A stretch of 64,000 nt of DNA from Bacilli bacterium (GTDB lineage Bacteria > Bacillota_I > Bacilli_A > RFN20 > CAG-826): contig JAGBLE010000010.1 of the NCBI GenBank assembly GCA_017635565.1, positions 21,833 through 85,832 of the forward strand, given 5' to 3'. The position numbers and the translations under genes are program-made. Positions 1-64,000 of this stretch are shown piece by piece; position 1 is the stretch's first letter; each line of letters starts with the position of its first letter. The notes beneath the pieces are model-generated. The model saw only the letters and a list, made by a program, of their open reading frames with translations. It was not told where the DNA came from and searched no databases.

Positions 1-71
1 GATCTGACGAGGCTCGAACTCGCTACCTCATCGTTGCGAACGATGCGCTCTCCCAGGTGAGCTACAGACCC
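1..71 (-). tRNA. tRNA-Ala (anticodon CGC), 3' end cut by the window edge
   Basis: Reverse complement of 1-71 reads GGGTCTG TA GCTC ACCTGGGA GAGC G CATCG TTCGCAA CGATG AGGTA GCGAG TTCGAGC CTCGT CAGATC. This gives a 7-bp acceptor stem with the G3:U70 Ala identity pair, a D arm, an anticodon loop TT-CGC-AA, a 5-nt variable loop and a T arm. The last acceptor base, the discriminator and any CCA lie outside the window. Confidence 0.85.
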
Positions 72-197
72 ATTGCCTAAATAATATAAATAAGATTTGT
101 TTAAAAATCAATTTGATTTGATTTTATGTACGAGTTGCTTTTCCAATCTTTGACGATATTCAGAATAAACATCATTAATATTTGTTAATTGAAAGTA

Positions 198-212
198 GCG
201 ATTGTTAATCGC
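198..212 (-). terminator. weak hairpin just downstream of the last gene of the long minus-strand operon
   Basis: gcgatt-gtt-aatcgc (6-bp stem, 3-nt loop) lies 7 nt after the stop at 219-221. On the minus strand it is followed by TACTTTCAATT, which is only a poor U-tract. Confidence 0.25.
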
Positions 213-218
213 CAAGAA

Positions 219-1439
219 TTAGTCTTTTAAATCTTCAATCATTTTAAGGACAAGGAAGTTCCAACTCTGGAATCCTTTTCCTCTTACTCCTACTCCAGTT
301 TCAGAATCGTAATATTCATGGAATTCACCATTTAATTCAATATCACGTCCTAATAGTAGAATAGTCTTTTTAGCGATATCTTTAGCTAAATCTAAATATC
401 CATATTTTTTTAATCCAAGATAAGTAAAATAATTCGCATTAATCCAAATTGGTCCTAACCAACAAGATGGGTTTCCGGTATCAAAAATGCCAAACATCTT
501 TTCGTTTTTAGCAACTGATCTAATTCCATAATTAGAAAATAAACCATCTTTATTTAAATAACGCTTAATTACCATATCAGCGTTTTCTTTGCTAGCTATT
601 CCATTCCATAAAGGCAATAGACCTGCCCAAGTAGTAATTTTAATTGGTAAGGAGTGCCAAAAACGAGGATGACCTTTATGTAGCCAGACATTGTTATCAA
701 CTTTTCTTAAAGACAAATCAACCGAATAATAAAAACCGTCGACTTTATCAAAACATTCATTATTAATAGCGGCTTTTAATTGATTGGATTTGTCCAAATA
801 CTCTTTTTCGATATCTTTTTTGTTTAGCAAACCAGCAAGTTTAGAAACCGATAATAGTTCTTGATACATCAACGAATTAAGATAAATTGCTCCTGTTGAT
901 TTATCTGGTCGATAAAAGACTGATGGATCGTTATCAAACCCAATTGCAAGATCATCAATCCAATAAAAGAGGCCACTTTCTTCATCTTTTTGATTATTTT
1001 CGTAATAAGAAATGAATTTTAAAAGTTTATCAAAATATGGTTCTAACCATTTAATGTCTTTATAATTTTCAGATATCTCTAAAGCGTGAATCGCTAAACA
1101 AGGTTTATGAATATTACTTTTATAATTCTCATTTAAATCAAATATTGGGCTTGGATAATCTTGAACAAGGATTGGGATTCTTCCTTCTTCATCAATATGT
1201 TCAAGGAAATTTAAAACGCACCCTTTTTGATATTCTTCAATTTCCTTATCTTTAAGCGACATTAAAGCGTATCCAGTGAGCCAGCTATCCCAATCCCAAA
1301 GTTGATGGACATAGCCACTGCCAGGAACTAAGAATTTATGATTCAAATAACCAGGAACTGGTTCTCTAAAATTATTTCTATAATTTTTATAAACATAATC
1401 TTCAATTAAGGAAATATATTTTTTTAATTCTCTGTCCAT
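219..1439 (-). CDS. MGH1/GH63-like (alpha/alpha)6 glycoside hydrolase, cytoplasmic
   Basis: 406-aa ORF with an ATG start. The N-terminal PGSGYVHQLWDWDSW motif and overall helical-repeat character match the GH63 / mannosylglycerate-hydrolase-like family. No signal peptide. Confidence 0.6.
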   Translation of the reverse strand: MDRELKKYISLIEDYVYKNYRNNFREPVPGYLNHKFLVPGSGYVHQLWDWDSWLTGYALMSLKDKEIEEYQKGCVLNFLEHIDEEGRIPILVQDYPSPIFDLNENYKSNIHKPCLAIHALEISENYKDIKWLEPYFDKLLKFISYYENNQKDEESGLFYWIDDLAIGFDNDPSVFYRPDKSTGAIYLNSLMYQELLSVSKLAGLLNKKDIEKEYLDKSNQLKAAINNECFDKVDGFYYSVDLSLRKVDNNVWLHKGHPRFWHSLPIKITTWAGLLPLWNGIASKENADMVIKRYLNKDGLFSNYGIRSVAKNEKMFGIFDTGNPSCWLGPIWINANYFTYLGLKKYGYLDLAKDIAKKTILLLGRDIELNGEFHEYYDSETGVGVRGKGFQSWNFLVLKMIEDLKD

Positions 1440-1448
1440 ATTGTAATT

Positions 1449-2735
1449 TTATTTTAATAGACTCAAATAATATTTTGAATCCTTAAAAATTCCTCCAGAA
1501 CACGAATAAAATTCGTCGTTTAATGTATAGATGTATCGATATGGCTTAACAAAGCTCTTATCTTTTAAAGGATGAGCATCATACATTTTAATGTAATTTG
1601 CGTAATTTTGTTCTCCATTGCTTTCCAAAATGCCAACATTCATCTCTGGGAGTGAATTAATTCTTGAAGCAATGTTTTTATTCCACTCCACTAGAAGTGG
1701 ATTAACAGTTAAATCTGCACAGAAACAAATCACGTTATTTTCATGAGCGGCTTTTAATATTTTTAAAGTCTCACTTAGTGTTTTGGCAATTGGCTTTAAC
1801 GCAAATGCTTTATAGCCCAAAGACAATCTAATCTTAACATCTTTCAAAGAGTGCAAAGATTCATCTGCAACAATTCGTACAGGGAGACTAGAAACATCAA
1901 TTAAGTTGTTTTCTTCAAACGGCTCTTCAAATAAAACAATGTCATTTAAAAATCCATGTTCTTTAGCAAATTCAAGTAGGTTCTCTACTCTTTTTAAAGA
2001 ATCATATTTTCCGTTGGCGTCTAAATAATATAAGATGTGGCCATTTTTAGAATATTTGCTACGATAATTTTTAGCAATCTCGTGGATTTGTAATAATCTT
2101 TTCTTATCCCACTCCACCATCTCTTCTTTATCCATCTTTTTGTTATTATCAAAGCCGATTTTGATTTTAAGTAATGAAGCACCACCATCTAAAATATTCT
2201 TTATATCTTCTTCGCTCACTCCATAAGATATTAAAGGAATGTTGCACAAATATTGTTGTTTAGCTGATAAAGAAGATTGATATTCTTGAGGAACTAAATT
2301 AAAAAGATTTTCTTCTTTTTTGTTTTTACCATATAACTGCCATAAAGCATTATCAACCGCTACTAAAGCATTTCTCACAAACGTTTCTCTAATTTTGTCT
2401 TTAACATTTGTTAATGTCTTTGCGTAATCATAGACGCTTGGAAATATTAAATCCATTAATTCAATCGGGTTATTTCCTTCTTTTCCTACCAACTCATCTA
2501 GGGCGTAACTAGTTAATTCATACATATATTCGTTGCCCTTAGTTTCAGTATTGGAAACAAACACTTCAGCGTCAGACCACAAAACACTTTGTACCCCAAC
2601 ACCCACTCCAAAATTGTTTTCGTCTTCAACACGAACCACAACTTGCCATAATTCAGTCAAAAATCCACCTTTAAAACCAAGTGGAGATTTTAACTTTTCT
2701 GAAACATGTGTAATTTGAGTTCTTTTAATTTTCAT
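1449..2735 (-). CDS. enolase-superfamily enzyme, MLE subgroup (dipeptide-epimerase / racemase-like)
   Basis: 428 aa. Carries the KxK motif (LLKIKIG), metal ligands in YLDANGKY, FEEPF and ADES, and the strand-6 Lys in ALKPIAK. Overlaps the upstream gene by 11 nt. Confidence 0.65.
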   Translation of the reverse strand: MKIKRTQITHVSEKLKSPLGFKGGFLTELWQVVVRVEDENNFGVGVGVQSVLWSDAEVFVSNTETKGNEYMYELTSYALDELVGKEGNNPIELMDLIFPSVYDYAKTLTNVKDKIRETFVRNALVAVDNALWQLYGKNKKEENLFNLVPQEYQSSLSAKQQYLCNIPLISYGVSEEDIKNILDGGASLLKIKIGFDNNKKMDKEEMVEWDKKRLLQIHEIAKNYRSKYSKNGHILYYLDANGKYDSLKRVENLLEFAKEHGFLNDIVLFEEPFEENNLIDVSSLPVRIVADESLHSLKDVKIRLSLGYKAFALKPIAKTLSETLKILKAAHENNVICFCADLTVNPLLVEWNKNIASRINSLPEMNVGILESNGEQNYANYIKMYDAHPLKDKSFVKPYRYIYTLNDEFYSCSGGIFKDSKYYLSLLK

Positions 2736-3750
2736 TTAATATTACTCTCTTCTTTTCTCTTGATGATTGATAGGCCGCTAAAATAATGCGTACAGCTTTA
2801 GCTCCTTCATATTCATCAACAATCGGTTTTCTATTATTAATAATCGAATCAATTAAATCTTCGAATTGTAATTTGTGGTATTCGTATGGAAGAGCAAGGA
2901 AGTTCTTTCCAGTTTCTAATTTTGATTCATTAGAAGTAAGGTCATTTTTAGAATTAACATTCCATTCAATAATTGTATCTTCTTCTAAAACGATTCTTCC
3001 TTTTTCACCAATGAATTCAATTCGGCGTGGATATCCAGGCTTAGAAATAGTGTTACAGTTATAGTAACCAGTTGCTCCATTTTTAAAAGTGAGATTAATT
3101 AAAGCCGAATCTTCAACTTCAATATGGTGCATAACCGTTTCACATTTAGCATCGAGAGAAGCAACATCTCCAACAAGATATTGGATGAGATCAATCCCGT
3201 GAATCCCTTGATTCATAAGAGCGCCTCCTCCATCCATCTTCCAAGTGCCTCTCCATCCACTTGAAGAATAATATTCTTCATCACGATAATAATTCATAAT
3301 ATAGTTAACATTTTTAATGTTGCCTAATTCGTTATTATCGATCGCTTCTTTTATTCTACGAATTGATTCTGTAAATCTAAGTTGTGACACTACTTCAATT
3401 TTTACACCATTTTCTTTGATGACGCGTTGGACTTCTTGAATCTCTTCTTCTTTAATAACCATTGGCTTTTCGACAACGACATTCTTTTTTGCTTTTGCGG
3501 CTTCGATTATATATTGAGCATGTAATCCACTCGGAGTGCAAATATTGACTATGTCCACCATTGGATCGTGAAGGAGTTCTTCCAAAGATGAATAGGCTCT
3601 TGCCTCATTCTCCTTAGCAAAAGAGATGGCTTTAGATTGATTAGCATCAAAAACACCTACTAATTTCGCATTAGTAATATTTTTAATCGCTTCCTTATGT
3701 ATGTTAGCGATTCCACCACAACCAATTAAAGCAAATCCAAAAGTTTTCAT
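2725..3750 (-). CDS. Gfo/Idh/MocA family NAD(P)-dependent oxidoreductase
   Basis: Rossmann loop FALIGCGGIANIH and the EKP motif (VVEKPM). The track start at 3759 is TTG. The ATG at 3750 follows the upstream stop by 1 nt and is preferred. Confidence 0.8.
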   Translation of the reverse strand: MKTFGFALIGCGGIANIHKEAIKNITNAKLVGVFDANQSKAISFAKENEARAYSSLEELLHDPMVDIVNICTPSGLHAQYIIEAAKAKKNVVVEKPMVIKEEEIQEVQRVIKENGVKIEVVSQLRFTESIRRIKEAIDNNELGNIKNVNYIMNYYRDEEYYSSSGWRGTWKMDGGGALMNQGIHGIDLIQYLVGDVASLDAKCETVMHHIEVEDSALINLTFKNGATGYYNCNTISKPGYPRRIEFIGEKGRIVLEEDTIIEWNVNSKNDLTSNESKLETGKNFLALPYEYHKLQFEDLIDSIINNRKPIVDEYEGAKAVRIILAAYQSSREKKRVILNEN

Positions 3751-3751
3751 G

Positions 3752-4753
3752 TTAAGCAATTTTCGATAAGTTATCTAAATTAACTTCAGTTCTCATCTTT
3801 TCATTTCTAGTTAATCTTTCGATTTCTTCACAAACGTGAAGCGCAATTCTCTTCAAGCCATTAGAAACAGTTCCAGCAATATGTGGAGTTAAGATGACAT
3901 TATCTAATGTTCTTAATTCATTCTCTTTTAAAGGAGGTTCTGGATTAGTAACATCAATACACGCAGTAAATCGATTCTTTTTACATTCTTCGATTAAATC
4001 GTGTTCATTGATAATACTGCCACGGGCGGTATTAATTAAAACCGCTCCATCTTTAATCAACTTCAAATTATCTTTATTGAGCATGTTTTCTGTTGCTGGA
4101 ATAGCAGGAGCATGAACAGAAACAACATCACTAGTGGATAATAACTCATTTAATTCCACTTTACGTGCTCCCATTTCTTTAGCGGCTTCTTCACTTAAAT
4201 ATGGGTCATATACCAAAACATCAACATGGAAGTTTTGTAATAATTTAATCATGTGACGACCGACATAACCCGCTGAAATAACGCCAAAAGTAATGTCATA
4301 GAAATCTTTAACAACAGTTTTAATGTTTTCTTGCCACAATCCATTATGCGTATCTCTATTTAAAGAATAGAAACCTTTACAAGCGGAGATTGCAAACCCT
4401 AATGCAGATTCAGCAACGCCTTCTCCAATAGCAACCGCAGAATTAGTGATTCTAATTCTTTTAGCAACGAACTCATCTGAGATGATTGGCTTAATTGAAC
4501 CCGCTCCATGAATAACCGCTTTAAGATTTGGGCAAACATTTAAAACATCATTGTCAATTTTTGGGCTATCCCAACTTGTAACAATAATCGTTGATCCTTT
4601 GACGAAATCTAAATAATATTGGCGATCAGAAAAATCGGTATGGTCATAGATTTTCACCTCGCCACTTTTTCTTAATCGGTCATAATATTTTTCACTGAAA
4701 ACTCTATTTCTAAATTCTTCATTAACTAAAACACAAATTTTTTCCATATTCAT
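3752..4753 (-). CDS. D-isomer-specific 2-hydroxyacid dehydrogenase family protein
   Basis: 333 aa. Nucleotide-binding segment FGVISAGYVGRHM, and a C-terminal LTPHIAG motif typical of the family. The start overlaps the upstream stop (TAATG). Confidence 0.75.
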   Translation of the reverse strand: MNMEKICVLVNEEFRNRVFSEKYYDRLRKSGEVKIYDHTDFSDRQYYLDFVKGSTIIVTSWDSPKIDNDVLNVCPNLKAVIHGAGSIKPIISDEFVAKRIRITNSAVAIGEGVAESALGFAISACKGFYSLNRDTHNGLWQENIKTVVKDFYDITFGVISAGYVGRHMIKLLQNFHVDVLVYDPYLSEEAAKEMGARKVELNELLSTSDVVSVHAPAIPATENMLNKDNLKLIKDGAVLINTARGSIINEHDLIEECKKNRFTACIDVTNPEPPLKENELRTLDNVILTPHIAGTVSNGLKRIALHVCEEIERLTRNEKMRTEVNLDNLSKIA

Positions 4754-5700
4754 TAGTCCTTATAGATTTTAGAGGCCGCTTTCGCGTAGCCTTTTTCAAA
4801 TTCATAGCCATCAAAGCCATCTTTATCAGTTAAATCTGATAATTGATACATTTTATTCAATCCTTCATCACGAGATTTTTTGCCACACATCATCACTAAG
4901 CAGCAATTCACTAAAGTATCAACATCAGCGAGATTGTTTGGCTTTCCATTGAGTTCTTTATATATCTCTCTTAAAAGAGCGACATAAATTTTACTGCTAT
5001 CAATAGCAATTTGATATGAACCCTTGGTTGTTAAGATTGTTAAATGGAATGGTCTCCAGCCACCAATGTAAGTGTGATATGTTGCTGTAATTCCATTTTC
5101 AAATTTGATGGTGTAACTTTCAACTTTATGTCCATCTGGAGCAACACCATATCCATCAAAGCGAGACGCAACCGCTTTTGATTTGGCAAGTTCAGAGAAA
5201 ATTTCAACGATATGAATTGAGTAATTGAATTCATCAACTCCACAAGTTCCAAAGATTGAAACAATATCTCCTCTTTCAGAAACTGGTTTTCTTAGGAAAG
5301 CTTGAATTTCATCAGCGTGACGAGCACTACTAGAACCAATAATATGAGCACCACTATGTGCTAAATCTAATAACCTTTTAGCGTCTTTAAGATTTCCCAC
5401 TACTGGTTTATCAATAAATACTGGTTTATTTGCCTTGATAAATGGAAGAGCTTGATCGATATGCTTTTCCCAGTTACATGATTGGATAAAACCAACATCA
5501 ACTTTGTCCGCCATTTCTTCAATGGATTGTGATTTTCCTTTTAGATTAAATCTTTTGACAAACCAATCAGCTTCATCTTCTCCTCTAAAAGAACATGGAT
5601 AAACATACTCATATTTCATATCCATGCAATATTTCTCGAGTTCTTCGGCAAAGCCGAGTGGATGAGAAACATCTAAACTTACGACTCCAATTTTAATCAT
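4753..5700 (-). CDS. divergent Gfo/Idh/MocA-like protein without a recognisable GxGxxG loop
   Basis: Family-like layout, but the N-terminus reads KIGVVSLDVSHP (no glycine-rich loop) and EKP is replaced by DKP (FIDKPV). The track start at 5709 is GTG, only 2 nt after the GGAG. The ATG at 5700 has AAAGGAGA 10 nt upstream. Confidence 0.5.
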   Translation of the reverse strand: MIKIGVVSLDVSHPLGFAEELEKYCMDMKYEYVYPCSFRGEDEADWFVKRFNLKGKSQSIEEMADKVDVGFIQSCNWEKHIDQALPFIKANKPVFIDKPVVGNLKDAKRLLDLAHSGAHIIGSSSARHADEIQAFLRKPVSERGDIVSIFGTCGVDEFNYSIHIVEIFSELAKSKAVASRFDGYGVAPDGHKVESYTIKFENGITATYHTYIGGWRPFHLTILTTKGSYQIAIDSSKIYVALLREIYKELNGKPNNLADVDTLVNCCLVMMCGKKSRDEGLNKMYQLSDLTDKDGFDGYEFEKGYAKAASKIYKD

Positions 5701-5705
5701 TTTAC

Positions 5706-6845
5706 TCACTTCTCCTTTATTTTGTTCCCTAAAGTAAAAACATCTTTAATTTGATAATTGTTATTCAAAATAACAAAGTCAGCGTCATATCCCTTTTTGA
5801 TATCACCTTTATTAACGTGTAAAAGTTGAGCGATATTATGGCTCATCATTTTAGAAACTTCATTAATGGAATATCCTAAATCAATAACGTTTCTAAAAAG
5901 AATATCACTAGTGGCAATCGAACCTACAAACGCACTTCGATCAGTCATTTTTGCAACTCCATCTTCAACAATGAAATCGATTGCATTCATTGAGCCTTTT
6001 TTAATATCGGTTCCCGCAATTTCTAAAGAATCTGTTGTTAAAATTACTTTATCTACTCCTTTGGTTTTAATGGCGAGATTTAATAATTCTTTTGGTAAAT
6101 GTCTATTATCAGCGATTAATTCGATTGATAATTCATCAAAAGCATAAGCCGATTCAGTTACTCCAAGGACTCTAAAACCATTTTCTCTAACAATTGTTGA
6201 TGTGCACGAATAGAGATGTGTAACTAAATTAGCACCACTCTCAACCGCTTTTTTAACTTCACTATATTTAGCGTCGCTATGACCAATAGAAGCAATAACA
6301 TTATTATTTGTTAAGGCTTTAGTAAACTCCATATCTAAGTCATTTTCAGGAGCGTAGGTCCATCTTTTAATAAATGAAGGAAAATCACTCAATATCTTAA
6401 GATATTCATCTTTAATTGGTTTAGTGATGAAATCAGGATTTTGAGCTCCACATTGTTTTTTTGATAAATATGGACCTTCGAGATGAACACCGATGATATT
6501 AGGGTTATCATTTGAAGCTTCTTTGATGTTTTTTATCGAATTATACATCTCGCCAAAAGAAGCAGTTGTAATCGTTGGAAGTATTGCGGTTGTTCCATGT
6601 TTTAAATGAGTATTACACGCTTCGACGATATCTTTGACGTCACTATTTAAAAATCCACATCCACCTGCTCCGTGAGTGTGAGATTCAATAAATCCTGGTA
6701 AAACAAAATCATGAGAGTAGTCGTAAGTCTCACTAACTTCTAATTCATTATTTGAAACTTCGATGATTTGACCGCCTTCAAAATAAATATAACCATCGTA
6801 AATTCGATCTAATAACACTATTTTGTGACTTTTAATTCTTTTCAT
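5706..6845 (-). CDS. nagA: N-acetylglucosamine-6-phosphate deacetylase
   Basis: Motifs GFIESHTHGAGG, HLEGPYLS, IGHSDA and VTHLYS. ATGA overlap with the upstream gene. Confidence 0.85.
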   Translation of the reverse strand: MKRIKSHKIVLLDRIYDGYIYFEGGQIIEVSNNELEVSETYDYSHDFVLPGFIESHTHGAGGCGFLNSDVKDIVEACNTHLKHGTTAILPTITTASFGEMYNSIKNIKEASNDNPNIIGVHLEGPYLSKKQCGAQNPDFITKPIKDEYLKILSDFPSFIKRWTYAPENDLDMEFTKALTNNNVIASIGHSDAKYSEVKKAVESGANLVTHLYSCTSTIVRENGFRVLGVTESAYAFDELSIELIADNRHLPKELLNLAIKTKGVDKVILTTDSLEIAGTDIKKGSMNAIDFIVEDGVAKMTDRSAFVGSIATSDILFRNVIDLGYSINEVSKMMSHNIAQLLHVNKGDIKKGYDADFVILNNNYQIKDVFTLGNKIKEK

Positions 6846-8440
6846 AATTCTATTAATGAAGCGCTATCGTAATCTAAATACATTGTTGCGTTATCATGCT
6901 TTCTTAAAATTGAGGCGGGGCAAGATTCATTAATCTCACCATATAATGTGTTTTTAACCGCTTCACTTTTATTAGTGGTTGGAACTACACAGAATAAATA
7001 TCTTCCGCTAAACATCGTTGGAATAGTTAAAGTCACCGCATGAGTAGGAACTTTATCAAGGGAAGGAAAACAGCCATCATGAACTTGTTGGTTACGGCAC
7101 ATTTCGTCTAATTCAACAGTCTTAATATCTTCTTTATCATTAAAGTCCGCTACTCCAGGATCATTAAAAGCAATATGTCCATTTTCTCCAATTCCTAAAA
7201 TAACAACATCGACATTATTCTTTAAGAATTTGCCATATTCTTTGACGTCAGTAGTGCCGATAAGATTAACTGACTTGAAATTAACTAATCCAAAGATGTG
7301 TTCATTTAAATAAGCGCTGAATCTTTGTGGGGCGTTTAATTCTAAACCGATATATTCATCCATGTGATAGGCATTGATTCTATTCCAATCAATTGTTTTA
7401 TCTTCTACTAGAGCTTCTAAAACATCGTTTTGACTTGGAGCGGCCGCAAAAACAACATTCAACTCTTCTTTTTGAGCTAATAAGGTCTTTAAACACATTG
7501 AGATGTCTTTAGCAGCATCTTCCCCCATCTTTGCTCTAGTTGGGAACGCTTTCACTAATAATTTATCTTGAATATCAACTTTAAATGATCCTAAAGAATT
7601 TAATATCTCTTTAGTGCTATTTACACCGGCCAAAAAAGCTTCCTGTTGAGTTTTAAATTTATAAGGGTTTTGATATTTAACATTAGTTAATGAATTGAAT
7701 CCATCAAAAGATTCAAGGTGTGGTTCAATCGTAATAAAGAAATCTTTATTTTGGTCTTTTAACGCTAAAGAAAGCACTTCTTTTATGCGAGCTTCCCCTT
7801 TATTAGCGGGGACAATTGCTCCTTCGAATAAAGAATCTTTAATATGAAAATATTCAATATAATCTTTTAAAAGTGGATAGGCTTTAATTGGGTCGCATCC
7901 TTCTAAAACAAAGTTGCCCATATCGAAAACCGCCTTTAATCTTTTTGAGAAATGGGAAAGTAATTTAAAGCAGTTCTTATCAGTATCGCCATAAATTCCT
8001 GCTTCGTTTTCATGACAAAGAGTTAATTGATAAGAGTCTGCTAAATCTAAGAGTTTTTCAAGGCGAATAAAAACTTCTTTTTCGTAAATATCATATTCAA
8101 CATTATAACGGTTATAAAAGCTAAACATTCTGACATATTGACAGTCCAAAATTTTAGCGATTTCAAATATATGTCTAGCGACTTTTAAATGTTCATCAAA
8201 ATCATCAGTGATATCAATTTTCCCAAGCGGAGAACCAATAGAAGAGACTTTTAAATTATTTTCATCTAATCTAGCTTTGATTTCTTTTGCTTTTTCTAAA
8301 GTAATAGATGCAACATTCTCTCCATCAACATTTCGTATTTCTAAATATTTGATTCCTTCTTGTTTTAAGATTTGGATTTGTTCTTGAAACGCTGATGAAT
8401 ATTCATCCGCAAATGCTGAAAGTTTGATTTTGGAATTCAT
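6842..8440 (-). CDS. nagB: fusion protein: xylose-isomerase-like TIM barrel (sugar phosphate isomerase/epimerase family) plus glucosamine-6-phosphate deaminase
   Basis: The N-terminal ~285 aa (nt ~7582-8440) carry LCHENE, HIKD and TIEPH, the metal-ligand pattern of the AP_endonuc_2/xylose-isomerase fold. The C-terminal ~245 aa (6842-7581) carry HMDEYIGL and ILGIGENGHIAFNDPG, which are NagB signatures. It is one uninterrupted ORF. Confidence 0.8.
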   Translation of the reverse strand: MNSKIKLSAFADEYSSAFQEQIQILKQEGIKYLEIRNVDGENVASITLEKAKEIKARLDENNLKVSSIGSPLGKIDITDDFDEHLKVARHIFEIAKILDCQYVRMFSFYNRYNVEYDIYEKEVFIRLEKLLDLADSYQLTLCHENEAGIYGDTDKNCFKLLSHFSKRLKAVFDMGNFVLEGCDPIKAYPLLKDYIEYFHIKDSLFEGAIVPANKGEARIKEVLSLALKDQNKDFFITIEPHLESFDGFNSLTNVKYQNPYKFKTQQEAFLAGVNSTKEILNSLGSFKVDIQDKLLVKAFPTRAKMGEDAAKDISMCLKTLLAQKEELNVVFAAAPSQNDVLEALVEDKTIDWNRINAYHMDEYIGLELNAPQRFSAYLNEHIFGLVNFKSVNLIGTTDVKEYGKFLKNNVDVVILGIGENGHIAFNDPGVADFNDKEDIKTVELDEMCRNQQVHDGCFPSLDKVPTHAVTLTIPTMFSGRYLFCVVPTTNKSEAVKNTLYGEINESCPASILRKHDNATMYLDYDSASLIEL

Positions 8441-8511
8441 AATTATATTATGGTCTATTTTTAATTTAGAAAAAACGATTAGTTTAAAGATATTTTATAA
8501 AAGTATATAAA

Positions 8512-10392
8512 TCAACCATTAATCATAATTTGAAAACTATTTTCTTCTTTCTCGCTATATCCAACTACCACTACTGAATCGACATAATCTTTATATTGAT
8601 AAGCATATACTCCTTTAGTTAAAGAGAAAGACCACGTTCCCTTAATAGTGGCTTCGATATTTTTGGATTTTAGTCTAAAAGTATGTTCGTCTATTATTTC
8701 AATTTTAATCTCTGGATGAATTGGCAAATATAATTTACAGTTATTTTTCATCCCACTAACTCGATCGATGATTGATATTTCTTTTTCGCTTAATCTAATT
8801 TCTCGACTGTGCTTAAGCGAATTTTTGTCTTCATCAAAATAATTAATTTCTCCGCTTATTGTTTTATTCCCTATTTTGATTTTGCTTTCATTCAATTTAG
8901 TTTCCCAATCAAACATTGAGTCAAAAGATGAAGGAGGGAATATTCTTTGTTCATTATCATCAATTGAGACTGTTGAATGGTTTTTAATCGTTCTAAAAAG
9001 ATTTCTTTTCTCTTCGCTTGATGTGTATTCTCCAGTTCCTGGATCAGTAATAAATTCTTTGTTATTAATTTTTAAAACAAACGAAAGAATATCGTTATGA
9101 GCGTGACCAGGCATTTGATTTATTTCAGGGATAGAAGCAGTAAAAAGAAGAGAATATAAATCGTTTTTATAGACCGCTATTTTAGAATGCTCATATAAAG
9201 ATAATTCTTTTGCTTCATATTTATATTCATCTTTTGATGAAACAAAAATAAATCCACCACTATTAATAAGATATTGATAATCAAACATTTGATTAGTGGC
9301 TAATGGCAATAAAGCATTTAAATAGAAAGAATGATTAGAATCATTTTCTAAAAATAATTGAAACACTCTCCCACTATCATTATCAGCAAGCTTACTAACC
9401 AAATGATTGCCATCCATGATATTGATTGTGAATTCACACATCTTTTTGATTAATTCCTTTTCTTGTTCATCCACTTTAAAGCCAAGTTTCAACAAAGGAA
9501 TAAGAGTAAAGGCAATTATTTCACCGGTTAATCTCTGATAAGAAGTTGATCCTTCAAAATCTACTCCATCAGGCAATATTTGTCTTTTGATTTCTTTGTG
9601 TGTTTCATTAATAACAAAATCAATATCTTTCTTATTAAATAAATATGGATAAGAGGCGTATCCTACTGCTAAACCTAATAAGTCACCCAAATAATGGTTA
9701 TTTGGATTTCTTTTATTCTCTAAATTCTTTTTAATATGTACTACGTGTTCATAAGTTAATCGAATAAGTGCTTTCCTATTTTTTAAATAGGCTTTTGAAT
9801 CTTGAACTAATTCAGTCGCTAAAATGATATTTGCAAGTCGAATCCCCACTTCCATCGATATATCCCAATTGACTCCAGAGTTATATGGGTTTTCTTTTCT
9901 AAAATCATTTACTATTTCAAAAATCTTAGAAGCATATTTTTCTTCTTTGTTAATGCGAAACGCCATCGCTAAAGAAAATAGATATTCCATCCTTGATATT
10001 TCCCAAGGAACCTTAATATCAAATCCAGTTCCCGGAACATTAACTTTTCTAGCGTCTAAATAAAAGCAATCTTTAAACTTATAAGAAGCATAAAAATCAT
10101 AATTCCAAATGTAATGCTTATTTTTCACATCATAAACATCATCTCGAATTTTATTCAGAATTAAGAATTTATTATTTAATGTCAATTCCACCATATCTAA
10201 GACTTTTTCTTTTAAAGATTTCTCAGAGTTTAACATTAAAGAAATATCTTCTAATGAATTTGCTAAATAAACATTTAAACAAGAATTCTTTTTAGGATTA
10301 ATAAAAAGTAAATGGCAATCATGAAAAGAAAGACCAAGAATTCTTTTTAAGTGATAATTAAACTTATCGATGAGATGGTTATTCTTTTTCAT
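8512..10392 (-). CDS. heparinase II/III-like (alginate-lyase-type toroid plus beta-sandwich) protein, no signal peptide
   Basis: 626 aa. NPNNHYLGDLLGL lies in the helical N-terminal half and PGHAHNDILSF in the C-terminal half, both typical of heparinase II/III family proteins. The N-terminus is hydrophilic. Confidence 0.6.
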   Translation of the reverse strand: MKKNNHLIDKFNYHLKRILGLSFHDCHLLFINPKKNSCLNVYLANSLEDISLMLNSEKSLKEKVLDMVELTLNNKFLILNKIRDDVYDVKNKHYIWNYDFYASYKFKDCFYLDARKVNVPGTGFDIKVPWEISRMEYLFSLAMAFRINKEEKYASKIFEIVNDFRKENPYNSGVNWDISMEVGIRLANIILATELVQDSKAYLKNRKALIRLTYEHVVHIKKNLENKRNPNNHYLGDLLGLAVGYASYPYLFNKKDIDFVINETHKEIKRQILPDGVDFEGSTSYQRLTGEIIAFTLIPLLKLGFKVDEQEKELIKKMCEFTINIMDGNHLVSKLADNDSGRVFQLFLENDSNHSFYLNALLPLATNQMFDYQYLINSGGFIFVSSKDEYKYEAKELSLYEHSKIAVYKNDLYSLLFTASIPEINQMPGHAHNDILSFVLKINNKEFITDPGTGEYTSSEEKRNLFRTIKNHSTVSIDDNEQRIFPPSSFDSMFDWETKLNESKIKIGNKTISGEINYFDEDKNSLKHSREIRLSEKEISIIDRVSGMKNNCKLYLPIHPEIKIEIIDEHTFRLKSKNIEATIKGTWSFSLTKGVYAYQYKDYVDSVVVVGYSEKEENSFQIMING

Positions 10393-11251
10393 TAGATGGT
10401 TTATATAAACCTTTCATATAATTATCTTCAAAGTTATCTTTATTGATATACTTATCAAACATTGAATTACTGATTTCATATAGTAAAAGAAGGTAAATTG
10501 GTAAGACAAAAACTGCTAAAACGATTTGAATAAGAGAAAGAATATATGTTGTTGAACCAAGTAAAGATAAGGCATATATCGACCCTAATGGAACAATACT
10601 TAATAAAATAAATTGCCACCAATAATGGACAAATAATTTAGCAGCGTTATTAATACACTGAAATACATTAGCCTCATATATCGAAGTAAAAATTAAGGCG
10701 ATAATAAATATTGGAGCGACAACGATTGCTAAAAAGATATATAAAGGAATTCCAATTAAATATTCTAAGAAGAATGTTGATAAGAACCTCACTATGGTGA
10801 GAATAATTCCAAAAAAGAAGCAAATTAAGAATGTATTTAAATAATTTTGTTTAATTCCTAATTTAAAATCTTCTTTAAAGACCACTCCTTCTCCATAAAC
10901 CATTAATTTAATAATTCGATTAGCCCCACTTAAACTTATAGCGAACACTGATAATAAAATTGTGGATATACCAGAAGAACCAATTGTTAAATATAAAAAT
11001 GCACTATCATATTCGGCTTTGGATATGTTTCCAGATGCATAAAGATCATAAAAGCCATTTTCAAAAAAGTTTTTAAAATAAACATTAATGATAATTGGCA
11101 AAAGAGAAAGCATAAGTATCAGACCCAAAAGGAATAATGTCCAATATTGGTTTTTTAAAATAAAGAAAAACTGATCTTTCCTTGTTTGAGGAAGCTGTAA
11201 CTCCAAAAAATCAGTCGCACTAAATTTAATCTTTCTTTTCATATTGTTCAC
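10379..11251 (-). CDS. polytopic membrane protein (about 6 TM), unknown function, possibly YesL/DUF624-like
   Basis: Six long hydrophobic segments. The track start at 11251 is GTG and an ATG lies at 11242. It overlaps both neighbours. Confidence 0.5.
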   Translation of the reverse strand: MNNMKRKIKFSATDFLELQLPQTRKDQFFFILKNQYWTLFLLGLILMLSLLPIIINVYFKNFFENGFYDLYASGNISKAEYDSAFLYLTIGSSGISTILLSVFAISLSGANRIIKLMVYGEGVVFKEDFKLGIKQNYLNTFLICFFFGIILTIVRFLSTFFLEYLIGIPLYIFLAIVVAPIFIIALIFTSIYEANVFQCINNAAKLFVHYWWQFILLSIVPLGSIYALSLLGSTTYILSLIQIVLAVFVLPIYLLLLYEISNSMFDKYINKDNFEDNYMKGLYKPSNEKE

Positions 11252-11963
11252 TACTGATTAAAGCTTTTACAAACTCATTATTTGAAGAGAGTAACTTCTT
11301 TTGACTTCCTTTTTCAACAAATTTACCATCTTCCATAACATAAAACACATCGCCAATTAAGGCTGCTTCCGAAAAAGAATGAGTCACATAAATAATTGTG
11401 AGTTTCATTGTTTTATTTAATTCTTTAATAAAATTTAAGATGTCTTGCTTAATTGCGGGATCTAAGTGACTTACTGGTTCATCCATCAAAACCACGCTTG
11501 GATTACTGACAAGTTCTCTTGCAAGCATTGCTCTTTGCTGTTGACCGATAGAAAGATATCGACCCCTAACATTTAAGCAATGTTCGATTTTGAATTTCTT
11601 CGCAATATCTCTAACTTTGGTTAATATTTCTTCTCGAGGAAGTTTCTTATTTTTTAAAGGAAAGGCAATATTATCAAATATCGTCATATGTGGATATAGA
11701 TTAATGTGTTGGCTGATATATGCCATATTCCTTTTTTCTGTTGGAATATCATAGATATCTTTATCATCAAAAAAGATATCCCCATCATATTCAAGAATTC
11801 CAAGCATTGCCTTTAATAAAGTGGTTTTCCCACATCCAGAAGGACCAACGATAACACTTATTTGATTAGATGGGAAAAAATCAGTCATTTCTTCAATGAC
11901 AAGATTTTCATTTTTACCTTTTCCATAATAGGCATATAGTTCCACTAATCGAATTTTTGGCAT
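11226..11963 (-). CDS. ABC transporter ATP-binding protein, MalK-type NBD only (no C-terminal regulatory domain)
   Basis: Walker A GPSGCGKTT, Q-loop ISQHINLYPHMT, variant signature LSIGQQQR, Walker B VVLMDEP. 245 aa. Confidence 0.8.
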   Translation of the reverse strand: MPKIRLVELYAYYGKGKNENLVIEEMTDFFPSNQISVIVGPSGCGKTTLLKAMLGILEYDGDIFFDDKDIYDIPTEKRNMAYISQHINLYPHMTIFDNIAFPLKNKKLPREEILTKVRDIAKKFKIEHCLNVRGRYLSIGQQQRAMLARELVSNPSVVLMDEPVSHLDPAIKQDILNFIKELNKTMKLTIIYVTHSFSEAALIGDVFYVMEDGKFVEKGSQKKLLSSNNEFVKALISSEQYEKKD

Positions 11964-11964
11964 T

Positions 11965-14289
11965 TTAAATTTTTGTTAATTTATAAATTCTTGTTCCAAA
12001 ATCAAACATAATACGCTTTGGATTGCTATTACCGCCAATCCATTCATAATATAGTCTCACTCCAGAATCTTCTAAAGTTGATCCCTTGACATTATATTCT
12101 TGGACTTCACATTTTAATGGCTCGACTTTATCGATATCTTCATCATTATATTCATATACTTTTTCAGTATCTTTGATTTCTTTAAAATGAGAATTCCCTT
12201 CAGTGAAATCAAAATATTGTTGTCGAGTTTTAAAATTATAAACATAATCTCGAGATAATCCTAATGGTTTTGCATATACTGGTCTGGCGTATAATTCTTG
12301 AACATCGTTACCAATGAAATAAATCGCCTCTTTTTGATCTTTACTAACAATTGAGAATTGGAAGTGATTACTATCAAAGATAGAAGAAATCTTATAAAAT
12401 TTTCCAAATTGTAGTAATTGACGATTTTCTTTATACCATTTGATTTGTTCCTTAACCGCTTTAGCGTCCACTAAAGTAAGCTTTCTCATATCTAATTCAT
12501 AACCAAAAGCCCCAATACAGGCAACATTAAATCGATTGTCAATAAAACTTTTACGTCCAGTTTGAAGATTTGGTGAACTCGATACGTGAGCCCCAATACA
12601 AGATTGAGGATAGCAATATAACGTTCCTTCTTGAATTTTCATCCTGTCATATGAATCTGTATTATCACTGCACCAGAATTGAGGAGAGTAGCATAATATA
12701 CCCATATCAACGCGATTACCGCCTCCTGCACATGATTCAAATAAAACATGAGGATAACGTTCAGTTAATGTTTTAATCAATCGATAAAGACCAATTATAT
12801 AACGATGAAATAATTCGCCTTGATTTTCTAAATGAGCGGAATAAGCATCGACAATGTCACGATTGCAATCCCATTTAAGATAGTCGAGTTGAGCAAGTTC
12901 AATTTGTTTTGATATTGTTTCAATTAAGTAATCAACAACTTCATCTCTAGTTAAATCTAAAACATATCTGGAAATAGCACAGAGAGGTTTATATTGAGGA
13001 TGTTCAATAATCCAATCAGGATGAGTTTTAATTAATTCACTATCAGTAGCGATCATTTCTGGTTCAAACCATAAACCAAAATTCATTTCAACTTCTTCTT
13101 TGATACGCTTAGATAATCCCTCAATTCCGTGAGGCAATTTATTTAAATTAGCAAACCAATCGCCTACATAAGTTCCGTTTTCCTTTTTATTTCCATACCA
13201 TCCATCATCTAAAACAAATGTTTCAATTCCAAATTTTTTTGCGGCTTTAGCCATTTCGACAAGCATCTCTTCATCAAAGTTTTTATGGACTCCTTCCCAA
13301 GTATTAATTAAAAGTGGGCGAACTCTATTTTTGTAATATCCACGAACGATGTTTTCATTGATGAAAGTGTGATAATTATTTGTTAATCCATTCGTTCCTT
13401 TTGAAGAGAAACAAATTGTGGCTTCTGGTGAAAAGAATGTTTCTCCACTATGTAAGTTCCACGAGAATGTTGAATCATTAATTCCGTTCATCACTCTCAC
13501 TTTGCTATAGCTGTTTCTCACTAAGTAAGCAGCGTGATTACCGGAATATATGAGATTAAATCCATAACATTCTCCACTAGTTACTGTTGTATTTTTTTCT
13601 TTTAAAACGAAGAAAGGATTTGTTCTAGTACTACTAAATCCGTATTTAGAATCAATTTTTAAAGTTCCAAATCCTAATGGATTGGTTTTGATTTGTCTTT
13701 CTTTAGCCCACGCTCCAGTAAGAGTGTCCACTAAATAATCTTTATCGACTAAGTCGACTTGGTTTGACATAAATCGTTCAAGTCTAATTAAAGTTTCACC
13801 ATTATTAGTGATTGATGCACTTTTAGTAATGACATCGACATCTTTATAAGTTGAATAATATAATTTGACTTCTAATTTTTTGGATTTATCGATTAAAACA
13901 ATTACTAAAGTTTCTTCTTTATTTAAAGCGGTTGGAAGTTCTTTGATATCAAAATTATGAATCAATTCATAATGGTCAAACAGGAATTCACATTCACGAT
14001 CTTCATTTAATGAAGACAATTCAATAAATACTTCCCGATGATCTCCACGAAAACGATTAGAAAACTCACTAGAAGCAGTGTCATTATAAATTTGATATTG
14101 TCCATCTTCACTGACATCTTGAACACCTGCGCCATAAAGGTTTTGCTCTTCTAAAAATTTATAATCTGGTGCATCTTCAATTCTTTTTCCATAATATATA
14201 TTTTCCAAAGTTCCGATTGGATTAACTTTGAATAAATAAGTGCTATTAGGAGTGTCTATTTTAAAGTAATTATCTTGAATTTTAATCAT
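11965..14289 (-). CDS. GH36 family alpha-galactosidase / alpha-N-acetylgalactosaminidase
   Basis: 774 aa. YLKWDCNRD (nucleophile region), ESCAGGGNRVD and WCSDNTDSYDR are canonical GH36 motifs. No signal peptide. GAGGT RBS. Confidence 0.85.
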   Translation of the reverse strand: MIKIQDNYFKIDTPNSTYLFKVNPIGTLENIYYGKRIEDAPDYKFLEEQNLYGAGVQDVSEDGQYQIYNDTASSEFSNRFRGDHREVFIELSSLNEDRECEFLFDHYELIHNFDIKELPTALNKEETLVIVLIDKSKKLEVKLYYSTYKDVDVITKSASITNNGETLIRLERFMSNQVDLVDKDYLVDTLTGAWAKERQIKTNPLGFGTLKIDSKYGFSSTRTNPFFVLKEKNTTVTSGECYGFNLIYSGNHAAYLVRNSYSKVRVMNGINDSTFSWNLHSGETFFSPEATICFSSKGTNGLTNNYHTFINENIVRGYYKNRVRPLLINTWEGVHKNFDEEMLVEMAKAAKKFGIETFVLDDGWYGNKKENGTYVGDWFANLNKLPHGIEGLSKRIKEEVEMNFGLWFEPEMIATDSELIKTHPDWIIEHPQYKPLCAISRYVLDLTRDEVVDYLIETISKQIELAQLDYLKWDCNRDIVDAYSAHLENQGELFHRYIIGLYRLIKTLTERYPHVLFESCAGGGNRVDMGILCYSPQFWCSDNTDSYDRMKIQEGTLYCYPQSCIGAHVSSSPNLQTGRKSFIDNRFNVACIGAFGYELDMRKLTLVDAKAVKEQIKWYKENRQLLQFGKFYKISSIFDSNHFQFSIVSKDQKEAIYFIGNDVQELYARPVYAKPLGLSRDYVYNFKTRQQYFDFTEGNSHFKEIKDTEKVYEYNDEDIDKVEPLKCEVQEYNVKGSTLEDSGVRLYYEWIGGNSNPKRIMFDFGTRIYKLTKI

Positions 14290-14290
14290 C

Positions 14291-15946
14291 CTATTTGACC
14301 TCGATTTCTATACTTTCATTTTCTTTTTCAATTTCGTATTCAGTCGCAATGAATCCTGGGGTTAAAAAGAATATTTCTTCTTTTTTCTTCAGTTTACCTT
14401 TATTTATTTTAACTTCCCCACTAATTAAAGGGAATAGAAGCGGGGAATCAATTCTTAGATTATTGATTTTAATAATGACTCTATCATCGCTAATAACGTA
14501 TTCAATATCGAATTGGGAATTAGCTAAAAATTCACCATCTCGAGACATTAATCCACACCCAAAATGAAGGCCACCCAACTTTTTCACCTTAGTGTAATAA
14601 CAAGATGAATAAATTTTTCTATTTTCTTTTACTTCAATTCGAGGAAGTAATGGTCGATGGGTTTTCAATTTAAGAGGGACTTGCATATTTGTTGGCTCGG
14701 TTAATTGATATTCTCCAACACTTCCCATAATTAATGGTCCATCTTTACGAGAATATAGCATTGATAGAGTCGCTCCTGAGGCGTGACCACTATAGGAGAT
14801 GTTATTATCATAACAAGTGATATCTAAAAGATAATTCTTATTTCCGATTCGATAAGAATCAAATTCTGGATAATACTTGTTATATTCTAAATCGCTAAAT
14901 AAGGCGACTTCTTGATTGTTAATCGGTATTTCTTCTAAGTGATCAACCGCGTAAGCAATAGAATTTAAATGTTCAAATGTTTGATGGATACAAGGTTTTT
15001 CTAAATGTCTAAAATACATTGGACCACCATATAAATATCCATCATGTGTACATTCTCTAATTAATCTTGTATTTCTTTTAGCGGCTTCATAAAATAGAGG
15101 ATTTCTTTTTCCAAATATGAAACACATTGGAATAATTCCATCACAAGTTCGAGAACCATAATATGTCCATTTATAATTTCGACAAGAGAAGCTATTATCA
15201 ATTGCTCCATCAGGAAGAATAAATTCTAAATGGGCCAAAGAAACTTCATATAATTTAGAAAGCATGCCTTCGTTTTTACTTAAATAAGCGTATTTGCTTA
15301 AGGCTGGCAAAGTTTCTTCTAAGTTATAACCGATATCAATCGCATAACATCCTCTTTCGGTAACCGCAGAATGTGGTTTTCCTTCTCCAAAAAGAAGATT
15401 GTTAGTTGAAATATGTTTTAAAACATAATCTGCCAAATAGGAGGCTTTAGACAGATATTCCTTATTGCCTAAATAAGAACTTGATAAAAATAAGGCTAAA
15501 ACATTATTGGCAGGATAATTGATGTTCGTATAAGAATTCTCATCTAAATTATTAAATAACCATTTCGAATGAATTTTAACCCCTCCTTCTAGGCGAGAGA
15601 CTATATCACGAGGCAGAATATCTTTACATGAATTTAGAGTTTCAACGATATCGATAACATAAAAGACGGTTGTGTATCTCCAGTCAGTTTGTAAATCGTT
15701 ATATATTCCACCATCATCACATATTAAATTTTTTGAATAATCTAATAAGCCTCTAATAGCGTCGAGATATTTTTCATCTTTAAAAGTTTTATAGGCGATT
15801 GATAAGCCATATATCGCATCAATACATCGGCCATGAATTACTTTGCAAGATGAACAAAAAAGACCACCACCAAGTGATGGAAATTGCGAATTAATTAATG
15901 AGTCCGCAAATTGTCTTAATAAATCGATGTAGTCTTTTTTATACAT
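14291..15946 (-). CDS. conserved hypothetical cytoplasmic protein, Cys-rich, probably a helical toroid
   Basis: 551-aa intact ORF packed in the operon. It has N-terminal CSSCKVIHGRC and later conserved-looking Cys/His residues. I do not recognise any family signature. Confidence 0.4.
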   Translation of the reverse strand: MYKKDYIDLLRQFADSLINSQFPSLGGGLFCSSCKVIHGRCIDAIYGLSIAYKTFKDEKYLDAIRGLLDYSKNLICDDGGIYNDLQTDWRYTTVFYVIDIVETLNSCKDILPRDIVSRLEGGVKIHSKWLFNNLDENSYTNINYPANNVLALFLSSSYLGNKEYLSKASYLADYVLKHISTNNLLFGEGKPHSAVTERGCYAIDIGYNLEETLPALSKYAYLSKNEGMLSKLYEVSLAHLEFILPDGAIDNSFSCRNYKWTYYGSRTCDGIIPMCFIFGKRNPLFYEAAKRNTRLIRECTHDGYLYGGPMYFRHLEKPCIHQTFEHLNSIAYAVDHLEEIPINNQEVALFSDLEYNKYYPEFDSYRIGNKNYLLDITCYDNNISYSGHASGATLSMLYSRKDGPLIMGSVGEYQLTEPTNMQVPLKLKTHRPLLPRIEVKENRKIYSSCYYTKVKKLGGLHFGCGLMSRDGEFLANSQFDIEYVISDDRVIIKINNLRIDSPLLFPLISGEVKINKGKLKKKEEIFFLTPGFIATEYEIEKENESIEIEVK

Positions 15947-15951
15947 TTTGT

Positions 15952-17838
15952 TTAGTTAATAACAACATTAACACCATCAATGCTGGTATATCTATATCCA
16001 ACATAATTTAAACTCTTACATTTAATGGTGACATTACTATAAACATTGCCTGATACGTTTTTACCAAAAATTGAGAAGATGTTGAAATCAGGGACATTGA
16101 TTGTGATATCAGTAATTACTGAGTAATTAAATACTTCAGTACTAAATAAGCCAACTGAATCATAAGGTCCACCTCCACCAGTGCCATCTTTTTTTAATCG
16201 ATCAGTAACACTATCAGGAGCTAATTCTAATTTGATGTTAGAAACTGTAATTCCAGACATAAATCTTCCAAGTAGGCAGTGACCTAAATCGTTATCTACT
16301 TGTCTCACTTGATAATGAATATTTGAATAATTAAAGTTTTTAATAACCGCCCCAGTACCGACCATAATAAATAGTCCATACATCGTGCTTCTAAAGTTGG
16401 AAAGTGTATGACCCCTTCCATCAAAGATTCCTTTAAACCCAAAGTTATAATCAATAGTTGGGATAGGAATATATTCTCCAGGAGAATATCTATTCGCAAA
16501 ATCAATATCATTTCCTAAAATATATTGACCATAAATTGCTTCATTAGCATCAATTTGTCTTAAATATGTTATAAATTCATCAACAGTTCCAATTGCTTTA
16601 GTGATGAAATTAACCATATAAGCGTAGGTATATAGCGCATCAGCGCTTTCAAAAGTCAATTCGACTAGTTTGTTTCCATAATCCATGACTGAGAATAACG
16701 AAGATTTTAAAGTTACTTCACGAGTCGAAGTGTTATAGGTAAGTGTTGAACTTGTGAATGAATATGGTTGACCACCAACATATAAATCAGTGACACCAAG
16801 TAAATTAACTGATCCTGGAACAGTTAAGACTTTATTCTTATTAGTTGCAGAATATGTTCTTCTTTTGGTTCCGACAGTTACTTGCATATTTAAATCGAAA
16901 TCAGGATCAGCAAGTTCCACTCTTTCTTTAGAAAGGACTGGCTTATATACAGTAGCTTTAACATCAATGCTTTCATCTAAATATGAAATTCTAATTATTG
17001 ATTCTCCCCTGGCGTTAGGAATCAAATCTTTTGTTGTTGAATTGATACTTAATACTGATGGGTTTGTGAAAGTAATATCTAATGAATCAAAAGGAACGAC
17101 TTCTCCGGTTTTTAAAACGATAATATCATCGCGAAGATTAATTTTATGTTCATCATATTGATACATTGAAATGTTATAAGCTGGTCCATTTTCATCATAG
17201 AAGAGTTCGTGTCCACAAATAACCAAGCCACTATTCTCACAAGTGGTGACTTTTAATCTTTTAGAGAGAGTAAATCCTGAAAATTCTGTATAAACAGTAT
17301 ATTCATCAACTCCATTATTTAATCCAGTAACAATTAAAGAGGAGTCATTAACTTCAATAGAAGAAGCGTTGTTATTTGTTTCTTTTGTGACCTTTATTTC
17401 GCCTATATGTTCTTTGACATCCACTCCTCGATAAGTGAGGTTAGTGTCAATCTTGAAACTAGAGTTTTTATAAACAGAAACATCTTGGTTTGATAAAGAG
17501 AAATATGGAACAGTGCTATCTTTTCTAACATTAACAGTGACTGTATATTTCATCGCTGGAGAAGTAAAATGCGCTAAAGTGGTTCCTTCATTAATATTAG
17601 TGATGAATTGACCATCGAAATATTTAACAAGTTCTTCGTTATCAATTTCGACTTCAAATTTTGTTTTTGTTGATGGGACATAATCCTTTGTTTCAAACAA
17701 ACCCAAATATACTTCATCAGTAAAATCAGTGTTTTCTTCTGGTGGAGGAACGATTTGTTGCCCACTAGTAGAACTACACCCGCTTAGGGCCACTAACATA
17801 AGAGGAATTATCGCAATTAAACCAAATTTCTTTTTCAT
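15952..17838 (-). CDS. surface lipoprotein P1: Ig-like domains plus one C-terminal short beta-solenoid module
   Basis: Signal peptide with lipobox LSG-C. AGGAGGT RBS. The module (nt ~16003-16443) starts with FKGIFDGRGHTLSNF, followed by rungs VIKNFNY / ITVSNIKL / VITDITI / VYSNVTI. Confidence 0.7.
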   Translation of the reverse strand: MKKKFGLIAIIPLMLVALSGCSSTSGQQIVPPPEENTDFTDEVYLGLFETKDYVPSTKTKFEVEIDNEELVKYFDGQFITNINEGTTLAHFTSPAMKYTVTVNVRKDSTVPYFSLSNQDVSVYKNSSFKIDTNLTYRGVDVKEHIGEIKVTKETNNNASSIEVNDSSLIVTGLNNGVDEYTVYTEFSGFTLSKRLKVTTCENSGLVICGHELFYDENGPAYNISMYQYDEHKINLRDDIIVLKTGEVVPFDSLDITFTNPSVLSINSTTKDLIPNARGESIIRISYLDESIDVKATVYKPVLSKERVELADPDFDLNMQVTVGTKRRTYSATNKNKVLTVPGSVNLLGVTDLYVGGQPYSFTSSTLTYNTSTREVTLKSSLFSVMDYGNKLVELTFESADALYTYAYMVNFITKAIGTVDEFITYLRQIDANEAIYGQYILGNDIDFANRYSPGEYIPIPTIDYNFGFKGIFDGRGHTLSNFRSTMYGLFIMVGTGAVIKNFNYSNIHYQVRQVDNDLGHCLLGRFMSGITVSNIKLELAPDSVTDRLKKDGTGGGGPYDSVGLFSTEVFNYSVITDITINVPDFNIFSIFGKNVSGNVYSNVTIKCKSLNYVGYRYTSIDGVNVVIN

Positions 17839-17851
17839 TGTATGTTACCTC

Positions 17852-19837
17852 CTAGATGCCCCATTCAGCATATTTTGTATCGATGAAATAATGTTCCATG
17901 TGTTCCACCATTCCGAGTTCTTGAGCGTCTTTTTTGAAATCGAGTCGTCTTTGATGAATTTCTTCAGGGGTAAATGTTGAAGCATGTAAATCACATAAAG
18001 CATATTTAGGGAACATAGTTTCGATAAGAATGTGCTTACGCAAAAGGTTATATAAAGATGAATCTGTTGTACGATATTTGTCAATTGTTCTAAAAGCATC
18101 ATCCATCATAGAGAGCCAATTAACTAATAATTGTTTTGGCCAATATTCAGCTTTAGAACCGATTTCTTGATAGACACCACCACCTAAACCATATTGCTCT
18201 GGTTTGCTTTCTAAATATGTTTCCCAGGCAGTGAGTTGTTCAAAATATTCTCTCATAATAGGAGCAGCGTCTTTAAAGTAATAATTAAAGAATTTATCCA
18301 CTAAAGGAGTGTAACTAGTGTTAACATCAAATTGAGCTTTGGAGTCAAGATATTCTTTTAATTTACCAAAGCAAGTAACATTTTTGTTAAATCTTTGTCC
18401 TTCATTAAGCATGAGGCTAGCGCCATGTTCTCTCATAAAACGATAATTAACCATCATCGTTGAATAGGTATTATATGGATACATGTAATGATGGTAATCA
18501 GTTTCATATAACCACGCTGTAAAATTGTCTGAATATTCAGTCCAACGTTTGATATTATTTGCAAAGACTTCATTAATGCTGTCATAGAAAGTTTGGACAT
18601 AAATTGCATGAAGCGGAGCAATCATAACGCTGACATCAGGGTTGCATTTTAAAGTTGGATCTTCACTGACATGAACTTTTGGTGGTTCAAGCGACGATAA
18701 ATAAGCAAAGAATTGGATATGAACCGTTCTTTTTGGAGTGCCGGTTTCTCTAGCCTCTTCTTCTAAGTGTGCTTGAAGAAGATCGTCTAATCGATTAACG
18801 AATCTAATTACTGAACCAGAAATACCACCATCTCTTTCAACGGCTTTTGTACATGTTTCGCAGCTACAAGCATTTCCTACGTCATTATCAGTAAAATTGA
18901 TAATTGTTAAATTTGGATTAGCATCTACTGTTCTTTCAAGAACTCTATATGCAGTTTGAACCATGAGTTCTAACGATTCTTCATCACCATGGGCGTTATA
19001 GCATAATTGAGAACGATTATCAGAAAACCATTCAGGATGATATAGTTCAGGATGTTCTTCATCGTGTTCAGCGTGAATATCTGGATCTAAGAAGCAGAAG
19101 ACATTATGAACTGTCGCATTTGTTCTTTTTGGACTTTCGGATTGAACAATCATAAATGTATAACTTGTTGAGAAACCTAAGCCATATGTTGTAGTTTCAG
19201 TAAAATTATTGGTTGGGTGGGACAATTCATAATCTGGTCTTTCAATAATTTCCATATCAGGAATATATCTTCCATCTTTTTCATAAATCACCGTGTCTTC
19301 GTTAATAAAATCAAAACCAAGGAGAAATTCTAAGAAACGACGAACACCTTGTTGATATCCATATTGACCTCGAGCGTTAAGGAACACTGCTTTACCAAAA
19401 GAGTGAATATAATATCCAGCGCTTTTTAAAGTAGCATAGCTTGGTAAGGTTGCTCCAGTTGCATTAAGCAAATCATCACAACCAACAACGATATAAGATT
19501 GGCTTCTTCCGACCATGCCACTTAAATAATCGTTTCTTTCGATTAATTCAAGAGCAGCGCCTGTGGCGTTAAAAACGTGGTTAGCGATATATGTTGCAGC
19601 AGTCATTGCCCCACTAGTGGTTTTATCATAGATAATTTTATAATCGGTTTTGCTATCAATAACAAAATCACGTTTCACATCTCTGACAGTGACATCATGT
19701 AATAAATCATCACTTTCCAAAAGTGGATAACCAAATTCATCGACATATTTGCCAGTTAGGGCATTAGATTGGGCTTGTCCACATCCGATAAGTGTAACAC
19801 ATAATAATGAGAAGAAAATTCGAGCACTCTTTTTCAT
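17852..19837 (-). CDS. lipoprotein, DUF4838-like putative glycoside hydrolase (GH67N/GH20b-like N-domain)
   Basis: Lipobox LIG-C. The N-terminal region has the pattern AATYIANHVFNATGAALELI ... SAGYYIHSFGKAVFLNARGQYGYQQGVRRFLEFLLGF. There is a CSCETC (CxCxxC) motif. The family call is from memory of that pattern only. Confidence 0.5.
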   Translation of the reverse strand: MKKSARIFFSLLCVTLIGCGQAQSNALTGKYVDEFGYPLLESDDLLHDVTVRDVKRDFVIDSKTDYKIIYDKTTSGAMTAATYIANHVFNATGAALELIERNDYLSGMVGRSQSYIVVGCDDLLNATGATLPSYATLKSAGYYIHSFGKAVFLNARGQYGYQQGVRRFLEFLLGFDFINEDTVIYEKDGRYIPDMEIIERPDYELSHPTNNFTETTTYGLGFSTSYTFMIVQSESPKRTNATVHNVFCFLDPDIHAEHDEEHPELYHPEWFSDNRSQLCYNAHGDEESLELMVQTAYRVLERTVDANPNLTIINFTDNDVGNACSCETCTKAVERDGGISGSVIRFVNRLDDLLQAHLEEEARETGTPKRTVHIQFFAYLSSLEPPKVHVSEDPTLKCNPDVSVMIAPLHAIYVQTFYDSINEVFANNIKRWTEYSDNFTAWLYETDYHHYMYPYNTYSTMMVNYRFMREHGASLMLNEGQRFNKNVTCFGKLKEYLDSKAQFDVNTSYTPLVDKFFNYYFKDAAPIMREYFEQLTAWETYLESKPEQYGLGGGVYQEIGSKAEYWPKQLLVNWLSMMDDAFRTIDKYRTTDSSLYNLLRKHILIETMFPKYALCDLHASTFTPEEIHQRRLDFKKDAQELGMVEHMEHYFIDTKYAEWGI

Positions 19838-19854
19838 AATGACTATATCCTCCC

Positions 19855-22800
19855 TTATTTAGTAACATTCACAAGGAATGTTCTAGTTGTGAAATTACCC
19901 GCTTCATCAATAACGTTAATCATGAAGCGATATGTTCCTTCACTTTTTACCTTATATCCTAATTCATCATCTTTTAAATATGTGTAAACACCAGATGGTG
20001 AAAGAACGACTTTTTGAACAATTAAGTTTTCAGATTCGGTGATGTTGTCTGATACCGTAAACGTTGGGAAATAAACAACACTACCGACTTTAGCATCTGA
20101 AACAATACCGGTTTTAAATGTGATAGTTGGAGCAACATCATCATATACACGAATATAATAAGAAATTGTTTGTGCATTTCCACTAGCCAAGAATCTTGAA
20201 TCTTCAACAGAGTTCAAAGTGAAATAATATTGTCCATAGTCTTCCAATTTGATGTCGTAAGCTTTGCTTGGATCAGCTCCATTTAAGACAGTTCCATCTA
20301 AAGCAGTAATATATTCACCATTAGGTTTACGAACTTCAAGGGTGAATTCAACTTTTGGAGAAAGAACATCAAATGAATATGTTGGTTCAATTGTGTAATA
20401 GTCATTAATTCTTTTCGTTCCACCAATTTCGTTATATATCGCGATTACTGGAGAAATACGATCTCTAGCAGCGGAAGAAGTAAATGTATATCCACACAAA
20501 GTATTTAAAATGAATTTAGCGCCATTATTGGCGGATTCTAGTGAGAAAGTAACATAAACATCTTTAGAATCAAGGCCATAGAATTTAGCGCCATCATCAT
20601 ATTGATCAACTTTAATGAAGACACCACTACAACTAAATTCAAGATTGCTAGTAAAGGCGACATTATATGAGCAATATTCAGTATTAATGTCATTATTCAA
20701 AATTCTTGCTTTTTGATTGCCAACAGCAAAATATGTATAACCATCTTCATAAACGATTCGAGCAGTTATTGATTGATTTGGATTTGTAGCAGAGACTAGT
20801 TGAATTTTAAGAGCACCATTATTTGCTAATCCAGTAACCGAAGAAATAGTAGCTACAAAAGAATAACCTAATAAAGTGTTGCCAAAATCAACGGTTGGAT
20901 TAGATGAAGTCGCTTCGAATTTAATTCCATCAGTTAATAAGGTTTTATTAAGTCCGGTTTCAATGAAGTAGTTAGGTAAATTAATAGCAGTCTCTCTAAT
21001 TGGAGTACCTAAATTTTTAATCGTATAAATATTTTCTTCTTGTAAAACAGTATTTTCGCAAAGAACTTTAACATTTACAGTTTTTCCATTAGTGTTCACT
21101 ACTGGGCAAAATTCTCTATCACTTCTAGTGTAATCTTTACTTCCGTTATCATCAGTGATACGTAAAGTAATATCTTTTTCCACTAATTGGTTATTTTCAT
21201 ATCGATAAGCGATTTCAGCTGGGAAATCATAATATCCACGTGAAATTAAATATTTTGGGAAAACAATTTCTTTTTCTAAAATTGGTTTACCGCTATCTGT
21301 AACATTAATTTGATAGGACTTTTCACTAAATTGGCCAATCATATCAACAACGCGATAAGTTACTTCATAATTAGTAAGTTCGCTAATTCTAAAGCCATCT
21401 TCTTCAATTAATATTTTTTCTCCACCATTAATTGAGTAATAAACTTCGGTAGTCTTATTTCCAACTCCGCCAGTGGAATCTAAGTTGTGATTAACTTTGA
21501 TGAAATCACCAACATAGGCGTTTTCTGAGTGGGTTGGCAAATCGAATTGTGGCTTTTCTAATTCGGTAAAAACACTGATTGTTTTGACAGTCTGAGCTTT
21601 ATTTCCACTCGCATCATACGCTGTATAGACGATAGAGTAGATACCTTCTTTATCCATAAGGAACGAATCATCTACGATTTCAACATTCACTTTATTTTCT
21701 GAAAAATAATCATAATAAACTGCAACATCAACATCACAATTTAATGAAACATCATCATACGCTGTTGCACTAGGAATTGGATAATAATATCCAGTCGCTC
21801 CATTAGGAAGATTTTCAAATTCACTATTAACAGTGATAGCAGGAGCTTCATTATCAATATAAACATTTGATGCTAGCTCAGATTTACTAACTCCAAAAAC
21901 TTCATCGATAACAAAATCCATCGTTGTCGAAGAATAACTTTCAGCGTACATCGATAAGAAAACACGATCACTACTAAAACCTAAAAATGGATTTGTAACG
22001 TGGTTTGGGTCATCTAAATCAATAACTAATTCTAAAGATTTGCCTCTTTCAAATCCAGTTCCATAAACAGTTTTTAATGTATCATCGTATCCCATAATAA
22101 ATGGGCAAGCATCGTATTTGTTATTATTGTATGAGGTTTGCTGAACACCATCAAAAACAACTCCAGACCATAATCCATATGTGTCATTAGTGTGTAATCC
22201 TTGAGTTTGATGGATACCGGCAAAATAATCTTGAGCATTACTTTTAGCAATACAGCTAGAAGAATGGGAAACAGTTCCATTACTATTGTTAGCAACATGT
22301 GAATAATAGCATAATGTAACGTATATATCAGGATTATCAGCATCAGTTAATCTCATGAATAATTGATTAGCGTTAGTAGAGCCATGTGTTGAAGGAACAA
22401 TATATCCTTCCACTAGTTTTTTGGCTTCCGCTAAATCGGAGAGATAAATAGGTTGAGCGAAACGTAAAGTGTCGCCAAATGCCAATTTAACAAAGATTCC
22501 ATCTTTATCAGCGTTTAATTCGCTTGCGGTTCTAGTTGAGTCGTAATATTCAGCAGAAGAGACTTTTGGATTTCCAACTGATAAATAAGCGTAATCAACT
22601 TCAATTGTTTTTATGACGCTATGAATTTCACCGTTGACGTTAACTGTATATTCAAAGGTATATAAACCTGCTTGATCAAGTTCAATTGTTTCTTCGGCAG
22701 TTTGACTTTTATCTGGATAAGTAACAATACATGTAGCGGGATATGAATTACCATCATAATCATAAGTCATAGTTGGAACTTCGTAAGAAGTACCAAATGC

Positions 22801-22929
22801 ATGGTAACCCTCTTCAAAAGTTGACCAGTCCGCTGAAGTTTTTAAAGTTTTTTGATTTGCTAAGACTGCACCAACCGCTAGTCCAGCACTCAAAAGTAAA
22901 GCACCACCGATAAGAAATCTTTTTTTCAT
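19855..22929 (-). CDS. large secreted or membrane-anchored protein with several Ig-like (DUF5011/HYR-type) domains and a central lectin-like region
   Basis: N-terminal hydrophobic signal without Cys. Repeated domain starts DNEAPAITVN, DRISPVIAIY and DDVAPTITFK. The track start at 22935 is TTG. The ATG at 22929 has AAGGA 8 nt upstream. Confidence 0.65.
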   Translation of the reverse strand: MKKRFLIGGALLLSAGLAVGAVLANQKTLKTSADWSTFEEGYHAFGTSYEVPTMTYDYDGNSYPATCIVTYPDKSQTAEETIELDQAGLYTFEYTVNVNGEIHSVIKTIEVDYAYLSVGNPKVSSAEYYDSTRTASELNADKDGIFVKLAFGDTLRFAQPIYLSDLAEAKKLVEGYIVPSTHGSTNANQLFMRLTDADNPDIYVTLCYYSHVANNSNGTVSHSSSCIAKSNAQDYFAGIHQTQGLHTNDTYGLWSGVVFDGVQQTSYNNNKYDACPFIMGYDDTLKTVYGTGFERGKSLELVIDLDDPNHVTNPFLGFSSDRVFLSMYAESYSSTTMDFVIDEVFGVSKSELASNVYIDNEAPAITVNSEFENLPNGATGYYYPIPSATAYDDVSLNCDVDVAVYYDYFSENKVNVEIVDDSFLMDKEGIYSIVYTAYDASGNKAQTVKTISVFTELEKPQFDLPTHSENAYVGDFIKVNHNLDSTGGVGNKTTEVYYSINGGEKILIEEDGFRISELTNYEVTYRVVDMIGQFSEKSYQINVTDSGKPILEKEIVFPKYLISRGYYDFPAEIAYRYENNQLVEKDITLRITDDNGSKDYTRSDREFCPVVNTNGKTVNVKVLCENTVLQEENIYTIKNLGTPIRETAINLPNYFIETGLNKTLLTDGIKFEATSSNPTVDFGNTLLGYSFVATISSVTGLANNGALKIQLVSATNPNQSITARIVYEDGYTYFAVGNQKARILNNDINTEYCSYNVAFTSNLEFSCSGVFIKVDQYDDGAKFYGLDSKDVYVTFSLESANNGAKFILNTLCGYTFTSSAARDRISPVIAIYNEIGGTKRINDYYTIEPTYSFDVLSPKVEFTLEVRKPNGEYITALDGTVLNGADPSKAYDIKLEDYGQYYFTLNSVEDSRFLASGNAQTISYYIRVYDDVAPTITFKTGIVSDAKVGSVVYFPTFTVSDNITESENLIVQKVVLSPSGVYTYLKDDELGYKVKSEGTYRFMINVIDEAGNFTTRTFLVNVTK

Positions 22930-22945
22930 AGACAAATTCCTTTCT

Positions 22946-23863
22946 TTATCCTTTAACTCCGCCCATAGTAAGGCTTCCCATAAATTTATCTTTGAAGATG
23001 GAGAATAAAATCAACACTGGAGCACTAGATAAAATAACCATGTTGAGAGCGTAAACAGCGTTATTACTAACATCTGAATCTCCAACCGCTCCAGCAGCAG
23101 TAATCATCTTCCATAACGTAAATCCTAAAGTTGGCTTATCTCTTAAATAAACCATTGGCGTTTGATAATCATTCCAGAAGGTAACGAAATTAATTAATAA
23201 AATTGTTAAGAAAACATTTTTAATGAGTGGGAAAGCAATTTTAAATAAGATTTGAAAATTGTTCGCCCCATCAATTCGTGCAGCTTCAAAATAATCGTTT
23301 GGCATGCTCTTAAATGTCGTATACATGACAAAGAAATACAGACCAAGCATATTCGCCTTAAGCATGATAACTCCAGGAAGGCTATTCACTAAACCAAGAC
23401 CATAAGCAACTTTTAATTCAGATGGCAAGGAACCAACGATAGGAATAATCATCGCTAATAAGACAGCAGTATAAACAACTTTACCAGTCTTAAAATTAAA
23501 TCTAGCACAAGCATAAGCGGCTAAACATGGGACTAAAGTCTTTAAGAAAGCACTACCAATAGAGTAGATAATTGAATTGCCTAAAATATCAAATAATGTC
23601 GACTTTTGACCTTGACTATTAAAACTGTAGACTTTGTTAAAAATTTCTCCCAAGTGGAAATAAAAGTTCTTGTTCTTCATATAGAAATAAGAACCAGAAA
23701 AATCAGTTAATTTAGCGCTTCTAGTCGCAACAAAGACAGTGTAAGCAAGTAAAGCGAATAGAACAATCGCATAAAGAATTAAGATTCCCATAATGATAAC
23801 TGGGAAAATGCTTAGTTTTGAACGTCTAACATTTTGATGGTCTTTTTTGAGTTTAATTTTCAT
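22946..23863 (-). CDS. carbohydrate ABC transporter permease (MalG-like)
   Basis: 6-TM protein with the EAA loop FEAARIDGANNFQIL. AAGGAGAG RBS. Confidence 0.85.
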   Translation of the reverse strand: MKIKLKKDHQNVRRSKLSIFPVIIMGILILYAIVLFALLAYTVFVATRSAKLTDFSGSYFYMKNKNFYFHLGEIFNKVYSFNSQGQKSTLFDILGNSIIYSIGSAFLKTLVPCLAAYACARFNFKTGKVVYTAVLLAMIIPIVGSLPSELKVAYGLGLVNSLPGVIMLKANMLGLYFFVMYTTFKSMPNDYFEAARIDGANNFQILFKIAFPLIKNVFLTILLINFVTFWNDYQTPMVYLRDKPTLGFTLWKMITAAGAVGDSDVSNNAVYALNMVILSSAPVLILFSIFKDKFMGSLTMGGVKG

Positions 23864-23865
23864 CG

Positions 23866-24810
23866 TTATCTCTCCTTAGGACCAAATCTTTCAAGCAAAT
23901 ATCTAGTTCCAAAGACCAGTGGAACAATAACAGCGGTACAAACTAAGCCAAGAGCCGCCATTTGGTGATATTCGGCTGAATTATAAATTCCTTGGGTTGC
24001 AGGGCCTTGAATATTGCTATAAATGACATATCCAATTGGACCAGGTCCAAGTTTAGCAATCGAAGAGCCAAAGAATGTAAATAAAGAATATTGGTTAACA
24101 AATAAGCTTGCTAATCCTGTGATTAAGAAAGTTGATAATGTTGGGAATGTAAATGGTAAAACAATATTAAAGAATTCCCTAAATCGATTGATGCCATCAA
24201 GTTGAGCAGCTTCAAAGATCTCAGGAGAGATTTCACTCATCTTATTTGAATAAATTAAAGTCGTTGTACCAAATCCAATAAAGCAATCAAACAAAATAAT
24301 TGTGATATATGTTTTTACTTCATAAATATTCAACAAGTTAGGAACATCTAAAGATTGGGTTTGTTCGATGAGGAAATAAGTTAAATCAATATCATTAAAT
24401 TTCTTAAAGATTGCAATCATGACGGTTGCAGAAAGAATAGAAGGTAAGAAGAGAATAAACCTAAAGAACTTACTTCCTAAAAATCTTCGAGAAATAAAAT
24501 AGGCAAATAATAACGCCAAAGGAATTGAAATAGCGGAAGAGCAAAGCCATAAAATAACAGAAATTAAAGCTGATTTTAAATATGGATAGCTATTCGTAGT
24601 GCTTTCATAAGCGAATACTTGCCTAAAGTAATAAAATGCATCTTGATTAGGTACTGCATCAGGCCCATAGTTAAAGGCCAACGCAAATGAATTGATATTA
24701 ACGTAAATATAAAAGACTGCAAATTGAAGAACTGGCCATGCCAAAAGAAGGAGATGAAAAGCCAAATCCTTCTTTGAATTACCAGATTTCTTGTGTCTTC
24801 TTCTTGCCAT
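23866..24810 (-). CDS. carbohydrate ABC transporter permease (MalF-like)
   Basis: 6-TM protein with the EAA loop FEAAQLDGINRFREF. Confidence 0.85.
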   Translation of the reverse strand: MARRRHKKSGNSKKDLAFHLLLLAWPVLQFAVFYIYVNINSFALAFNYGPDAVPNQDAFYYFRQVFAYESTTNSYPYLKSALISVILWLCSSAISIPLALLFAYFISRRFLGSKFFRFILFLPSILSATVMIAIFKKFNDIDLTYFLIEQTQSLDVPNLLNIYEVKTYITIILFDCFIGFGTTTLIYSNKMSEISPEIFEAAQLDGINRFREFFNIVLPFTFPTLSTFLITGLASLFVNQYSLFTFFGSSIAKLGPGPIGYVIYSNIQGPATQGIYNSAEYHQMAALGLVCTAVIVPLVFGTRYLLERFGPKER

Positions 24811-26579
24811 TATGCTGCTGTGCTATACACACCCTTGTAATATTTGTACATCTTGGCGATGTATTTTCCTGCTGTTAAACTTGGATCAGCAGTAAATTCG
24901 TTTTGGCAGAATGTAATATTTGTTGAATACGCATATCTTCTACCAGATAATTGTGTTCCAATTGTGTTCATATATTGTTTTTCGTGAGAATATGGGAAAA
25001 CAATGTCAGCATTTTGGAAATATTCCCAGAAGTCTCTACCAAAATTACTCATTTCTTTTTTATTTTCATCAGTCATCGTATATTTGAACGACTTAATCGC
25101 GTTTGTTTTTGTTGTGAATTCTTGAAGAGCTTCATCGGTGTTCATATATTGGATGAAATCACCAATAATGGCTTTTTTAAATGCAGGAACACCTCTTTTA
25201 ACAAAGACGTAAGATTCATTATCGAATAAAACAGTTTGTTTACTATTAGAATGAGCGTCCGCTTTTGGAAGAGGCATCCAGCCAAAATCTAATTGGTCTT
25301 TTTCGGTTTCCGCTAAAGAATCGATAACTTCACTAGCTTCGCTATACCACCAGTTTCCTTCAAAAATCATCGCGATACTCTTGCTTCTTTGTGAACCATG
25401 AGCATCTAATCTACCAAATTGTGAATTAATGAAATAGTTTTGAGCATCTAAGTGAGAAGAGCTGTTACTAATGATATTGAGTTCCCAATTACCTTTATGG
25501 CTGCCGTTAGGGTTATATGACTCATCCATAATTCTATCAACAAAATCTAAGGCATGGTATTTACCAGCTGTTCTCATAACTTCAGCACCATCATAAGCGC
25601 CATTAACTTTATTTGGATGAACTGTTTTTGTTTCATAAATTAAGTTGCCTTCTGCATCGCGTTCAACATCAGTTCCATCAGCGTTTAATTTAACAACATC
25701 AACTTCTCCATTATATGTATATGTAACAGCGGCTTGTTCTGCTCCTTCGTAGAAAGAAGCTAAAGAATTAGCTAAAGCGCCAAAATAGTCTCCGCCACCA
25801 TTTTTACCCATCCAGACTAGTGGAACATTTCCACCATCCTTAATGTAATTACATAATTCGTAAAATTCATCATAGGTTGTTGGAAGTCCATCATCATTAG
25901 TGCCAGCTATTCCATCAGGTCCAACACTTTTTTGAGAAGTAGGAGTTTCAACAAATCTAAATTCAGATTCTGTTACTGGATCAAAATCTTGATAATCCTC
26001 AGCAAAATAATATCCTTTTTCTCTAAAGACGGTCTTGTTATAGACAATACCAAAATTACCAATATAGTGTGGGATAGCGTAATAATGTGAATTTCCATTA
26101 GAATCTTTCATATTTAAGAAGTCTCTTTGGAAATCGAACATTTTACTTTCAATTGTTTTTCCTGGTTCATATGGATTATCACCAGTAACAAATTCAGTAA
26201 TATCTTCAAAGGCGTTATCCGCTAAAGTGGTATGGTAATTAATTGATTCAAAGAAATAAAGTTCACTAGTTCCGTTTTTGATTTCGGCACTTGATGGACG
26301 AGCTTTTTGATCAGCAATAATAATTTGAAGGCCTTTTTTGCCTGATTCATAGCTATCTTCAGCGTGAAGTTCTTCATATCTTGTTTTAGCAGAGTAAAGC
26401 CATTTGTTTCCGTATCCACCTTGGTAGTTTTTAATGTAAATTTGAGTCTTTGTTTCATCGACGACAACTCCACCGCCTCCACCTGATTCTTGTGAGCAAG
26501 ATGTAACGAGGGTCACTAAAGCACCAACTGAACAAACAGCGGTCAAAATAGCGTTTACCTTAAATGTTTTTTTCTTCAT
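24810..26579 (-). CDS. extracellular solute-binding lipoprotein of the sugar ABC importer (unusually long, 589 aa)
   Basis: Lipobox VTS-C followed by a Gly-rich tether (SQESGGGGG). AAAGGAGAG RBS. First gene of the packed operon. Confidence 0.8.
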   Translation of the reverse strand: MKKKTFKVNAILTAVCSVGALVTLVTSCSQESGGGGGVVVDETKTQIYIKNYQGGYGNKWLYSAKTRYEELHAEDSYESGKKGLQIIIADQKARPSSAEIKNGTSELYFFESINYHTTLADNAFEDITEFVTGDNPYEPGKTIESKMFDFQRDFLNMKDSNGNSHYYAIPHYIGNFGIVYNKTVFREKGYYFAEDYQDFDPVTESEFRFVETPTSQKSVGPDGIAGTNDDGLPTTYDEFYELCNYIKDGGNVPLVWMGKNGGGDYFGALANSLASFYEGAEQAAVTYTYNGEVDVVKLNADGTDVERDAEGNLIYETKTVHPNKVNGAYDGAEVMRTAGKYHALDFVDRIMDESYNPNGSHKGNWELNIISNSSSHLDAQNYFINSQFGRLDAHGSQRSKSIAMIFEGNWWYSEASEVIDSLAETEKDQLDFGWMPLPKADAHSNSKQTVLFDNESYVFVKRGVPAFKKAIIGDFIQYMNTDEALQEFTTKTNAIKSFKYTMTDENKKEMSNFGRDFWEYFQNADIVFPYSHEKQYMNTIGTQLSGRRYAYSTNITFCQNEFTADPSLTAGKYIAKMYKYYKGVYSTAA

Positions 26580-26657
26580 AAAGTATCTCTCCTTTTGATT
26601 TAAAAATGATATATAGCAATATTGAAGATTTATGTAATTTGATAAGTTGATTTTATA

Positions 26658-26678
26658 TTGTTATATTCCTTATAACAA
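26658..26678. promoter_or_regulatory. inverted repeat in the control region upstream of the ABC/enzyme operon
   Basis: ttgttata-ttcct-tataacaa (8-5-8). It lies 79 nt upstream of the SBP start and 59 nt downstream of the preceding stop. It could be an operator or a weak AT-rich terminator. Confidence 0.2.
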
Positions 26679-26736
26679 CATGGGTTATATATAATCCGTT
26701 GAAGATAATAAGAAAATCGTATAAAAGTAAAATCAA

Positions 26737-28227
26737 CTATCTTCTTACGAATTTAAGAGGAACATAAAATTCTTTTCCTCTAGTAGGAATGACAAATTTC
26801 ATCAGTAAAGTATCAATCGAATCTTTTGAATGTTTAGCTTCTAATTCGAAATGAGTTTCTTCGGAATAAGCGAATTTCGTCATTGGAGTCCAACATGGAG
26901 CGTATATCTCTTTTGAACAATCATCACAAACATAATTTGGATGAGGGAGTAACTCCACTCTTATTTCATAGCCTTGATTACCAAAAGCTTTGATATTATT
27001 AGTAACCATTACTGTTAAATGTTTCTTTTCACCAGTCTTCACTAAGTTACCATCATCAAAACTAATAATTGCAGTCATCGCTCCAAGTCTCGTTTTGAAG
27101 GTATTTGGTTTAAGTGAATATTTTAAAGCGCGAATATCATCTCGTTCATCATCTAAAGCAAATTCTCGATTTAAATGAGCGATGAATTCATCATCAATTT
27201 CACTTTCACCATCGGTGATTTCAATCTTTTCAAAATTTGAATTTAATAAATATTGGGTTTGTTTAGCAATACGGTTCACCAAATCAGTGATTGTGGCTGA
27301 AAAGCGGAAAGAAACCCCGCGGTTAATGCTACAAGTGATGATTCTATCACCGATATATTCTTTCCAATCGGCAGGGATCTTATCTTCCCCATGCATGATT
27401 CCTAAAATAGAACCAACAGTCGCAGCAGTACAATCTGTATCATCTCCGCAATTAATCGCGGTTAACATTGATTTCTTAAAGTCACCTTGTCCATATAAAA
27501 GACCAATGACAACAAAAGCGACATTATTAGGAGCTTGGAACCACCCATCTCCAATGTCTTTATTTAATTCAACAACACGGTTTCTCACTTCTTTATAATC
27601 AACACCTTTAGAATGCAATTCTCTTACTAATTCAAGTGTCTTATGCAATCTCGATGATTTATCAACTTTGGATAAACCAATATCAATGAGGGTGTTGACA
27701 TCATTAACAACGAATGCCGCAGATTCTAAAGCCGCAACAAAGCAAGTCGCTGCCGTTCCTTCTCCGGTTCCATGATCCACTAAAGCATCTTCAATAGCAT
27801 ATTTAACAGCGGTATCAACGGCGCCAGGAGCTAAGCACGCCCAGATTTCTGTTCTAATCCACGCTCCATTAGAGTGTTTCCATATGTTATTGTCCATATC
27901 CCCAGAAATACTTGGAGGTATTCCCCTTTGCATATTGGTTTTACTAATTCCATATTCATTCCAATATGGAGTGATAAAGCTGAGCCAATACTCACCTAAC
28001 ATTTCTGAATCGATATGTTTAGGTCCTTGGTCTTCCAAAGCTTGTAGCCAAACGAGTTGTAAATCCAAATCATCGTTTGGAAGTGGCTCTCCTTTTTGAG
28101 TTTTGAATCCTTTCACATCTAAAAGTTCTCTAGTCCCTTCATAAGGACCGCCCATCGTACCACCTATGTTTTTGCCAACAAAGCAGCCTTTGACCTTGTT
28201 AAGGTATATTTGTCTATTGAGTTTCAT
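26737..28227 (-). CDS. ADP-ribosylglycohydrolase-fold protein with an extra ~160-aa C-terminal domain
   Basis: N-terminal GCFVGKNIGGTMGGPYEG and CGDDTDCTAATVGSILG are ARH/DraG-family signatures. The track start at 28233 is TTG. The ATG at 28227 has GAGG 7 nt upstream. Confidence 0.7.
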   Translation of the reverse strand: MKLNRQIYLNKVKGCFVGKNIGGTMGGPYEGTRELLDVKGFKTQKGEPLPNDDLDLQLVWLQALEDQGPKHIDSEMLGEYWLSFITPYWNEYGISKTNMQRGIPPSISGDMDNNIWKHSNGAWIRTEIWACLAPGAVDTAVKYAIEDALVDHGTGEGTAATCFVAALESAAFVVNDVNTLIDIGLSKVDKSSRLHKTLELVRELHSKGVDYKEVRNRVVELNKDIGDGWFQAPNNVAFVVIGLLYGQGDFKKSMLTAINCGDDTDCTAATVGSILGIMHGEDKIPADWKEYIGDRIITCSINRGVSFRFSATITDLVNRIAKQTQYLLNSNFEKIEITDGESEIDDEFIAHLNREFALDDERDDIRALKYSLKPNTFKTRLGAMTAIISFDDGNLVKTGEKKHLTVMVTNNIKAFGNQGYEIRVELLPHPNYVCDDCSKEIYAPCWTPMTKFAYSEETHFELEAKHSKDSIDTLLMKFVIPTRGKEFYVPLKFVRR

Positions 28228-28354
28228 AAGCAAACCTCATTAATAATTCAATTTCATTTTATGAAATATAAACGCAATTTTAAATAATTATAGTTCATTT
28301 TTTTCTAACAATTATTTTTTTCGTAAATTTTGCATATAGAAGTATCCATTATAA

Positions 28355-28383
28355 AAGAGCCAAAGTTTGACACTCTGGCTCTT
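28355..28383 (-). terminator. probable intrinsic terminator after surface lipoprotein P2
   Basis: aagagcca ... tggctctt (8-bp stem with an inner agt/act extension), 20 nt after the stop at 28403. On the minus strand it is followed by TTTTATAAT. Confidence 0.45.
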
Positions 28384-28402
28384 ACTAGGTTAGTGGTATA
28401 GA

Positions 28403-31366
28403 TTAGCTTAAAGTTTCAATCCATTCACAGCCATCATATGATGCTTTTCCATCAGTTCCACCCCAGGTTGTTCCAACCCAGAATTTAACTGATTTTGAGT
28501 AAAGCTTAACATTTTCACATTTGATGCCAGTTGTGGAACCTGTTCCACCTAAAACTGTTAATACATCAAGTCCTGGTGCGTTAATTGTGACATCTTTATA
28601 TAAAGTGTTAACAACTTTTGTGACCGCAAACATGCTAGCTGGTCCACCATTTGTATTAACTTGTGCAAAATTGAATGTAACATTTTCAATTGTGGCATTT
28701 AAAATTTGAACCGCAAGAGTAGATCTAGTACCGTCTTGAGAAACTTTCATTGTATCAAAAGTAATGTTTTTGATTGTTCCACCATTAATGACATTAAATA
28801 ATCCACCATTATAATATGTAGCAGTACAAGTGAATTTATGTCCTCTACCATCTAAAGTTCCTCTGAATCCTCTGTTAGAAAGATCGCCAGCATAAGCTTC
28901 GGTAAGTCCTGAGTTGATATTCGCTGCGACTGTGATATCCGCAGAAAGGATGAAATATCCATCAGCATATGTATCAGCAACAAAGTAATCGCCACCGCCA
29001 ATGTTTTCAAAACCAGGTCTTAAATAATTACCCCACTCTGTAGCGTTACTAATAGTAGCGGTTACGACGGTAACAGGAATCGAAATGTTCCTTGTAGCAC
29101 CATCATGAGTTAATTTAATGGCTAATTTGTTTTCTCCATGCTTTGTTTTGTCATTAACTAATTCATCTGGTAAGTTTAAGTTAGCTAAGTCAGTTCCTAA
29201 ATCATATGCGCCTAAGGTAATACTATTAACTACGTCGCCATCATATTCTGTACCTGATAAGGAGACAGATTTTGTAGTGGCAGAAACTAAGATATCTTGA
29301 CTTGCAATGTCTAATTCAATTGATTCAAAGACAACTTCAACAGGCATTGTAATTGTAAATCCGGATTGGAATGTAATGGACAATGTTTGTTCGCCTCTAA
29401 TTGTTAAATCATCTTTAAATTCACTACTAAGTGTTAAATTGCTTAAATCTGAACCTAAATCATATGTACCAAGCATAATTGCTGTTGCAACTTCATCTTC
29501 AAAAGCAGTATTAGTTAAATTAATTGCTTGATTTTCATCATGATTAACATAGATTGTTTGTTTTTCTAAATAAGAATTAATAGTTCCAGTATTAACTGTC
29601 ATTCCCTCTTGCACGTAGTAATAGACTTTGTTATATCCGTTATACCAAAGCATAGCGTATGAGGCACAATCTAAGGTACAGTTTTCAAATGTATTTCTAA
29701 CTTTATTTTGGCCATATCCAAGGAGGTTGCCAATATCCTTACCAGCAAAATTGAATGTACAATCTTTGAAGGTATTATCCATAGAAATTCTACTAACAAT
29801 TAATCCTGAGTTTTCGACATTTGGAATTTTCTCAAATGAACCACTAGCAGAAATTGTAAATGTACAATTCTCCACCAAAGATCTTCTTAAATCGAGGCAG
29901 AGCATCGAATAATTAGCGGTAAATCCGTTGCGTGACCAAGAATCGACAAAATTAATATTCTTAAAGACAGAATCTTCTGCAAGTTGGAAAAATCCTAAAT
30001 AGAAAGATTTGACCGTTAATGTATGACCATCACCGTCTAAAGTGCCTTTAAATGTTTTGTATCCTTGTTGATTTGGATCGTTGCTCCAATATACTTCAGG
30101 CAATGAATTAACATTAATGTCATTTACAATTTTGAAATATCCAAAGACATTTTCTTTTATGTCTTGGACACGAATAGAACTTACATCTTCTTTTGTTTTG
30201 ATATATTTAGTAACTGCAAGTAAATCAACTTTAATTGTGTGATCAGCAGCAGGAACAACGCCTTCTTGAGGTGTAGAAACTACTACTTCAACTTTGCCTT
30301 CACCATGATCTTCAGCTGGAACATTTGTGAAATCAAGATTTGCTAAGTCAGTTCCTAAACTATATTCGTTTTCACCTTTAATATATGTGATGCTCTTAAT
30401 TGTGTGTTTAGTACTATCATAACTTGAGCCAGCTAAATCTAAAGCAGCGGTAGACGCAACTTCAACTTCTTGACTTGCATTTGTAACTGTCTTTATGAAT
30501 TTAACAGGATCAGAGCAGATACATCCACTGACATCAAATTCTTCGTTTGAGAAATCCCAACTTGTATCGTTATGAGTAACGGTAATCGTTGTTTTTTCCT
30601 CAACACCTACGTAATCAAGACCATCAGCAACAGTGGCTTTAAGATAATAGGTTGTACTTTCGCTTTCACCTTTTCCTTCATTAGTGAAGGTGAATTCTTC
30701 GCCTAATTGTTCTTTGGTTTTATATTCACCATCTTCAGATGTTGCGAATGTGTAAACAATTGTTCCAAAAGTAGCGCTGACACCATCTAATTCAGTAAAT
30801 GCTTTAGCACCACAGTGGAAACTTAATGGGGCTAAACCTGTAATCGCGTTATCTTTCTTAGAAAGAGTAACATCAGTTTGGACTGATAGTTCACCATAAG
30901 TGAATGTCATTTTTAATGATTCACTATTTAAATCATCAGCTGTAAATTTAGAGGCGTTTTCTGTTGGATAACCAACTTGAACACGTTTCATTTCAGCATC
31001 GGAAAGAACTCGGCCTGCACAGTGTTCGCATTTAAGTGTGAGAGTTAAGCCTGTCATATCGAATGTATCATCGACTTTGTAGGCTGTTTTAAATGTTCCA
31101 CCGACAACAAGGAATTCATCTCCTTTGTGATTTGTTGGATCGACTGGGATAACAACAGGTGCTTCAATTTCTTCCTTATTAGCGTCGAAATACTTGTCGC
31201 ATCCTTCACATGTGTAATAGAATTCAGTTCCTGTCTCAACACAGTTAGAAGAAACCTCAGGGTGCTCAACAAATGTATGCGTATGTTGTGGTTGACCACA
31301 GGCAGTAATGCCCATAGCAAAAAGTGCTGGAGCTAACCCAAGAATAAGTTTGTAATTTTTCTTCAT
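28403..31366 (-). CDS. surface lipoprotein P2: Cys/His-rich mini-domain, Big_3-like Ig domains, three YDLG domains and two short beta-solenoid modules
   Basis: Lipobox ITA-C. N-terminal HTHTFVEHPEVSSNCVETGTEFYYTCEGCDKYF. Big_3-like segment TFKTAYKVDDTFDMTGLTL. Module anchors are FKGTLDGDGHTLTV (nt 30011-30046) and FRGTLDGRGHKFTC (28826-28861). Confidence 0.7.
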   Translation of the reverse strand: MKKNYKLILGLAPALFAMGITACGQPQHTHTFVEHPEVSSNCVETGTEFYYTCEGCDKYFDANKEEIEAPVVIPVDPTNHKGDEFLVVGGTFKTAYKVDDTFDMTGLTLTLKCEHCAGRVLSDAEMKRVQVGYPTENASKFTADDLNSESLKMTFTYGELSVQTDVTLSKKDNAITGLAPLSFHCGAKAFTELDGVSATFGTIVYTFATSEDGEYKTKEQLGEEFTFTNEGKGESESTTYYLKATVADGLDYVGVEEKTTITVTHNDTSWDFSNEEFDVSGCICSDPVKFIKTVTNASQEVEVASTAALDLAGSSYDSTKHTIKSITYIKGENEYSLGTDLANLDFTNVPAEDHGEGKVEVVVSTPQEGVVPAADHTIKVDLLAVTKYIKTKEDVSSIRVQDIKENVFGYFKIVNDINVNSLPEVYWSNDPNQQGYKTFKGTLDGDGHTLTVKSFYLGFFQLAEDSVFKNINFVDSWSRNGFTANYSMLCLDLRRSLVENCTFTISASGSFEKIPNVENSGLIVSRISMDNTFKDCTFNFAGKDIGNLLGYGQNKVRNTFENCTLDCASYAMLWYNGYNKVYYYVQEGMTVNTGTINSYLEKQTIYVNHDENQAINLTNTAFEDEVATAIMLGTYDLGSDLSNLTLSSEFKDDLTIRGEQTLSITFQSGFTITMPVEVVFESIELDIASQDILVSATTKSVSLSGTEYDGDVVNSITLGAYDLGTDLANLNLPDELVNDKTKHGENKLAIKLTHDGATRNISIPVTVVTATISNATEWGNYLRPGFENIGGGDYFVADTYADGYFILSADITVAANINSGLTEAYAGDLSNRGFRGTLDGRGHKFTCTATYYNGGLFNVINGGTIKNITFDTMKVSQDGTRSTLAVQILNATIENVTFNFAQVNTNGGPASMFAVTKVVNTLYKDVTINAPGLDVLTVLGGTGSTTGIKCENVKLYSKSVKFWVGTTWGGTDGKASYDGCEWIETLS
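29060..30469 (-). repeat. three intragenic copies of an ~80-aa YDLG(T/S)DLxNL domain inside P2 (30209-30469, 29327-29566, 29060-29311)
   Basis: The peptides are EYSLGTDLANLDFTNVPAEDHGEGKVEV, GTYDLGSDLSNLTLSSEFKDDLTIRGEQTL and GAYDLGTDLANLNLPDELVNDKTKHGENKL. At the DNA level, gctaagtcagttcctaaa (18 nt) is identical at ~29183-29200 and ~30342-30359. A fourth copy lies in P3 (33488-33736). Confidence 0.6.
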
Positions 31367-31438
31367 AATTACCTTACCTTTCTTAAATTAAATATATATC
31401 CGTTAGGCAAGCTTAATTCATCACGAATTTAAGTTGTA

Positions 31439-32515
31439 CTAATTGATACCAATTTTATCGAAGTAATCCATAATCATATTCCAATCTCTAGTTTCAATAT
31501 TATGGATTCCATCTTTGATGTGATAGGCGATATGCCCGTTTTGATATGACTTGCCAACCTCAATTTCTTCTGGAGCAATTAAGCCATCCACCCCATATAA
31601 ATTAAAATATTGAGAGGCATATCTACATGAGAGGAGTTCGTTTTTTGGGCATGCCCAACTATCCCCTGTGGCGCTAAAAACGTAAACATAACGTGGGGCG
31701 ATTAACCCGATTAATTGATGTTGATCAAACGGAAGGCTTTCTTCTTTATTCCTATACTTTTTATAGTTTTTACAAAACCAGTATGGGAAGGCCCTTGTGA
31801 TGACATCAATTGTTTCACCAGTGTTATTTCTTGCCAAGGCTGCACCACTATTGCCTGAACAAGATGAGACTGCTAAGAGAAATCTTTCATCCTGGCTAGC
31901 AGCTAATAACGCTGTTTTTCCTCCTCGAGAATGTCCGATTACTGCTACTTTTGACAAATCAATTTCATCATCCAAAGTTTCAAAATAATCGACAACTTTA
32001 CTAGCGGCCCAGCTCCAAGCTTGGATAGCTCCCCAAGATGAGGCAGTCTTTTTATCGCCTAAGGCTTTAATCACACTAGCGCGCTTACTATATTTCTTGT
32101 CAGGAGCAACTTCCTTAGTAGAAACAAATGCAATCGCATATCCTCGAGAAATGACGTTATCGACATCGCAGTAATGTTTTAGTGACTGATAATCATTTAC
32201 TAAATCACTACTCGATGTATTCTCCACATATTCATGGAGAACAAAGACAAAAGCTTTATTGTGTTTTTTGCCTTCAGGGACATATAGATGAAATTTCATC
32301 TTATATCCATTAATTAACATATAGACTTTACGGATATGAATCGTGTCAGTATGTTTTTCTTCAGCAACAATAAATTGGACTTTTTGCTTACTTGACTGTG
32401 GCCTATAACCATATTCCTCAGACAAAATTAAATCAAGAATAGATGCTTTCCCAAACTCCTGCCATTCGCTTAAAGAGAAACGATTATGAAACACATCATC
32501 TTTCACGTTCGTCAT
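31439..32515 (-). CDS. CE15-like glucuronoyl esterase (alpha/beta hydrolase), no signal peptide
   Basis: VIGHSRGGKTALLAASQDERF ... SSCSGNSGAALAR ... FPYWFCKNYKKY follows the GxSRxGKxAL ... SGxxG ... W-F pattern of CE15 enzymes. No obvious SD. Confidence 0.65.
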   Translation of the reverse strand: MTNVKDDVFHNRFSLSEWQEFGKASILDLILSEEYGYRPQSSKQKVQFIVAEEKHTDTIHIRKVYMLINGYKMKFHLYVPEGKKHNKAFVFVLHEYVENTSSSDLVNDYQSLKHYCDVDNVISRGYAIAFVSTKEVAPDKKYSKRASVIKALGDKKTASSWGAIQAWSWAASKVVDYFETLDDEIDLSKVAVIGHSRGGKTALLAASQDERFLLAVSSCSGNSGAALARNNTGETIDVITRAFPYWFCKNYKKYRNKEESLPFDQHQLIGLIAPRYVYVFSATGDSWACPKNELLSCRYASQYFNLYGVDGLIAPEEIEVGKSYQNGHIAYHIKDGIHNIETRDWNMIMDYFDKIGIN

Positions 32516-32701
32516 ATGTATTTATATGTTTTAATTATACAACATCTAACCCTTCTAATAGATTTTTTTTGCAATTCGTAAATAAGGAAATGTCAGTAGA
32601 AATTTGGAAAAGAAAAGGGGATTTTTTCCCTTCCATAGAAAGTAAAATATAGATGGTTCTATAGAATCTAAGGTGGGATGAAAAAAGACAATCACACTCC
32701 A

Positions 32702-32803
32702 GAATTTATGATTTTTGAACTTCTCAATACATTCAAGTTTAAATTCCAGTGTAAATTTTGACATGAAAAATACCCCTCCTCCTTGTCCAAGATTTGGGGT
32801 ACA
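32702..32803 (-). mobile_element. remnant of the left end of an IS3-family (IS150-group-like) insertion sequence
   Basis: The minus strand reads TGTACCCCAAATCTTGGACAAGG (a TG...TTGGAC-type terminal inverted repeat), then GGAGGAGGGG, then ATG and MSKFTLEFKLECIEKFKNHKF. That peptide resembles the N-terminus of IS3 OrfA. Similarity then stops, and no transposase body or right end is present. Confidence 0.4.
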
Positions 32804-32830
32804 TCTCATTCTAGAGAGCCATATAAATGA

Positions 32831-34927
32831 TTAGTTAATATAATTAATGTTTACGCCATATGGTACGGCATTTTTACCGGAGATTACTTGTGTGGTTGCA
32901 GCCGCAGAAGTTGTGTTCCATATAACATGATTAAATCTCTTGTTTTCATTTAAATAGTTGGCAGGGAAAAGCGTAACTGTAAAACCACTAGCATCAACAC
33001 CAGTACCAGCGTTTGTATTTACGACAACATTCATAAATTGGATGTTATTTACATATTTTTTTACTAGGACATTGCTATGATCTGAGTTTGTTCCGACTAG
33101 CGGAGCATTGACAGTGATGTTATAAACCTTAATTAAATGAAGGACGTTTAAACCAGATGATCCATTAATAAAGCTTGTGTTTCCATAACCAGTGTTGCCA
33201 GAATTTTCAATTGTTAAGTTTTTAATAACAGCATCTTCTCTAGCGGCGGAAATAATACCATTTGAAGCAGCGGAAACGTTTCCTCTCAGTCTAAAATTAC
33301 GACCATCGAGTTCGCCATAAAAGCCATTGCCTGTCGTTGTGTTCCAGTCTGTATCTTGTGTTGCGCCAATTCCTGAAGCGGCATAGTCGACAATGATGTC
33401 ATTATTTAAAGCATAGTAACCATATACTTTAGAAGCTAGGTTTGTTCCTCTAATTTTTGCTAAATCAGCAACTGTTGAGAGATATTCGGTAACTAAGGTA
33501 ACAGGTAACGCAAATGTGTTTTCTTCACTGTTTGTGATTGTAACCAATCCTTGTCCGTGATTAGCTGGCGTATCTTTTAATGCTAGTGGAATTACTAAGC
33601 CAGTTAAACTTGTACCTAAATCATAAGTGCTTAATCCAACCTTTACTGAAATTGAAGAAACTGTGCCAACATTTGTTGAACCAACATTTAGTGAAATTGA
33701 GTCTTGTGAATTGACATAGATATCTTGTCTTTCCCTACTAATTAATGTCGATGAATTAGGTACGAATTGATACCCTTTTTGGTTAACAGAAATTCCGTAT
33801 GTGTTATCTTTGACAGCAACTGGAGCTTCGGTATCGCCTTTAAAAACAACATTGTCATATGCGTTTGTTAAATTATCACCAGCTGTTCCAAATAAACAAG
33901 TAGGATTGACGCCGCTTGTGGCAGTTATTGTGACATCTTCAATTAAATTGTTTTGAGAATATCTTGATATGACACTTCCGAAATTCTTTTCAGTTGGAGC
34001 ATTTTGCAATAAATTAATTGTTATATTAGATAAGATACTATCATGCGCTTGGTTCGCAATTGTTGTTGCACAATAGTTTAATAGTTTAACATTATCAAAT
34101 GTGATATTGCGAATTATAGCACCTGTTAATAGTTCAAATAAGCCACCATTATAAAACCCAACTTTTGCTCCATCGATTGTGTGTCCTCTACCATCAAGTG
34201 TGCCAGAAAAGCCACGGTTTGTTGTTTCTGTCCACATTAAATCTGAAGAAGCTTGAGGATTAATATTAATTTCTAAATCGTTACCCAAAACATAGTAACC
34301 ATCCAAAAATTCATTTTCTGAATACTTTGTACCTGACGAACTCTTAAAAACATCTTTAAATTCGTTATATGTATTAAATACTTTTGTTGCACCCAATGTA
34401 TCAGCATAGAACGATGGGCGATTTCCGTTATTATCAAGCCATAAGACTTTCTTTTTTTCACCTGCTGATGGTAATTCAGAAGCAGCTGTATAGGCGTGCC
34501 CTTTCATGTTATTAATTTCACTAAAAGTACCTGCTTCAGAGGTAATATCATATAAAACAGAGCCGAAAGTTCCGCTTTGTTCGTTAACAGGAATAATTAA
34601 TCTCGCTTCCCATCCATCTGGGCGGAATTCAGAGAAATCGTAATTTGTGCCACCTTCTTTGATAAGAGAATCATCGACATCTGGTTTTGTGAATTGATAT
34701 CCACCACCACATTGAACCCAATATTCTCTAACGCCATATCTATTAGGGGCCCCAGCTACAGCAGCAGAACCAGGCAAAGACGTTTCGTAATGAACCCAAG
34801 TTCCAGCGGTGGCTGGCGAATATTGACCAAAAACTTGAGACGTTGATGCTGATCCAATAGCAGACACTAAAAGAGCGGTCGCCGAAAGTGTTGTAAAGGC
34901 AATTATCATTTTAGAATTTTTTTTCAT
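32831..34927 (-). CDS. secreted protein P3: N-terminal domain, two short beta-solenoid modules and one YDLG domain
   Basis: Signal peptide without Cys (…LLVSAIGSASTSQ). GAGGTG RBS. Module anchors are FSGTLDGRGHTIDG (nt 34169-34204) and FYGELDGRNFRLRG (~33281-33316). YDLG domain peptide: STYDLGTSLTGLVIPLALKDTPANHGQGL. Confidence 0.7.
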   Translation of the reverse strand: MKKNSKMIIAFTTLSATALLVSAIGSASTSQVFGQYSPATAGTWVHYETSLPGSAAVAGAPNRYGVREYWVQCGGGYQFTKPDVDDSLIKEGGTNYDFSEFRPDGWEARLIIPVNEQSGTFGSVLYDITSEAGTFSEINNMKGHAYTAASELPSAGEKKKVLWLDNNGNRPSFYADTLGATKVFNTYNEFKDVFKSSSGTKYSENEFLDGYYVLGNDLEININPQASSDLMWTETTNRGFSGTLDGRGHTIDGAKVGFYNGGLFELLTGAIIRNITFDNVKLLNYCATTIANQAHDSILSNITINLLQNAPTEKNFGSVISRYSQNNLIEDVTITATSGVNPTCLFGTAGDNLTNAYDNVVFKGDTEAPVAVKDNTYGISVNQKGYQFVPNSSTLISRERQDIYVNSQDSISLNVGSTNVGTVSSISVKVGLSTYDLGTSLTGLVIPLALKDTPANHGQGLVTITNSEENTFALPVTLVTEYLSTVADLAKIRGTNLASKVYGYYALNNDIIVDYAASGIGATQDTDWNTTTGNGFYGELDGRNFRLRGNVSAASNGIISAAREDAVIKNLTIENSGNTGYGNTSFINGSSGLNVLHLIKVYNITVNAPLVGTNSDHSNVLVKKYVNNIQFMNVVVNTNAGTGVDASGFTVTLFPANYLNENKRFNHVIWNTTSAAATTQVISGKNAVPYGVNINYIN

Positions 34928-34973
34928 TTCTTACACCTCGTGGTATAAAAACCAGTTTGTTTAATTAAATTGT

Positions 34974-34991
34974 AAGAAGAAGAAGAAGAAG
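34974..34991. repeat. (AAG)6 / (CTT)6 perfect trinucleotide microsatellite in the 5' region of P3
   Basis: aagaagaagaagaagaag read directly. It lies 46 nt upstream of the P3 ATG (34927). Confidence 0.95.
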
Positions 34992-34994
34992 CAA

Positions 34995-35015
34995 GCACTC
35001 AGGAATAGTGAGTGC
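34995..35015 (-). terminator. hairpin followed by the pyrimidine tract; terminator-like or attenuator-like element in the P3 leader
   Basis: gcactca-ggaatag-tgagtgc (7-bp stem). On the minus strand it is followed directly by TTG(CTT)6. Confidence 0.35.
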
Positions 35016-35302
35016 CAATCATTTTTGCTATTTTTTCTTGATTACATCTATACTTTTTTAATTTTTACCCCAAATTTTTGTTTTAAAGATAAAAGTTCAA
35101 AATTAAAAGCACTAGTGTTTTTTGAAATGTCACTTGATGTAGTTTAATTATACGCATGCTCGTGCGTTATTATTTAATATGTTTATATAAGGGCTGTCTT
35201 AATAAAGGCGATTTTGAAATTTTTTTTCATTTTTTCCCTTAAATATATCTTTTTTTATTTTTTTGTTTGAAAATCAAAATTAAATTCTATAATAAAGTTG
35301 TT

Positions 35303-36097
35303 ATGTTTAATATCAAGGAAGATTCAAAACAAGCTTACTGGCAGTACAAATACGATGATAAGGTTTTTAATGACATCTTTTATCGTCACATGCACAACAA
35401 CTTTGAGATCCATTTAATCGTTAAAGGCGAAGGAGCGTTTAACCTTGATGGAAAAGAAGTTGACACCAGTAACTTAGATTTAATTATCGTTCCACCACAT
35501 TCATATCACGTCTTTAATGTTAATAAAAAGATTCCATATGAAAGATTCGTTTTCAATTTCCCACAAGACTATTATGGATTCGATATTGGAGATGTCATTA
35601 ATAAAGCTGGAGTTCATAGTTTATCCACTCACCACGAGATTGTTGATTCTTTTAAGAAAATCGATGAATATTCAAAAACATTAAATGAAGAAGATTTTGT
35701 TAGAATGCTCCATTTGTATGTTCAAATCATTTTGCTCCAATTGAAAAACACTTCTTTTGATGACAAAGAAAGCAAGAGCACCAATCACTTAACCGCTTCT
35801 GCTCTTAGTTATATCGATGAACATCTATTTAGTCCACTCGATGTCAAAACAATCGCTGATGCCTTATATATTTCTAAATCACATTTACAAAATACATTCT
35901 ATAAATCAATGAAAATTGGTTTGAAGACATATATCATTCAGCGCAAAATAGACAAAGCACAAACCATGATTAACGAAGGAATGGGAGCAACCGAGGTTGC
36001 AAGCATGCTTGGATATCGAACATATTCAACATTCTATAAGTCATATACAAAGATATATGGTATCCCACCTAACTACGCTAAAAAGAAGAAAAATTAA
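35303..36097 (+). CDS. AraC family transcriptional regulator (cupin-type sensor plus HTH)
   Basis: N-terminal cupin-like FEIHLIVKGEGAFNLDGKEV...PPHSYH. C-terminal AraC HTH IADALYISKSHLQNTFYK ... VASMLGYRTYSTFYKSYTKIYGIPP. The track start at 35267 is TTG, and the first ATG is at 35303. Transcribed divergently from P3. Confidence 0.85.
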   Translation: MFNIKEDSKQAYWQYKYDDKVFNDIFYRHMHNNFEIHLIVKGEGAFNLDGKEVDTSNLDLIIVPPHSYHVFNVNKKIPYERFVFNFPQDYYGFDIGDVINKAGVHSLSTHHEIVDSFKKIDEYSKTLNEEDFVRMLHLYVQIILLQLKNTSFDDKESKSTNHLTASALSYIDEHLFSPLDVKTIADALYISKSHLQNTFYKSMKIGLKTYIIQRKIDKAQTMINEGMGATEVASMLGYRTYSTFYKSYTKIYGIPPNYAKKKKN

Positions 36098-36120
36098 TTG
36101 TTGAATAAGTAGAGACTGGG

Positions 36121-36684
36121 TCATTCCGCCGCTACTTTTTTTATTAGATTGGCTACTTCTTGAGCAACCTTATTTTTCCCTATTTCAGTTAGATGAATAT
36201 AATCATCATCACTTATCATTTCATCGATATCATCTTTAACAAATGAATATAAATCATTAATGATAATTCCTTTTTCTTTTAATAGAGGAACAATTTCTTT
36301 GTTATATCTTTCACAAGTTATATTTTCATTATCTGGATGTTTATCTTTTACCGGTGTAGTAGTCGCAAAAATCACTTTCCTTGAATATGAAAGTAATATA
36401 TCAGCAACTCTTAATATATTTTCTTTATATTCTTCTAAAGAAGTGAATGGTTTATTGTCTTTAAAAGGAAAAGCCATATCCCATAAACCATTATTCCAAT
36501 GAATAACATCAGCTCCTTGAAGTTTGTCTTTATAGTCGACAAGCATTCTTAAAGTATGTTTAACAAATCGACAATTTTCAGTTGGCTGCCAAATTTCAAA
36601 TTCATCACTTGAGAGATATTTTTCAATGACAGTGCCATAACCAACTTGGCGAATAGAATCACCGAGTAGAACAACTTTAATCAT
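36121..36684 (-). CDS. SGNH/GDSL-family hydrolase (esterase)
   Basis: Block I VVLLGDSI, a later GxND-like WNNGLWD, and a C-terminal DDYIHL (DxxH). ATGA overlap with the upstream gene. Confidence 0.75.
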   Translation of the reverse strand: MIKVVLLGDSIRQVGYGTVIEKYLSSDEFEIWQPTENCRFVKHTLRMLVDYKDKLQGADVIHWNNGLWDMAFPFKDNKPFTSLEEYKENILRVADILLSYSRKVIFATTTPVKDKHPDNENITCERYNKEIVPLLKEKGIIINDLYSFVKDDIDEMISDDDYIHLTEIGKNKVAQEVANLIKKVAAE

Positions 36685-39053
36685 TTCTTTTCATCCTCCA
36701 ATAAATATTCCCTAGAACTGATCCAGTATTCTTTTGATTCCACAGGAGCGTCATCAAGCTCCCAGTATTGAGTCATCATTCTTTCTTTTACAGGTTTATA
36801 AGCGCATTGGGAAAGATAATTTTTAAATGTATCTAAATCAATATTATTTTGCGGATCAAAATCATCACTAGAAGCATATTTCTCAATGAAGTTCTTCATT
36901 TCGATTGTAGAAGGCTCGTTTTCATCGATATGAGTGAGATTAAGTCCACACACGAGTAAAGGAGTGTTATTAACTTTTAATTCAAATAAATACGAGAAAT
37001 GCCTAAGTGTCCTATCAGGCATTAATTCAGGTAAATTGAATGATACTTTGTAAGCATCAAATCGGTCGCGATTACATTTATCAATACCGGTAATTAAAGA
37101 ACAAACTTTAATTGGGAAATCATCGAGAATGATTTTGTCTGAATCTTCAGAGATGACAGAATAATTGAAATCGTAATATTCACTGGTGAAGAAACCATAT
37201 TTATTTAATAATTCTTTTTTAACTAATCCGCCAAAATTAGTGCCTCTATCCCAGATAACTGGTTTAAAGCGATTCCATGTTGCCCTAAAAGCGTATTTTG
37301 GGGAAGGCATATTTTTATTTAACAAATGTCTTGTCCAATCACTACGATATATTAAAACGGTTTTCTTTCCTTTTTCTAAATTAGACAAAGCCCTTTCTAT
37401 ATCATCAGTTATTTCAAAAGATGCATTTGAGATATTAACAAATTCTTTGTATGTTGAAGTTGGATACTTTGGATAAATCCATAACGGCCATTCATTACTA
37501 TATTTTTTATTTTCCACTTTGAGTGAGACTTTAAAGACATATTTAGAGGAAGAACAAACATTTGGTAAATTGATTCGAAGAGAATATAAATCACTATTAC
37601 CGATTTTTATATTTGAGATAGTAACTTCTCCAGTAACAATAACTTCCTTTTCATCACTTAAACAATATTTTAATGTCGCCTCTTTAATTTCTTTTAAATA
37701 ATTAGAAGTTGAAATATTGATTTCAATTTCTTCATCAGAAGAATAGATCTTCTTTAAATCTGTTAATAAAACAAGTTCATCATTAAATGACAAAAATTGA
37801 AGAGGAATAACATAGTTAGAATCATCAAAGAAGTCCACTACTCCATTAGAATTTTCATATTTATCCGTATCAGCGAATTGAAGGAAATGGAATCCTCCTA
37901 ATATTGGAGATTTTCTAATCCTTTCAAAGGCTTCTTTCCAACAAATGTATTGAAAATATTTACTCGCTTCATACATCTTTTGATATTCATCATCCGAATA
38001 TCCTTTTTCTTTAATTAATTTAATTTCTTCATCAATCCACCAAGGAAGAGTGACGTTATTATCTAAGCATTTCTTTTTCAGAGCCTTGAAGTCTCTTAAA
38101 GCAGCGTAGTGACATATTTCATGAGCGATTAAAGGAACGTGGAACGGAGACTCATTATCTTTAAGATTTCCCAATTGATCTTTTAAAGTGTGAATTGTTT
38201 TTGGATTAGAATACATATCGCTATGAATTCCATATGGGAAGAAATATGAAAGATGTTGAACATCGATATCAATATTTGGTCGATCTAACTTTCCCCAAGC
38301 ACAGGTATCTAAGAATAATCTATTTGGATCTCTATGTTTTATATATTTACCAATTTCATCGCTTCTCTTATCAGCATCCAGTCCTTTAATTTCATTACCG
38401 ATACAATAAACCGCTAAAGAAGGGTGGTTATAATACGAATTGATAACATAATCAATAAAAGCATTAGGAACCAAATCTTTTTTAGAAAAGAGCATTTCTT
38501 CTAAATTATTGTAATCATCATTTGGTTGTCTTAACTCTAAATGAATTAATATTCCTTCTTCATCTGCAGCAGTAAATAGAGCTTCACTAGGAACGACGGA
38601 GTGGAATCTAATGAGATTAAATCCGTATTTTTTTGCTTGTCTAATATTTTTGCGATAGAATTCAATTTCGCTTAAGTTGAGATTGTTTTGATGCTCGTGA
38701 GCGGCCGCTCCACGAATATAACCCTTAATAAAAATTGCTCTATCGTTAAGAAAAACGTTTTTCTCATTATGTGACAATGTTCTAAAACCAAATGAACCAG
38801 TTATTTTTTCATCATCAAGTTCTAATTCATATTCATATAGATATGGGTTATTAATATCCCATAAGATTGGATTAGTGATAATAAATGAAAAAGAAAATGA
38901 ATCACTATTAAATGATTCATTAATGACAATATTTTCTTTTAAGACTTTAAAAACAACACTATTGACTACGGTTTTTGCTTTGACAAAAACATTCACTTTT
39001 CCACTTGTGTTAAATGAATCAATAAGAATAGTCGTGCCATTTTTACTAATCAT
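36681..39053 (-). CDS. GH2-like glycoside hydrolase (Ig-like domain plus TIM barrel) with a long C-terminal extension
   Basis: NPILWDINNPYLYEYELEL ... GFRTL ... VFLNDRAIFIKGYIRG ... NLIRFHS ... CIGNEIKG follows the GH2 pattern, including the acid/base NE. No signal peptide. Confidence 0.6.
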   Translation of the reverse strand: MISKNGTTILIDSFNTSGKVNVFVKAKTVVNSVVFKVLKENIVINESFNSDSFSFSFIITNPILWDINNPYLYEYELELDDEKITGSFGFRTLSHNEKNVFLNDRAIFIKGYIRGAAAHEHQNNLNLSEIEFYRKNIRQAKKYGFNLIRFHSVVPSEALFTAADEEGILIHLELRQPNDDYNNLEEMLFSKKDLVPNAFIDYVINSYYNHPSLAVYCIGNEIKGLDADKRSDEIGKYIKHRDPNRLFLDTCAWGKLDRPNIDIDVQHLSYFFPYGIHSDMYSNPKTIHTLKDQLGNLKDNESPFHVPLIAHEICHYAALRDFKALKKKCLDNNVTLPWWIDEEIKLIKEKGYSDDEYQKMYEASKYFQYICWKEAFERIRKSPILGGFHFLQFADTDKYENSNGVVDFFDDSNYVIPLQFLSFNDELVLLTDLKKIYSSDEEIEINISTSNYLKEIKEATLKYCLSDEKEVIVTGEVTISNIKIGNSDLYSLRINLPNVCSSSKYVFKVSLKVENKKYSNEWPLWIYPKYPTSTYKEFVNISNASFEITDDIERALSNLEKGKKTVLIYRSDWTRHLLNKNMPSPKYAFRATWNRFKPVIWDRGTNFGGLVKKELLNKYGFFTSEYYDFNYSVISEDSDKIILDDFPIKVCSLITGIDKCNRDRFDAYKVSFNLPELMPDRTLRHFSYLFELKVNNTPLLVCGLNLTHIDENEPSTIEMKNFIEKYASSDDFDPQNNIDLDTFKNYLSQCAYKPVKERMMTQYWELDDAPVESKEYWISSREYLLEDEKK

Positions 39054-39056
39054 AGA

Positions 39057-40610
39057 TTAACGGATTCTATTTTCTGTTTCTTTGTCAAAGAAATAAATAT
39101 GTTGCAAATCAAAGGCCACTTTAATATCTTGACCGGTTTTAACTTCGTTCTTACTACTTGTTTTAAGTAAAATACGTTTTTCACCTAAATAGAAATAGAC
39201 GATTAATTCATAGCCAAGAAGTTCTGAAAAATCACATGTAGAAGAGATAGTTTCGCTTGGATTGGTGTTATTAACATCGCCATCTAAATAGACTTGTTCA
39301 GGCCTGACACCCATAATTAGTTCTTTTCCTTCATATCCTTCTAAACGTTTTTGATCTTCTTTAGAAACTTTGATTGATTCTCCACTTGAGAAAGTAACTT
39401 TTCCATTAGAATATGTGACATTTAAGAAATTCATACTAGGAGAGCCGATGAATCCTGCGACAAAGACATTATCAGGATTTTCATAAACTTCTTTTGGAGT
39501 GCCAATTTGTTTGACATAACCATCTTTCATAATGACAATTCTAGTCGCCATTGTCATCGCTTCGGTTTGATCGTGAGTAACATAAATCGTAGTCGCCCCG
39601 ACTCTCTCATGAATCTTAATGATTTCGCTTCTGGTTTGAACTCTAAGTTTAGCATCCAAGTTACTTAAAGGTTCATCCATCAAGAAAACTTTTGGCTTTC
39701 TAACAATTGCTCTACCTAAAGCAACTCTTTGACGTTGACCACCACTAAGAGCGGCTGGGCGACGATATAAATATTTAACTAAATCAATACTTTCTGCAGC
39801 CTTTTCAATTTCAATATCAACTTCTTCTCTAGTTGGTTTTCTAAAAACTTCTAAAGGCACTTCTGTTGTGCTGTAATATTGAACTTCTTCTTCTAAACGA
39901 GCAATTTGCAAATTGGTTATTCTTTTTTCTTCTTCAGCGCTTGCTAAGTCAAGCTTGAGAGTTTCTTCATTTTTTGAACCAGCTTCAATTTTTGATTTGA
40001 TACCATTAATTTCTTTTTCAAGAGAGACTAATTTCTTTTGCGCTTGAGCGAGTTCTTTACTCTTTTGATTGAGTTTAAAATTATCAATTCCAACTTTTTG
40101 AACTTGCTTAGAATTAATTTCATTTAATAAATCAAAATATTGCTTATATAACTCTTGTCTTTGATTTAAGAGTTCTTCGTTTTGTTGTTTGTTTTTATAT
40201 TTACGAGATACCTTCGCGATTTCTTTCCTAATAGCGGCTTTTTGTTGCATTAAAGGCAATAAATCCGGATTATCTTCATAAACCGGCTTAAATGTTTTTC
40301 TAAGTTTTAAAGCAAATGACATATTGTCATAGACGGTCATATGTGGATATAAGGCGTAGCTTTGGAAAACCATAGCAACATCACGGTCTTTTGGTTCGAC
40401 CGAATTAACTAAGCGGTCATCGATATAAAGCTCACCGCTAGAAATTTCTTCAAGTCCCGCCACCATTCTTAATGTTGTGGATTTACCACATCCAGAAGGT
40501 CCAACAAAGACGATAAACTCTTTGTCTTTAACCTCAAGGTTGAAGTCAAACACTGCTTGAACTCCATTAGGATAGATTTTGTTTAATCCAGAAAATTTAA
40601 TATTAGCCAT
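39057..40610 (-). CDS. MalK/MsmK/UgpC-type sugar ABC transporter ATPase with a ~150-aa coiled-coil insertion
   Basis: Walker A GPSGCGKST, Q-loop FQSYALYPHMTV, signature LSGGQRQR, Walker B VFLMDEPLSNLD, and a C-terminal MalK-like regulatory domain. 185 aa separate LKLRK from LSGGQ. GAGGA RBS. Confidence 0.85.
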   Translation of the reverse strand: MANIKFSGLNKIYPNGVQAVFDFNLEVKDKEFIVFVGPSGCGKSTTLRMVAGLEEISSGELYIDDRLVNSVEPKDRDVAMVFQSYALYPHMTVYDNMSFALKLRKTFKPVYEDNPDLLPLMQQKAAIRKEIAKVSRKYKNKQQNEELLNQRQELYKQYFDLLNEINSKQVQKVGIDNFKLNQKSKELAQAQKKLVSLEKEINGIKSKIEAGSKNEETLKLDLASAEEEKRITNLQIARLEEEVQYYSTTEVPLEVFRKPTREEVDIEIEKAAESIDLVKYLYRRPAALSGGQRQRVALGRAIVRKPKVFLMDEPLSNLDAKLRVQTRSEIIKIHERVGATTIYVTHDQTEAMTMATRIVIMKDGYVKQIGTPKEVYENPDNVFVAGFIGSPSMNFLNVTYSNGKVTFSSGESIKVSKEDQKRLEGYEGKELIMGVRPEQVYLDGDVNNTNPSETISSTCDFSELLGYELIVYFYLGEKRILLKTSSKNEVKTGQDIKVAFDLQHIYFFDKETENRIR

Positions 40611-40624
40611 AAAAAATCCTCATC

Positions 40625-41881
40625 TTATTGGTGCTTGATGTAAATTAGTTCTCCACCTTTTAATCGACTTTCTTCCGCTGCAAAGGCCATTAAATGTGAC
40701 TCAACCGAGGCTGCCAAAGTTGTGCTTCCAGGTTGAGTGGATAATAAATTGTTGTATAGCTCTCTTATTATACCAGCATCACCTCCACCGTGACCATCTT
40801 CTAGGTCGAGGAGGTTATCGATATTAATAATTTCTTTTTCTTTTCCAAAAACTCCAACTGTAATCGTATTGGCAAGTTCATCTAAATCAATTTGTCCATA
40901 TGTTCCATAGAATTTCAAAATTCTTCCGCCAGCTTTGCAGTTAGTAAAAGCGGTCATTCTTAAATTCGCGGTAACTCCATTTTCAAATCTCATCATTGTG
41001 ATTTGATTATCAACGACATTATTATCACATTTAAAAACGCATCTTCCATACGGGCTTGTTTTTAAAGCTTCCATAATATTTTCTTTACTCGCTACTCGTT
41101 CGTTAACAACCGATAAACGAGCGTTGAATCCTAAAACAGTGTAACCATATACCGCTGAATATGGGCAAGAATTAACATATTTACAATCTAAGCAACGATC
41201 TGCAGCTCCTTCAGGTTGATTTTCATGTTTGAAAAATCTTAAATCACCAATCGAAGAAATTGATTTGCATCTACTATTAGCGTACCAAGTTAATAGGTCC
41301 ATGTCGTGACAGCATTTCGCTAAAATCATTGGAGAAGTTTCATTGCTGTTTCTCCAGCAACCTCTAACAAAGCTATGTGCTTGATGGAAAAAGCCGACGT
41401 TTTCAATATCATCAATCATCACTAGTTGGCCAATTGTTCCAGCATCTAATAGTTTTTTTGCTTTTGTAAATGCAGGGGCGTATCTTAAAACGTGACAGAC
41501 AAAAATTTTGTGTCCATATTTTCTTTGAGGGTCCACTAATTCACGAACTTCGTTTTCAAGTCCTGAAATTGGTTTTTCACATAAAATGTCATAACCAAGT
41601 TTTAGACCCTTGATACAGTGTCCCACATGGTCTCTATCTTGAGTAGAAACAATTAAGATATCGCTTCTTTTTTCTTTGAAAAAATCTTCTTCATTATCAA
41701 AGCAAAGTGATTCATCTAATTTAAAATCATGCTTAGCAATATCAAGCCTTTTTTTATCAATATCACAAACAGATACAACCTTATAATGGTTTGGAGTATT
41801 ATACATCTCTTGAAGATATTCAATTCCACGATGTCCTAAGCCAATGCAGCTTGCAGTAAAAATCTTTTCCATATATGACAT
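40625..41881 (-). CDS. Gfo/Idh/MocA family oxidoreductase with a conserved Cys cluster (paralog A)
   Basis: IGLGHRG Rossmann loop, LCEKPIS, and the Cys cluster RCLDCKYVNSC ... GRCVFKCDN. Confidence 0.75.
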   Translation of the reverse strand: MSYMEKIFTASCIGLGHRGIEYLQEMYNTPNHYKVVSVCDIDKKRLDIAKHDFKLDESLCFDNEEDFFKEKRSDILIVSTQDRDHVGHCIKGLKLGYDILCEKPISGLENEVRELVDPQRKYGHKIFVCHVLRYAPAFTKAKKLLDAGTIGQLVMIDDIENVGFFHQAHSFVRGCWRNSNETSPMILAKCCHDMDLLTWYANSRCKSISSIGDLRFFKHENQPEGAADRCLDCKYVNSCPYSAVYGYTVLGFNARLSVVNERVASKENIMEALKTSPYGRCVFKCDNNVVDNQITMMRFENGVTANLRMTAFTNCKAGGRILKFYGTYGQIDLDELANTITVGVFGKEKEIINIDNLLDLEDGHGGGDAGIIRELYNNLLSTQPGSTTLAASVESHLMAFAAEESRLKGGELIYIKHQ

Positions 41882-41965
41882 TCTTTCTTTGTTAGATGCT
41901 TATATTTTAAATAATATAATTTGACAATTAAATATCATCACTTTTGATTTATTATTCAAAATTAA

Positions 41966-43216
41966 CTATTTATCGTGATTGATCACAATTCTTTCTCCAC
42001 CGTGTATCCTGCTCTTTTCAGCAGCGATTCCCATGAGGTGAGATTCAATTGAGACATCTAATAAGGAGATGTTTTTTGATTGTTCTTTAGTTAAAAAATC
42101 ATATAAGGACTCTACTATTCCGTGGTCTCCACCACCATGTCCATTTGTTGCATCAATCAAAGAAGATATTTGCGTAACTGTTTTTTCTTTTCCGAATGGC
42201 TTTAATTCAATTACACCTCTAGTTTCATCTAAATCGATTTGGCCATATGTTCCGTAAATTTTCATAATACGGCCACCACAGGCAGTAAAAGCAGTCATTC
42301 TTAAATTCGCAGTAATTCCATTTTTAAATCTCATCATTGTGATTTGATTATCAACTACATCATTATCGCATTCAAACACACATCTACCATATGGTCCGTT
42401 ATCTAACGATTCTCTTAAAGCTTCTTCAGTAATTGGTCTTTTATCAGTGACCGCAACTCTACCCCAGAAGTTTTGTTTGATATATAGTTCATAGGCATCA
42501 AAAACGCAAGAACCGCGATATTTACAGTCTTTGCATCTACTTGAAGCGCCTACTGGTTGGTTTTCTTTTTTAAAATATCTTAGGTCGCCAAGTGAAGAAA
42601 TTGATTCACATTTTGAATTAGCCAACCAAACAAGTAAATCTAAATCATGACAACACTTTGCTAAAATCATTGGTGCAGCTTCTTTGGTGGTTCTCCAATT
42701 GCCTCTAACATAGCTATGCGCTTGATGAGAATATCCAACATTTTCAATATCATCAATCATTACAACTTGGCCGATAACACCACTATCGACATATTCTTTG
42801 ATTGTCATAAACGCTGGAGCATATCTTAAAACATGGCAAATAACAACTTTATGTCCTGTTTCTTGTTGAACTTTCAAGAGTTCTTTTAATTCATCTTCTT
42901 TATCTGAAATTGGTTTTTCACATAGAATGTCATAACCAACTTTTAATCCTTTTAAGCAAAGCCTGACATGATCTTGATCGTTAGTCCCAACGATTAAAAG
43001 ATCACTTCTTTTTTCTTTAAAAAATTCATCTTCATCAGTGAATAAATTAGAACCCAAAACTCCGTAATTATTTTTGGCCAACTCTAATCTTTCGGTCTTT
43101 AAATCACACAAAGAGACAATTTTATATTTATCTTTGCCGAGTTTGAGCATCTCGGTCATATAAATATTTCCTCTTTGTCCAACGCCGATACAAGAAACGG
43201 TGATTGTTTTATTCAT
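41966..43216 (-). CDS. Gfo/Idh/MocA family oxidoreductase with a conserved Cys cluster (paralog B)
   Basis: IGVGQRG, LCEKPIS, and RCKDCKYRGSC ... GRCVFECDN. About 60% identical to paralog A by eye. GGGGGT RBS. Confidence 0.75.
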   Translation of the reverse strand: MNKTITVSCIGVGQRGNIYMTEMLKLGKDKYKIVSLCDLKTERLELAKNNYGVLGSNLFTDEDEFFKEKRSDLLIVGTNDQDHVRLCLKGLKVGYDILCEKPISDKEDELKELLKVQQETGHKVVICHVLRYAPAFMTIKEYVDSGVIGQVVMIDDIENVGYSHQAHSYVRGNWRTTKEAAPMILAKCCHDLDLLVWLANSKCESISSLGDLRYFKKENQPVGASSRCKDCKYRGSCVFDAYELYIKQNFWGRVAVTDKRPITEEALRESLDNGPYGRCVFECDNDVVDNQITMMRFKNGITANLRMTAFTACGGRIMKIYGTYGQIDLDETRGVIELKPFGKEKTVTQISSLIDATNGHGGGDHGIVESLYDFLTKEQSKNISLLDVSIESHLMGIAAEKSRIHGGERIVINHDK

Positions 43217-43509
43217 TTCAAATTACCCCCAACGGAATTCTTTTTAATTTATACAATTTTGAATATCGAGAATTCACAATTTTTAAATTTTTTCTTTATT
43301 ATATTTTAATAATAATAAATGTATATCGAAAATATCATTCCTAATCAAAAATGAAATATAATCGAGCAAATATAACAATTATTGAAAGTTATCGGCTGCC
43401 ATTGTGTTAATTTCGAATGTCCTTATCAAAAAATACTTAGTGCTTTAAATAATTTACTTTTTCTTATTTAATCATTTTATTTGATTAATAATAGAATAAG
43501 GTACAAATT

Positions 43510-44331
43510 ATGAAATACAGAAAAATTTACTTAAAAGATGTAACTTCACTCAATACGGGAGCTACTTTAGAATTCTATCAAGCCGAAGTCAATACTGATG
43601 GGATAGTTGAAAAGAGGCCAACATTATTAATTCTTCCAGGTGGAGGTTATCAAGGTTGTTCAGATCGAGAAGCCGAACCGGTAGCGTTTAGATTCGTTTC
43701 TGAAGGTTTTAATTGTTTTGTTTTAAGATATACTTGCAAAACCAAATATCCAGTCCCACAACTCGAAGTTGTTGCCTCTATGGATTACGTTAAAAAGAAT
43801 TATAAAGAATATGATTTATTGGACACCAATATTTCATTAGTTGGTTTTTCAGCCGGAGGACATTTAGCCGCAAGCGTTGGAGCGTATTATAAAGAATTAG
43901 CGGACCAATTATCTATTCCAGCAGATAATGCTCGACCATTTGCTCTCATTTTAGGATATCCAGTTATTAGCAGTACTATTCCTAATACTCATCAAAGATC
44001 AATTGAGACAATGACAGGTGGAGATGAAAGAATGTTAGATAAGGTATCAATTGAAAAGCATATTACAAAAGACTTTCCGCCTACATATATTTTTACAACC
44101 AAAACCGACACTGTTGTAAATCCAGAAAACTCTAAAATTCTTTATGAAACACTAAAGAAAGCCAATATTCCTGCTAAATTCGATTTATTTGAAACCGGAA
44201 TACATGGTGGATCTTTATATTCATATCGCGTTTATGATGCATATATTAGAGAAAATCCTGAAGTAAGAAAGAACGCTATTTGGGTTAATAACGCCACAGA
44301 CTTTATTTATAATCTAATTTATAAAAAATAA
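43510..44331 (+). CDS. alpha/beta hydrolase (acetyl/feruloyl-esterase-like, BD-FAE type)
   Basis: LILPGGGYQGCS oxyanion region and the nucleophile elbow GFSAGGHLA. Confidence 0.7.
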   Translation: MKYRKIYLKDVTSLNTGATLEFYQAEVNTDGIVEKRPTLLILPGGGYQGCSDREAEPVAFRFVSEGFNCFVLRYTCKTKYPVPQLEVVASMDYVKKNYKEYDLLDTNISLVGFSAGGHLAASVGAYYKELADQLSIPADNARPFALILGYPVISSTIPNTHQRSIETMTGGDERMLDKVSIEKHITKDFPPTYIFTTKTDTVVNPENSKILYETLKKANIPAKFDLFETGIHGGSLYSYRVYDAYIRENPEVRKNAIWVNNATDFIYNLIYKK

Positions 44332-44973
44332 TTATTTATCAAAGTTCTTGTTATAAAATTTCATCCACTCATCAGCAATTAGATTAGCACCAAGAATATT
44401 TGGATGAATTCCATCATATAAAAGCAAAGAAGAATCAACTTCATTTGCTTTTTTATTAAAAACTTCCTGTAGAGGCAAGAAATGTAATTTATATTTCTCC
44501 GCAATCTTTTTAACGACTGCCTGATATTGTGGCATTAATGATTGATATTGACTTATATATGGAGTAGTCGCACTTCCATTTAAAATAAAAGGTTCACAAA
44601 TAATAACTTTAAGATCTTTTCTTTTATCTAAAATATCTTCAATCATCTCACAATATTTTGTTTCAAATTCATCTAGCTTAGTGCCTCCCCTATTTTCTAT
44701 TAAATGGCAGACATCATTTACGCCAACAAGAATATTTAAGATTTCAGAATCGACTGGTAAAACATCTTCTTTATATCGGGATAATAAATCTTTGATTTCG
44801 TTACCGCCTATTCCTTTATTAATAATGTAATATTGACCAGGACTAGTCCTAGCAAATTCACTAGCGAGTACAAAAACAAATCCTGAACCAAGATTTAAGA
44901 CATGATTATCTGGAAATTCACGGTGTCGACACATTTCAGTAATGCTATCACCAAAAAATAGTAATTTCTTCAC
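44332..44973 (-). CDS. SGNH/GDSL-family hydrolase
   Basis: LLFFGDSITE, GIGGNE, VGVNDV and a C-terminal DGIHPN. GTG start with GGAGGA upstream. Its stop abuts the stop of the convergent 43510-44331 gene with no spacer. Confidence 0.75.
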   Translation of the reverse strand: MKKLLFFGDSITEMCRHREFPDNHVLNLGSGFVFVLASEFARTSPGQYYIINKGIGGNEIKDLLSRYKEDVLPVDSEILNILVGVNDVCHLIENRGGTKLDEFETKYCEMIEDILDKRKDLKVIICEPFILNGSATTPYISQYQSLMPQYQAVVKKIAEKYKLHFLPLQEVFNKKANEVDSSLLLYDGIHPNILGANLIADEWMKFYNKNFDK

Positions 44974-45041
44974 GCCTATTGTTCCTCCACAAGAATTTTA
45001 ATCGAACAGCCCAATCATTTTAATACATAAAAATTCTTAAA

Positions 45042-47834
45042 TTAGATAATTGTTTTAACAAAGCTGTATCGCTGTAGGCACAATTCACTTTGGCCTTTTT
45101 CATCCCATGAACCAAACCTTTCAAATGAATATGGTCCGACGTTAAGCGGCTCTTCTAGTTGATCATGATGTGGTCCTAAAAGATTTCTATTTGAGACCAC
45201 TAATTCTAATTTAATATTATTTTTACCAATTTCGAGGTATTTAGATAAATCGACTTTATAATCAAACATCATTCTCTTAACAAAAACATCATTAACATAT
45301 AAGTCAATCATCTGGAATCTCTTATCGATTAACAAAGTCTTGTTTGTGTCTTTAACATCAATGTCTTGAGATAAACAAATTGTGCCTCTAAAGAATGGAT
45401 ATCCATCTTTTATAAGGCAAGAAACCTCATCTTTTTGTTTTCCTAAATAGAAATTGTTACCAACGACAACATCTTTTGTTTCTCCATCACGGAAATCACC
45501 AAAGACCCCGAAATTGCCACGTAAATAAATTGCTTCAATTGTTGTGTCATACACTAGACAGTTTTTAATTGATTCTTGGACATTTTCTCCAAAGAGTGCG
45601 TAATAAACTTGTTCAGATTCAAAGAAATTAATTTTGATAATAATTTCGTTATGTCCTTCAATAATGTTTTTAGCAATATCATATGACCATAAATCTTTTT
45701 CTAACACTGTTCCTTTTTTATTAACGACTTGTCCATTAACTTTAACTTCTAATGTATGAGTGTCTTCAAGAAGGAGTTCACATTCGCTTGGGATATCTTT
45801 TGTTTCAAATTCATACTTAAGATATAACTCTCCTTCATATCTCTCTTTTAAAAGAAGATTAAAGATGCCCATATAATGAATTTTATTTGAATAAGACTTT
45901 CCATCTTTTGAATAAGAAAGATAATCAATAGTGAGATAATTAAGCGGTTTGCCAATCACTTTAAAAGAATCAGAAAGAGTAATTAAGCTAGTTTCTTGCG
46001 TTTTTTTAGGGATTTCATTAGAGAAATAAAGAATTTTAGATTCACTATCGTTGAGATGAATGTTATTTGAAATAACTTCTTTTTCACTATTGAAAGATGA
46101 ATAACCAGGGACTTCAATTTTAATATTTGTTTCTTTTCCTAAATTAAAGATATAGATGGATGGAGTGCCATTATCAAGTATACGATAAGTAATTTTGACC
46201 GATTCACTATATTCAGATTTAAATGGCTTACTATTAATAATCTCTTCTAATGAAGAATTATTTTTCATATAGCCATGAGAATATGGTTTTCCTTCTAAAT
46301 AAGTAGGAACATCTCCTTCAATATAAAACTTTCCTCCGTTACGAGCATATTCTTCAAACAAATTCTTTGTTTCCACATCCATCGTTAAAGTTCCTTTAGG
46401 AATAACGATATATTTGTAGTGATAATCGCCAATAACTAAAGCATCACCTTCAACATGAGCGTGATGTTTCATAATTACTTCATCAAGATAATGAAATTGA
46501 ACTCCGTTATAGGTTAGGGTATTAGAAATATTACGGAAATTATCATCTAATTCTTTACATCCAAAATCTAAACCCCATTCAAGTTCTCTTTTATATGAGA
46601 AATAAGCGCTTCTAATTGGATGAAATACACCGACAGAGACCACTTCTTTTGAATTGACAAGAAGTTCGCTTATATGTGAAAAATGATCATTAAAATCTTT
46701 AAATCCTTTCTCTACCCAAGGATTAATCTTGGAATAATGTTCAGGATAATCTCTTTTTCTTTGTCCGTGTTCACTATAAGGGAGCAAATGATGGCATATA
46801 ACATTCACACCATTAACCATGTAATATTCTGCAATTCTTTTGAGTTCAAGAGGTGTGGCGTCCCAACCAGCGCAGGCAAACATTTCACATAATCCTTGTC
46901 TTTTATTAAGCTGAGCCATCGCACTTCCAATTTGTCGACCGGAAATATTATCAAATGATGGTCTTCCCAAATGATCAACGCCTGGAATTTGTTCATATTC
47001 ATAAAAAGGCATTATCCCACCATTACATAAAATTTGTTTACCAAGACCCATTTCTTCAATGTAATGACCTGTCAATTTATATCCGTTATCTTCACACCAA
47101 TCATATAATTGTTTTGCCCAACTATTGAGCATTAAATCTTGGAGTGATTTGTAATATTTATATCGATAATCTTGATAGCCTTCTTTATCAACAAAAAGTA
47201 AACCAATACGTTCAAAAACATCTTCTCCATAATGTGATAAGAAATATTCTGGGAGAACACGAGTAAAAGAAGTTCCCCATCGATAATATTGTGGTTCATC
47301 AGTAAAGAAACCCCTTAAATTACCACAAATATCATGTTTCTTATATTGTTCATGAGTCAAATCAATGAACTTTCTAACAACTTTTTCGTTCAATATATCA
47401 GCAGTGCTAGTTGAAGTATGCAAATAAATATTTAAAACATCTTCACCACTATTAACAATTTTCAAAGATTTCCCGTGATAATCATACGCCACTTTTGAAG
47501 ATGGGTCGTATTTACCATATTTATAAGACAAGTACATGTCGCGATTATATTCATCTTCAAGAAGCTTTCCACCAGCAAATCCGCTTGGCCATCCGTTTTC
47601 ATCATAAGCATAAGCTTCCATATTTAATTCTTTTGCTTTCTTTAAACATGCTTCAACACATTCAAACCACTTCTTTCCTAAATATGGAGTGGTTAGTCCT
47701 CCTCTAGCGTGCATAAAGAAACCGCCGATGCCATTTTCATGCATCCATTCAATTTGCTTTTCTAATTCTTCTGGTTCGAGTTCATCATTCCAACTCCAGA
47801 AAGGTATTGGCTTATAAATATTTTCCATGCTCAT
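45042..47834 (-). CDS. large cytoplasmic putative glycoside hydrolase (N-terminal TIM-barrel-like domain plus C-terminal jelly-roll domains); family uncertain, possibly GH106-like
   Basis: 930 aa. The N-terminus PIPFWSWNDELEPEELEKQIEWMHENGIGGFFMHARGGL resembles proteins annotated as glycosyl hydrolase with a jelly-roll fold. No signal peptide and no visible SD. Confidence 0.5.
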   Translation of the reverse strand: MSMENIYKPIPFWSWNDELEPEELEKQIEWMHENGIGGFFMHARGGLTTPYLGKKWFECVEACLKKAKELNMEAYAYDENGWPSGFAGGKLLEDEYNRDMYLSYKYGKYDPSSKVAYDYHGKSLKIVNSGEDVLNIYLHTSTSTADILNEKVVRKFIDLTHEQYKKHDICGNLRGFFTDEPQYYRWGTSFTRVLPEYFLSHYGEDVFERIGLLFVDKEGYQDYRYKYYKSLQDLMLNSWAKQLYDWCEDNGYKLTGHYIEEMGLGKQILCNGGIMPFYEYEQIPGVDHLGRPSFDNISGRQIGSAMAQLNKRQGLCEMFACAGWDATPLELKRIAEYYMVNGVNVICHHLLPYSEHGQRKRDYPEHYSKINPWVEKGFKDFNDHFSHISELLVNSKEVVSVGVFHPIRSAYFSYKRELEWGLDFGCKELDDNFRNISNTLTYNGVQFHYLDEVIMKHHAHVEGDALVIGDYHYKYIVIPKGTLTMDVETKNLFEEYARNGGKFYIEGDVPTYLEGKPYSHGYMKNNSSLEEIINSKPFKSEYSESVKITYRILDNGTPSIYIFNLGKETNIKIEVPGYSSFNSEKEVISNNIHLNDSESKILYFSNEIPKKTQETSLITLSDSFKVIGKPLNYLTIDYLSYSKDGKSYSNKIHYMGIFNLLLKERYEGELYLKYEFETKDIPSECELLLEDTHTLEVKVNGQVVNKKGTVLEKDLWSYDIAKNIIEGHNEIIIKINFFESEQVYYALFGENVQESIKNCLVYDTTIEAIYLRGNFGVFGDFRDGETKDVVVGNNFYLGKQKDEVSCLIKDGYPFFRGTICLSQDIDVKDTNKTLLIDKRFQMIDLYVNDVFVKRMMFDYKVDLSKYLEIGKNNIKLELVVSNRNLLGPHHDQLEEPLNVGPYSFERFGSWDEKGQSELCLQRYSFVKTII

Positions 47835-47908
47835 ATTTTAATTAACTAATTATTAATATTAAATCAAAAAAAAATTTTAATTTTTGGGTTCATATTGATT
47901 TTAAAAAT

Positions 47909-47937
47909 GAAATAGACCTCATTTTGAGGTCTATTTC
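47909..47937 (-). terminator. intrinsic terminator after the glucokinase/membrane-protein operon
   Basis: Perfect 12-bp stem gaaatagacctc-atttt-gaggtctatttc, 20 nt after the stop at 47957. On the minus strand it is followed by CATTTTTAAAATC, and T runs flank it on both sides. Confidence 0.8.
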
Positions 47938-47956
47938 AACATTAATGATGTTCTTC

Positions 47957-48472
47957 TTATTTTGATTTCTTGCCAGTAAAAGCAGAAACAATAACAAGGA
48001 CACCGTAAACCGCAACTAAGACTCCGACGATAATCCAGAAGGCAACGTGGAATTCAGGAACGGTGAGATAAAGAATGCCCATTGTGATTGCTAAACCACC
48101 TAAGACAATTTGTCCAATACCGTACACTAAGTTATCGGCAATTAAGGTGTAAATGCCGTATAAGGCAAGAGCACCACCAGCAGCGATAACAAATAAGACG
48201 ATAAGATAGACAACAAAGCCAAATGATAATTGTCCTAAAAGAAGAACAACACCAAAGGTTAATAAAGCAGAAAACGCTAATAACGAACCAAATGGAAGTA
48301 ATTTTGTCTTAATTAATGAAACAAGAGCAATTGTAAGGAAGAAAGCAGCTCCAATGACAAATAAGATTCCAAAATATAAATCTAAAGTTCTTGTTCCAAA
48401 AACAGCGATTAAAACACCAAGAACAATGGTAATAGCGCCTTCGACAATGGTTAATAATTTTTTGTTATCCAT
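47957..48472 (-). CDS. small multi-TM membrane protein, HdeD/DUF308-like
   Basis: Gly-rich repeated TM helices. The track start at 48529 lacks an RBS. The ATG at 48472 (MDNKKLL...) has AAAGGA upstream. Confidence 0.55.
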   Translation of the reverse strand: MDNKKLLTIVEGAITIVLGVLIAVFGTRTLDLYFGILFVIGAAFFLTIALVSLIKTKLLPFGSLLAFSALLTFGVVLLLGQLSFGFVVYLIVLFVIAAGGALALYGIYTLIADNLVYGIGQIVLGGLAITMGILYLTVPEFHVAFWIIVGVLVAVYGVLVIVSAFTGKKSK

Positions 48473-48525
48473 AATCAAATAATTTCCTTTCCGGAAATAC
48501 ATTAAAAAACTTTTTATCAAAAATA

Positions 48526-49059
48526 TCAACTATTTTTCTTTTCTTTATTGGTCTTGCTAAAGGCGATAATTTCATCAATCACTGGCGGTAAAGAAATAAC
48601 CATTAGTTCCGCAATAAGAAGATAAATGTGATGAATCGCGTGATGTTCGGTTGGGTGAATGATAAGGAGTATTCCAAAGACAATAGAAATAACTGATTCG
48701 ATTAAGAGAATAATAGCAACCACTCCCTTAACTCCACCACTAAGAACTTCATAAATATCAATCGATTGTCGAAGCATTGACCATACTGCCCAAACAATAC
48801 AGGCATAAGCAAAATCAGTTATTACTACTATCGTTGTAATTCCTAAAATTATTTCAAAAAAAGAGAATGTAAATTTGTTATTTTTGAAGCACTCTTTTTT
48901 CTCAACAAACGCAAGAACCCCGATATTTTCAACTCCATAGCCTAAAATAACCGCACCAATAAAATAAGGTAAGTTACTGACTAACTCATTCCTAAAAACA
49001 AAGATTAAAACTGAGAAAGCGATAAATAACGCTAATTTTATAAAACGATATATTTTCAT
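48526..49059 (-). CDS. multi-TM membrane protein, unknown function
   Basis: 177 aa with about 5 hydrophobic helices. The ATG at 49059 directly follows the glucokinase stop at 49060. Confidence 0.5.
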   Translation of the reverse strand: MKIYRFIKLALFIAFSVLIFVFRNELVSNLPYFIGAVILGYGVENIGVLAFVEKKECFKNNKFTFSFFEIILGITTIVVITDFAYACIVWAVWSMLRQSIDIYEVLSGGVKGVVAIILLIESVISIVFGILLIIHPTEHHAIHHIYLLIAELMVISLPPVIDEIIAFSKTNKEKKNS

Positions 49060-50010
49060 CTATTTAAATAACACCAAAGAAGCAGCACCAATCTTACCCG
49101 AATCATATCCAAGAGTACCATTAATAACATCGACTTTTGGTGATCCCCTCATTCCATAAGTGTGCTTCTCTAAGTATGCTGTTACCTTATTGGTAAGATA
49201 TTCTTTTTCATTAGCAACTCCACCAGAAAGAATAATGGCCTCTGGTCTAAAGATATTGCAGTAATTAATTAATCCTTCAGAAAGATACATAACGTATTGA
49301 TCCACTAGTGATTGTCCAATTAAATCACCTCTTTTAGCGGCTACAAAGGCATTCCTTGCATCTATTCCATTAAGTTCTTTTTCAATAATAAAAAGTAAAG
49401 AGTCTGGATGTTTTTTCATTGCTTTTTTGGTGTCTCTAATAAGTGCATTTGCAGAAGCATAAGCTTCAAAACATCCTCTTCTTCCACATCCACATAGTTC
49501 ACCATTAAGTTTTATAACCATGTGTCCTAATTCACCGCCTTGGTGTTTATTACCATCATAAATTTTTCCATTGATGATAACTCCTCCACCAACACCAGTT
49601 CCTAAAGTAATCATTAAGAGGTTTTGATAGTTCTTACCACTACCAAACTTTGCTTCTCCTAAAGCAGCAACGTTCGCGTCGTTATTAAGCATAACTGGCA
49701 ATCCAGTTTTTTTCGTCATGAATTGTTTGATGTTAAAGCCGTTCCATGTTGGAAGGTTTGGACAAGTAATAATTCTTCCTTCGTCCATATCGGCAATACC
49801 AGGAATTCCGATACCAATACCTTCAATTTTTTCTTTAAAATTTCCATCTTTAATTGCTTTATTAATAATATCGCAAAGTCTTCCAACTTCATCTTCTGGA
49901 GAATTTTCGTTATAAGCTTTCATTGAAAAACGAGAAAGTATTTCGCCATTCTCATTAACAAAAGCTCCCTTAATGGAAGTCCCACCAACATCAACACCAA
50001 TCGCTATCAT
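49060..50010 (-). CDS. ROK family sugar kinase (glucokinase-like)
   Basis: N-terminal IGVDVGGTSIKG, the ROK zinc motif GHMVIKLNGELCGCGRRGCFEAYAS, and LGTGVGGG. GAAGG RBS. Confidence 0.8.
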   Translation of the reverse strand: MIAIGVDVGGTSIKGAFVNENGEILSRFSMKAYNENSPEDEVGRLCDIINKAIKDGNFKEKIEGIGIGIPGIADMDEGRIITCPNLPTWNGFNIKQFMTKKTGLPVMLNNDANVAALGEAKFGSGKNYQNLLMITLGTGVGGGVIINGKIYDGNKHQGGELGHMVIKLNGELCGCGRRGCFEAYASANALIRDTKKAMKKHPDSLLFIIEKELNGIDARNAFVAAKRGDLIGQSLVDQYVMYLSEGLINYCNIFRPEAIILSGGVANEKEYLTNKVTAYLEKHTYGMRGSPKVDVINGTLGYDSGKIGAASLVLFK

Positions 50011-50190
50011 AGAATAAACCTTCTTTGTTTAAAAAAATTATAGAATAAAGGACTACATATTTTCAATATCATGGACATTACATTATGCGAGCACGCCTGT
50101 ATTGGATTCGAATAATATCCTACTTCAATCCAGACTCAAAAAATGACCTACTTAATACTGCGATATAAATAATTGTTTTGCCTACAATAA

Positions 50191-51408
50191 CTATTTTATT
50201 ATATTTTCTTGGCAATTAATTAATTGTCCTTTTTGTTCAATAAATTTTCTCTTTTTTAGCACAAACTTTCCGCGCACAACCGTTGATTCAATTGTAGTGT
50301 TAACAATAATGTTTTCAAAAATTGAATAATCGGTATTTCCATGTGGTTTTCCAATTGTCTGATTACACCCATTTAGAATAACAAAATCAGCGTAATTTCC
50401 CACTTTAATGGCGCTTTTACCGAAAAATTTCTCCATTTTTGATATATTTTTACTCATTTTATTTATCACAGAGTCGCCAAATATCTTATACATAATTACA
50501 AAGCTTGACTCAATCCCATCAACACCTTGCTGAGCATCTTTCATTAGGTGATATTTCTCTTTGTCTAATCTATTAAAAGCACGATGATCGGAACCTATTG
50601 AAGTGATGCATTCATAATACTTAATTAAGAGCTTTCTATCTTCCTCATCGCCAAAAGATGGGGAACAAGTATATAAATATCCATTTTTACCCTTCGCAAC
50701 TGAATCATTGAATACAAAATATCGAGGACAAGATTCAATAAAAATATTTTTGCCAATACTTTTACGATACTTATTCATCATCTCTTCTAATGCTTTTCCA
50801 TTAGAGAAATTATTCAAATATAAATTGCCGCCTGTTTGTTTAGCAATCTTGCATAATTTTAATATTGTATCTTTTCCTATTTCAGCACTTATCAACACTA
50901 GAAAATTATATTTTTTTGACAATTTAAGCATCTTTATTACGGTGTTATCTTGTATTCCAAAGTTTGTATTGAATAACTTAATGGTGTTCATGCCAAGTTT
51001 TTTCATGGTAAAAACATACTCTTCTAAATCTCCATTAGGATCTTCTAAGCAAGCGTGAAAATGATAATCAACATTACAATTTTCAGCATTTTTTAGTTTC
51101 TCATCAAAAGTTTGTCTAAGTTCTTTGGCGTTTCTACTCGGATTAAGAAAGTCCACTACTGTGGTTATTCCTCCATAGGCAGCAGACTTGCTTCCAGAAT
51201 AAAAATTATCTCTAGTTGTTGCATCAAAGTGGACATTTGGATCGATTAGCCCAGGAAGAATTTTCCTATTGGTTACATCAACAACTTCCTTTGCATCGAA
51301 AAATCCATTACCTATATATGAAATAACGCCATTAGTAACGCCTATATTTGTTTTTACAAATCGGCTGTTGAGGTAAACAAATCCGTTTTTTAAAAATAAA
51401 TCAAACAT
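50191..51408 (-). CDS. cyclic-amidohydrolase (dihydroorotase/hydantoinase)-like protein with degenerate metal ligands
   Basis: PGLIDPNVHF appears where DxHxH is expected, NTIKLF at the Lys position, ISAEIG where HAE is expected, and IGSDHRAF is retained. Confidence 0.65.
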   Translation of the reverse strand: MFDLFLKNGFVYLNSRFVKTNIGVTNGVISYIGNGFFDAKEVVDVTNRKILPGLIDPNVHFDATTRDNFYSGSKSAAYGGITTVVDFLNPSRNAKELRQTFDEKLKNAENCNVDYHFHACLEDPNGDLEEYVFTMKKLGMNTIKLFNTNFGIQDNTVIKMLKLSKKYNFLVLISAEIGKDTILKLCKIAKQTGGNLYLNNFSNGKALEEMMNKYRKSIGKNIFIESCPRYFVFNDSVAKGKNGYLYTCSPSFGDEEDRKLLIKYYECITSIGSDHRAFNRLDKEKYHLMKDAQQGVDGIESSFVIMYKIFGDSVINKMSKNISKMEKFFGKSAIKVGNYADFVILNGCNQTIGKPHGNTDYSIFENIIVNTTIESTVVRGKFVLKKRKFIEQKGQLINCQENIIK

Positions 51409-51410
51409 AA

Positions 51411-52163
51411 TTATTGTCTAAAGTATCTTTCGTTTTTTCTTAAGACAAAAAGATAAATAAATATAAAATATAGACCGACAACAACTCCACACACAATTGC
51501 AGTCATGTAGAAAATAAATAAATCAATTGATAGCGAATATATGTTTGTAACAAAAATTGTATTGAAGAAGTTAAACACAAAATGGAAAGCAATGCAGAGA
51601 GGTAACGAATAAGAATATTCGTAAATAACCGCTAGCAAGAACCCTAATCCAAAAGCGTAAACAACTTGTGTTAAAATAGAGATAAGCATATCAACAGAGC
51701 TTACATTAACAATATTTAATAAATGGAAAAGTGCAAAAATAAGAGCGCTGAAAAATATACGCTTTAATGAAGAAGCATAGACCAATGAATTTTGGATAAA
51801 TAATCTAAATAAAAATTCTTCAATAATTGCGCCTAATAGATGGAAGACAATTAATAAAAGAAGATAAGGCAAATCAACATTTAAAGTAAATTTACTGCCC
51901 GCAATTCCAGCAGCAATGATATTTGAAAAACAAATTAAAACAAATGGAATAAATAACGCTGCTCTTTTGTAATTTGCAAATTTAAAAATGTTAATTCGAT
52001 ATCTGCATAATGTATAAATATAATATGAAAGTAATAAAACTCTTAATGAAATTCGTAGGATAAGTTGTCCAATACTAGTTAATGGCAATAAATCAGTTGG
52101 AAAAGCATTAACAAAAATAAAAAGTAATGCAAACAGGAGGAGATCTAAAAATTTAAATTTCAT
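51411..52163 (-). CDS. CPBP family intramembrane glutamic endopeptidase (CAAX protease-like)
   Basis: Motifs EEFLFRLF, FALFHL and FHFVFNF in a polytopic protein. Confidence 0.75.
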   Translation of the reverse strand: MKFKFLDLLLFALLFIFVNAFPTDLLPLTSIGQLILRISLRVLLLSYYIYTLCRYRINIFKFANYKRAALFIPFVLICFSNIIAAGIAGSKFTLNVDLPYLLLLIVFHLLGAIIEEFLFRLFIQNSLVYASSLKRIFFSALIFALFHLLNIVNVSSVDMLISILTQVVYAFGLGFLLAVIYEYSYSLPLCIAFHFVFNFFNTIFVTNIYSLSIDLFIFYMTAIVCGVVVGLYFIFIYLFVLRKNERYFRQ

Positions 52164-52926
52164 CGGCTTGTTCCTCTACTTGTTTTGGCATTTTCTTTTT
52201 CAAAAATATATAAAGTGGAATAGCAAATATAATCGCTATTAAGCATATGATTTGCGACGGAGACAAAGGACCAACTTGTCCTCTTTCGTCTCCTCTAAAA
52301 AATTCGATAATAAATCTGAAAATTCCGTAAAAAATAGCGTAAATGACGAAAGTATAAGAGAAATTATATTTGAATGACAAAATTATTAATCCGATTGATA
52401 ATGTGAATAAAAATATACTTTCAATGAGCTGAGTAGGAACAAGTGGATGGTCATGACCAGGGAACATCATTCCATTGCCATTTACTGCTTCAATTCCATA
52501 GCAGCATCCCGCTAATAAACAGCCAATTCTTCCAAAAGCGTGAGCCAAGGTAATACATGCAGGGGCAATAATTACAACCTTGCTCAATATTGGCTTATTA
52601 TGCCTCAAATAATAAAATTTATAAATCAAAATGAAGGTTGGAACTCCACCGATTAATCCACCATAAAAAGTCATTGCCCATGTCCATGATTGTGCTTCTC
52701 CACTAATCGCATGTTTTATCGCTTCATAAACATTTTCAAATAAGATAGCAAAAACCACACCCATAAAGATTGTGGCTAATGAGACAATAGCTAAATCAAG
52801 AAACGAATTTGATGGAACGCCTTTTTTATATAAGAAAATGAAAAGTAATGTTAGAGCAGCAATTACCCCAACAATAATCATAAACACATAAGAGAAATCA
52901 TTAATTCCAAATAAATTAGGATACAT
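52153..52926 (-). CDS. lgt: prolipoprotein diacylglyceryl transferase
   Basis: FYGGLIGG and HAFGRIGCLLAGCCYG motifs in a 7-TM layout of 257 aa. Confidence 0.85.
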   Translation of the reverse strand: MYPNLFGINDFSYVFMIIVGVIAALTLLFIFLYKKGVPSNSFLDLAIVSLATIFMGVVFAILFENVYEAIKHAISGEAQSWTWAMTFYGGLIGGVPTFILIYKFYYLRHNKPILSKVVIIAPACITLAHAFGRIGCLLAGCCYGIEAVNGNGMMFPGHDHPLVPTQLIESIFLFTLSIGLIILSFKYNFSYTFVIYAIFYGIFRFIIEFFRGDERGQVGPLSPSQIICLIAIIFAIPLYIFLKKKMPKQVEEQADEI

Positions 52927-53041
52927 ATTACAATCATTTTACTCTTATTTTCATTTAAGAGAAATACAAACAATAAATTGCTTGTATCACTTTCAAAAAT
53001 TAGCATAATTTCTCTAATTTAGTTACTTTGAAGTACCAAAA

Positions 53042-53072
53042 AAGGATTAACCTTATTAAATAGCCAATCCTT
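53042..53072 (-). terminator. intrinsic terminator after the Fe-S flavoprotein gene
   Basis: aaggatt-(17-nt loop)-aatcctt begins 7 nt after the stop at 53079. On the minus strand the stem is followed by TTTTTTTGG. Confidence 0.6.
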
Positions 53073-53078
53073 CATTTT

Positions 53079-55910
53079 TTATGCTTGAGCTTTTTTAGCT
53101 TCTTTTGCAGCTTTTTTATCTGCTTTCTTGCGTGCTTTAATGGCTTTCTTGCGCTTAATTATGTAAGGGAAGACAACTTTAAGCATATCTTCAGCATGAT
53201 GCATTTCTGCTGCTTCTGGGATATCTCTTGATAAATGAATTGCGTCGAATTTACATCTTGTTGTACATAATCCACAACCAATACATTTATTTAAGTCAAC
53301 TCGGCAAGCACCACAAGATAAGCATCTGCTTGCTTCTTTTTTCACTTGTTCTTCAGTTAATGGTAATCGGAGATCTTCAAATGTCTTGATTGGTTCCCCT
53401 TCTTTCATTCCTGGAGCTTGACGAGGAGCATTATCATATCCTTCCACTAAAATGTCATCTCTATCAAATTCGATGAAATGTCTTAAATCTCTACCAATTG
53501 TAAGTGATTGTCCTGGGTGAACAAATCTATTAATCGAGACCATTCCTTCTTTTCCATCCGCAATCGCATCAATAGCAAATTTTGCACCATGGAAAATATC
53601 TCCTCCAACAAAGATGTCTGGTTCGGCAGTTTGACATGTAACTTGATCAGCAACAGCGGTACCATTTCTTCTGAGTTCAACTTTACTACCTTTAAGTAAA
53701 TCTCCCCATTCAGCAGATTGACCAATTGCCATTAAAACGTTTTGGCACTCAACAGTAATTGTCTCATTTTCATCATATTGAGGATTAAATTTACCTTCAG
53801 CATCTTTAAGTTGAGTGCATTTTTTAAAGATAACAGATTTTACGTTACCTTTTTCATCTTTGATGATTTCTTTTGGACCCCATCCGTTTAAGATAGAAAT
53901 TCCTTCAGCTTCAACTTCGTCGATTTCATCTTTTGCAGCAGGCATTTCATCTCTTGATTCTAAGCAAAGCATTGTAACTTTAGCTCCACCATTGGCTCTT
54001 ATTGCGGTTCTTGCAACATCAGCAGCGACATTTCCGCCACCAATAACAACAACTTCACCATTCAATTTGATACTTTGATCTTGGTTAATTCTCTTTAAGA
54101 AGCTGACGCCACTTTCAACACCTTTCGCATCTTCTCCTGGAACTCCAGCAAGTCTTCCACCTTGTAATCCAATTGCAATATAGAAGGCTTTATACCCCTG
54201 TTTACGAAGTTCATCTAAAGTAATATCTTTACCAACTTCAACTCCACAACGGATTTCGGCGCCCATTTCTTTGATGATATCAATTTCTGCTTGAACAACT
54301 TTCTTATCCAACCTGAAATTAGGAATACCATTAACAAGCATACCTCCAGGGACTTTTTCTTTTTCAAATACAGTAACTGGATATCCTTCAATTCTTAGGT
54401 AATACGCTGCTGTTAATCCAGCAGGACCAGCGCCAATAATTGCGATCTTATAATCATCCCACTGTTTTCCTTCTCCGTTATAACAGTTTGGAATATATCT
54501 GTTTTTCTTATCTAATTCGCGATAAGCAAGGAATTTTTTGATTTCATCAATGGAAACTGGTTTATCAATCAAACCTCTTGTACATCTAGTTTCACACCTC
54601 TTATTACATACAGAACCACAAACAGCAGGGAATGGATTATCTTGTCTAATTAATTTAAGAGCATCTTCATATCGACCTTCTGCCGCCATTTTGATATATC
54701 CTTGAACTGCTAAATGGGCAGGACAAGCAGTTTTACATGGTGAAGTACCAGTATCATAACAATTTAATTTATTTGTTTCGCGGTAGTTACGATCCCACAT
54801 TTCTTCTCCCCATTTATGATCATCAGGGAGGATTTGAGTTGGATATTCTTGTGGTTTTCCATTTTTTAAGCAAAGCTTTTGTCCAAGTCTTGCCGCTCCA
54901 GCAGGACATACTTCAACACATTTACCACAAGCAACACAATTTGCAGTTGTTACATGAGCTCGATAAGCACTACGAGACATATTTGGTGTATTAAATAATT
55001 GTGAAGTTCTTAATCCATAACAACTTCCAGCGGAACAGTTACAAATACCGACAATATGTTCTGGTCCATCAAGGTTTGTAATTTGGTGAACATATCCCTT
55101 TTCTTCACTTCTCTTTAATATTTCAACAACTTCTTCTTTGGTGATATATTTCGCATCTTTTCCACTTTCGACTAGATATTCCGCCATATCACCGACACCA
55201 ATACACATGTGTCCCTCAATATCGCCAACACCTTCTCCTCTAAATCTTTGGGCTTTTCGACAAGCACAAACCATAGAACAGAATTTGTCATATTTATCAA
55301 TCCATTTGGTTAATAATTCAACACTTGTTGGTTTACTATCAGCAGGAATAGCTTGTTCAACAGGAATGACATGCATTCCAATTCCTGCTCCTCCAGGTGG
55401 AATCATTGGGGAAGTTAACGCTAATGGTTCTTGTGGAGCAAGGTTAAACATCGTTGCGACTTCAGGATGCTCATCACATAAAGTTTTGTGTTCAACCATA
55501 TATTCACCACTACCAACAACCCATTTAGGAACCATGTATTGGCGGACTCGTTCTTCGTTATGTCTATTGAACTCAATTAAGCCAATTCCACAAATATGGT
55601 CGAGCATTTTTTGAGTGTCTTCAATGGACATCTTGTTCATTTTCGCGAGTTCTTCAACACGATAAAAAACTCTTCTTTTCTTGAAGGAAAGCATGAACTT
55701 TACTTCTTCTTTTGTTAATAAGCGGTCTAAAATCCAGAAATCCATGTGGTTTTCATGCATCTTGCCTGGTAACTTTCTTAATAAGCTATCAGTAATCATT
55801 TTGGCAAGTTTGATAACCAGTCTTTTCTTTTCAGGATCATCACAATGGTAATCTTCATGAGGAAAGTCCCAATCATTAACATGAAGCATTGGATTTACTT
55901 CTCTTGGCAT
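53079..55910 (-). CDS. multidomain Fe-S flavoprotein: N-terminal Cys-rich domain, ferredoxin domain, GltD-like NAD(P)H/FAD oxidoreductase and C-terminal 2x[4Fe-4S] ferredoxin
   Basis: CVACGKCVEVCP. GltD-type CKTACPAH ... GSVCNKRCETRCTRG. Dinucleotide loops IIGAGPAGLTAA and VIGGGNVAAD. C-terminal CLSCGAC ... CIGCGLCTTRC. AAGGAGAA RBS. Confidence 0.7.
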   Translation of the reverse strand: MPREVNPMLHVNDWDFPHEDYHCDDPEKKRLVIKLAKMITDSLLRKLPGKMHENHMDFWILDRLLTKEEVKFMLSFKKRRVFYRVEELAKMNKMSIEDTQKMLDHICGIGLIEFNRHNEERVRQYMVPKWVVGSGEYMVEHKTLCDEHPEVATMFNLAPQEPLALTSPMIPPGGAGIGMHVIPVEQAIPADSKPTSVELLTKWIDKYDKFCSMVCACRKAQRFRGEGVGDIEGHMCIGVGDMAEYLVESGKDAKYITKEEVVEILKRSEEKGYVHQITNLDGPEHIVGICNCSAGSCYGLRTSQLFNTPNMSRSAYRAHVTTANCVACGKCVEVCPAGAARLGQKLCLKNGKPQEYPTQILPDDHKWGEEMWDRNYRETNKLNCYDTGTSPCKTACPAHLAVQGYIKMAAEGRYEDALKLIRQDNPFPAVCGSVCNKRCETRCTRGLIDKPVSIDEIKKFLAYRELDKKNRYIPNCYNGEGKQWDDYKIAIIGAGPAGLTAAYYLRIEGYPVTVFEKEKVPGGMLVNGIPNFRLDKKVVQAEIDIIKEMGAEIRCGVEVGKDITLDELRKQGYKAFYIAIGLQGGRLAGVPGEDAKGVESGVSFLKRINQDQSIKLNGEVVVIGGGNVAADVARTAIRANGGAKVTMLCLESRDEMPAAKDEIDEVEAEGISILNGWGPKEIIKDEKGNVKSVIFKKCTQLKDAEGKFNPQYDENETITVECQNVLMAIGQSAEWGDLLKGSKVELRRNGTAVADQVTCQTAEPDIFVGGDIFHGAKFAIDAIADGKEGMVSINRFVHPGQSLTIGRDLRHFIEFDRDDILVEGYDNAPRQAPGMKEGEPIKTFEDLRLPLTEEQVKKEASRCLSCGACRVDLNKCIGCGLCTTRCKFDAIHLSRDIPEAAEMHHAEDMLKVVFPYIIKRKKAIKARKKADKKAAKEAKKAQA

Positions 55911-55983
55911 ATTATTCTCCTTAGTTATGTCTTGTAGTAATTATATCAAAAATATAATTAAAATAAACCTTTAAAATATTGTT

Positions 55984-56658
55984 CTATAGTTTGAACTTAA
56001 AGTCACAATTGCTACAGTGATAAGAAAAACCATTAACAATCATTTTATGATCGCATCTTGGACAAATTCCACTTTCAATCGCGTAGCTTATTTCATCCTG
56101 TATTTCTTTACGAATTTGTTTGAGGTAACCAATATTTTCTAAATGTTCTGCTTTAGAAATTTTACTCGATGCATTTTTAAGTGCCTTATAAATTTCATCG
56201 ATTTCATTTTTCTCAATAATCTTTTTATAAGGATAGGTATTAATAAATAAAATTAAGTCTTTGAAATTAATTACATTTTCATCTCCGATATATGGAGCGT
56301 TATTTTTAACAAAGACCACGACAGGAATTACATCATATTTCTTTTCAAGAGCGCGGTTGACCATTGTGACATGACTTTTATTTTGTTTCAAAGGATTAGA
56401 GATTCTTTCAACTTTTCCATTAACTTCTTTTAGCCAGAAAGAATCATGAGTGTTATTATCAATCTTTCCATAATAGTTTTTTGTTTCGATAACGAACACT
56501 CCATGAGGATGAATTAATATATGATCAATTTGATGAGTCATTTCGCTTCTTTCATTAACAAAAGTAATATCATTCATTACTCGATGATATTCTTTTATTT
56601 TTTTAAGTAAGTCTTTAACTTTTGACTCGCCTTTTTTGCCTCTACTAATCTTTGACAT
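55984..56658 (-). CDS. NERD domain protein with a C-terminal zinc ribbon
   Basis: QIDHILIHPHGVFVIETKNYYGKI is the NERD core. C-terminal CPRCDHKMIVNGFSYHCSNCDF. Confidence 0.7.
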   Translation of the reverse strand: MSKISRGKKGESKVKDLLKKIKEYHRVMNDITFVNERSEMTHQIDHILIHPHGVFVIETKNYYGKIDNNTHDSFWLKEVNGKVERISNPLKQNKSHVTMVNRALEKKYDVIPVVVFVKNNAPYIGDENVINFKDLILFINTYPYKKIIEKNEIDEIYKALKNASSKISKAEHLENIGYLKQIRKEIQDEISYAIESGICPRCDHKMIVNGFSYHCSNCDFKFKL

Positions 56659-56773
56659 AGTTCAAAATTATTTTATTATTTGTTTGCCATTAAATCTTCA
56701 AAAAGCGTAAGAAAGTGCATATTTTTATTTTTCGCAACCAATATTTGCATATTTTCAAGCCAAAATTGGTGGT

Positions 56774-56803
56774 TTGCTATTAATATTAAAAATAAGATAT
56801 ACT
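56774..56803 (+). promoter_or_regulatory. candidate sigma-70-type promoter of the XRE regulator gene
   Basis: TTGCTA, then 18 nt, then TATACT. It ends 17 nt before the ATG at 56821, with AAAAGGGGA as the RBS. Confidence 0.35.
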
Positions 56804-56820
56804 CAAAAAGGGGAATGGTT

Positions 56821-57465
56821 ATGACAATCGAATTTGGTAATAGACTCCAAGAACTTAGAAAAGCTCATGGGTATTCGCAAGAAACTCTCGCCGACAAACT
56901 CGGCGTATCACGACAAGCAGTAAGTAAATGGGAATGCGGCGAAGCTTCTCCAGACACTGATAATTTAATTGAACTAGCAAAAATTTATGAAATTTCTTTA
57001 GACGAATTAGTAAATAGCAAAACTAATGAAAGTCATGTCAAGATTACTAATATTAAAGATGAAGACGATGATGATGACGATGACGAAGATGAGGATGAAG
57101 ATGAAGAAAGTGAAGAAAAAGATAGCCGAAAAACAACCACAGTTGATATTCTTATTTCTTTAATTACCACTATCGCTGTTATTGTTACTTATATTTTATT
57201 AGGAACATTATTAGGCTTATGGGCTAAGGCATGGGTATTATTTTTCTTAATTATAATTGTTCCATCTTTAGTCGAAGCAATTGAAAAAAAGAATATGAAT
57301 AAGTTTGCGTGGCCAATATTAATCGCAATGATATATTTAACTCTTTGTAATTGGGTACTTAATGACTTATGGCATCCATTATGGATATTATTCCTAACAA
57401 TTCCTATTTATTACGTATTAGGGGATTTGGTCAATAAGGCAAAACAAAAAAAGGAACGAAAATAA
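56821..57465 (+). CDS. membrane-tethered XRE-family HTH regulator (HTH, acidic linker, about 4 TM)
   Basis: FGNRLQELRKAHGYSQETLADKLGVSRQAVSKWECGEASP is a Cro/C1-type HTH. A 20-residue D/E run and a hydrophobic C-terminal half follow. The track start at 56680 adds an implausible 47-aa extension. Confidence 0.8.
   Translation: MTIEFGNRLQELRKAHGYSQETLADKLGVSRQAVSKWECGEASPDTDNLIELAKIYEISLDELVNSKTNESHVKITNIKDEDDDDDDDEDEDEDEESEEKDSRKTTTVDILISLITTIAVIVTYILLGTLLGLWAKAWVLFFLIIIVPSLVEAIEKKNMNKFAWPILIAMIYLTLCNWVLNDLWHPLWILFLTIPIYYVLGDLVNKAKQKKERK
57058..57117 (+). repeat. GAW-codon low-complexity tract encoding DEDDDDDDDEDEDEDEESEE
   Basis: Read directly: gat gaa gac gat gat gat gac gat gac gaa gat gag gat gaa gat gaa gaa agt gaa gaa. 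Confidence 0.9.
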
Positions 57466-57478
57466 GCCGTTCCTTTTT
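57448..57478. terminator. bidirectional terminator between the convergent XRE regulator gene and gdhA
   Basis: aaaaaggaacg-aaaataagc-cgttccttttt (11-bp stem including the A/T ends). It overlaps the last codons of the plus-strand gene, and A/T runs flank it on both sides. Confidence 0.7.
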
Positions 57479-57493
57479 AAATTAATTGAATTA

Positions 57494-58840
57494 TTAGCAG
57501 ACACCTTGCGCTAGCATTGCGTGATAAACCTTCAAGAAACCCGCTATATTAGCACCTAATGCAAGATTTCTTGGTTGTCCATATTGAACAGCGGTATCGT
57601 GACATGCTTTAAAGATTTTCTTCATAATCTCTTCAAGTTTTTGGTCAACTTCTTCAAAAGTCCAACTCAAGTGCATTGCGTTTTGACTCATTTCTAATCC
57701 AGAAACTGCCACCCCTCCTGCGTTACTTGCTTTACCAGGAGCAAATAAAACATCGTTATTATTGAAGAATCTGATTGCTTCAACGTCAGTAGGCATATTT
57801 GCACCTTCAACAACCATGTAGCATCCGTTCTTCTTTAATAGTTCAGCATCCTTAAGAGATATCTCTCCTTGTGTTGCACATGGAAGAGCAATTTCACAAG
57901 GAACAGACCATAATCCTCTTGGTCCTTCAGTAAATTTTGCAGTTGGATGAGTTAAAACATATTCTTTTGAAAACATTCCTTTTTCTTTACTCAACTCAAC
58001 GATATAAGGAACATCCAATCCGTTTGGATCAGTAACATATCCATCAATATCACTCATACCTACTAAAATCGCTCCTAATTGATGAGCTTTTTCAGCGGCC
58101 ATTCCACCAACCTTACCACATCCAGAAATAATGATTTTCTTTCCAGTGAAATCGGTGTTGAAATATGTTTTTAACATTTCTCTAGCGTAATATAAAAGCC
58201 CATATCCTGTTGCTTCTGGTCTAGCTAAAGAGCCACCATAAGAAACATCTTTTCCAGTAAAAACACCAGACCATTCATTTCTTAATTTTTTATAATATCC
58301 AAACATATATCCAACTTCTCGAGCGCCAAAACCTAAGTCGCCTGCAGGGACATCAGTGTCTGGACCAATATGTCGATATAATTCTGCCATAAAGGATTGG
58401 CAGAATCTCATTACTTCAGCATCACTTTTTCCACGTGGATCAAAATCAGCGCCGCCTTTTCCTCCGCCCATAGGAAGACCGGTTAAACTATTTTTAAATG
58501 TTTGTTCAAACCCAAGGAATTTAAGAATTGAAAGATTAACTGATGGATGAAATCTCATTCCACCTTTATATGGACCAATTGCAGAGTTAAATTGAACTCG
58601 ATACCCAGTATTAACACGAATCTTTCCGCTATCATCAACCCAAGGCACTCTCATTTGGATAATTCTTTCAGGAACAATAAGTCTTTCTAAGATTGAAAAT
58701 TGTTCGATTTTTGGTTCTTTATCCACCAAGAAGTCCATTGAATCAAAAAACTCTTCTATTGCAGAAACAAATTCTTTTTCGTTTCCATATTTCTCTTTAA
58801 CTTCACTGAGAAGTCGATTTAGATATTCACTTTTATACAT
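57494..58840 (-). CDS. gdhA: NADP-specific glutamate dehydrogenase
   Basis: KFLGFEQTFKNSLTGLPMGGGKGG (GDH active-site Lys region) and the dinucleotide fold ISGCGKVGG. GAGGT lies 7 nt before the ATG at 58840; the track start at 58846 is too close to the SD. Confidence 0.9.
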   Translation of the reverse strand: MYKSEYLNRLLSEVKEKYGNEKEFVSAIEEFFDSMDFLVDKEPKIEQFSILERLIVPERIIQMRVPWVDDSGKIRVNTGYRVQFNSAIGPYKGGMRFHPSVNLSILKFLGFEQTFKNSLTGLPMGGGKGGADFDPRGKSDAEVMRFCQSFMAELYRHIGPDTDVPAGDLGFGAREVGYMFGYYKKLRNEWSGVFTGKDVSYGGSLARPEATGYGLLYYAREMLKTYFNTDFTGKKIIISGCGKVGGMAAEKAHQLGAILVGMSDIDGYVTDPNGLDVPYIVELSKEKGMFSKEYVLTHPTAKFTEGPRGLWSVPCEIALPCATQGEISLKDAELLKKNGCYMVVEGANMPTDVEAIRFFNNNDVLFAPGKASNAGGVAVSGLEMSQNAMHLSWTFEEVDQKLEEIMKKIFKACHDTAVQYGQPRNLALGANIAGFLKVYHAMLAQGVC

Positions 58841-58929
58841 GGGCATACCTCTTTATTTTATATAATAACTTTACGCATTTTAGATTATCATTTCTAACGC
58901 TTTTTACAATTGAAAAATACCGCTGTTAA

Positions 58930-59913
58930 CTAATCTTTTTTATTCTTTGAAGACTTTACAATTCCTTTTTTAATTTCTTTCATCATTTCTTCATCTTCTT
59001 CTTCGTTTTCAAATTCAAAACTGTCCAAGATATTTTGGATATGATATTCCTTCATTAAATATTTCTTTGTTTGCTTGCCAATGATAAATGTAAATGTAGC
59101 ATTAGCAAGACCTTGAATAGCGGAACCAGCAGCCGAGCTGATGATTGGAATTGATTTTTCTTTACTGAAAACATTAATAACTCCAGTAACAATTCCTTCG
59201 CTTGTCGCAGATATTCCATACGCTGATAAAGCACTTACTAAAATTGATTCGTAAATTTTAACCATTTTACTTTCTGAAGGTCTGAACCCATAAAGATAAA
59301 CAATATTCTTAATGAGATTTAGATTAGTTAAAGTTACAATTGCGGTATCAATTTTATCTGATTGAGATAACGCGGTTAATAATCCAGTTCTTATTGAATT
59401 ATCCACTATCATCTTATTAGCAATTTTCTTAACATCAGTGTTATAAATGTCGGTTAATGTTTCTTTAAGCAATTCATTATTTTTGGTTTGTCTAGCAATA
59501 GCAAGTTGACCAACTTTTTCTCGACTATACCAAGAAATATCATTAACTTTACTTACGACATCAATCATCATATCAGCGATATCTTCTCTTAATTTTTTAT
59601 TTGCCTTTTTTGCTTTAGCGCCAGTAACCTCGTCAACATTAGTCTGGAACGATCGAATCTTAGTAATTTTAATAATAGGAATAATATATAAGAAAACAAA
59701 AAGCAAAACTGCGACTGCGATAGAAATGTAGCCTGCAATATTATTGAATTCAAAAACTTTCAAGACCACTAAAGATAGACAAGTTGCAATAACAACTCCA
59801 ATGGCCGCTGAAAGAAGGAAAAACCCCCATTTAATCAGTTTTGTGTTCTGCGGTTTTGTGTAATTCTTTTTATATTCTTCAAAAGTAATTTTTTTGCTAT
59901 TGTTAATTTTCAT
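58930..59913 (-). CDS. membrane protein, YcjF/DUF697-like
   Basis: Two adjacent TM helices after a basic N-terminus, then a C-terminal region (TGLLTALSQSDKIDTAIVTLTNLNLIKNIVYLYGF) resembling DUF697. Confidence 0.5.
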   Translation of the reverse strand: MKINNSKKITFEEYKKNYTKPQNTKLIKWGFFLLSAAIGVVIATCLSLVVLKVFEFNNIAGYISIAVAVLLFVFLYIIPIIKITKIRSFQTNVDEVTGAKAKKANKKLREDIADMMIDVVSKVNDISWYSREKVGQLAIARQTKNNELLKETLTDIYNTDVKKIANKMIVDNSIRTGLLTALSQSDKIDTAIVTLTNLNLIKNIVYLYGFRPSESKMVKIYESILVSALSAYGISATSEGIVTGVINVFSKEKSIPIISSAAGSAIQGLANATFTFIIGKQTKKYLMKEYHIQNILDSFEFENEEEDEEMMKEIKKGIVKSSKNKKD

Positions 59914-59923
59914 ATATTAAATA

Positions 59924-60379
59924 TTAATAAAGTATATGAGTTAAATTCTCATATTCTTCATATAATTTTAAACAAGCTTTTCTATCAAGTTCAGTGATGA
60001 GTTTTTCTCTTTCACCAGGCTCTTGCATTTTATAAAATTTAGCATCTCTAAATCCAATTATTTCAGTATCGAATATATTACATCCATAATAGACTTTATC
60101 GATATTTGCCCATAAGATAGCAGACATACACATTGGGCAAGGTTCGCCTGTTGTGTATAATTCGCATCCACTTAAATCAAAAGTACCGAGTTTCTTGCAC
60201 GCTTTATGGATTGCAACCATCTCGCCATGGCAAGTTGGATCGTTATTTTTAAGAACTTGATTATGTCCTTTTCCAACTACAACTCCATCTTTAACAATGA
60301 CCGCACCAAAAGGACCACCGTGTTGGTTTTTAATTCCTTTTCTCGCTTCATTAATTGCCATTCTCATATATTTATTCAT
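59924..60379 (-). CDS. CDA-fold nucleoside/nucleobase deaminase, guanine deaminase (GuaD)-like
   Basis: GGPFGAVIVKDGVVVGKG, the zinc motifs CHGEMVAI and EPCPMCMSA, and a length close to B. subtilis GuaD. The track start at 60397 is GTG; the ATG at 60379 is preferred. Confidence 0.7.
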   Translation of the reverse strand: MNKYMRMAINEARKGIKNQHGGPFGAVIVKDGVVVGKGHNQVLKNNDPTCHGEMVAIHKACKKLGTFDLSGCELYTTGEPCPMCMSAILWANIDKVYYGCNIFDTEIIGFRDAKFYKMQEPGEREKLITELDRKACLKLYEEYENLTHILY

Positions 60380-60412
60380 GTTGATACCTACTTCCACATA
60401 TATTTTACATAA

Positions 60413-61447
60413 TTAGTTATTCTTTTTCGATTTCCACTTTAGATAAACGCCTTTGTAATATTCGCTCCACATCTTCTTTAACATTTCTTTGTTATAGAAT
60501 TCTGAGATGAAAATTGAGTTATCAACTTGTTCGTGATAATAGGTTAAGTCAATCTTCAGTTTATTTAGTTCATCACTAAATTCATCAACGTTTGATCCTT
60601 TTACGAATTTAGAAAAAAGAATCGGTTTATAAATAGTCAAACCTCTTAATAAAATTGGCTTATGAACATTAGCAGCTTCCAAAATAGACATTGGGAAAAG
60701 TTCAACAAATGAAGGCATGAATAAAACATCACAAACATTGAAAATATCATTCATGAGATTTCTTTCTAAAATTGGAATATTTATCATGTTTTGCGGCAAA
60801 TTTTTGAGTAATTTTTTATATTTTTTATATCCATGCATAATACATCCAAACGAAAAACCACCTACCCAAACAAAGAACATTTCTGGATTTCTTTTTGCGG
60901 TCTCAACAAAATCGTCAAAACCTTTTCTCGTTTGAATTTGTCCACACCCCAAGACAATAAATTTATCTTTTGGGATGTTATATTTTTCTTTTGCTTTTAT
61001 AATTTCTTCTTCCGTTAGAGGAGAGAAATGTTCGTGATCAACATAATTAGGAATATAGGTTATTTTATTTTCAGGAATTCCAAGAAGTTTTAAGTCTTCG
61101 ATAAAAGAAGGATTAACGACCACTAATTCATCTGCTTTTCGATAATAACTATTCACATACCAATCAAATATTTTGGTAAATAATTTAGGTAGCTTAATGC
61201 TCTCATGATTTTTGGCGGGAATGAAATGAACATATACGATATTTAGATGCCTTTTATTCATCCTCATCCTGAAAGTTGGATTAACACTATGAATGTGATA
61301 AATATCAAATTTTCCAGATTTCGAATTTATTGAAACATCAAAATCTTCAATATCTTTAATAAGTGATACTTGCTCTCTATATGCACTTGCAACACCTTGT
61401 CCTTTAACCGACTCAGCTTTACTCAACATATTTATTCGAATTTTCAT
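60413..61447 (-). CDS. GT4 family glycosyltransferase (possibly a glycolipid synthase)
   Basis: GT-B C-terminal E-x7-E region FMPSFVELFPMSILEAANVHKPIL. 344 aa. Confidence 0.7.
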   Translation of the reverse strand: MKIRINMLSKAESVKGQGVASAYREQVSLIKDIEDFDVSINSKSGKFDIYHIHSVNPTFRMRMNKRHLNIVYVHFIPAKNHESIKLPKLFTKIFDWYVNSYYRKADELVVVNPSFIEDLKLLGIPENKITYIPNYVDHEHFSPLTEEEIIKAKEKYNIPKDKFIVLGCGQIQTRKGFDDFVETAKRNPEMFFVWVGGFSFGCIMHGYKKYKKLLKNLPQNMINIPILERNLMNDIFNVCDVLFMPSFVELFPMSILEAANVHKPILLRGLTIYKPILFSKFVKGSNVDEFSDELNKLKIDLTYYHEQVDNSIFISEFYNKEMLKKMWSEYYKGVYLKWKSKKNN

Positions 61448-61551
61448 GGTATATCTATTTTAAAGTTATCATAGCGAAAAAGAAACTATTTAATTTATGT
61501 GAGCAAGTATCTTATAATTTAGATACTTTTATGTATAAAGGAGGAAAATGA

Positions 61552-62952
61552 ATGATTAGTAAAAAACTCGCAATAGAAGTTCTTAACGAAATGCTTTCAA
61601 CAGGTGCTGATTTTGCAGAAATCTTTTATGAAGATTCTCACGCTGCCTCAGTAGCGATTGAAAATGGAAAAGTCAGTTCAAGTAGCTTTGATATCACCTC
61701 TGGAGCAGGGCTAAGATTATTAAAAGAAAATAGAAGTGTATACGGATACACTAGTGATTTAACCAAAAAAGGATTAATGAATCTTGCACAATCATTAAAT
61801 AAATCTTTTTCTGGAGAAAGATTAATTACAGTCACCAAACTAGAAATGATTAGAGGCAAAAATAGAAACCCTATCATTAAGAGTTATGATGATATTCCTT
61901 TAAAGGACAAAATTGATTTAGTCAAAGAAGGCACTAACGAAATTGAATCAATGAATGATCCAAGAATTGTTAGATATATAGGAAATTTCCTTAACAATCA
62001 TCGAGGAGTAACTATTTTTAATTCAAAAGGAAAGTGGTTCACTAGAGAAACCGAATTTGCTAGACTTGCATATTCAGTAATTGTCGCTGATGAAAATGGA
62101 ATGGAAACGGGCTTTGAAGGACCAGGATGTCAAATGGATATGAGCTTCTTCAAAGACAAAGCTCAACCAAGAAAAGTTGCAAGAAAAGCCGCAGAAACCG
62201 CTTTATTGATGCTCACTGCTAAAGAATGCCCATCTGGAAAAATGCCGGTTGTTATTGGTAATGGATGGGGTGGAGTTCTTTTCCATGAAGCATGTGGCCA
62301 CCCACTTGAAGCAAGCGCTGTTAGTAGAGGATTAAGTTACGCAACCGGTAAAGAAGGACAAATGATTGCATCTCCTGTTGTTACTGCAATCGATGATTCA
62401 ACAATTCCAAATGAATGGGGTTCAATCGATATTGATGATGAAGGAAATCCAGGTACAAAAAGAGTCTTGATCAAAGATGGTATTCTTAAAGATTTCATGA
62501 TTGATGATTTCAATGGAAGAAGAATGGGAAGAGAAGGAAACGGATCCTGTAGAAGACAAAACTATAAATTCTGCCCAACAAGTAGAATGAGTAATACCTA
62601 TATTGATAATGGAAAATCAACTCCAGAAGAAATTATCGCTGCTACAAAATTAGGACTTTACGCAGTTGGATTTGCAGGAGGAAGCGTTGATCCAACAACT
62701 GGTGAATTCAATTTTGGATGCTCAGAAGCATATATTATTCGTGATGGAAAAGTGTGTGAACCTGTTAAAGGGGCAACATTAATTGGAAAAGGCGAAGAAA
62801 TTCTCAAAAAGATTGATATGGTCGCTAACGATCTTGCCTTTGGACAAGGAATGTGTGGAGCTGCAAGCGGTAGCATTAGAACAAATGTTGGACAACCTAC
62901 TTTAAGAATTAGCGAAATCACTGTTGGTGGCAGAGGAGGAGAGTTAAAATAA
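61552..62952 (+). CDS. tldD: TldD family metalloprotease
   Basis: HEACGHPLE zinc motif and the conserved C-terminal GMCGAASGS ... QPTLRI. AAAGGAGGA RBS. Confidence 0.9.
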   Translation: MISKKLAIEVLNEMLSTGADFAEIFYEDSHAASVAIENGKVSSSSFDITSGAGLRLLKENRSVYGYTSDLTKKGLMNLAQSLNKSFSGERLITVTKLEMIRGKNRNPIIKSYDDIPLKDKIDLVKEGTNEIESMNDPRIVRYIGNFLNNHRGVTIFNSKGKWFTRETEFARLAYSVIVADENGMETGFEGPGCQMDMSFFKDKAQPRKVARKAAETALLMLTAKECPSGKMPVVIGNGWGGVLFHEACGHPLEASAVSRGLSYATGKEGQMIASPVVTAIDDSTIPNEWGSIDIDDEGNPGTKRVLIKDGILKDFMIDDFNGRRMGREGNGSCRRQNYKFCPTSRMSNTYIDNGKSTPEEIIAATKLGLYAVGFAGGSVDPTTGEFNFGCSEAYIIRDGKVCEPVKGATLIGKGEEILKKIDMVANDLAFGQGMCGAASGSIRTNVGQPTLRISEITVGGRGGELK

Positions 62953-62953
62953 T

Positions 62954-64000
62954 ATGAAATACGATAAGTTTTTTGAACTTGCTAAAAAAGCAGGAATTGA
63001 AGATTGCGAATTAAATATTAATCAATCAACTTCATTAGAATTTTCACTCTTCCATGGAGAAATTGATAATTATTCTTCAAACTCATCTTCTACCTATCTT
63101 GCACGCGGAATTTATAAAGGAAAATTAGGTGCTATTACTTCTGATGTCTTCACAAAAGATTCACCAGAACAATTTGTCAACGCCATTGTTAGTAACGCAT
63201 CTGTCATTGAAAATGATGATCCTGTATTTATTTTTAAAGGAAGCGAAAAATACCACAAAATTAATACTTTTAATCGCGAATTGTCGAAAATTCCAGTCGA
63301 AGATAAGCTTAATAAACTATTTGAATTAGAAAAGAAAATTAAAGAAGGCGATCCAAGAATTATTGAAATTGAAACAGTCGGATATGAAGAATCGAGTTCT
63401 ACTTTGACAATTCTAAAAAGTAATGGCCTTAAATTAACTCAAAAGAATAATGACTTTGCTTATTATGGAGGAGCCGTTGCTAAAGAAGGAGAGCAAGTTA
63501 AAACTGGATTTGATTTCTTCTTCTCAAATGATTTTTCGAAATTCGATGTCGACAAATTAGCAAAATCAATCGTTAAAGAAACAACGAGTAAACTCGGCGG
63601 ACATCAATGTGAGTCTGCAACCTACAAAGCCGTATTATCACAAGATGTTATGAGAGCGTTTATCTTAGCCTATATTGGTAGCGCAGTTGCAGAAGATATA
63701 CAAAAGAAATCTTCATTATTTGTTGATAAATTAAATCAAAAAGTGGCGTCTAAAAAAGTCACTATTTCAGATAATCCACTTTCTAAAACAATCTTTGCAA
63801 GAGGTTTTGATGGAGAAGGCGTTGCCACTCGCAATATGGTAATCATCAAAAACGGAATCCTTCAAAATTATCTTTATAACTTAACAACCGCTGCCAAAGA
63901 AGGAATTGAATCTAATGGTCATGGAACCGTTGGAGGCGGAAGTAGAGTTGGAACTACTACCTGGTATCTCGAAATGAAAGCTGGCAAAAAAACTTTGGAA
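62954..64000 (+). CDS. pmbA: PmbA/TldE family protein (partner of TldD), 3' end beyond the window
   Basis: Not in the ORF track because it is open-ended. My translation from the ATG at 62954 gives 349 codons with no stop (MKYDKFFELAKKAGIEDCELNINQSTSLEFSLFHGEIDNY ... GFDGEGVATRNMVIIKNGILQNYLYNLTTAAKEG...). It starts 2 nt after the tldD stop. Confidence 0.85.
   Translation, partial: MKYDKFFELAKKAGIEDCELNINQSTSLEFSLFHGEIDNYSSNSSSTYLARGIYKGKLGAITSDVFTKDSPEQFVNAIVSNASVIENDDPVFIFKGSEKYHKINTFNRELSKIPVEDKLNKLFELEKKIKEGDPRIIEIETVGYEESSSTLTILKSNGLKLTQKNNDFAYYGGAVAKEGEQVKTGFDFFFSNDFSKFDVDKLAKSIVKETTSKLGGHQCESATYKAVLSQDVMRAFILAYIGSAVAEDIQKKSSLFVDKLNQKVASKKVTISDNPLSKTIFARGFDGEGVATRNMVIIKNGILQNYLYNLTTAAKEGIESNGHGTVGGGSRVGTTTWYLEMKAGKKTLE

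What the first reader, a model, noticed from the sequence alone, without database searches (positions are those of the whole stretch)
219..43216. Same-strand ~43-kb glycan-utilisation supercluster built around an 18-gene, 26-kb tightly packed operon
From 43216 down to 219, every gene except the AraC regulator is on the minus strand. The stretch 26579 to 219 holds 18 ORFs separated by overlaps or gaps of 17 nt or less, with a single 71-nt gap at 8441-8511. ATGA- and TAATG-type junctions occur at 6842-6845 and 4753. The order is a lipoprotein SBP and two MalFG-type permeases, then three surface proteins, then only enzymes that lack signal peptides. Those enzymes are GH36, a heparinase II/III-like protein, a GH63-like protein, NagA, a TIM-NagB fusion, three dehydrogenase-type proteins and an enolase-family enzyme. 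Upstream blocks add two more surface proteins, a CE15-like esterase, an ADP-ribosylglycohydrolase-fold protein, AraC, a GH2-like enzyme, an SGNH esterase, a MalK-type ATPase and two more Gfo/Idh/MocA enzymes. This enzyme mix does not correspond to any single textbook pathway I can name. It combines an alpha-Gal/GalNAc-ase, amino-sugar deacetylase and deaminase, a lyase-like protein, a glucuronoyl-esterase-like protein and a DUF4838-like protein. My best guess for the substrate is a glycan containing amino sugars and uronic acids, and that is only a guess.
Basis: partly seen in the sequence, partly recalled or inferred. Interest (0 to 1): 0.6.

Follow-up and report, generated by a model that had tools for sequence, protein, structure and literature searches.

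The report
Acquired complex-glycan utilisation island, gut bacterium
About 4% of this small gut-bacterial genome is a horizontally acquired set of some 31 genes that most likely captures, imports and dismantles an acidic, acetylated complex sugar polymer; the type of system is known, but this version is uncharacterised and its substrate is still unidentified.

Summary
Three points need correction.
- Same-strandedness is ordinary here, because 81% of genes follow the contig's majority strand.
- Two of the 18 "enzymes" are an ABC ATPase and a 6-TM membrane protein.
- The GH36 is a classical alpha-galactosidase.

The region is a Gram-positive-type polysaccharide-utilisation island. It runs on to 47834, has at least 5 transcription units, and was not found in 22 congeners.

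Functional coherence is supported. A horse-faeces Bacilli MAG carries about 20 of the same genes together in a different order. Subsets recur next to the 551-aa lyase-fold protein in many gut Clostridia and Bacilli.

The 18-gene operon is composite.
- A conserved 10-gene core: SBP, two permeases, a ~1000-aa surface protein, a DUF4838 lipoprotein, an Ig-stalk/beta-solenoid lipoprotein, a PF25840/41 lyase-fold protein, GH36, and the ABC ATPase/6-TM pair.
- A separable amino-sugar/oxidoreductase module.

The same scaffold recurs in three more loci of this genome.

The substrate is unresolved. The evidence points to uronic acid, galactose, HexNAc, acetyl esters and probably rhamnose. No characterised orthologous locus was found. 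This is a new variant of a known kind, of moderate interest.

Two earlier notes of this scan on this same stretch are confirmed and extended.

The parts
45042..47834 (-). 930-aa cytoplasmic GH106-like protein (candidate alpha-L-rhamnosidase).
   Evidence: Pfam Glyco_hydro_106 at 38.4 bits (cut-off 29), but only the N-terminal ~80 residues match. A 52% orthologue heads the G062 supercluster.
44332..44973 (-). 213-aa SGNH/GDSL esterase
   Evidence: Pfam Lipase_GDSL_2, E = 8e-20. A 35% relative lies between the TIM/NagB and NagA genes in L022.
43510..44331 (+). 273-aa BD-FAE / Abhydrolase_3 esterase
   Evidence: Pfam BD-FAE, E = 3e-17. A 38% relative lies beside the core in L003/L021.
40625..43216 (-). 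Two paralogous Gfo/Idh/MocA oxidoreductases of 416 and 418 aa, 58% identical to each other
   Evidence: Pfam. Closest solved structure is DgpA, weakly, at 3e-14. Paralogy shown.
39057..40610 (-). 517-aa MalK/MsmK-type ATPase with a ~150-aa Lys/Glu/Gln-rich insertion
   Evidence: Pfam ABC_tran + OB_MalK + TOBE_2. Sequence and three full-length paralogues.
36681..39053 (-). 790-aa GH2-like protein without the N-terminal sugar-binding domain
   Evidence: Pfam GH2 Ig and TIM domains. NCBIfam BT4151-type profile, 1e-58, far below its cut-off. PDB 8u01 at 1e-30, then gut beta-glucuronidases. IGNE and AHEICHY motifs present. 50-56% relatives lie adjacent to relatives of the 551-aa protein.
36121..36684 (-). 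187-aa SGNH-like esterase, overlapping the GH2-like gene by 4 nt
   Evidence: Weak Pfam hit. A 52% relative lies in L036.
35267..36097 (+). AraC-family regulator. Divergent from the 698-aa surface-protein gene and convergent with the upstream block.
   Evidence: Pfam HTH_18 + AraC_binding. A 63% paralogue lies beside the Rha/uronate genes on contig C20.
32831..34927 (-). 698-aa secreted protein with two copies of the G-T-L-D-G-R-G-H beta-solenoid module
   Evidence: Signal peptide. Peptidase_M26_N-like hit. Paralogy to the 987-aa and 628-aa proteins.
32516..32830 (-). Intergenic region with intrinsic terminator(s) after the 698-aa gene
   Evidence: Hairpin TACCCC...GGGGTA followed by a T run.
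31439..32515 (-). 358-aa cytoplasmic CE15 glucuronoyl-esterase-like protein
   Evidence: Pfam GCE_fung, 4e-30. GHSRGG nucleophile motif. A 59% orthologue lies in G062.
28403..31366 (-). 987-aa lipoprotein with two beta-solenoid modules
   Evidence: Lipobox ITAC. Paralogy.
28234..28402 (-). Strong intrinsic terminator after the 987-aa gene
   Evidence: AGAGCCAGAGT...ACTTTGGCTCTTTTAT.
26737..28233 (-). 498-aa cytoplasmic ADP-ribosylglycohydrolase-fold protein with a ~200-aa C-terminal extension
   Evidence: Pfam ADP_ribosyl_GH, 8e-43. NDD and GDDTD metal motifs. 53-68% orthologues lie beside the core in 4 of 4 other genomes searched. 0 of 22 congeners have it.
24810..26579 (-). 589-aa lipoprotein substrate-binding protein; first gene of the conserved core
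   Evidence: Lipobox. Weak NCBIfam carbohydrate-SBP hits. Its orthologue carries SBP_bac_8.
22946..24810 (-). Two CUT1-type ABC permeases (314 and 305 aa)
   Evidence: Pfam BPD_transp_1.
19855..22935 (-). 1026-aa surface protein of unknown fold; core member
   Evidence: N-terminal signal/anchor. No Pfam family above cut-off and no PDB sequence match. Orthologues in L002, L017, L020, L021. Two paralogues in the same genome.
17852..19837 (-). 661-aa DUF4838 lipoprotein (GH163/GH185-like, GH20-related)
   Evidence: Pfam DUF4838, 2e-37, over the full domain. Family biochemistry in PMC10570127. Three paralogues in this genome.
15952..17838 (-). 628-aa lipoprotein: four Ig-like domains plus one C-terminal beta-solenoid module
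   Evidence: AF2 model, pLDDT 87.7. Foldseek returns only Ig-repeat and S-layer matches. Motif FKGIFDGRGH at residue 470.
14291..15946 (-). 551-aa cytoplasmic (alpha/alpha)6-toroid + beta-sandwich lyase-fold protein (Pfam Ulvan_lyase_N/C)
   Evidence: Precomputed PF25840/PF25841. AF2 model, pLDDT 94.3. Foldseek matches to PL33, PL17, PL35, PL8, PL12 and PL15. 0 of 60 relatives have it.
11965..14289 (-). 774-aa GH36 alpha-galactosidase
   Evidence: Pfam Melibiase, 2e-126. PDB 3mi6, 2e-162.
10379..11963 (-). 245-aa ABC ATPase and 290-aa six-TM protein; a cassette of unknown role that ends the conserved core
   Evidence: Pfam ABC_tran. TM prediction. Conserved in L002, L017, L019-L021, L039. Recurs in three more loci of this genome.
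8512..10392 (-). 626-aa cytoplasmic heparinase II/III-like protein
   Evidence: Pfam Hepar_II_III_N + C. Absent from 5 other core-bearing genomes. Two of its 40-41% relatives examined, including the one named relative (Roseburia hominis), lie in capsule-biosynthesis clusters.
6842..8440 (-). 532-aa fusion of a xylose-isomerase-like TIM barrel and a NagB-type deaminase
   Evidence: Pfam. PDB 2bkv, 4.5e-25, for the NagB half. Also fused in G062. Two overlapping genes in human-gut contigs.
5706..6845 (-). 379-aa NagA-type amidohydrolase
   Evidence: Pfam Amidohydro_1. HTH motif. ~50% relatives follow TIM/NagB in more than 25 metagenome contigs.
2725..5709 (-). Gfo/Idh/MocA-like protein (318 aa, N-terminal domain only), D-2-hydroxyacid dehydrogenase (333 aa) and Gfo/Idh/MocA oxidoreductase (344 aa)
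   Evidence: Pfam.
1449..2735 (-). 428-aa divergent enolase-superfamily protein
   Evidence: Pfam MR_MLE_C, 2e-5, below cut-off. Weak NCBIfam OSBS/racemase hits. PDB 1wue, 5e-4.
219..1439 (-). 406-aa GH63 / mannosylglycerate-hydrolase-like (alpha/alpha)6 protein; last gene of the operon
   Evidence: Pfam MGH1-like_GH, 1e-36. 50-76% orthologues in 5 of 5 core-bearing genomes.
1..71 (-). tRNA-Ala(CGC) directly downstream of the operon
   Evidence: ARAGORN on L006. Sequence.

Best explanation
The stretch from 219 to 47834 is a horizontally acquired, Gram-positive-type polysaccharide-utilisation island of about 31 genes in at least 5 transcription units. It is built on an uptake scaffold that this lineage reuses. 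The scaffold consists of a lipoprotein SBP, two CUT1 permeases, a ~1000-aa surface protein, a DUF4838 lipoprotein, an ABC-ATPase/6-TM pair, and an MsmK with a coiled-coil-like insertion.

Inferred mechanism:
1. Surface proteins hold a complex acidic glycan. These are two beta-solenoid proteins, an Ig-stalk/beta-solenoid lipoprotein and the 1026-aa protein. The DUF4838 enzyme (GH20-related) trims the glycan.
2. The ABC importer takes up oligosaccharides.
3. Cytoplasmic exo-acting enzymes take them apart. These are a GH36 alpha-galactosidase, GH2-like, GH63-like, GH106-like and ARH-fold hydrolases, two uronate-lyase-fold proteins, and CE15, SGNH and BD-FAE esterases.
4. The TIM-NagB fusion, NagA and the Gfo/Idh/MocA and 2-hydroxyacid dehydrogenases process the amino-sugar part.
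5. Uronate and rhamnose go to UxaC-UxuA-KdgK-Eda and RhaABD, which are encoded elsewhere in the genome.

What is shown: gene content, acquisition, the modular make-up, and conserved co-localisation in other genomes.

What is inferred: every enzymatic step, and the nature of the substrate. The substrate is most likely an O-acetylated heteroglycan carrying glucuronic acid, galactose, HexNAc and probably rhamnose. Its identity is not known.
For: - Gene families are established.
- Lipoboxes or signal peptides occur only on the SBP and five surface proteins. All enzymes other than the DUF4838 lipoprotein lack them.
- The lyase fold of the 551-aa protein rests on a model of pLDDT 94 with Foldseek matches to PL33, PL17, PL35, PL8, PL12 and PL15. 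Its Pfam labels are Ulvan_lyase_N/C.
- Acquisition: the 551-aa protein was found in 0 of 60 relatives and an ARH orthologue in 0 of 22 congeners. A DNA search of 22 congeners matches only GH36, MalK and generic ABC segments between 219 and ~45 kb. From ~47.9 kb onward the genes are conserved.
- Coherence: G062 carries GH106-like, CE15, GH63, two beta-solenoid proteins, ARH, GH2-like, the 10-gene core, MalK, BD-FAE and AraC on one contig. Shuffled subsets occur in Clostridia and Bacilli MAGs.
- Scaffold: three further loci in this genome share SBP, permeases, surface protein, DUF4838, ABC/6-TM and MalK, each with a different enzyme load. One carries GH38 and a GH36-like enzyme. One carries GH94, GH20, GH95 and GH29. 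One carries GH43-like and GHL6.
- Downstream pathways: RhaD-RhaB-RhaA and Eda-KdgK-UxaC lie on C20 with a TIM paralogue and an AraC paralogue, and UxuA lies on C6.
- Catalytic motifs are intact in CE15, ARH, the GH2-like protein and NagA.
Against:
- The amino-sugar module is on another contig in G062 and missing from three of the four other core-bearing genomes searched. The heparinase-like gene is unique to this genome among those tested. Part of the island may therefore serve a different substrate.
- No GH88/GH105 was found to release unsaturated uronate (assembly 73% complete). A lyase route would need an unrecognised hydrolase.
- No shared operator was found in the promoter regions.
- Terminators split the region.
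- Several assignments are weak: GH106 (N-terminal 80 residues only), the enolase-like protein (below cut-off), and the GH2-like protein (no N-terminal domain).
- The surface proteins have no demonstrable catalytic domain, apart from DUF4838.
Confidence: 0.65

Rival explanations
1. Patchwork. The 43-48 kb is an accretion of unrelated sugar operons that sit side by side only because of strand bias and island growth. These would be alpha-galactoside uptake with GH36, an amino-sugar module, esterases, and Gfo/Idh/MocA enzymes. They would serve several different substrates under separate control.
For: - Strand bias makes co-orientation uninformative.
- Terminators follow two of the genes.
- No shared operator motif was found.
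- The TIM-NagB/NagA/GFO module is on a different contig in G062 and recurs on its own in many human-gut contigs.
- The heparinase-like gene is absent from the other core-bearing genomes.
Against: - About 20 orthologues are again co-localised in G062 in a different order.
- ARH and GH63 are present in 5 of 5 core-bearing genomes.
- GH2-like, ARH, GH63, NagA and TIM/NagB genes lie next to relatives of the 551-aa protein in distant Clostridia.
- The 18 genes form the tightest packing in the genome.
Confidence: 0.25
2. The substrate is a plant type-II arabinogalactan or gum-like glycan capped with Rha-alpha-1,4-GlcA. The lyase-fold protein, the rhamnosidase-like protein, CE15, the GH2-like protein and GH36 would dismantle imported side chains. 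This would parallel the Bifidobacterium and Bacteroides arabinogalactan systems.
For: - The 551-aa protein carries Pfam's 'ulvan lyase' labels, and ulvan lyases cleave Rha3S-GlcA/IdoA linkages.
- A GH106-like protein is present.
- RhaABD sits next to UxaC/KdgK/Eda, UxuA is present, and there is a CE15.
- GH36 is used for alpha-Gal-1,3-Ara from gum arabic in bifidobacteria. A 98-kb Gram-positive cluster with one surface enzyme, ABC importers, about 20 cytoplasmic GHs and a cytoplasmic PL is a precedent (PMC13712309).
- The related contigs examined come mostly from herbivore guts (horse, roe deer, goat, sheep, yak), with others from human gut samples, including Hadza and Nepali cohorts, and chicken.
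Against: - No recognisable beta-1,3- or beta-1,6-galactanase or arabinofuranosidase is in the island.
- No AraA was found in the assembly (73% complete).
- DUF4838, NagA and NagB point to HexNAc, which arabinogalactan proteins lack.
- No GH88/GH105 was found.
Confidence: 0.22
3. The substrate is a microbial exopolysaccharide or capsule, or a glycoconjugate glycan. It would contain HexNAc, Gal, uronic or acetamido-uronic acid and rhamnose, with O-acetyl (and possibly phosphate) decorations.
For: - DUF4838 (Pfam family of GH163/GH185; its characterised members cleave beta-GlcNAc linkages), NagA and NagB are present.
- There are four esterases here. G062 adds two GxDLY-SGNH esterases, a CE4 deacetylase and a Y_phosphatase3 lipoprotein.
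- An ARH-fold hydrolase is always present.
- Relatives of the heparinase-like protein lie in capsule clusters with UDP-sugar dehydrogenase and UDP-GlcNAc 2-epimerase.
- The sister scaffolds in this genome carry GH20, GH29, GH95 and GH38, enzymes typical of glycoconjugate glycans.
Against: - No specific known repeat unit can be matched.
- CE15 and GH106-like proteins fit plant glycans at least as well.
- All of this is inference from family membership.
Confidence: 0.3
4. Host glycosaminoglycan utilisation (heparan/heparosan, hyaluronan or chondroitin), using the two lyase-fold proteins together with NagA and NagB.
For: - The heparinase II/III domains.
- The best structural matches of the 551-aa model are the GAG lyases PL33 and PL35.
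- NagA and NagB are present.
Against: - Both lyase-fold proteins lack signal peptides.
- No GH88 and no sulfatase is in the window.
- The rhamnose, alpha-galactosidase, CE15 and acetyl-esterase content does not fit GAGs.
- The heparinase-like gene is not a conserved member of the system.
Confidence: 0.07

Closest known systems
Bifidobacterium aerophilum type-II arabinogalactan utilisation cluster (PMC13712309)
   Same: - Gram-positive host.
- Very large same-locus assembly with few extracellular proteins.
- SBP-dependent ABC import of large oligosaccharides.
- Many signal-peptide-less exo-enzymes, including GH36, GH2, a rhamnosidase and one intracellular polysaccharide lyase.
   Different: - No GH43_24, GH30 or GH127-type arabinogalactan enzymes here.
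- The lyase-fold protein is of the PF25840/41 type, not PL27.
- AraC regulator rather than LacI regulators.
- Extra DUF4838, ARH-fold, GH63-like, CE15 and NagA/NagB components.
- No sequence orthology was shown.
Ulvan utilisation locus of Formosa agariphila, with the PL37 member P29_PDnc (oligosaccharide dehydratase; PMC8511951) and PL40 lyases (PMC12915356)
   Same: - A two-domain (alpha/alpha)6 + beta-sandwich protein of the uronate-lyase superfamily, working on oligosaccharides beside rhamnose- and glucuronate-handling enzymes.
- Pfam names the family of the 551-aa protein after ulvan lyases.
   Different: - Gut Firmicutes rather than marine Bacteroidota.
- No sulfatases and no GH105/GH88 here.
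- The protein is cytoplasmic.
- A profile of the family did not match any PDB sequence of a lyase.
- Which CAZy PL family PF25840/41 corresponds to was not established here.
GH163 (BT1035, endo-beta-N-acetylglucosaminidase on complex N-glycans) and GH185 (Sp_0475, 6-sulfo-beta-GlcNAcase), the two characterised DUF4838 families (PMC10570127)
   Same: - A full-length DUF4838 domain.
- The 661-aa protein is surface-located, as BT1035 is.
   Different: - Assignment to GH163, GH185 or neither was not tested.
- The paper stresses the wide diversity within DUF4838.
- Here the protein is a recurring scaffold member of four loci with different enzyme loads.
Gram-positive PULs (gpPULs) with CUT1 ABC importers energised by MsmK, as described in Firmicutes and bifidobacteria (general knowledge)
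   Same: A regulator, an SBP, two permeases, a shared-type ATPase and CAZymes in one locus. Oligosaccharides are degraded in the cytoplasm.
   Different: - The size of the locus.
- The additional ABC-ATPase/6-TM cassette.
- The ~150-aa insertion in MsmK.
- The beta-solenoid surface proteins.
- The ARH-fold partner.

Membership tests
Gram-positive polysaccharide-utilisation locus (gpPUL) | Co-localised regulator, carbohydrate transporter and at least one CAZyme | tested here: met
   AraC, SBP, two permeases, MalK, and GH36, GH2-like, GH63, DUF4838 and CE15.
Gram-positive polysaccharide-utilisation locus (gpPUL) | Co-regulated response to one glycan | not testable with these tools
The operator search was negative.
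Single 18-gene operon | No internal terminator, and one evolutionary unit | tested here: inconclusive
   No convincing terminator lies between 26579 and 219. The block is nonetheless composite: genes 1-10 are conserved elsewhere, and genes 11-18 are not linked to them in other genomes.
GH36 alpha-galactosidase (subgroup I) | GH36 N, catalytic and C domains, and close similarity to characterised AgaA/AgaB/MelA-type enzymes | tested here: met
   Pfam Melibiase at 2e-126. PDB 3mi6 at 2e-162 and 4fnq at 3e-154.
Pfam Ulvan_lyase_N/C (PF25840/PF25841) lyase-fold family | Matches to both family models | tested here: met
   Precomputed hits for the window's own protein and 119 relatives. The local Pfam copy returned no hit to these models.
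Pfam Ulvan_lyase_N/C (PF25840/PF25841) lyase-fold family | (alpha/alpha)6 toroid plus antiparallel beta-sandwich architecture of uronate lyases | tested here: met
   Model of pLDDT 94.3. Foldseek probability 1.0 to PL33, PL17, PL35, PL8, PL12 and PL15, with TM ~0.5.
Pfam Ulvan_lyase_N/C (PF25840/PF25841) lyase-fold family | Beta-elimination or dehydration activity on a uronic-acid glycoside | not testable with these tools
   Invariant His, Tyr, Arg, Asn and Cys columns are listed, but they were not mapped to a characterised active site.
Heparinase II/III-like (PL12/PL15/PL17/PL21-type) | Hepar_II_III_N and Hepar_II_III_C domains | tested here: met
   Pfam at 1.4e-16 and 1.6e-28.
Heparinase II/III-like (PL12/PL15/PL17/PL21-type) | Membership of a characterised lyase family and a catabolic context | tested here: inconclusive
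   PDB heparinase III matches only at 1e-4. Two of its 40-41% relatives examined lie in capsule-biosynthesis clusters, so an epimerase-type role is possible.
GH163 / GH185 (DUF4838) | DUF4838 catalytic domain | tested here: met
   Pfam at 2e-37, covering profile positions 2-324 of 325.
GH163 / GH185 (DUF4838) | Assignment to one of the two CAZy families, and beta-HexNAc-ase activity | not tested
   No PDB sequence match. No comparison with BT1035 or Sp_0475 sequences was possible.
CE15 glucuronoyl esterase | GCE domain with a G-x-S-R-x-G nucleophile motif | tested here: met
   Pfam GCE_fung at 4e-30. GHSRGG at residue 194.
ADP-ribosylglycohydrolase (ARH/DraG) fold | ADP_ribosyl_GH domain with the di-metal Asp/Thr motifs | tested here: met
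   Pfam at 8e-43. NDD (residue 53) and GDDTD (263-267) motifs.
ADP-ribosylglycohydrolase (ARH/DraG) fold | ADP-ribose-type substrate | not testable with these tools
   NCBIfam equivalogs (Tri1, DraG) score far below their cut-offs. The constant glycan-locus context suggests another substrate.
NagB glucosamine-6-phosphate deaminase | Glucosamine_iso domain close to characterised deaminases | tested here: met
   Pfam at 8e-14. B. subtilis NagB (2bkv) at 4.5e-25. Only ~32% identical to the stand-alone NagB of relatives.
GH2 | N-terminal sugar-binding domain, Ig-like domain and TIM barrel, with acid/base and nucleophile Glu | tested here: inconclusive
   The Ig and TIM domains and candidate NE / HE motifs are present, but the N-terminal domain is absent.
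GH106 alpha-L-rhamnosidase | Match over the catalytic region | tested here: inconclusive
   Only residues 7-83 match the 743-position profile, although the score exceeds the cut-off.
GH63 / mannosylglycerate-hydrolase-like | (alpha/alpha)6 catalytic domain of clan GH-G | tested here: met
   Pfam MGH1-like_GH at 1.4e-36 and Glyco_hydro_63 at 1.6e-19.

The most novel reading that the evidence does not exclude
The invariant companions of the core are the cytoplasmic PF25840/41 lyase-fold protein, the ARH-fold hydrolase and the GH63-like protein. Together they could form a so far undescribed cytoplasmic route for opening a uronic-acid-containing linkage that ordinary glycosidases do not cut. Examples would be a Rha- or HexN(Ac)-alpha-1,4-GlcA-X cap from plant arabinogalactan proteins or glycosyl-inositol-phosphoceramide head groups.

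In this reading the ARH-fold protein acts as a glycosidase of a fold not yet in CAZy. The ABC-ATPase/6-TM cassette plus the coiled-coil MsmK would be obligatory parts of a new, reusable Gram-positive PUL scaffold.
Probability: 0.2. Interest if true: 0.75.

Novelty: new variant of a known kind. Interest (0 to 1): 0.5.

Why it matters
Small-genome, uncultured gut Bacilli are abundant in herbivores and in people on high-fibre diets, yet what they eat is largely unknown. This genome devotes about 4.4% of its 1.07-Mb assembly to one acquired locus. It also reuses the same uptake scaffold at least four times.

That gives three things.
- A concrete list of candidate new carbohydrate-active families to test: the PF25840/41 proteins of Firmicutes, an ARH-fold partner, a truncated GH2-like clade, the 1026-aa and beta-solenoid surface proteins, and an ABC/6-TM cassette.
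- A marker gene set for tracing this capability across gut metagenomes.
- A likely route to a selective substrate for enrichment or isolation, once the glycan is identified.

Tried and rejected
- **Promoter and terminator scan.** Promoter-like sites were fewer than in shuffled sequence, so the scan is uninformative in this AT-rich DNA.
- **Shared operator search.** I compared seven upstream regions with 14-mers allowing up to 2 mismatches. Nothing was shared by more regions than in shuffles.
- **PDB sequence searches.** The 551-aa, DUF4838 and 1026-aa proteins gave no hits. A family profile of the 551-aa protein matched only a short helical-repeat segment of GH76 mannanases, which I regard as non-specific.
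- **Left border of the island.** I tried to fix it with the neighbouring 692-aa gene (glutamine synthetase III). That gene is itself found in only 1 of 22 congeners, so it cannot serve as an anchor.
- **TIM-NagB fusion as a frameshift artefact.** Rejected. The junction differs by several substitutions, not a homopolymer slip, and G062 has the same uninterrupted fusion.
- **628-aa lipoprotein as a glycanase.** Rejected for now. The model shows an Ig stalk plus a beta-solenoid, and no enzyme-like structural match was found.
- **GH36 as an alpha-GalNAc-ase.** Rejected.
- **Host GAG utilisation as the main reading.** Considered unlikely; see the rival explanations.
- **Same-strand arrangement as evidence of a unit.** Rejected.
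- **Contig labels as taxonomy.** Several of the most similar contigs are labelled Parasutterella, Paludibacteraceae, Holdemanella or Acidiphilium. These labels look like binning or labelling errors, so I did not use them.

Full report
**Observation**

- From 43216 down to 219 every gene except the AraC gene (35267-36097) is on the minus strand.
- From 26579 to 219 there are 18 ORFs. Their junctions are overlaps or gaps of 17 nt or less, apart from one 71-nt gap at 8441-8511.
- The ATGA junction at 6842-6845 and the TAATG junction at 4753 are there.

The window is G000:C31:21833-85832 of a 1.07-Mb, 31-contig, 73%-complete, 33% G+C assembly.

Co-orientation is not evidence of anything here. 81% of ORFs follow their contig's majority strand, and 101 of 119 do on this contig. 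Three same-strand runs elsewhere in the genome are longer. The tight packing is exceptional. The 11-gene and 7-gene runs with gaps of 17 nt or less are the longest and joint second longest in the assembly.

**Gene content**

Corrections:
- 11226-11963 encodes a 245-aa ABC ATPase and 10379-11251 a six-TM protein, not enzymes.
- The GH36 is a classical alpha-galactosidase (2e-162 to PDB 3mi6).
- The unplaced 551-aa protein carries the recent Pfam models Ulvan_lyase_N/C. It models with pLDDT 94 as an (alpha/alpha)6 toroid plus beta-sandwich. The best structural matches are PL33, PL17, PL35, PL8, PL12 and PL15 lyases.
- The 628-aa lipoprotein is four Ig-like domains plus a C-terminal beta-solenoid. 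It shares that ~200-aa module, with the motif G-T-L-D-G-R-G-H, with the 698-aa and 987-aa surface proteins.
- DUF4838 is the catalytic domain of GH163 (BT1035, which cuts GlcNAc-beta-1,2-Man in N-glycans) and of GH185 (a 6-sulfo-GlcNAcase) (PMC10570127).

Lipoboxes or signal peptides occur only on the SBP and the five surface proteins. Catalytic or metal motifs are intact in the CE15 (GHSRGG), the ARH-fold protein (NDD, GDDTD), the GH2-like protein (IGNE, AHEICHY) and NagA (HxH).

**Borders and transcription units**

- Downstream of the GH63-like gene there is a weak hairpin, then tRNA-Ala(CGC), then housekeeping genes: LysR, glutamine synthetase III and adenylosuccinate synthetase.
- Upstream of 43216 the carbohydrate genes continue with a BD-FAE esterase, an SGNH esterase and a GH106-like protein, up to 47834. 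The island is thus about 47.6 kb, or 4.4% of the assembly.
- Strong intrinsic terminators follow the 987-aa and the 698-aa genes.
- The AraC gene is convergent with the block 43216-36121.
- There are therefore at least five units:
  1. 43216-36121
  2. the 698-aa gene
  3. CE15 plus the 987-aa gene
  4. the ARH-fold gene, possibly joined to the next unit
  5. the 18-gene run
- I found no operator shared between their upstream regions.

**Acquisition**

- The 551-aa protein was found in none of 60 relatives: 22 congeners, 14 other genera of the family, and the rest from the same order.
- An ARH-fold orthologue was found in 0 of 22 congeners.
- The TIM-NagB fusion is not in any of the 60 relatives, which only have a ~32%-identical stand-alone NagB.
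- DNA searches of the 22 congeners match only GH36 (~67%), MalK paralogues and generic ABC motifs between 219 and ~45 kb.
- From ~47.9 kb onward (ROK kinase, a second NagA-like amidohydrolase, Lgt, an FeS flavoprotein, GdhA) the genes are conserved across the genus.
- The island's G+C is like the rest of the genome. The donor was probably a similar low-G+C Firmicute.

**Is it one functional system?**

The 551-aa family is large. The 80 best loci are mostly from gut Clostridia and Bacilli of herbivores, chickens and humans.

A tblastn survey with all window proteins gave the following (gene calls).
- A 10-gene core is kept in the same order in L002, L017 and L021 (=L003), and is seen in part, or with small rearrangements, in L019, L020 and L039. 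It runs SBP, permease, permease, ~1030-aa surface protein, DUF4838, ~630-aa lipoprotein, lyase-fold protein, GH36, ABC ATPase, 6-TM protein.
- What follows the core differs between genomes.
- The GH2-like (50-56%), ARH-fold (52%), GH63-like (49-61%), TIM/NagB plus NagA (49-50%), SGNH and AraC genes turn up next to relatives of the 551-aa protein in other Clostridia, in shuffled orders.

In G062 (horse faeces, 'Bacilli bacterium') one contig carries the following, in this order:
- GH106-like (52%)
- two GxDLY-SGNH esterases
- a CE4 deacetylase
- a Y_phosphatase3 lipoprotein
- CE15 (59%)
- GH63 (76%)
- two beta-solenoid surface proteins
- ARH (68%)
- GH2-like (50%)
- the 10-gene core
- MalK
- a further Gfo/Idh/MocA protein with a GH109-type C-terminal domain
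- BD-FAE
- AraC

ARH-fold and GH63-like orthologues are present in 5 of 5 core-bearing genomes, counting this one. This conserved neighbourhood in changed order is the main argument that the supercluster is a real functional unit.

**The composite operon**

Genes 11-18 of the tight run are not linked to the core elsewhere.
- The heparinase-like gene is absent from five other core-bearing genomes.
- Two of its 40-41% relatives were examined: the one named relative (Roseburia hominis, 41%) and one unnamed relative (40%). Both lie, as paired genes, in capsule-biosynthesis clusters with UDP-sugar dehydrogenase and UDP-GlcNAc 2-epimerase.
- The TIM-NagB/NagA/Gfo-Idh-MocA module is on another contig in G062, where TIM and NagB are also fused into a 544-aa ORF.
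- In more than 25 metagenome contigs, several of them labelled human gut, the module recurs as GFO, GFO-like, TIM, NagB, NagA, GFO. There TIM and NagB are separate genes overlapping by ATGA.
- Its neighbours in those contigs include the ARH-fold gene, a GUS-like GH2, a GH1, SBP and permeases, and in one contig UxuA, an SDR and Eda.

The fusion is therefore real, and it was seen only in this genome and G062 among the 60 relatives and five core-bearing genomes searched.

**A reused scaffold**

Within this genome three more loci share the same scaffold. This consists of SBP, permeases, a ~1000-aa surface protein, DUF4838, ABC ATPase, 6-TM protein, and a MalK with the same ~150-aa Lys/Glu-rich insertion; the C10 locus has other surface lipoproteins in place of the ~1000-aa protein and DUF4838. 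Their enzyme loads differ.
- C31:101.5-119.2 kb carries a GH36-like enzyme, GH38, two GFO proteins and a TIM barrel.
- C12 carries GH43-like and GHL6 enzymes and a second DUF4838.
- C10 carries GH94, GH20, GH95 and GH29.

DUF4838, the 1026-aa protein and the ABC/6-TM pair thus look like generic uptake-apparatus parts. Substrate specificity would lie in the cytoplasmic enzymes and the beta-solenoid proteins.

**Substrate**

- For uronic acid:
  - Two lyase-fold proteins and a CE15 are in the island.
  - Eda-KdgK-UxaC lies on C20, next to a TIM paralogue (45-47%) and an AraC paralogue (63%).
  - UxuA lies on C6.
- For rhamnose: the GH106-like gene, and RhaD-RhaB-RhaA adjoining the uronate genes.
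- For galactose: GH36 and the GH2-like protein.
- For HexNAc: DUF4838, NagA and NagB.
- For O-acetyl or other esters: four esterases.
- Against a simple lyase route: no GH88/GH105 in the assembly.
- Against arabinose-rich arabinogalactan: no AraA and no recognisable galactanase or arabinofuranosidase.
- Against host GAGs: no sulfatase, both lyase-fold proteins cytoplasmic, and the rhamnose and esterase content.

I could not match the set to any characterised locus. The nearest analogue in design is the bifidobacterial type-II arabinogalactan cluster. It has one surface enzyme, ABC import of large oligosaccharides, and about 20 cytoplasmic GHs plus one cytoplasmic PL (PMC13712309).

PL37, whose member P29_PDnc is an oligosaccharide dehydratase acting on non-reducing GlcA (PMC8511951), is a functional lead for the 551-aa protein. 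I did not establish which CAZy family PF25840/41 represents.

**Verdict**

The interpretation as a coherent glycan-utilisation supercluster is supported by comparative genomics. The caveat is that the 18-gene operon is a recent join of a conserved core and a separable amino-sugar module.

It is a new variant of a known kind of system (gpPUL). It has several components of unknown function that recur together, and these are worth biochemical work. Confidence in the general mechanism is 0.65. Confidence in any single substrate is no more than 0.3.

Earlier notes of this scan on the same stretch are confirmed and extended here: the beta-solenoid paralogue family and the unplaced 551-aa Cys-rich protein.

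Noticed in passing
window 39057-40610; also G000 C31:103729-105285, C3:51722-53323, C10:28490-30019: The MalK/MsmK ATPase carries a ~150-aa Lys/Glu/Gln-rich, coiled-coil-like insertion (about residues 105-255) inside the nucleotide-binding domain. Three other full-length paralogues in the genome (54-56% identical) have it too.
   Followed up: partly
window 10379-11963; G000 C31:105438-106983, C12:24522-27144, C10:25716-28365: A 240-250-aa ABC ATPase plus a ~280-aa six-TM protein recurs in four sugar loci of this genome and in the core of other genomes. The TM protein has conserved LPxTR(K/R)xQFF and FDKYINKxNY motifs and no Pfam family. In two of the four loci, two small TM proteins lie between the pair.
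   Followed up: partly
G000 C31:101525-119232, C12:15283-33276, C10:8173-31243: Three further loci are built on the same scaffold (SBP, permeases, ~1000-aa surface protein, DUF4838 and so on). Their enzyme sets differ: GH38 with a GH36-like enzyme, GFO and TIM; GH43-like with GHL6; and GH94 with GH20, GH95 and GH29.
   Followed up: partly
window 6842-8440: The TIM-barrel/NagB gene fusion is shared with a horse-faeces Bacilli MAG (G062:C34:55554-57164, 63%). In the metagenome contigs examined, several labelled human gut, the two halves are separate genes overlapping by ATGA.
   Followed up: yes
G000 C20:12686-24182 (L099 687-12285): One string holds RhaD, RhaB, RhaA, PMI, ROK, Eda, KdgK, UxaC, an RDD membrane protein and a 394-aa TIM barrel (45-47% identical to the TIM half of the fusion). 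An AraC paralogue follows (63% aa, 69% nt identity to the window's AraC). Joint regulation with the island is possible.
   Followed up: partly
window, many start sites (e.g. upstream of 1439, 8440, 6845, 32515): Many genes of the island have no recognisable Shine-Dalgarno sequence before the start codon. Others, such as 17838 and 19837, have a strong one.
   Followed up: no
L181 (Roseburia hominis CP159990.1:1519864-1541801) and L182: Pairs of heparinase II/III-like genes sit inside capsule/EPS biosynthesis clusters with UDP-sugar dehydrogenase, Wzx, glycosyltransferases and UDP-GlcNAc 2-epimerase. There they may act as uronyl C5-epimerases or chain-length lyases rather than catabolic lyases.
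   Followed up: no
G000 C31:12867-16573 (L006 10665-14374): A cytoplasmic GH38 alpha-mannosidase and a GH29 alpha-L-fucosidase lie about 7 kb beyond the tRNA-Ala, separated from the island by housekeeping genes.
   Followed up: no
window 34928-35266: The divergent AraC/698-aa intergenic region contains a GCACTCA...TGAGTGC hairpin followed by a (CTT)6 repeat. The repeat gave short, perfect, low-complexity DNA matches in many congeners.
   Followed up: partly
L018, L019, L020, L028 (record titles): Contigs with 59-60% (L028: 44%) identical relatives of the 551-aa protein, most with parts of the core locus alongside, are deposited under Holdemanella, Paludibacteraceae, Parasutterella excrementihominis and Acidiphilium MAG names. 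These are probably binning or labelling errors in the public records.
   Followed up: no
L002 15596-16783 and L183 6647-7927: A Y_phosphatase3-domain protein lies beside CE15 in two related loci (a lipoprotein in L002) but is absent from this window. It hints at a phosphate ester in the substrate.
   Followed up: no
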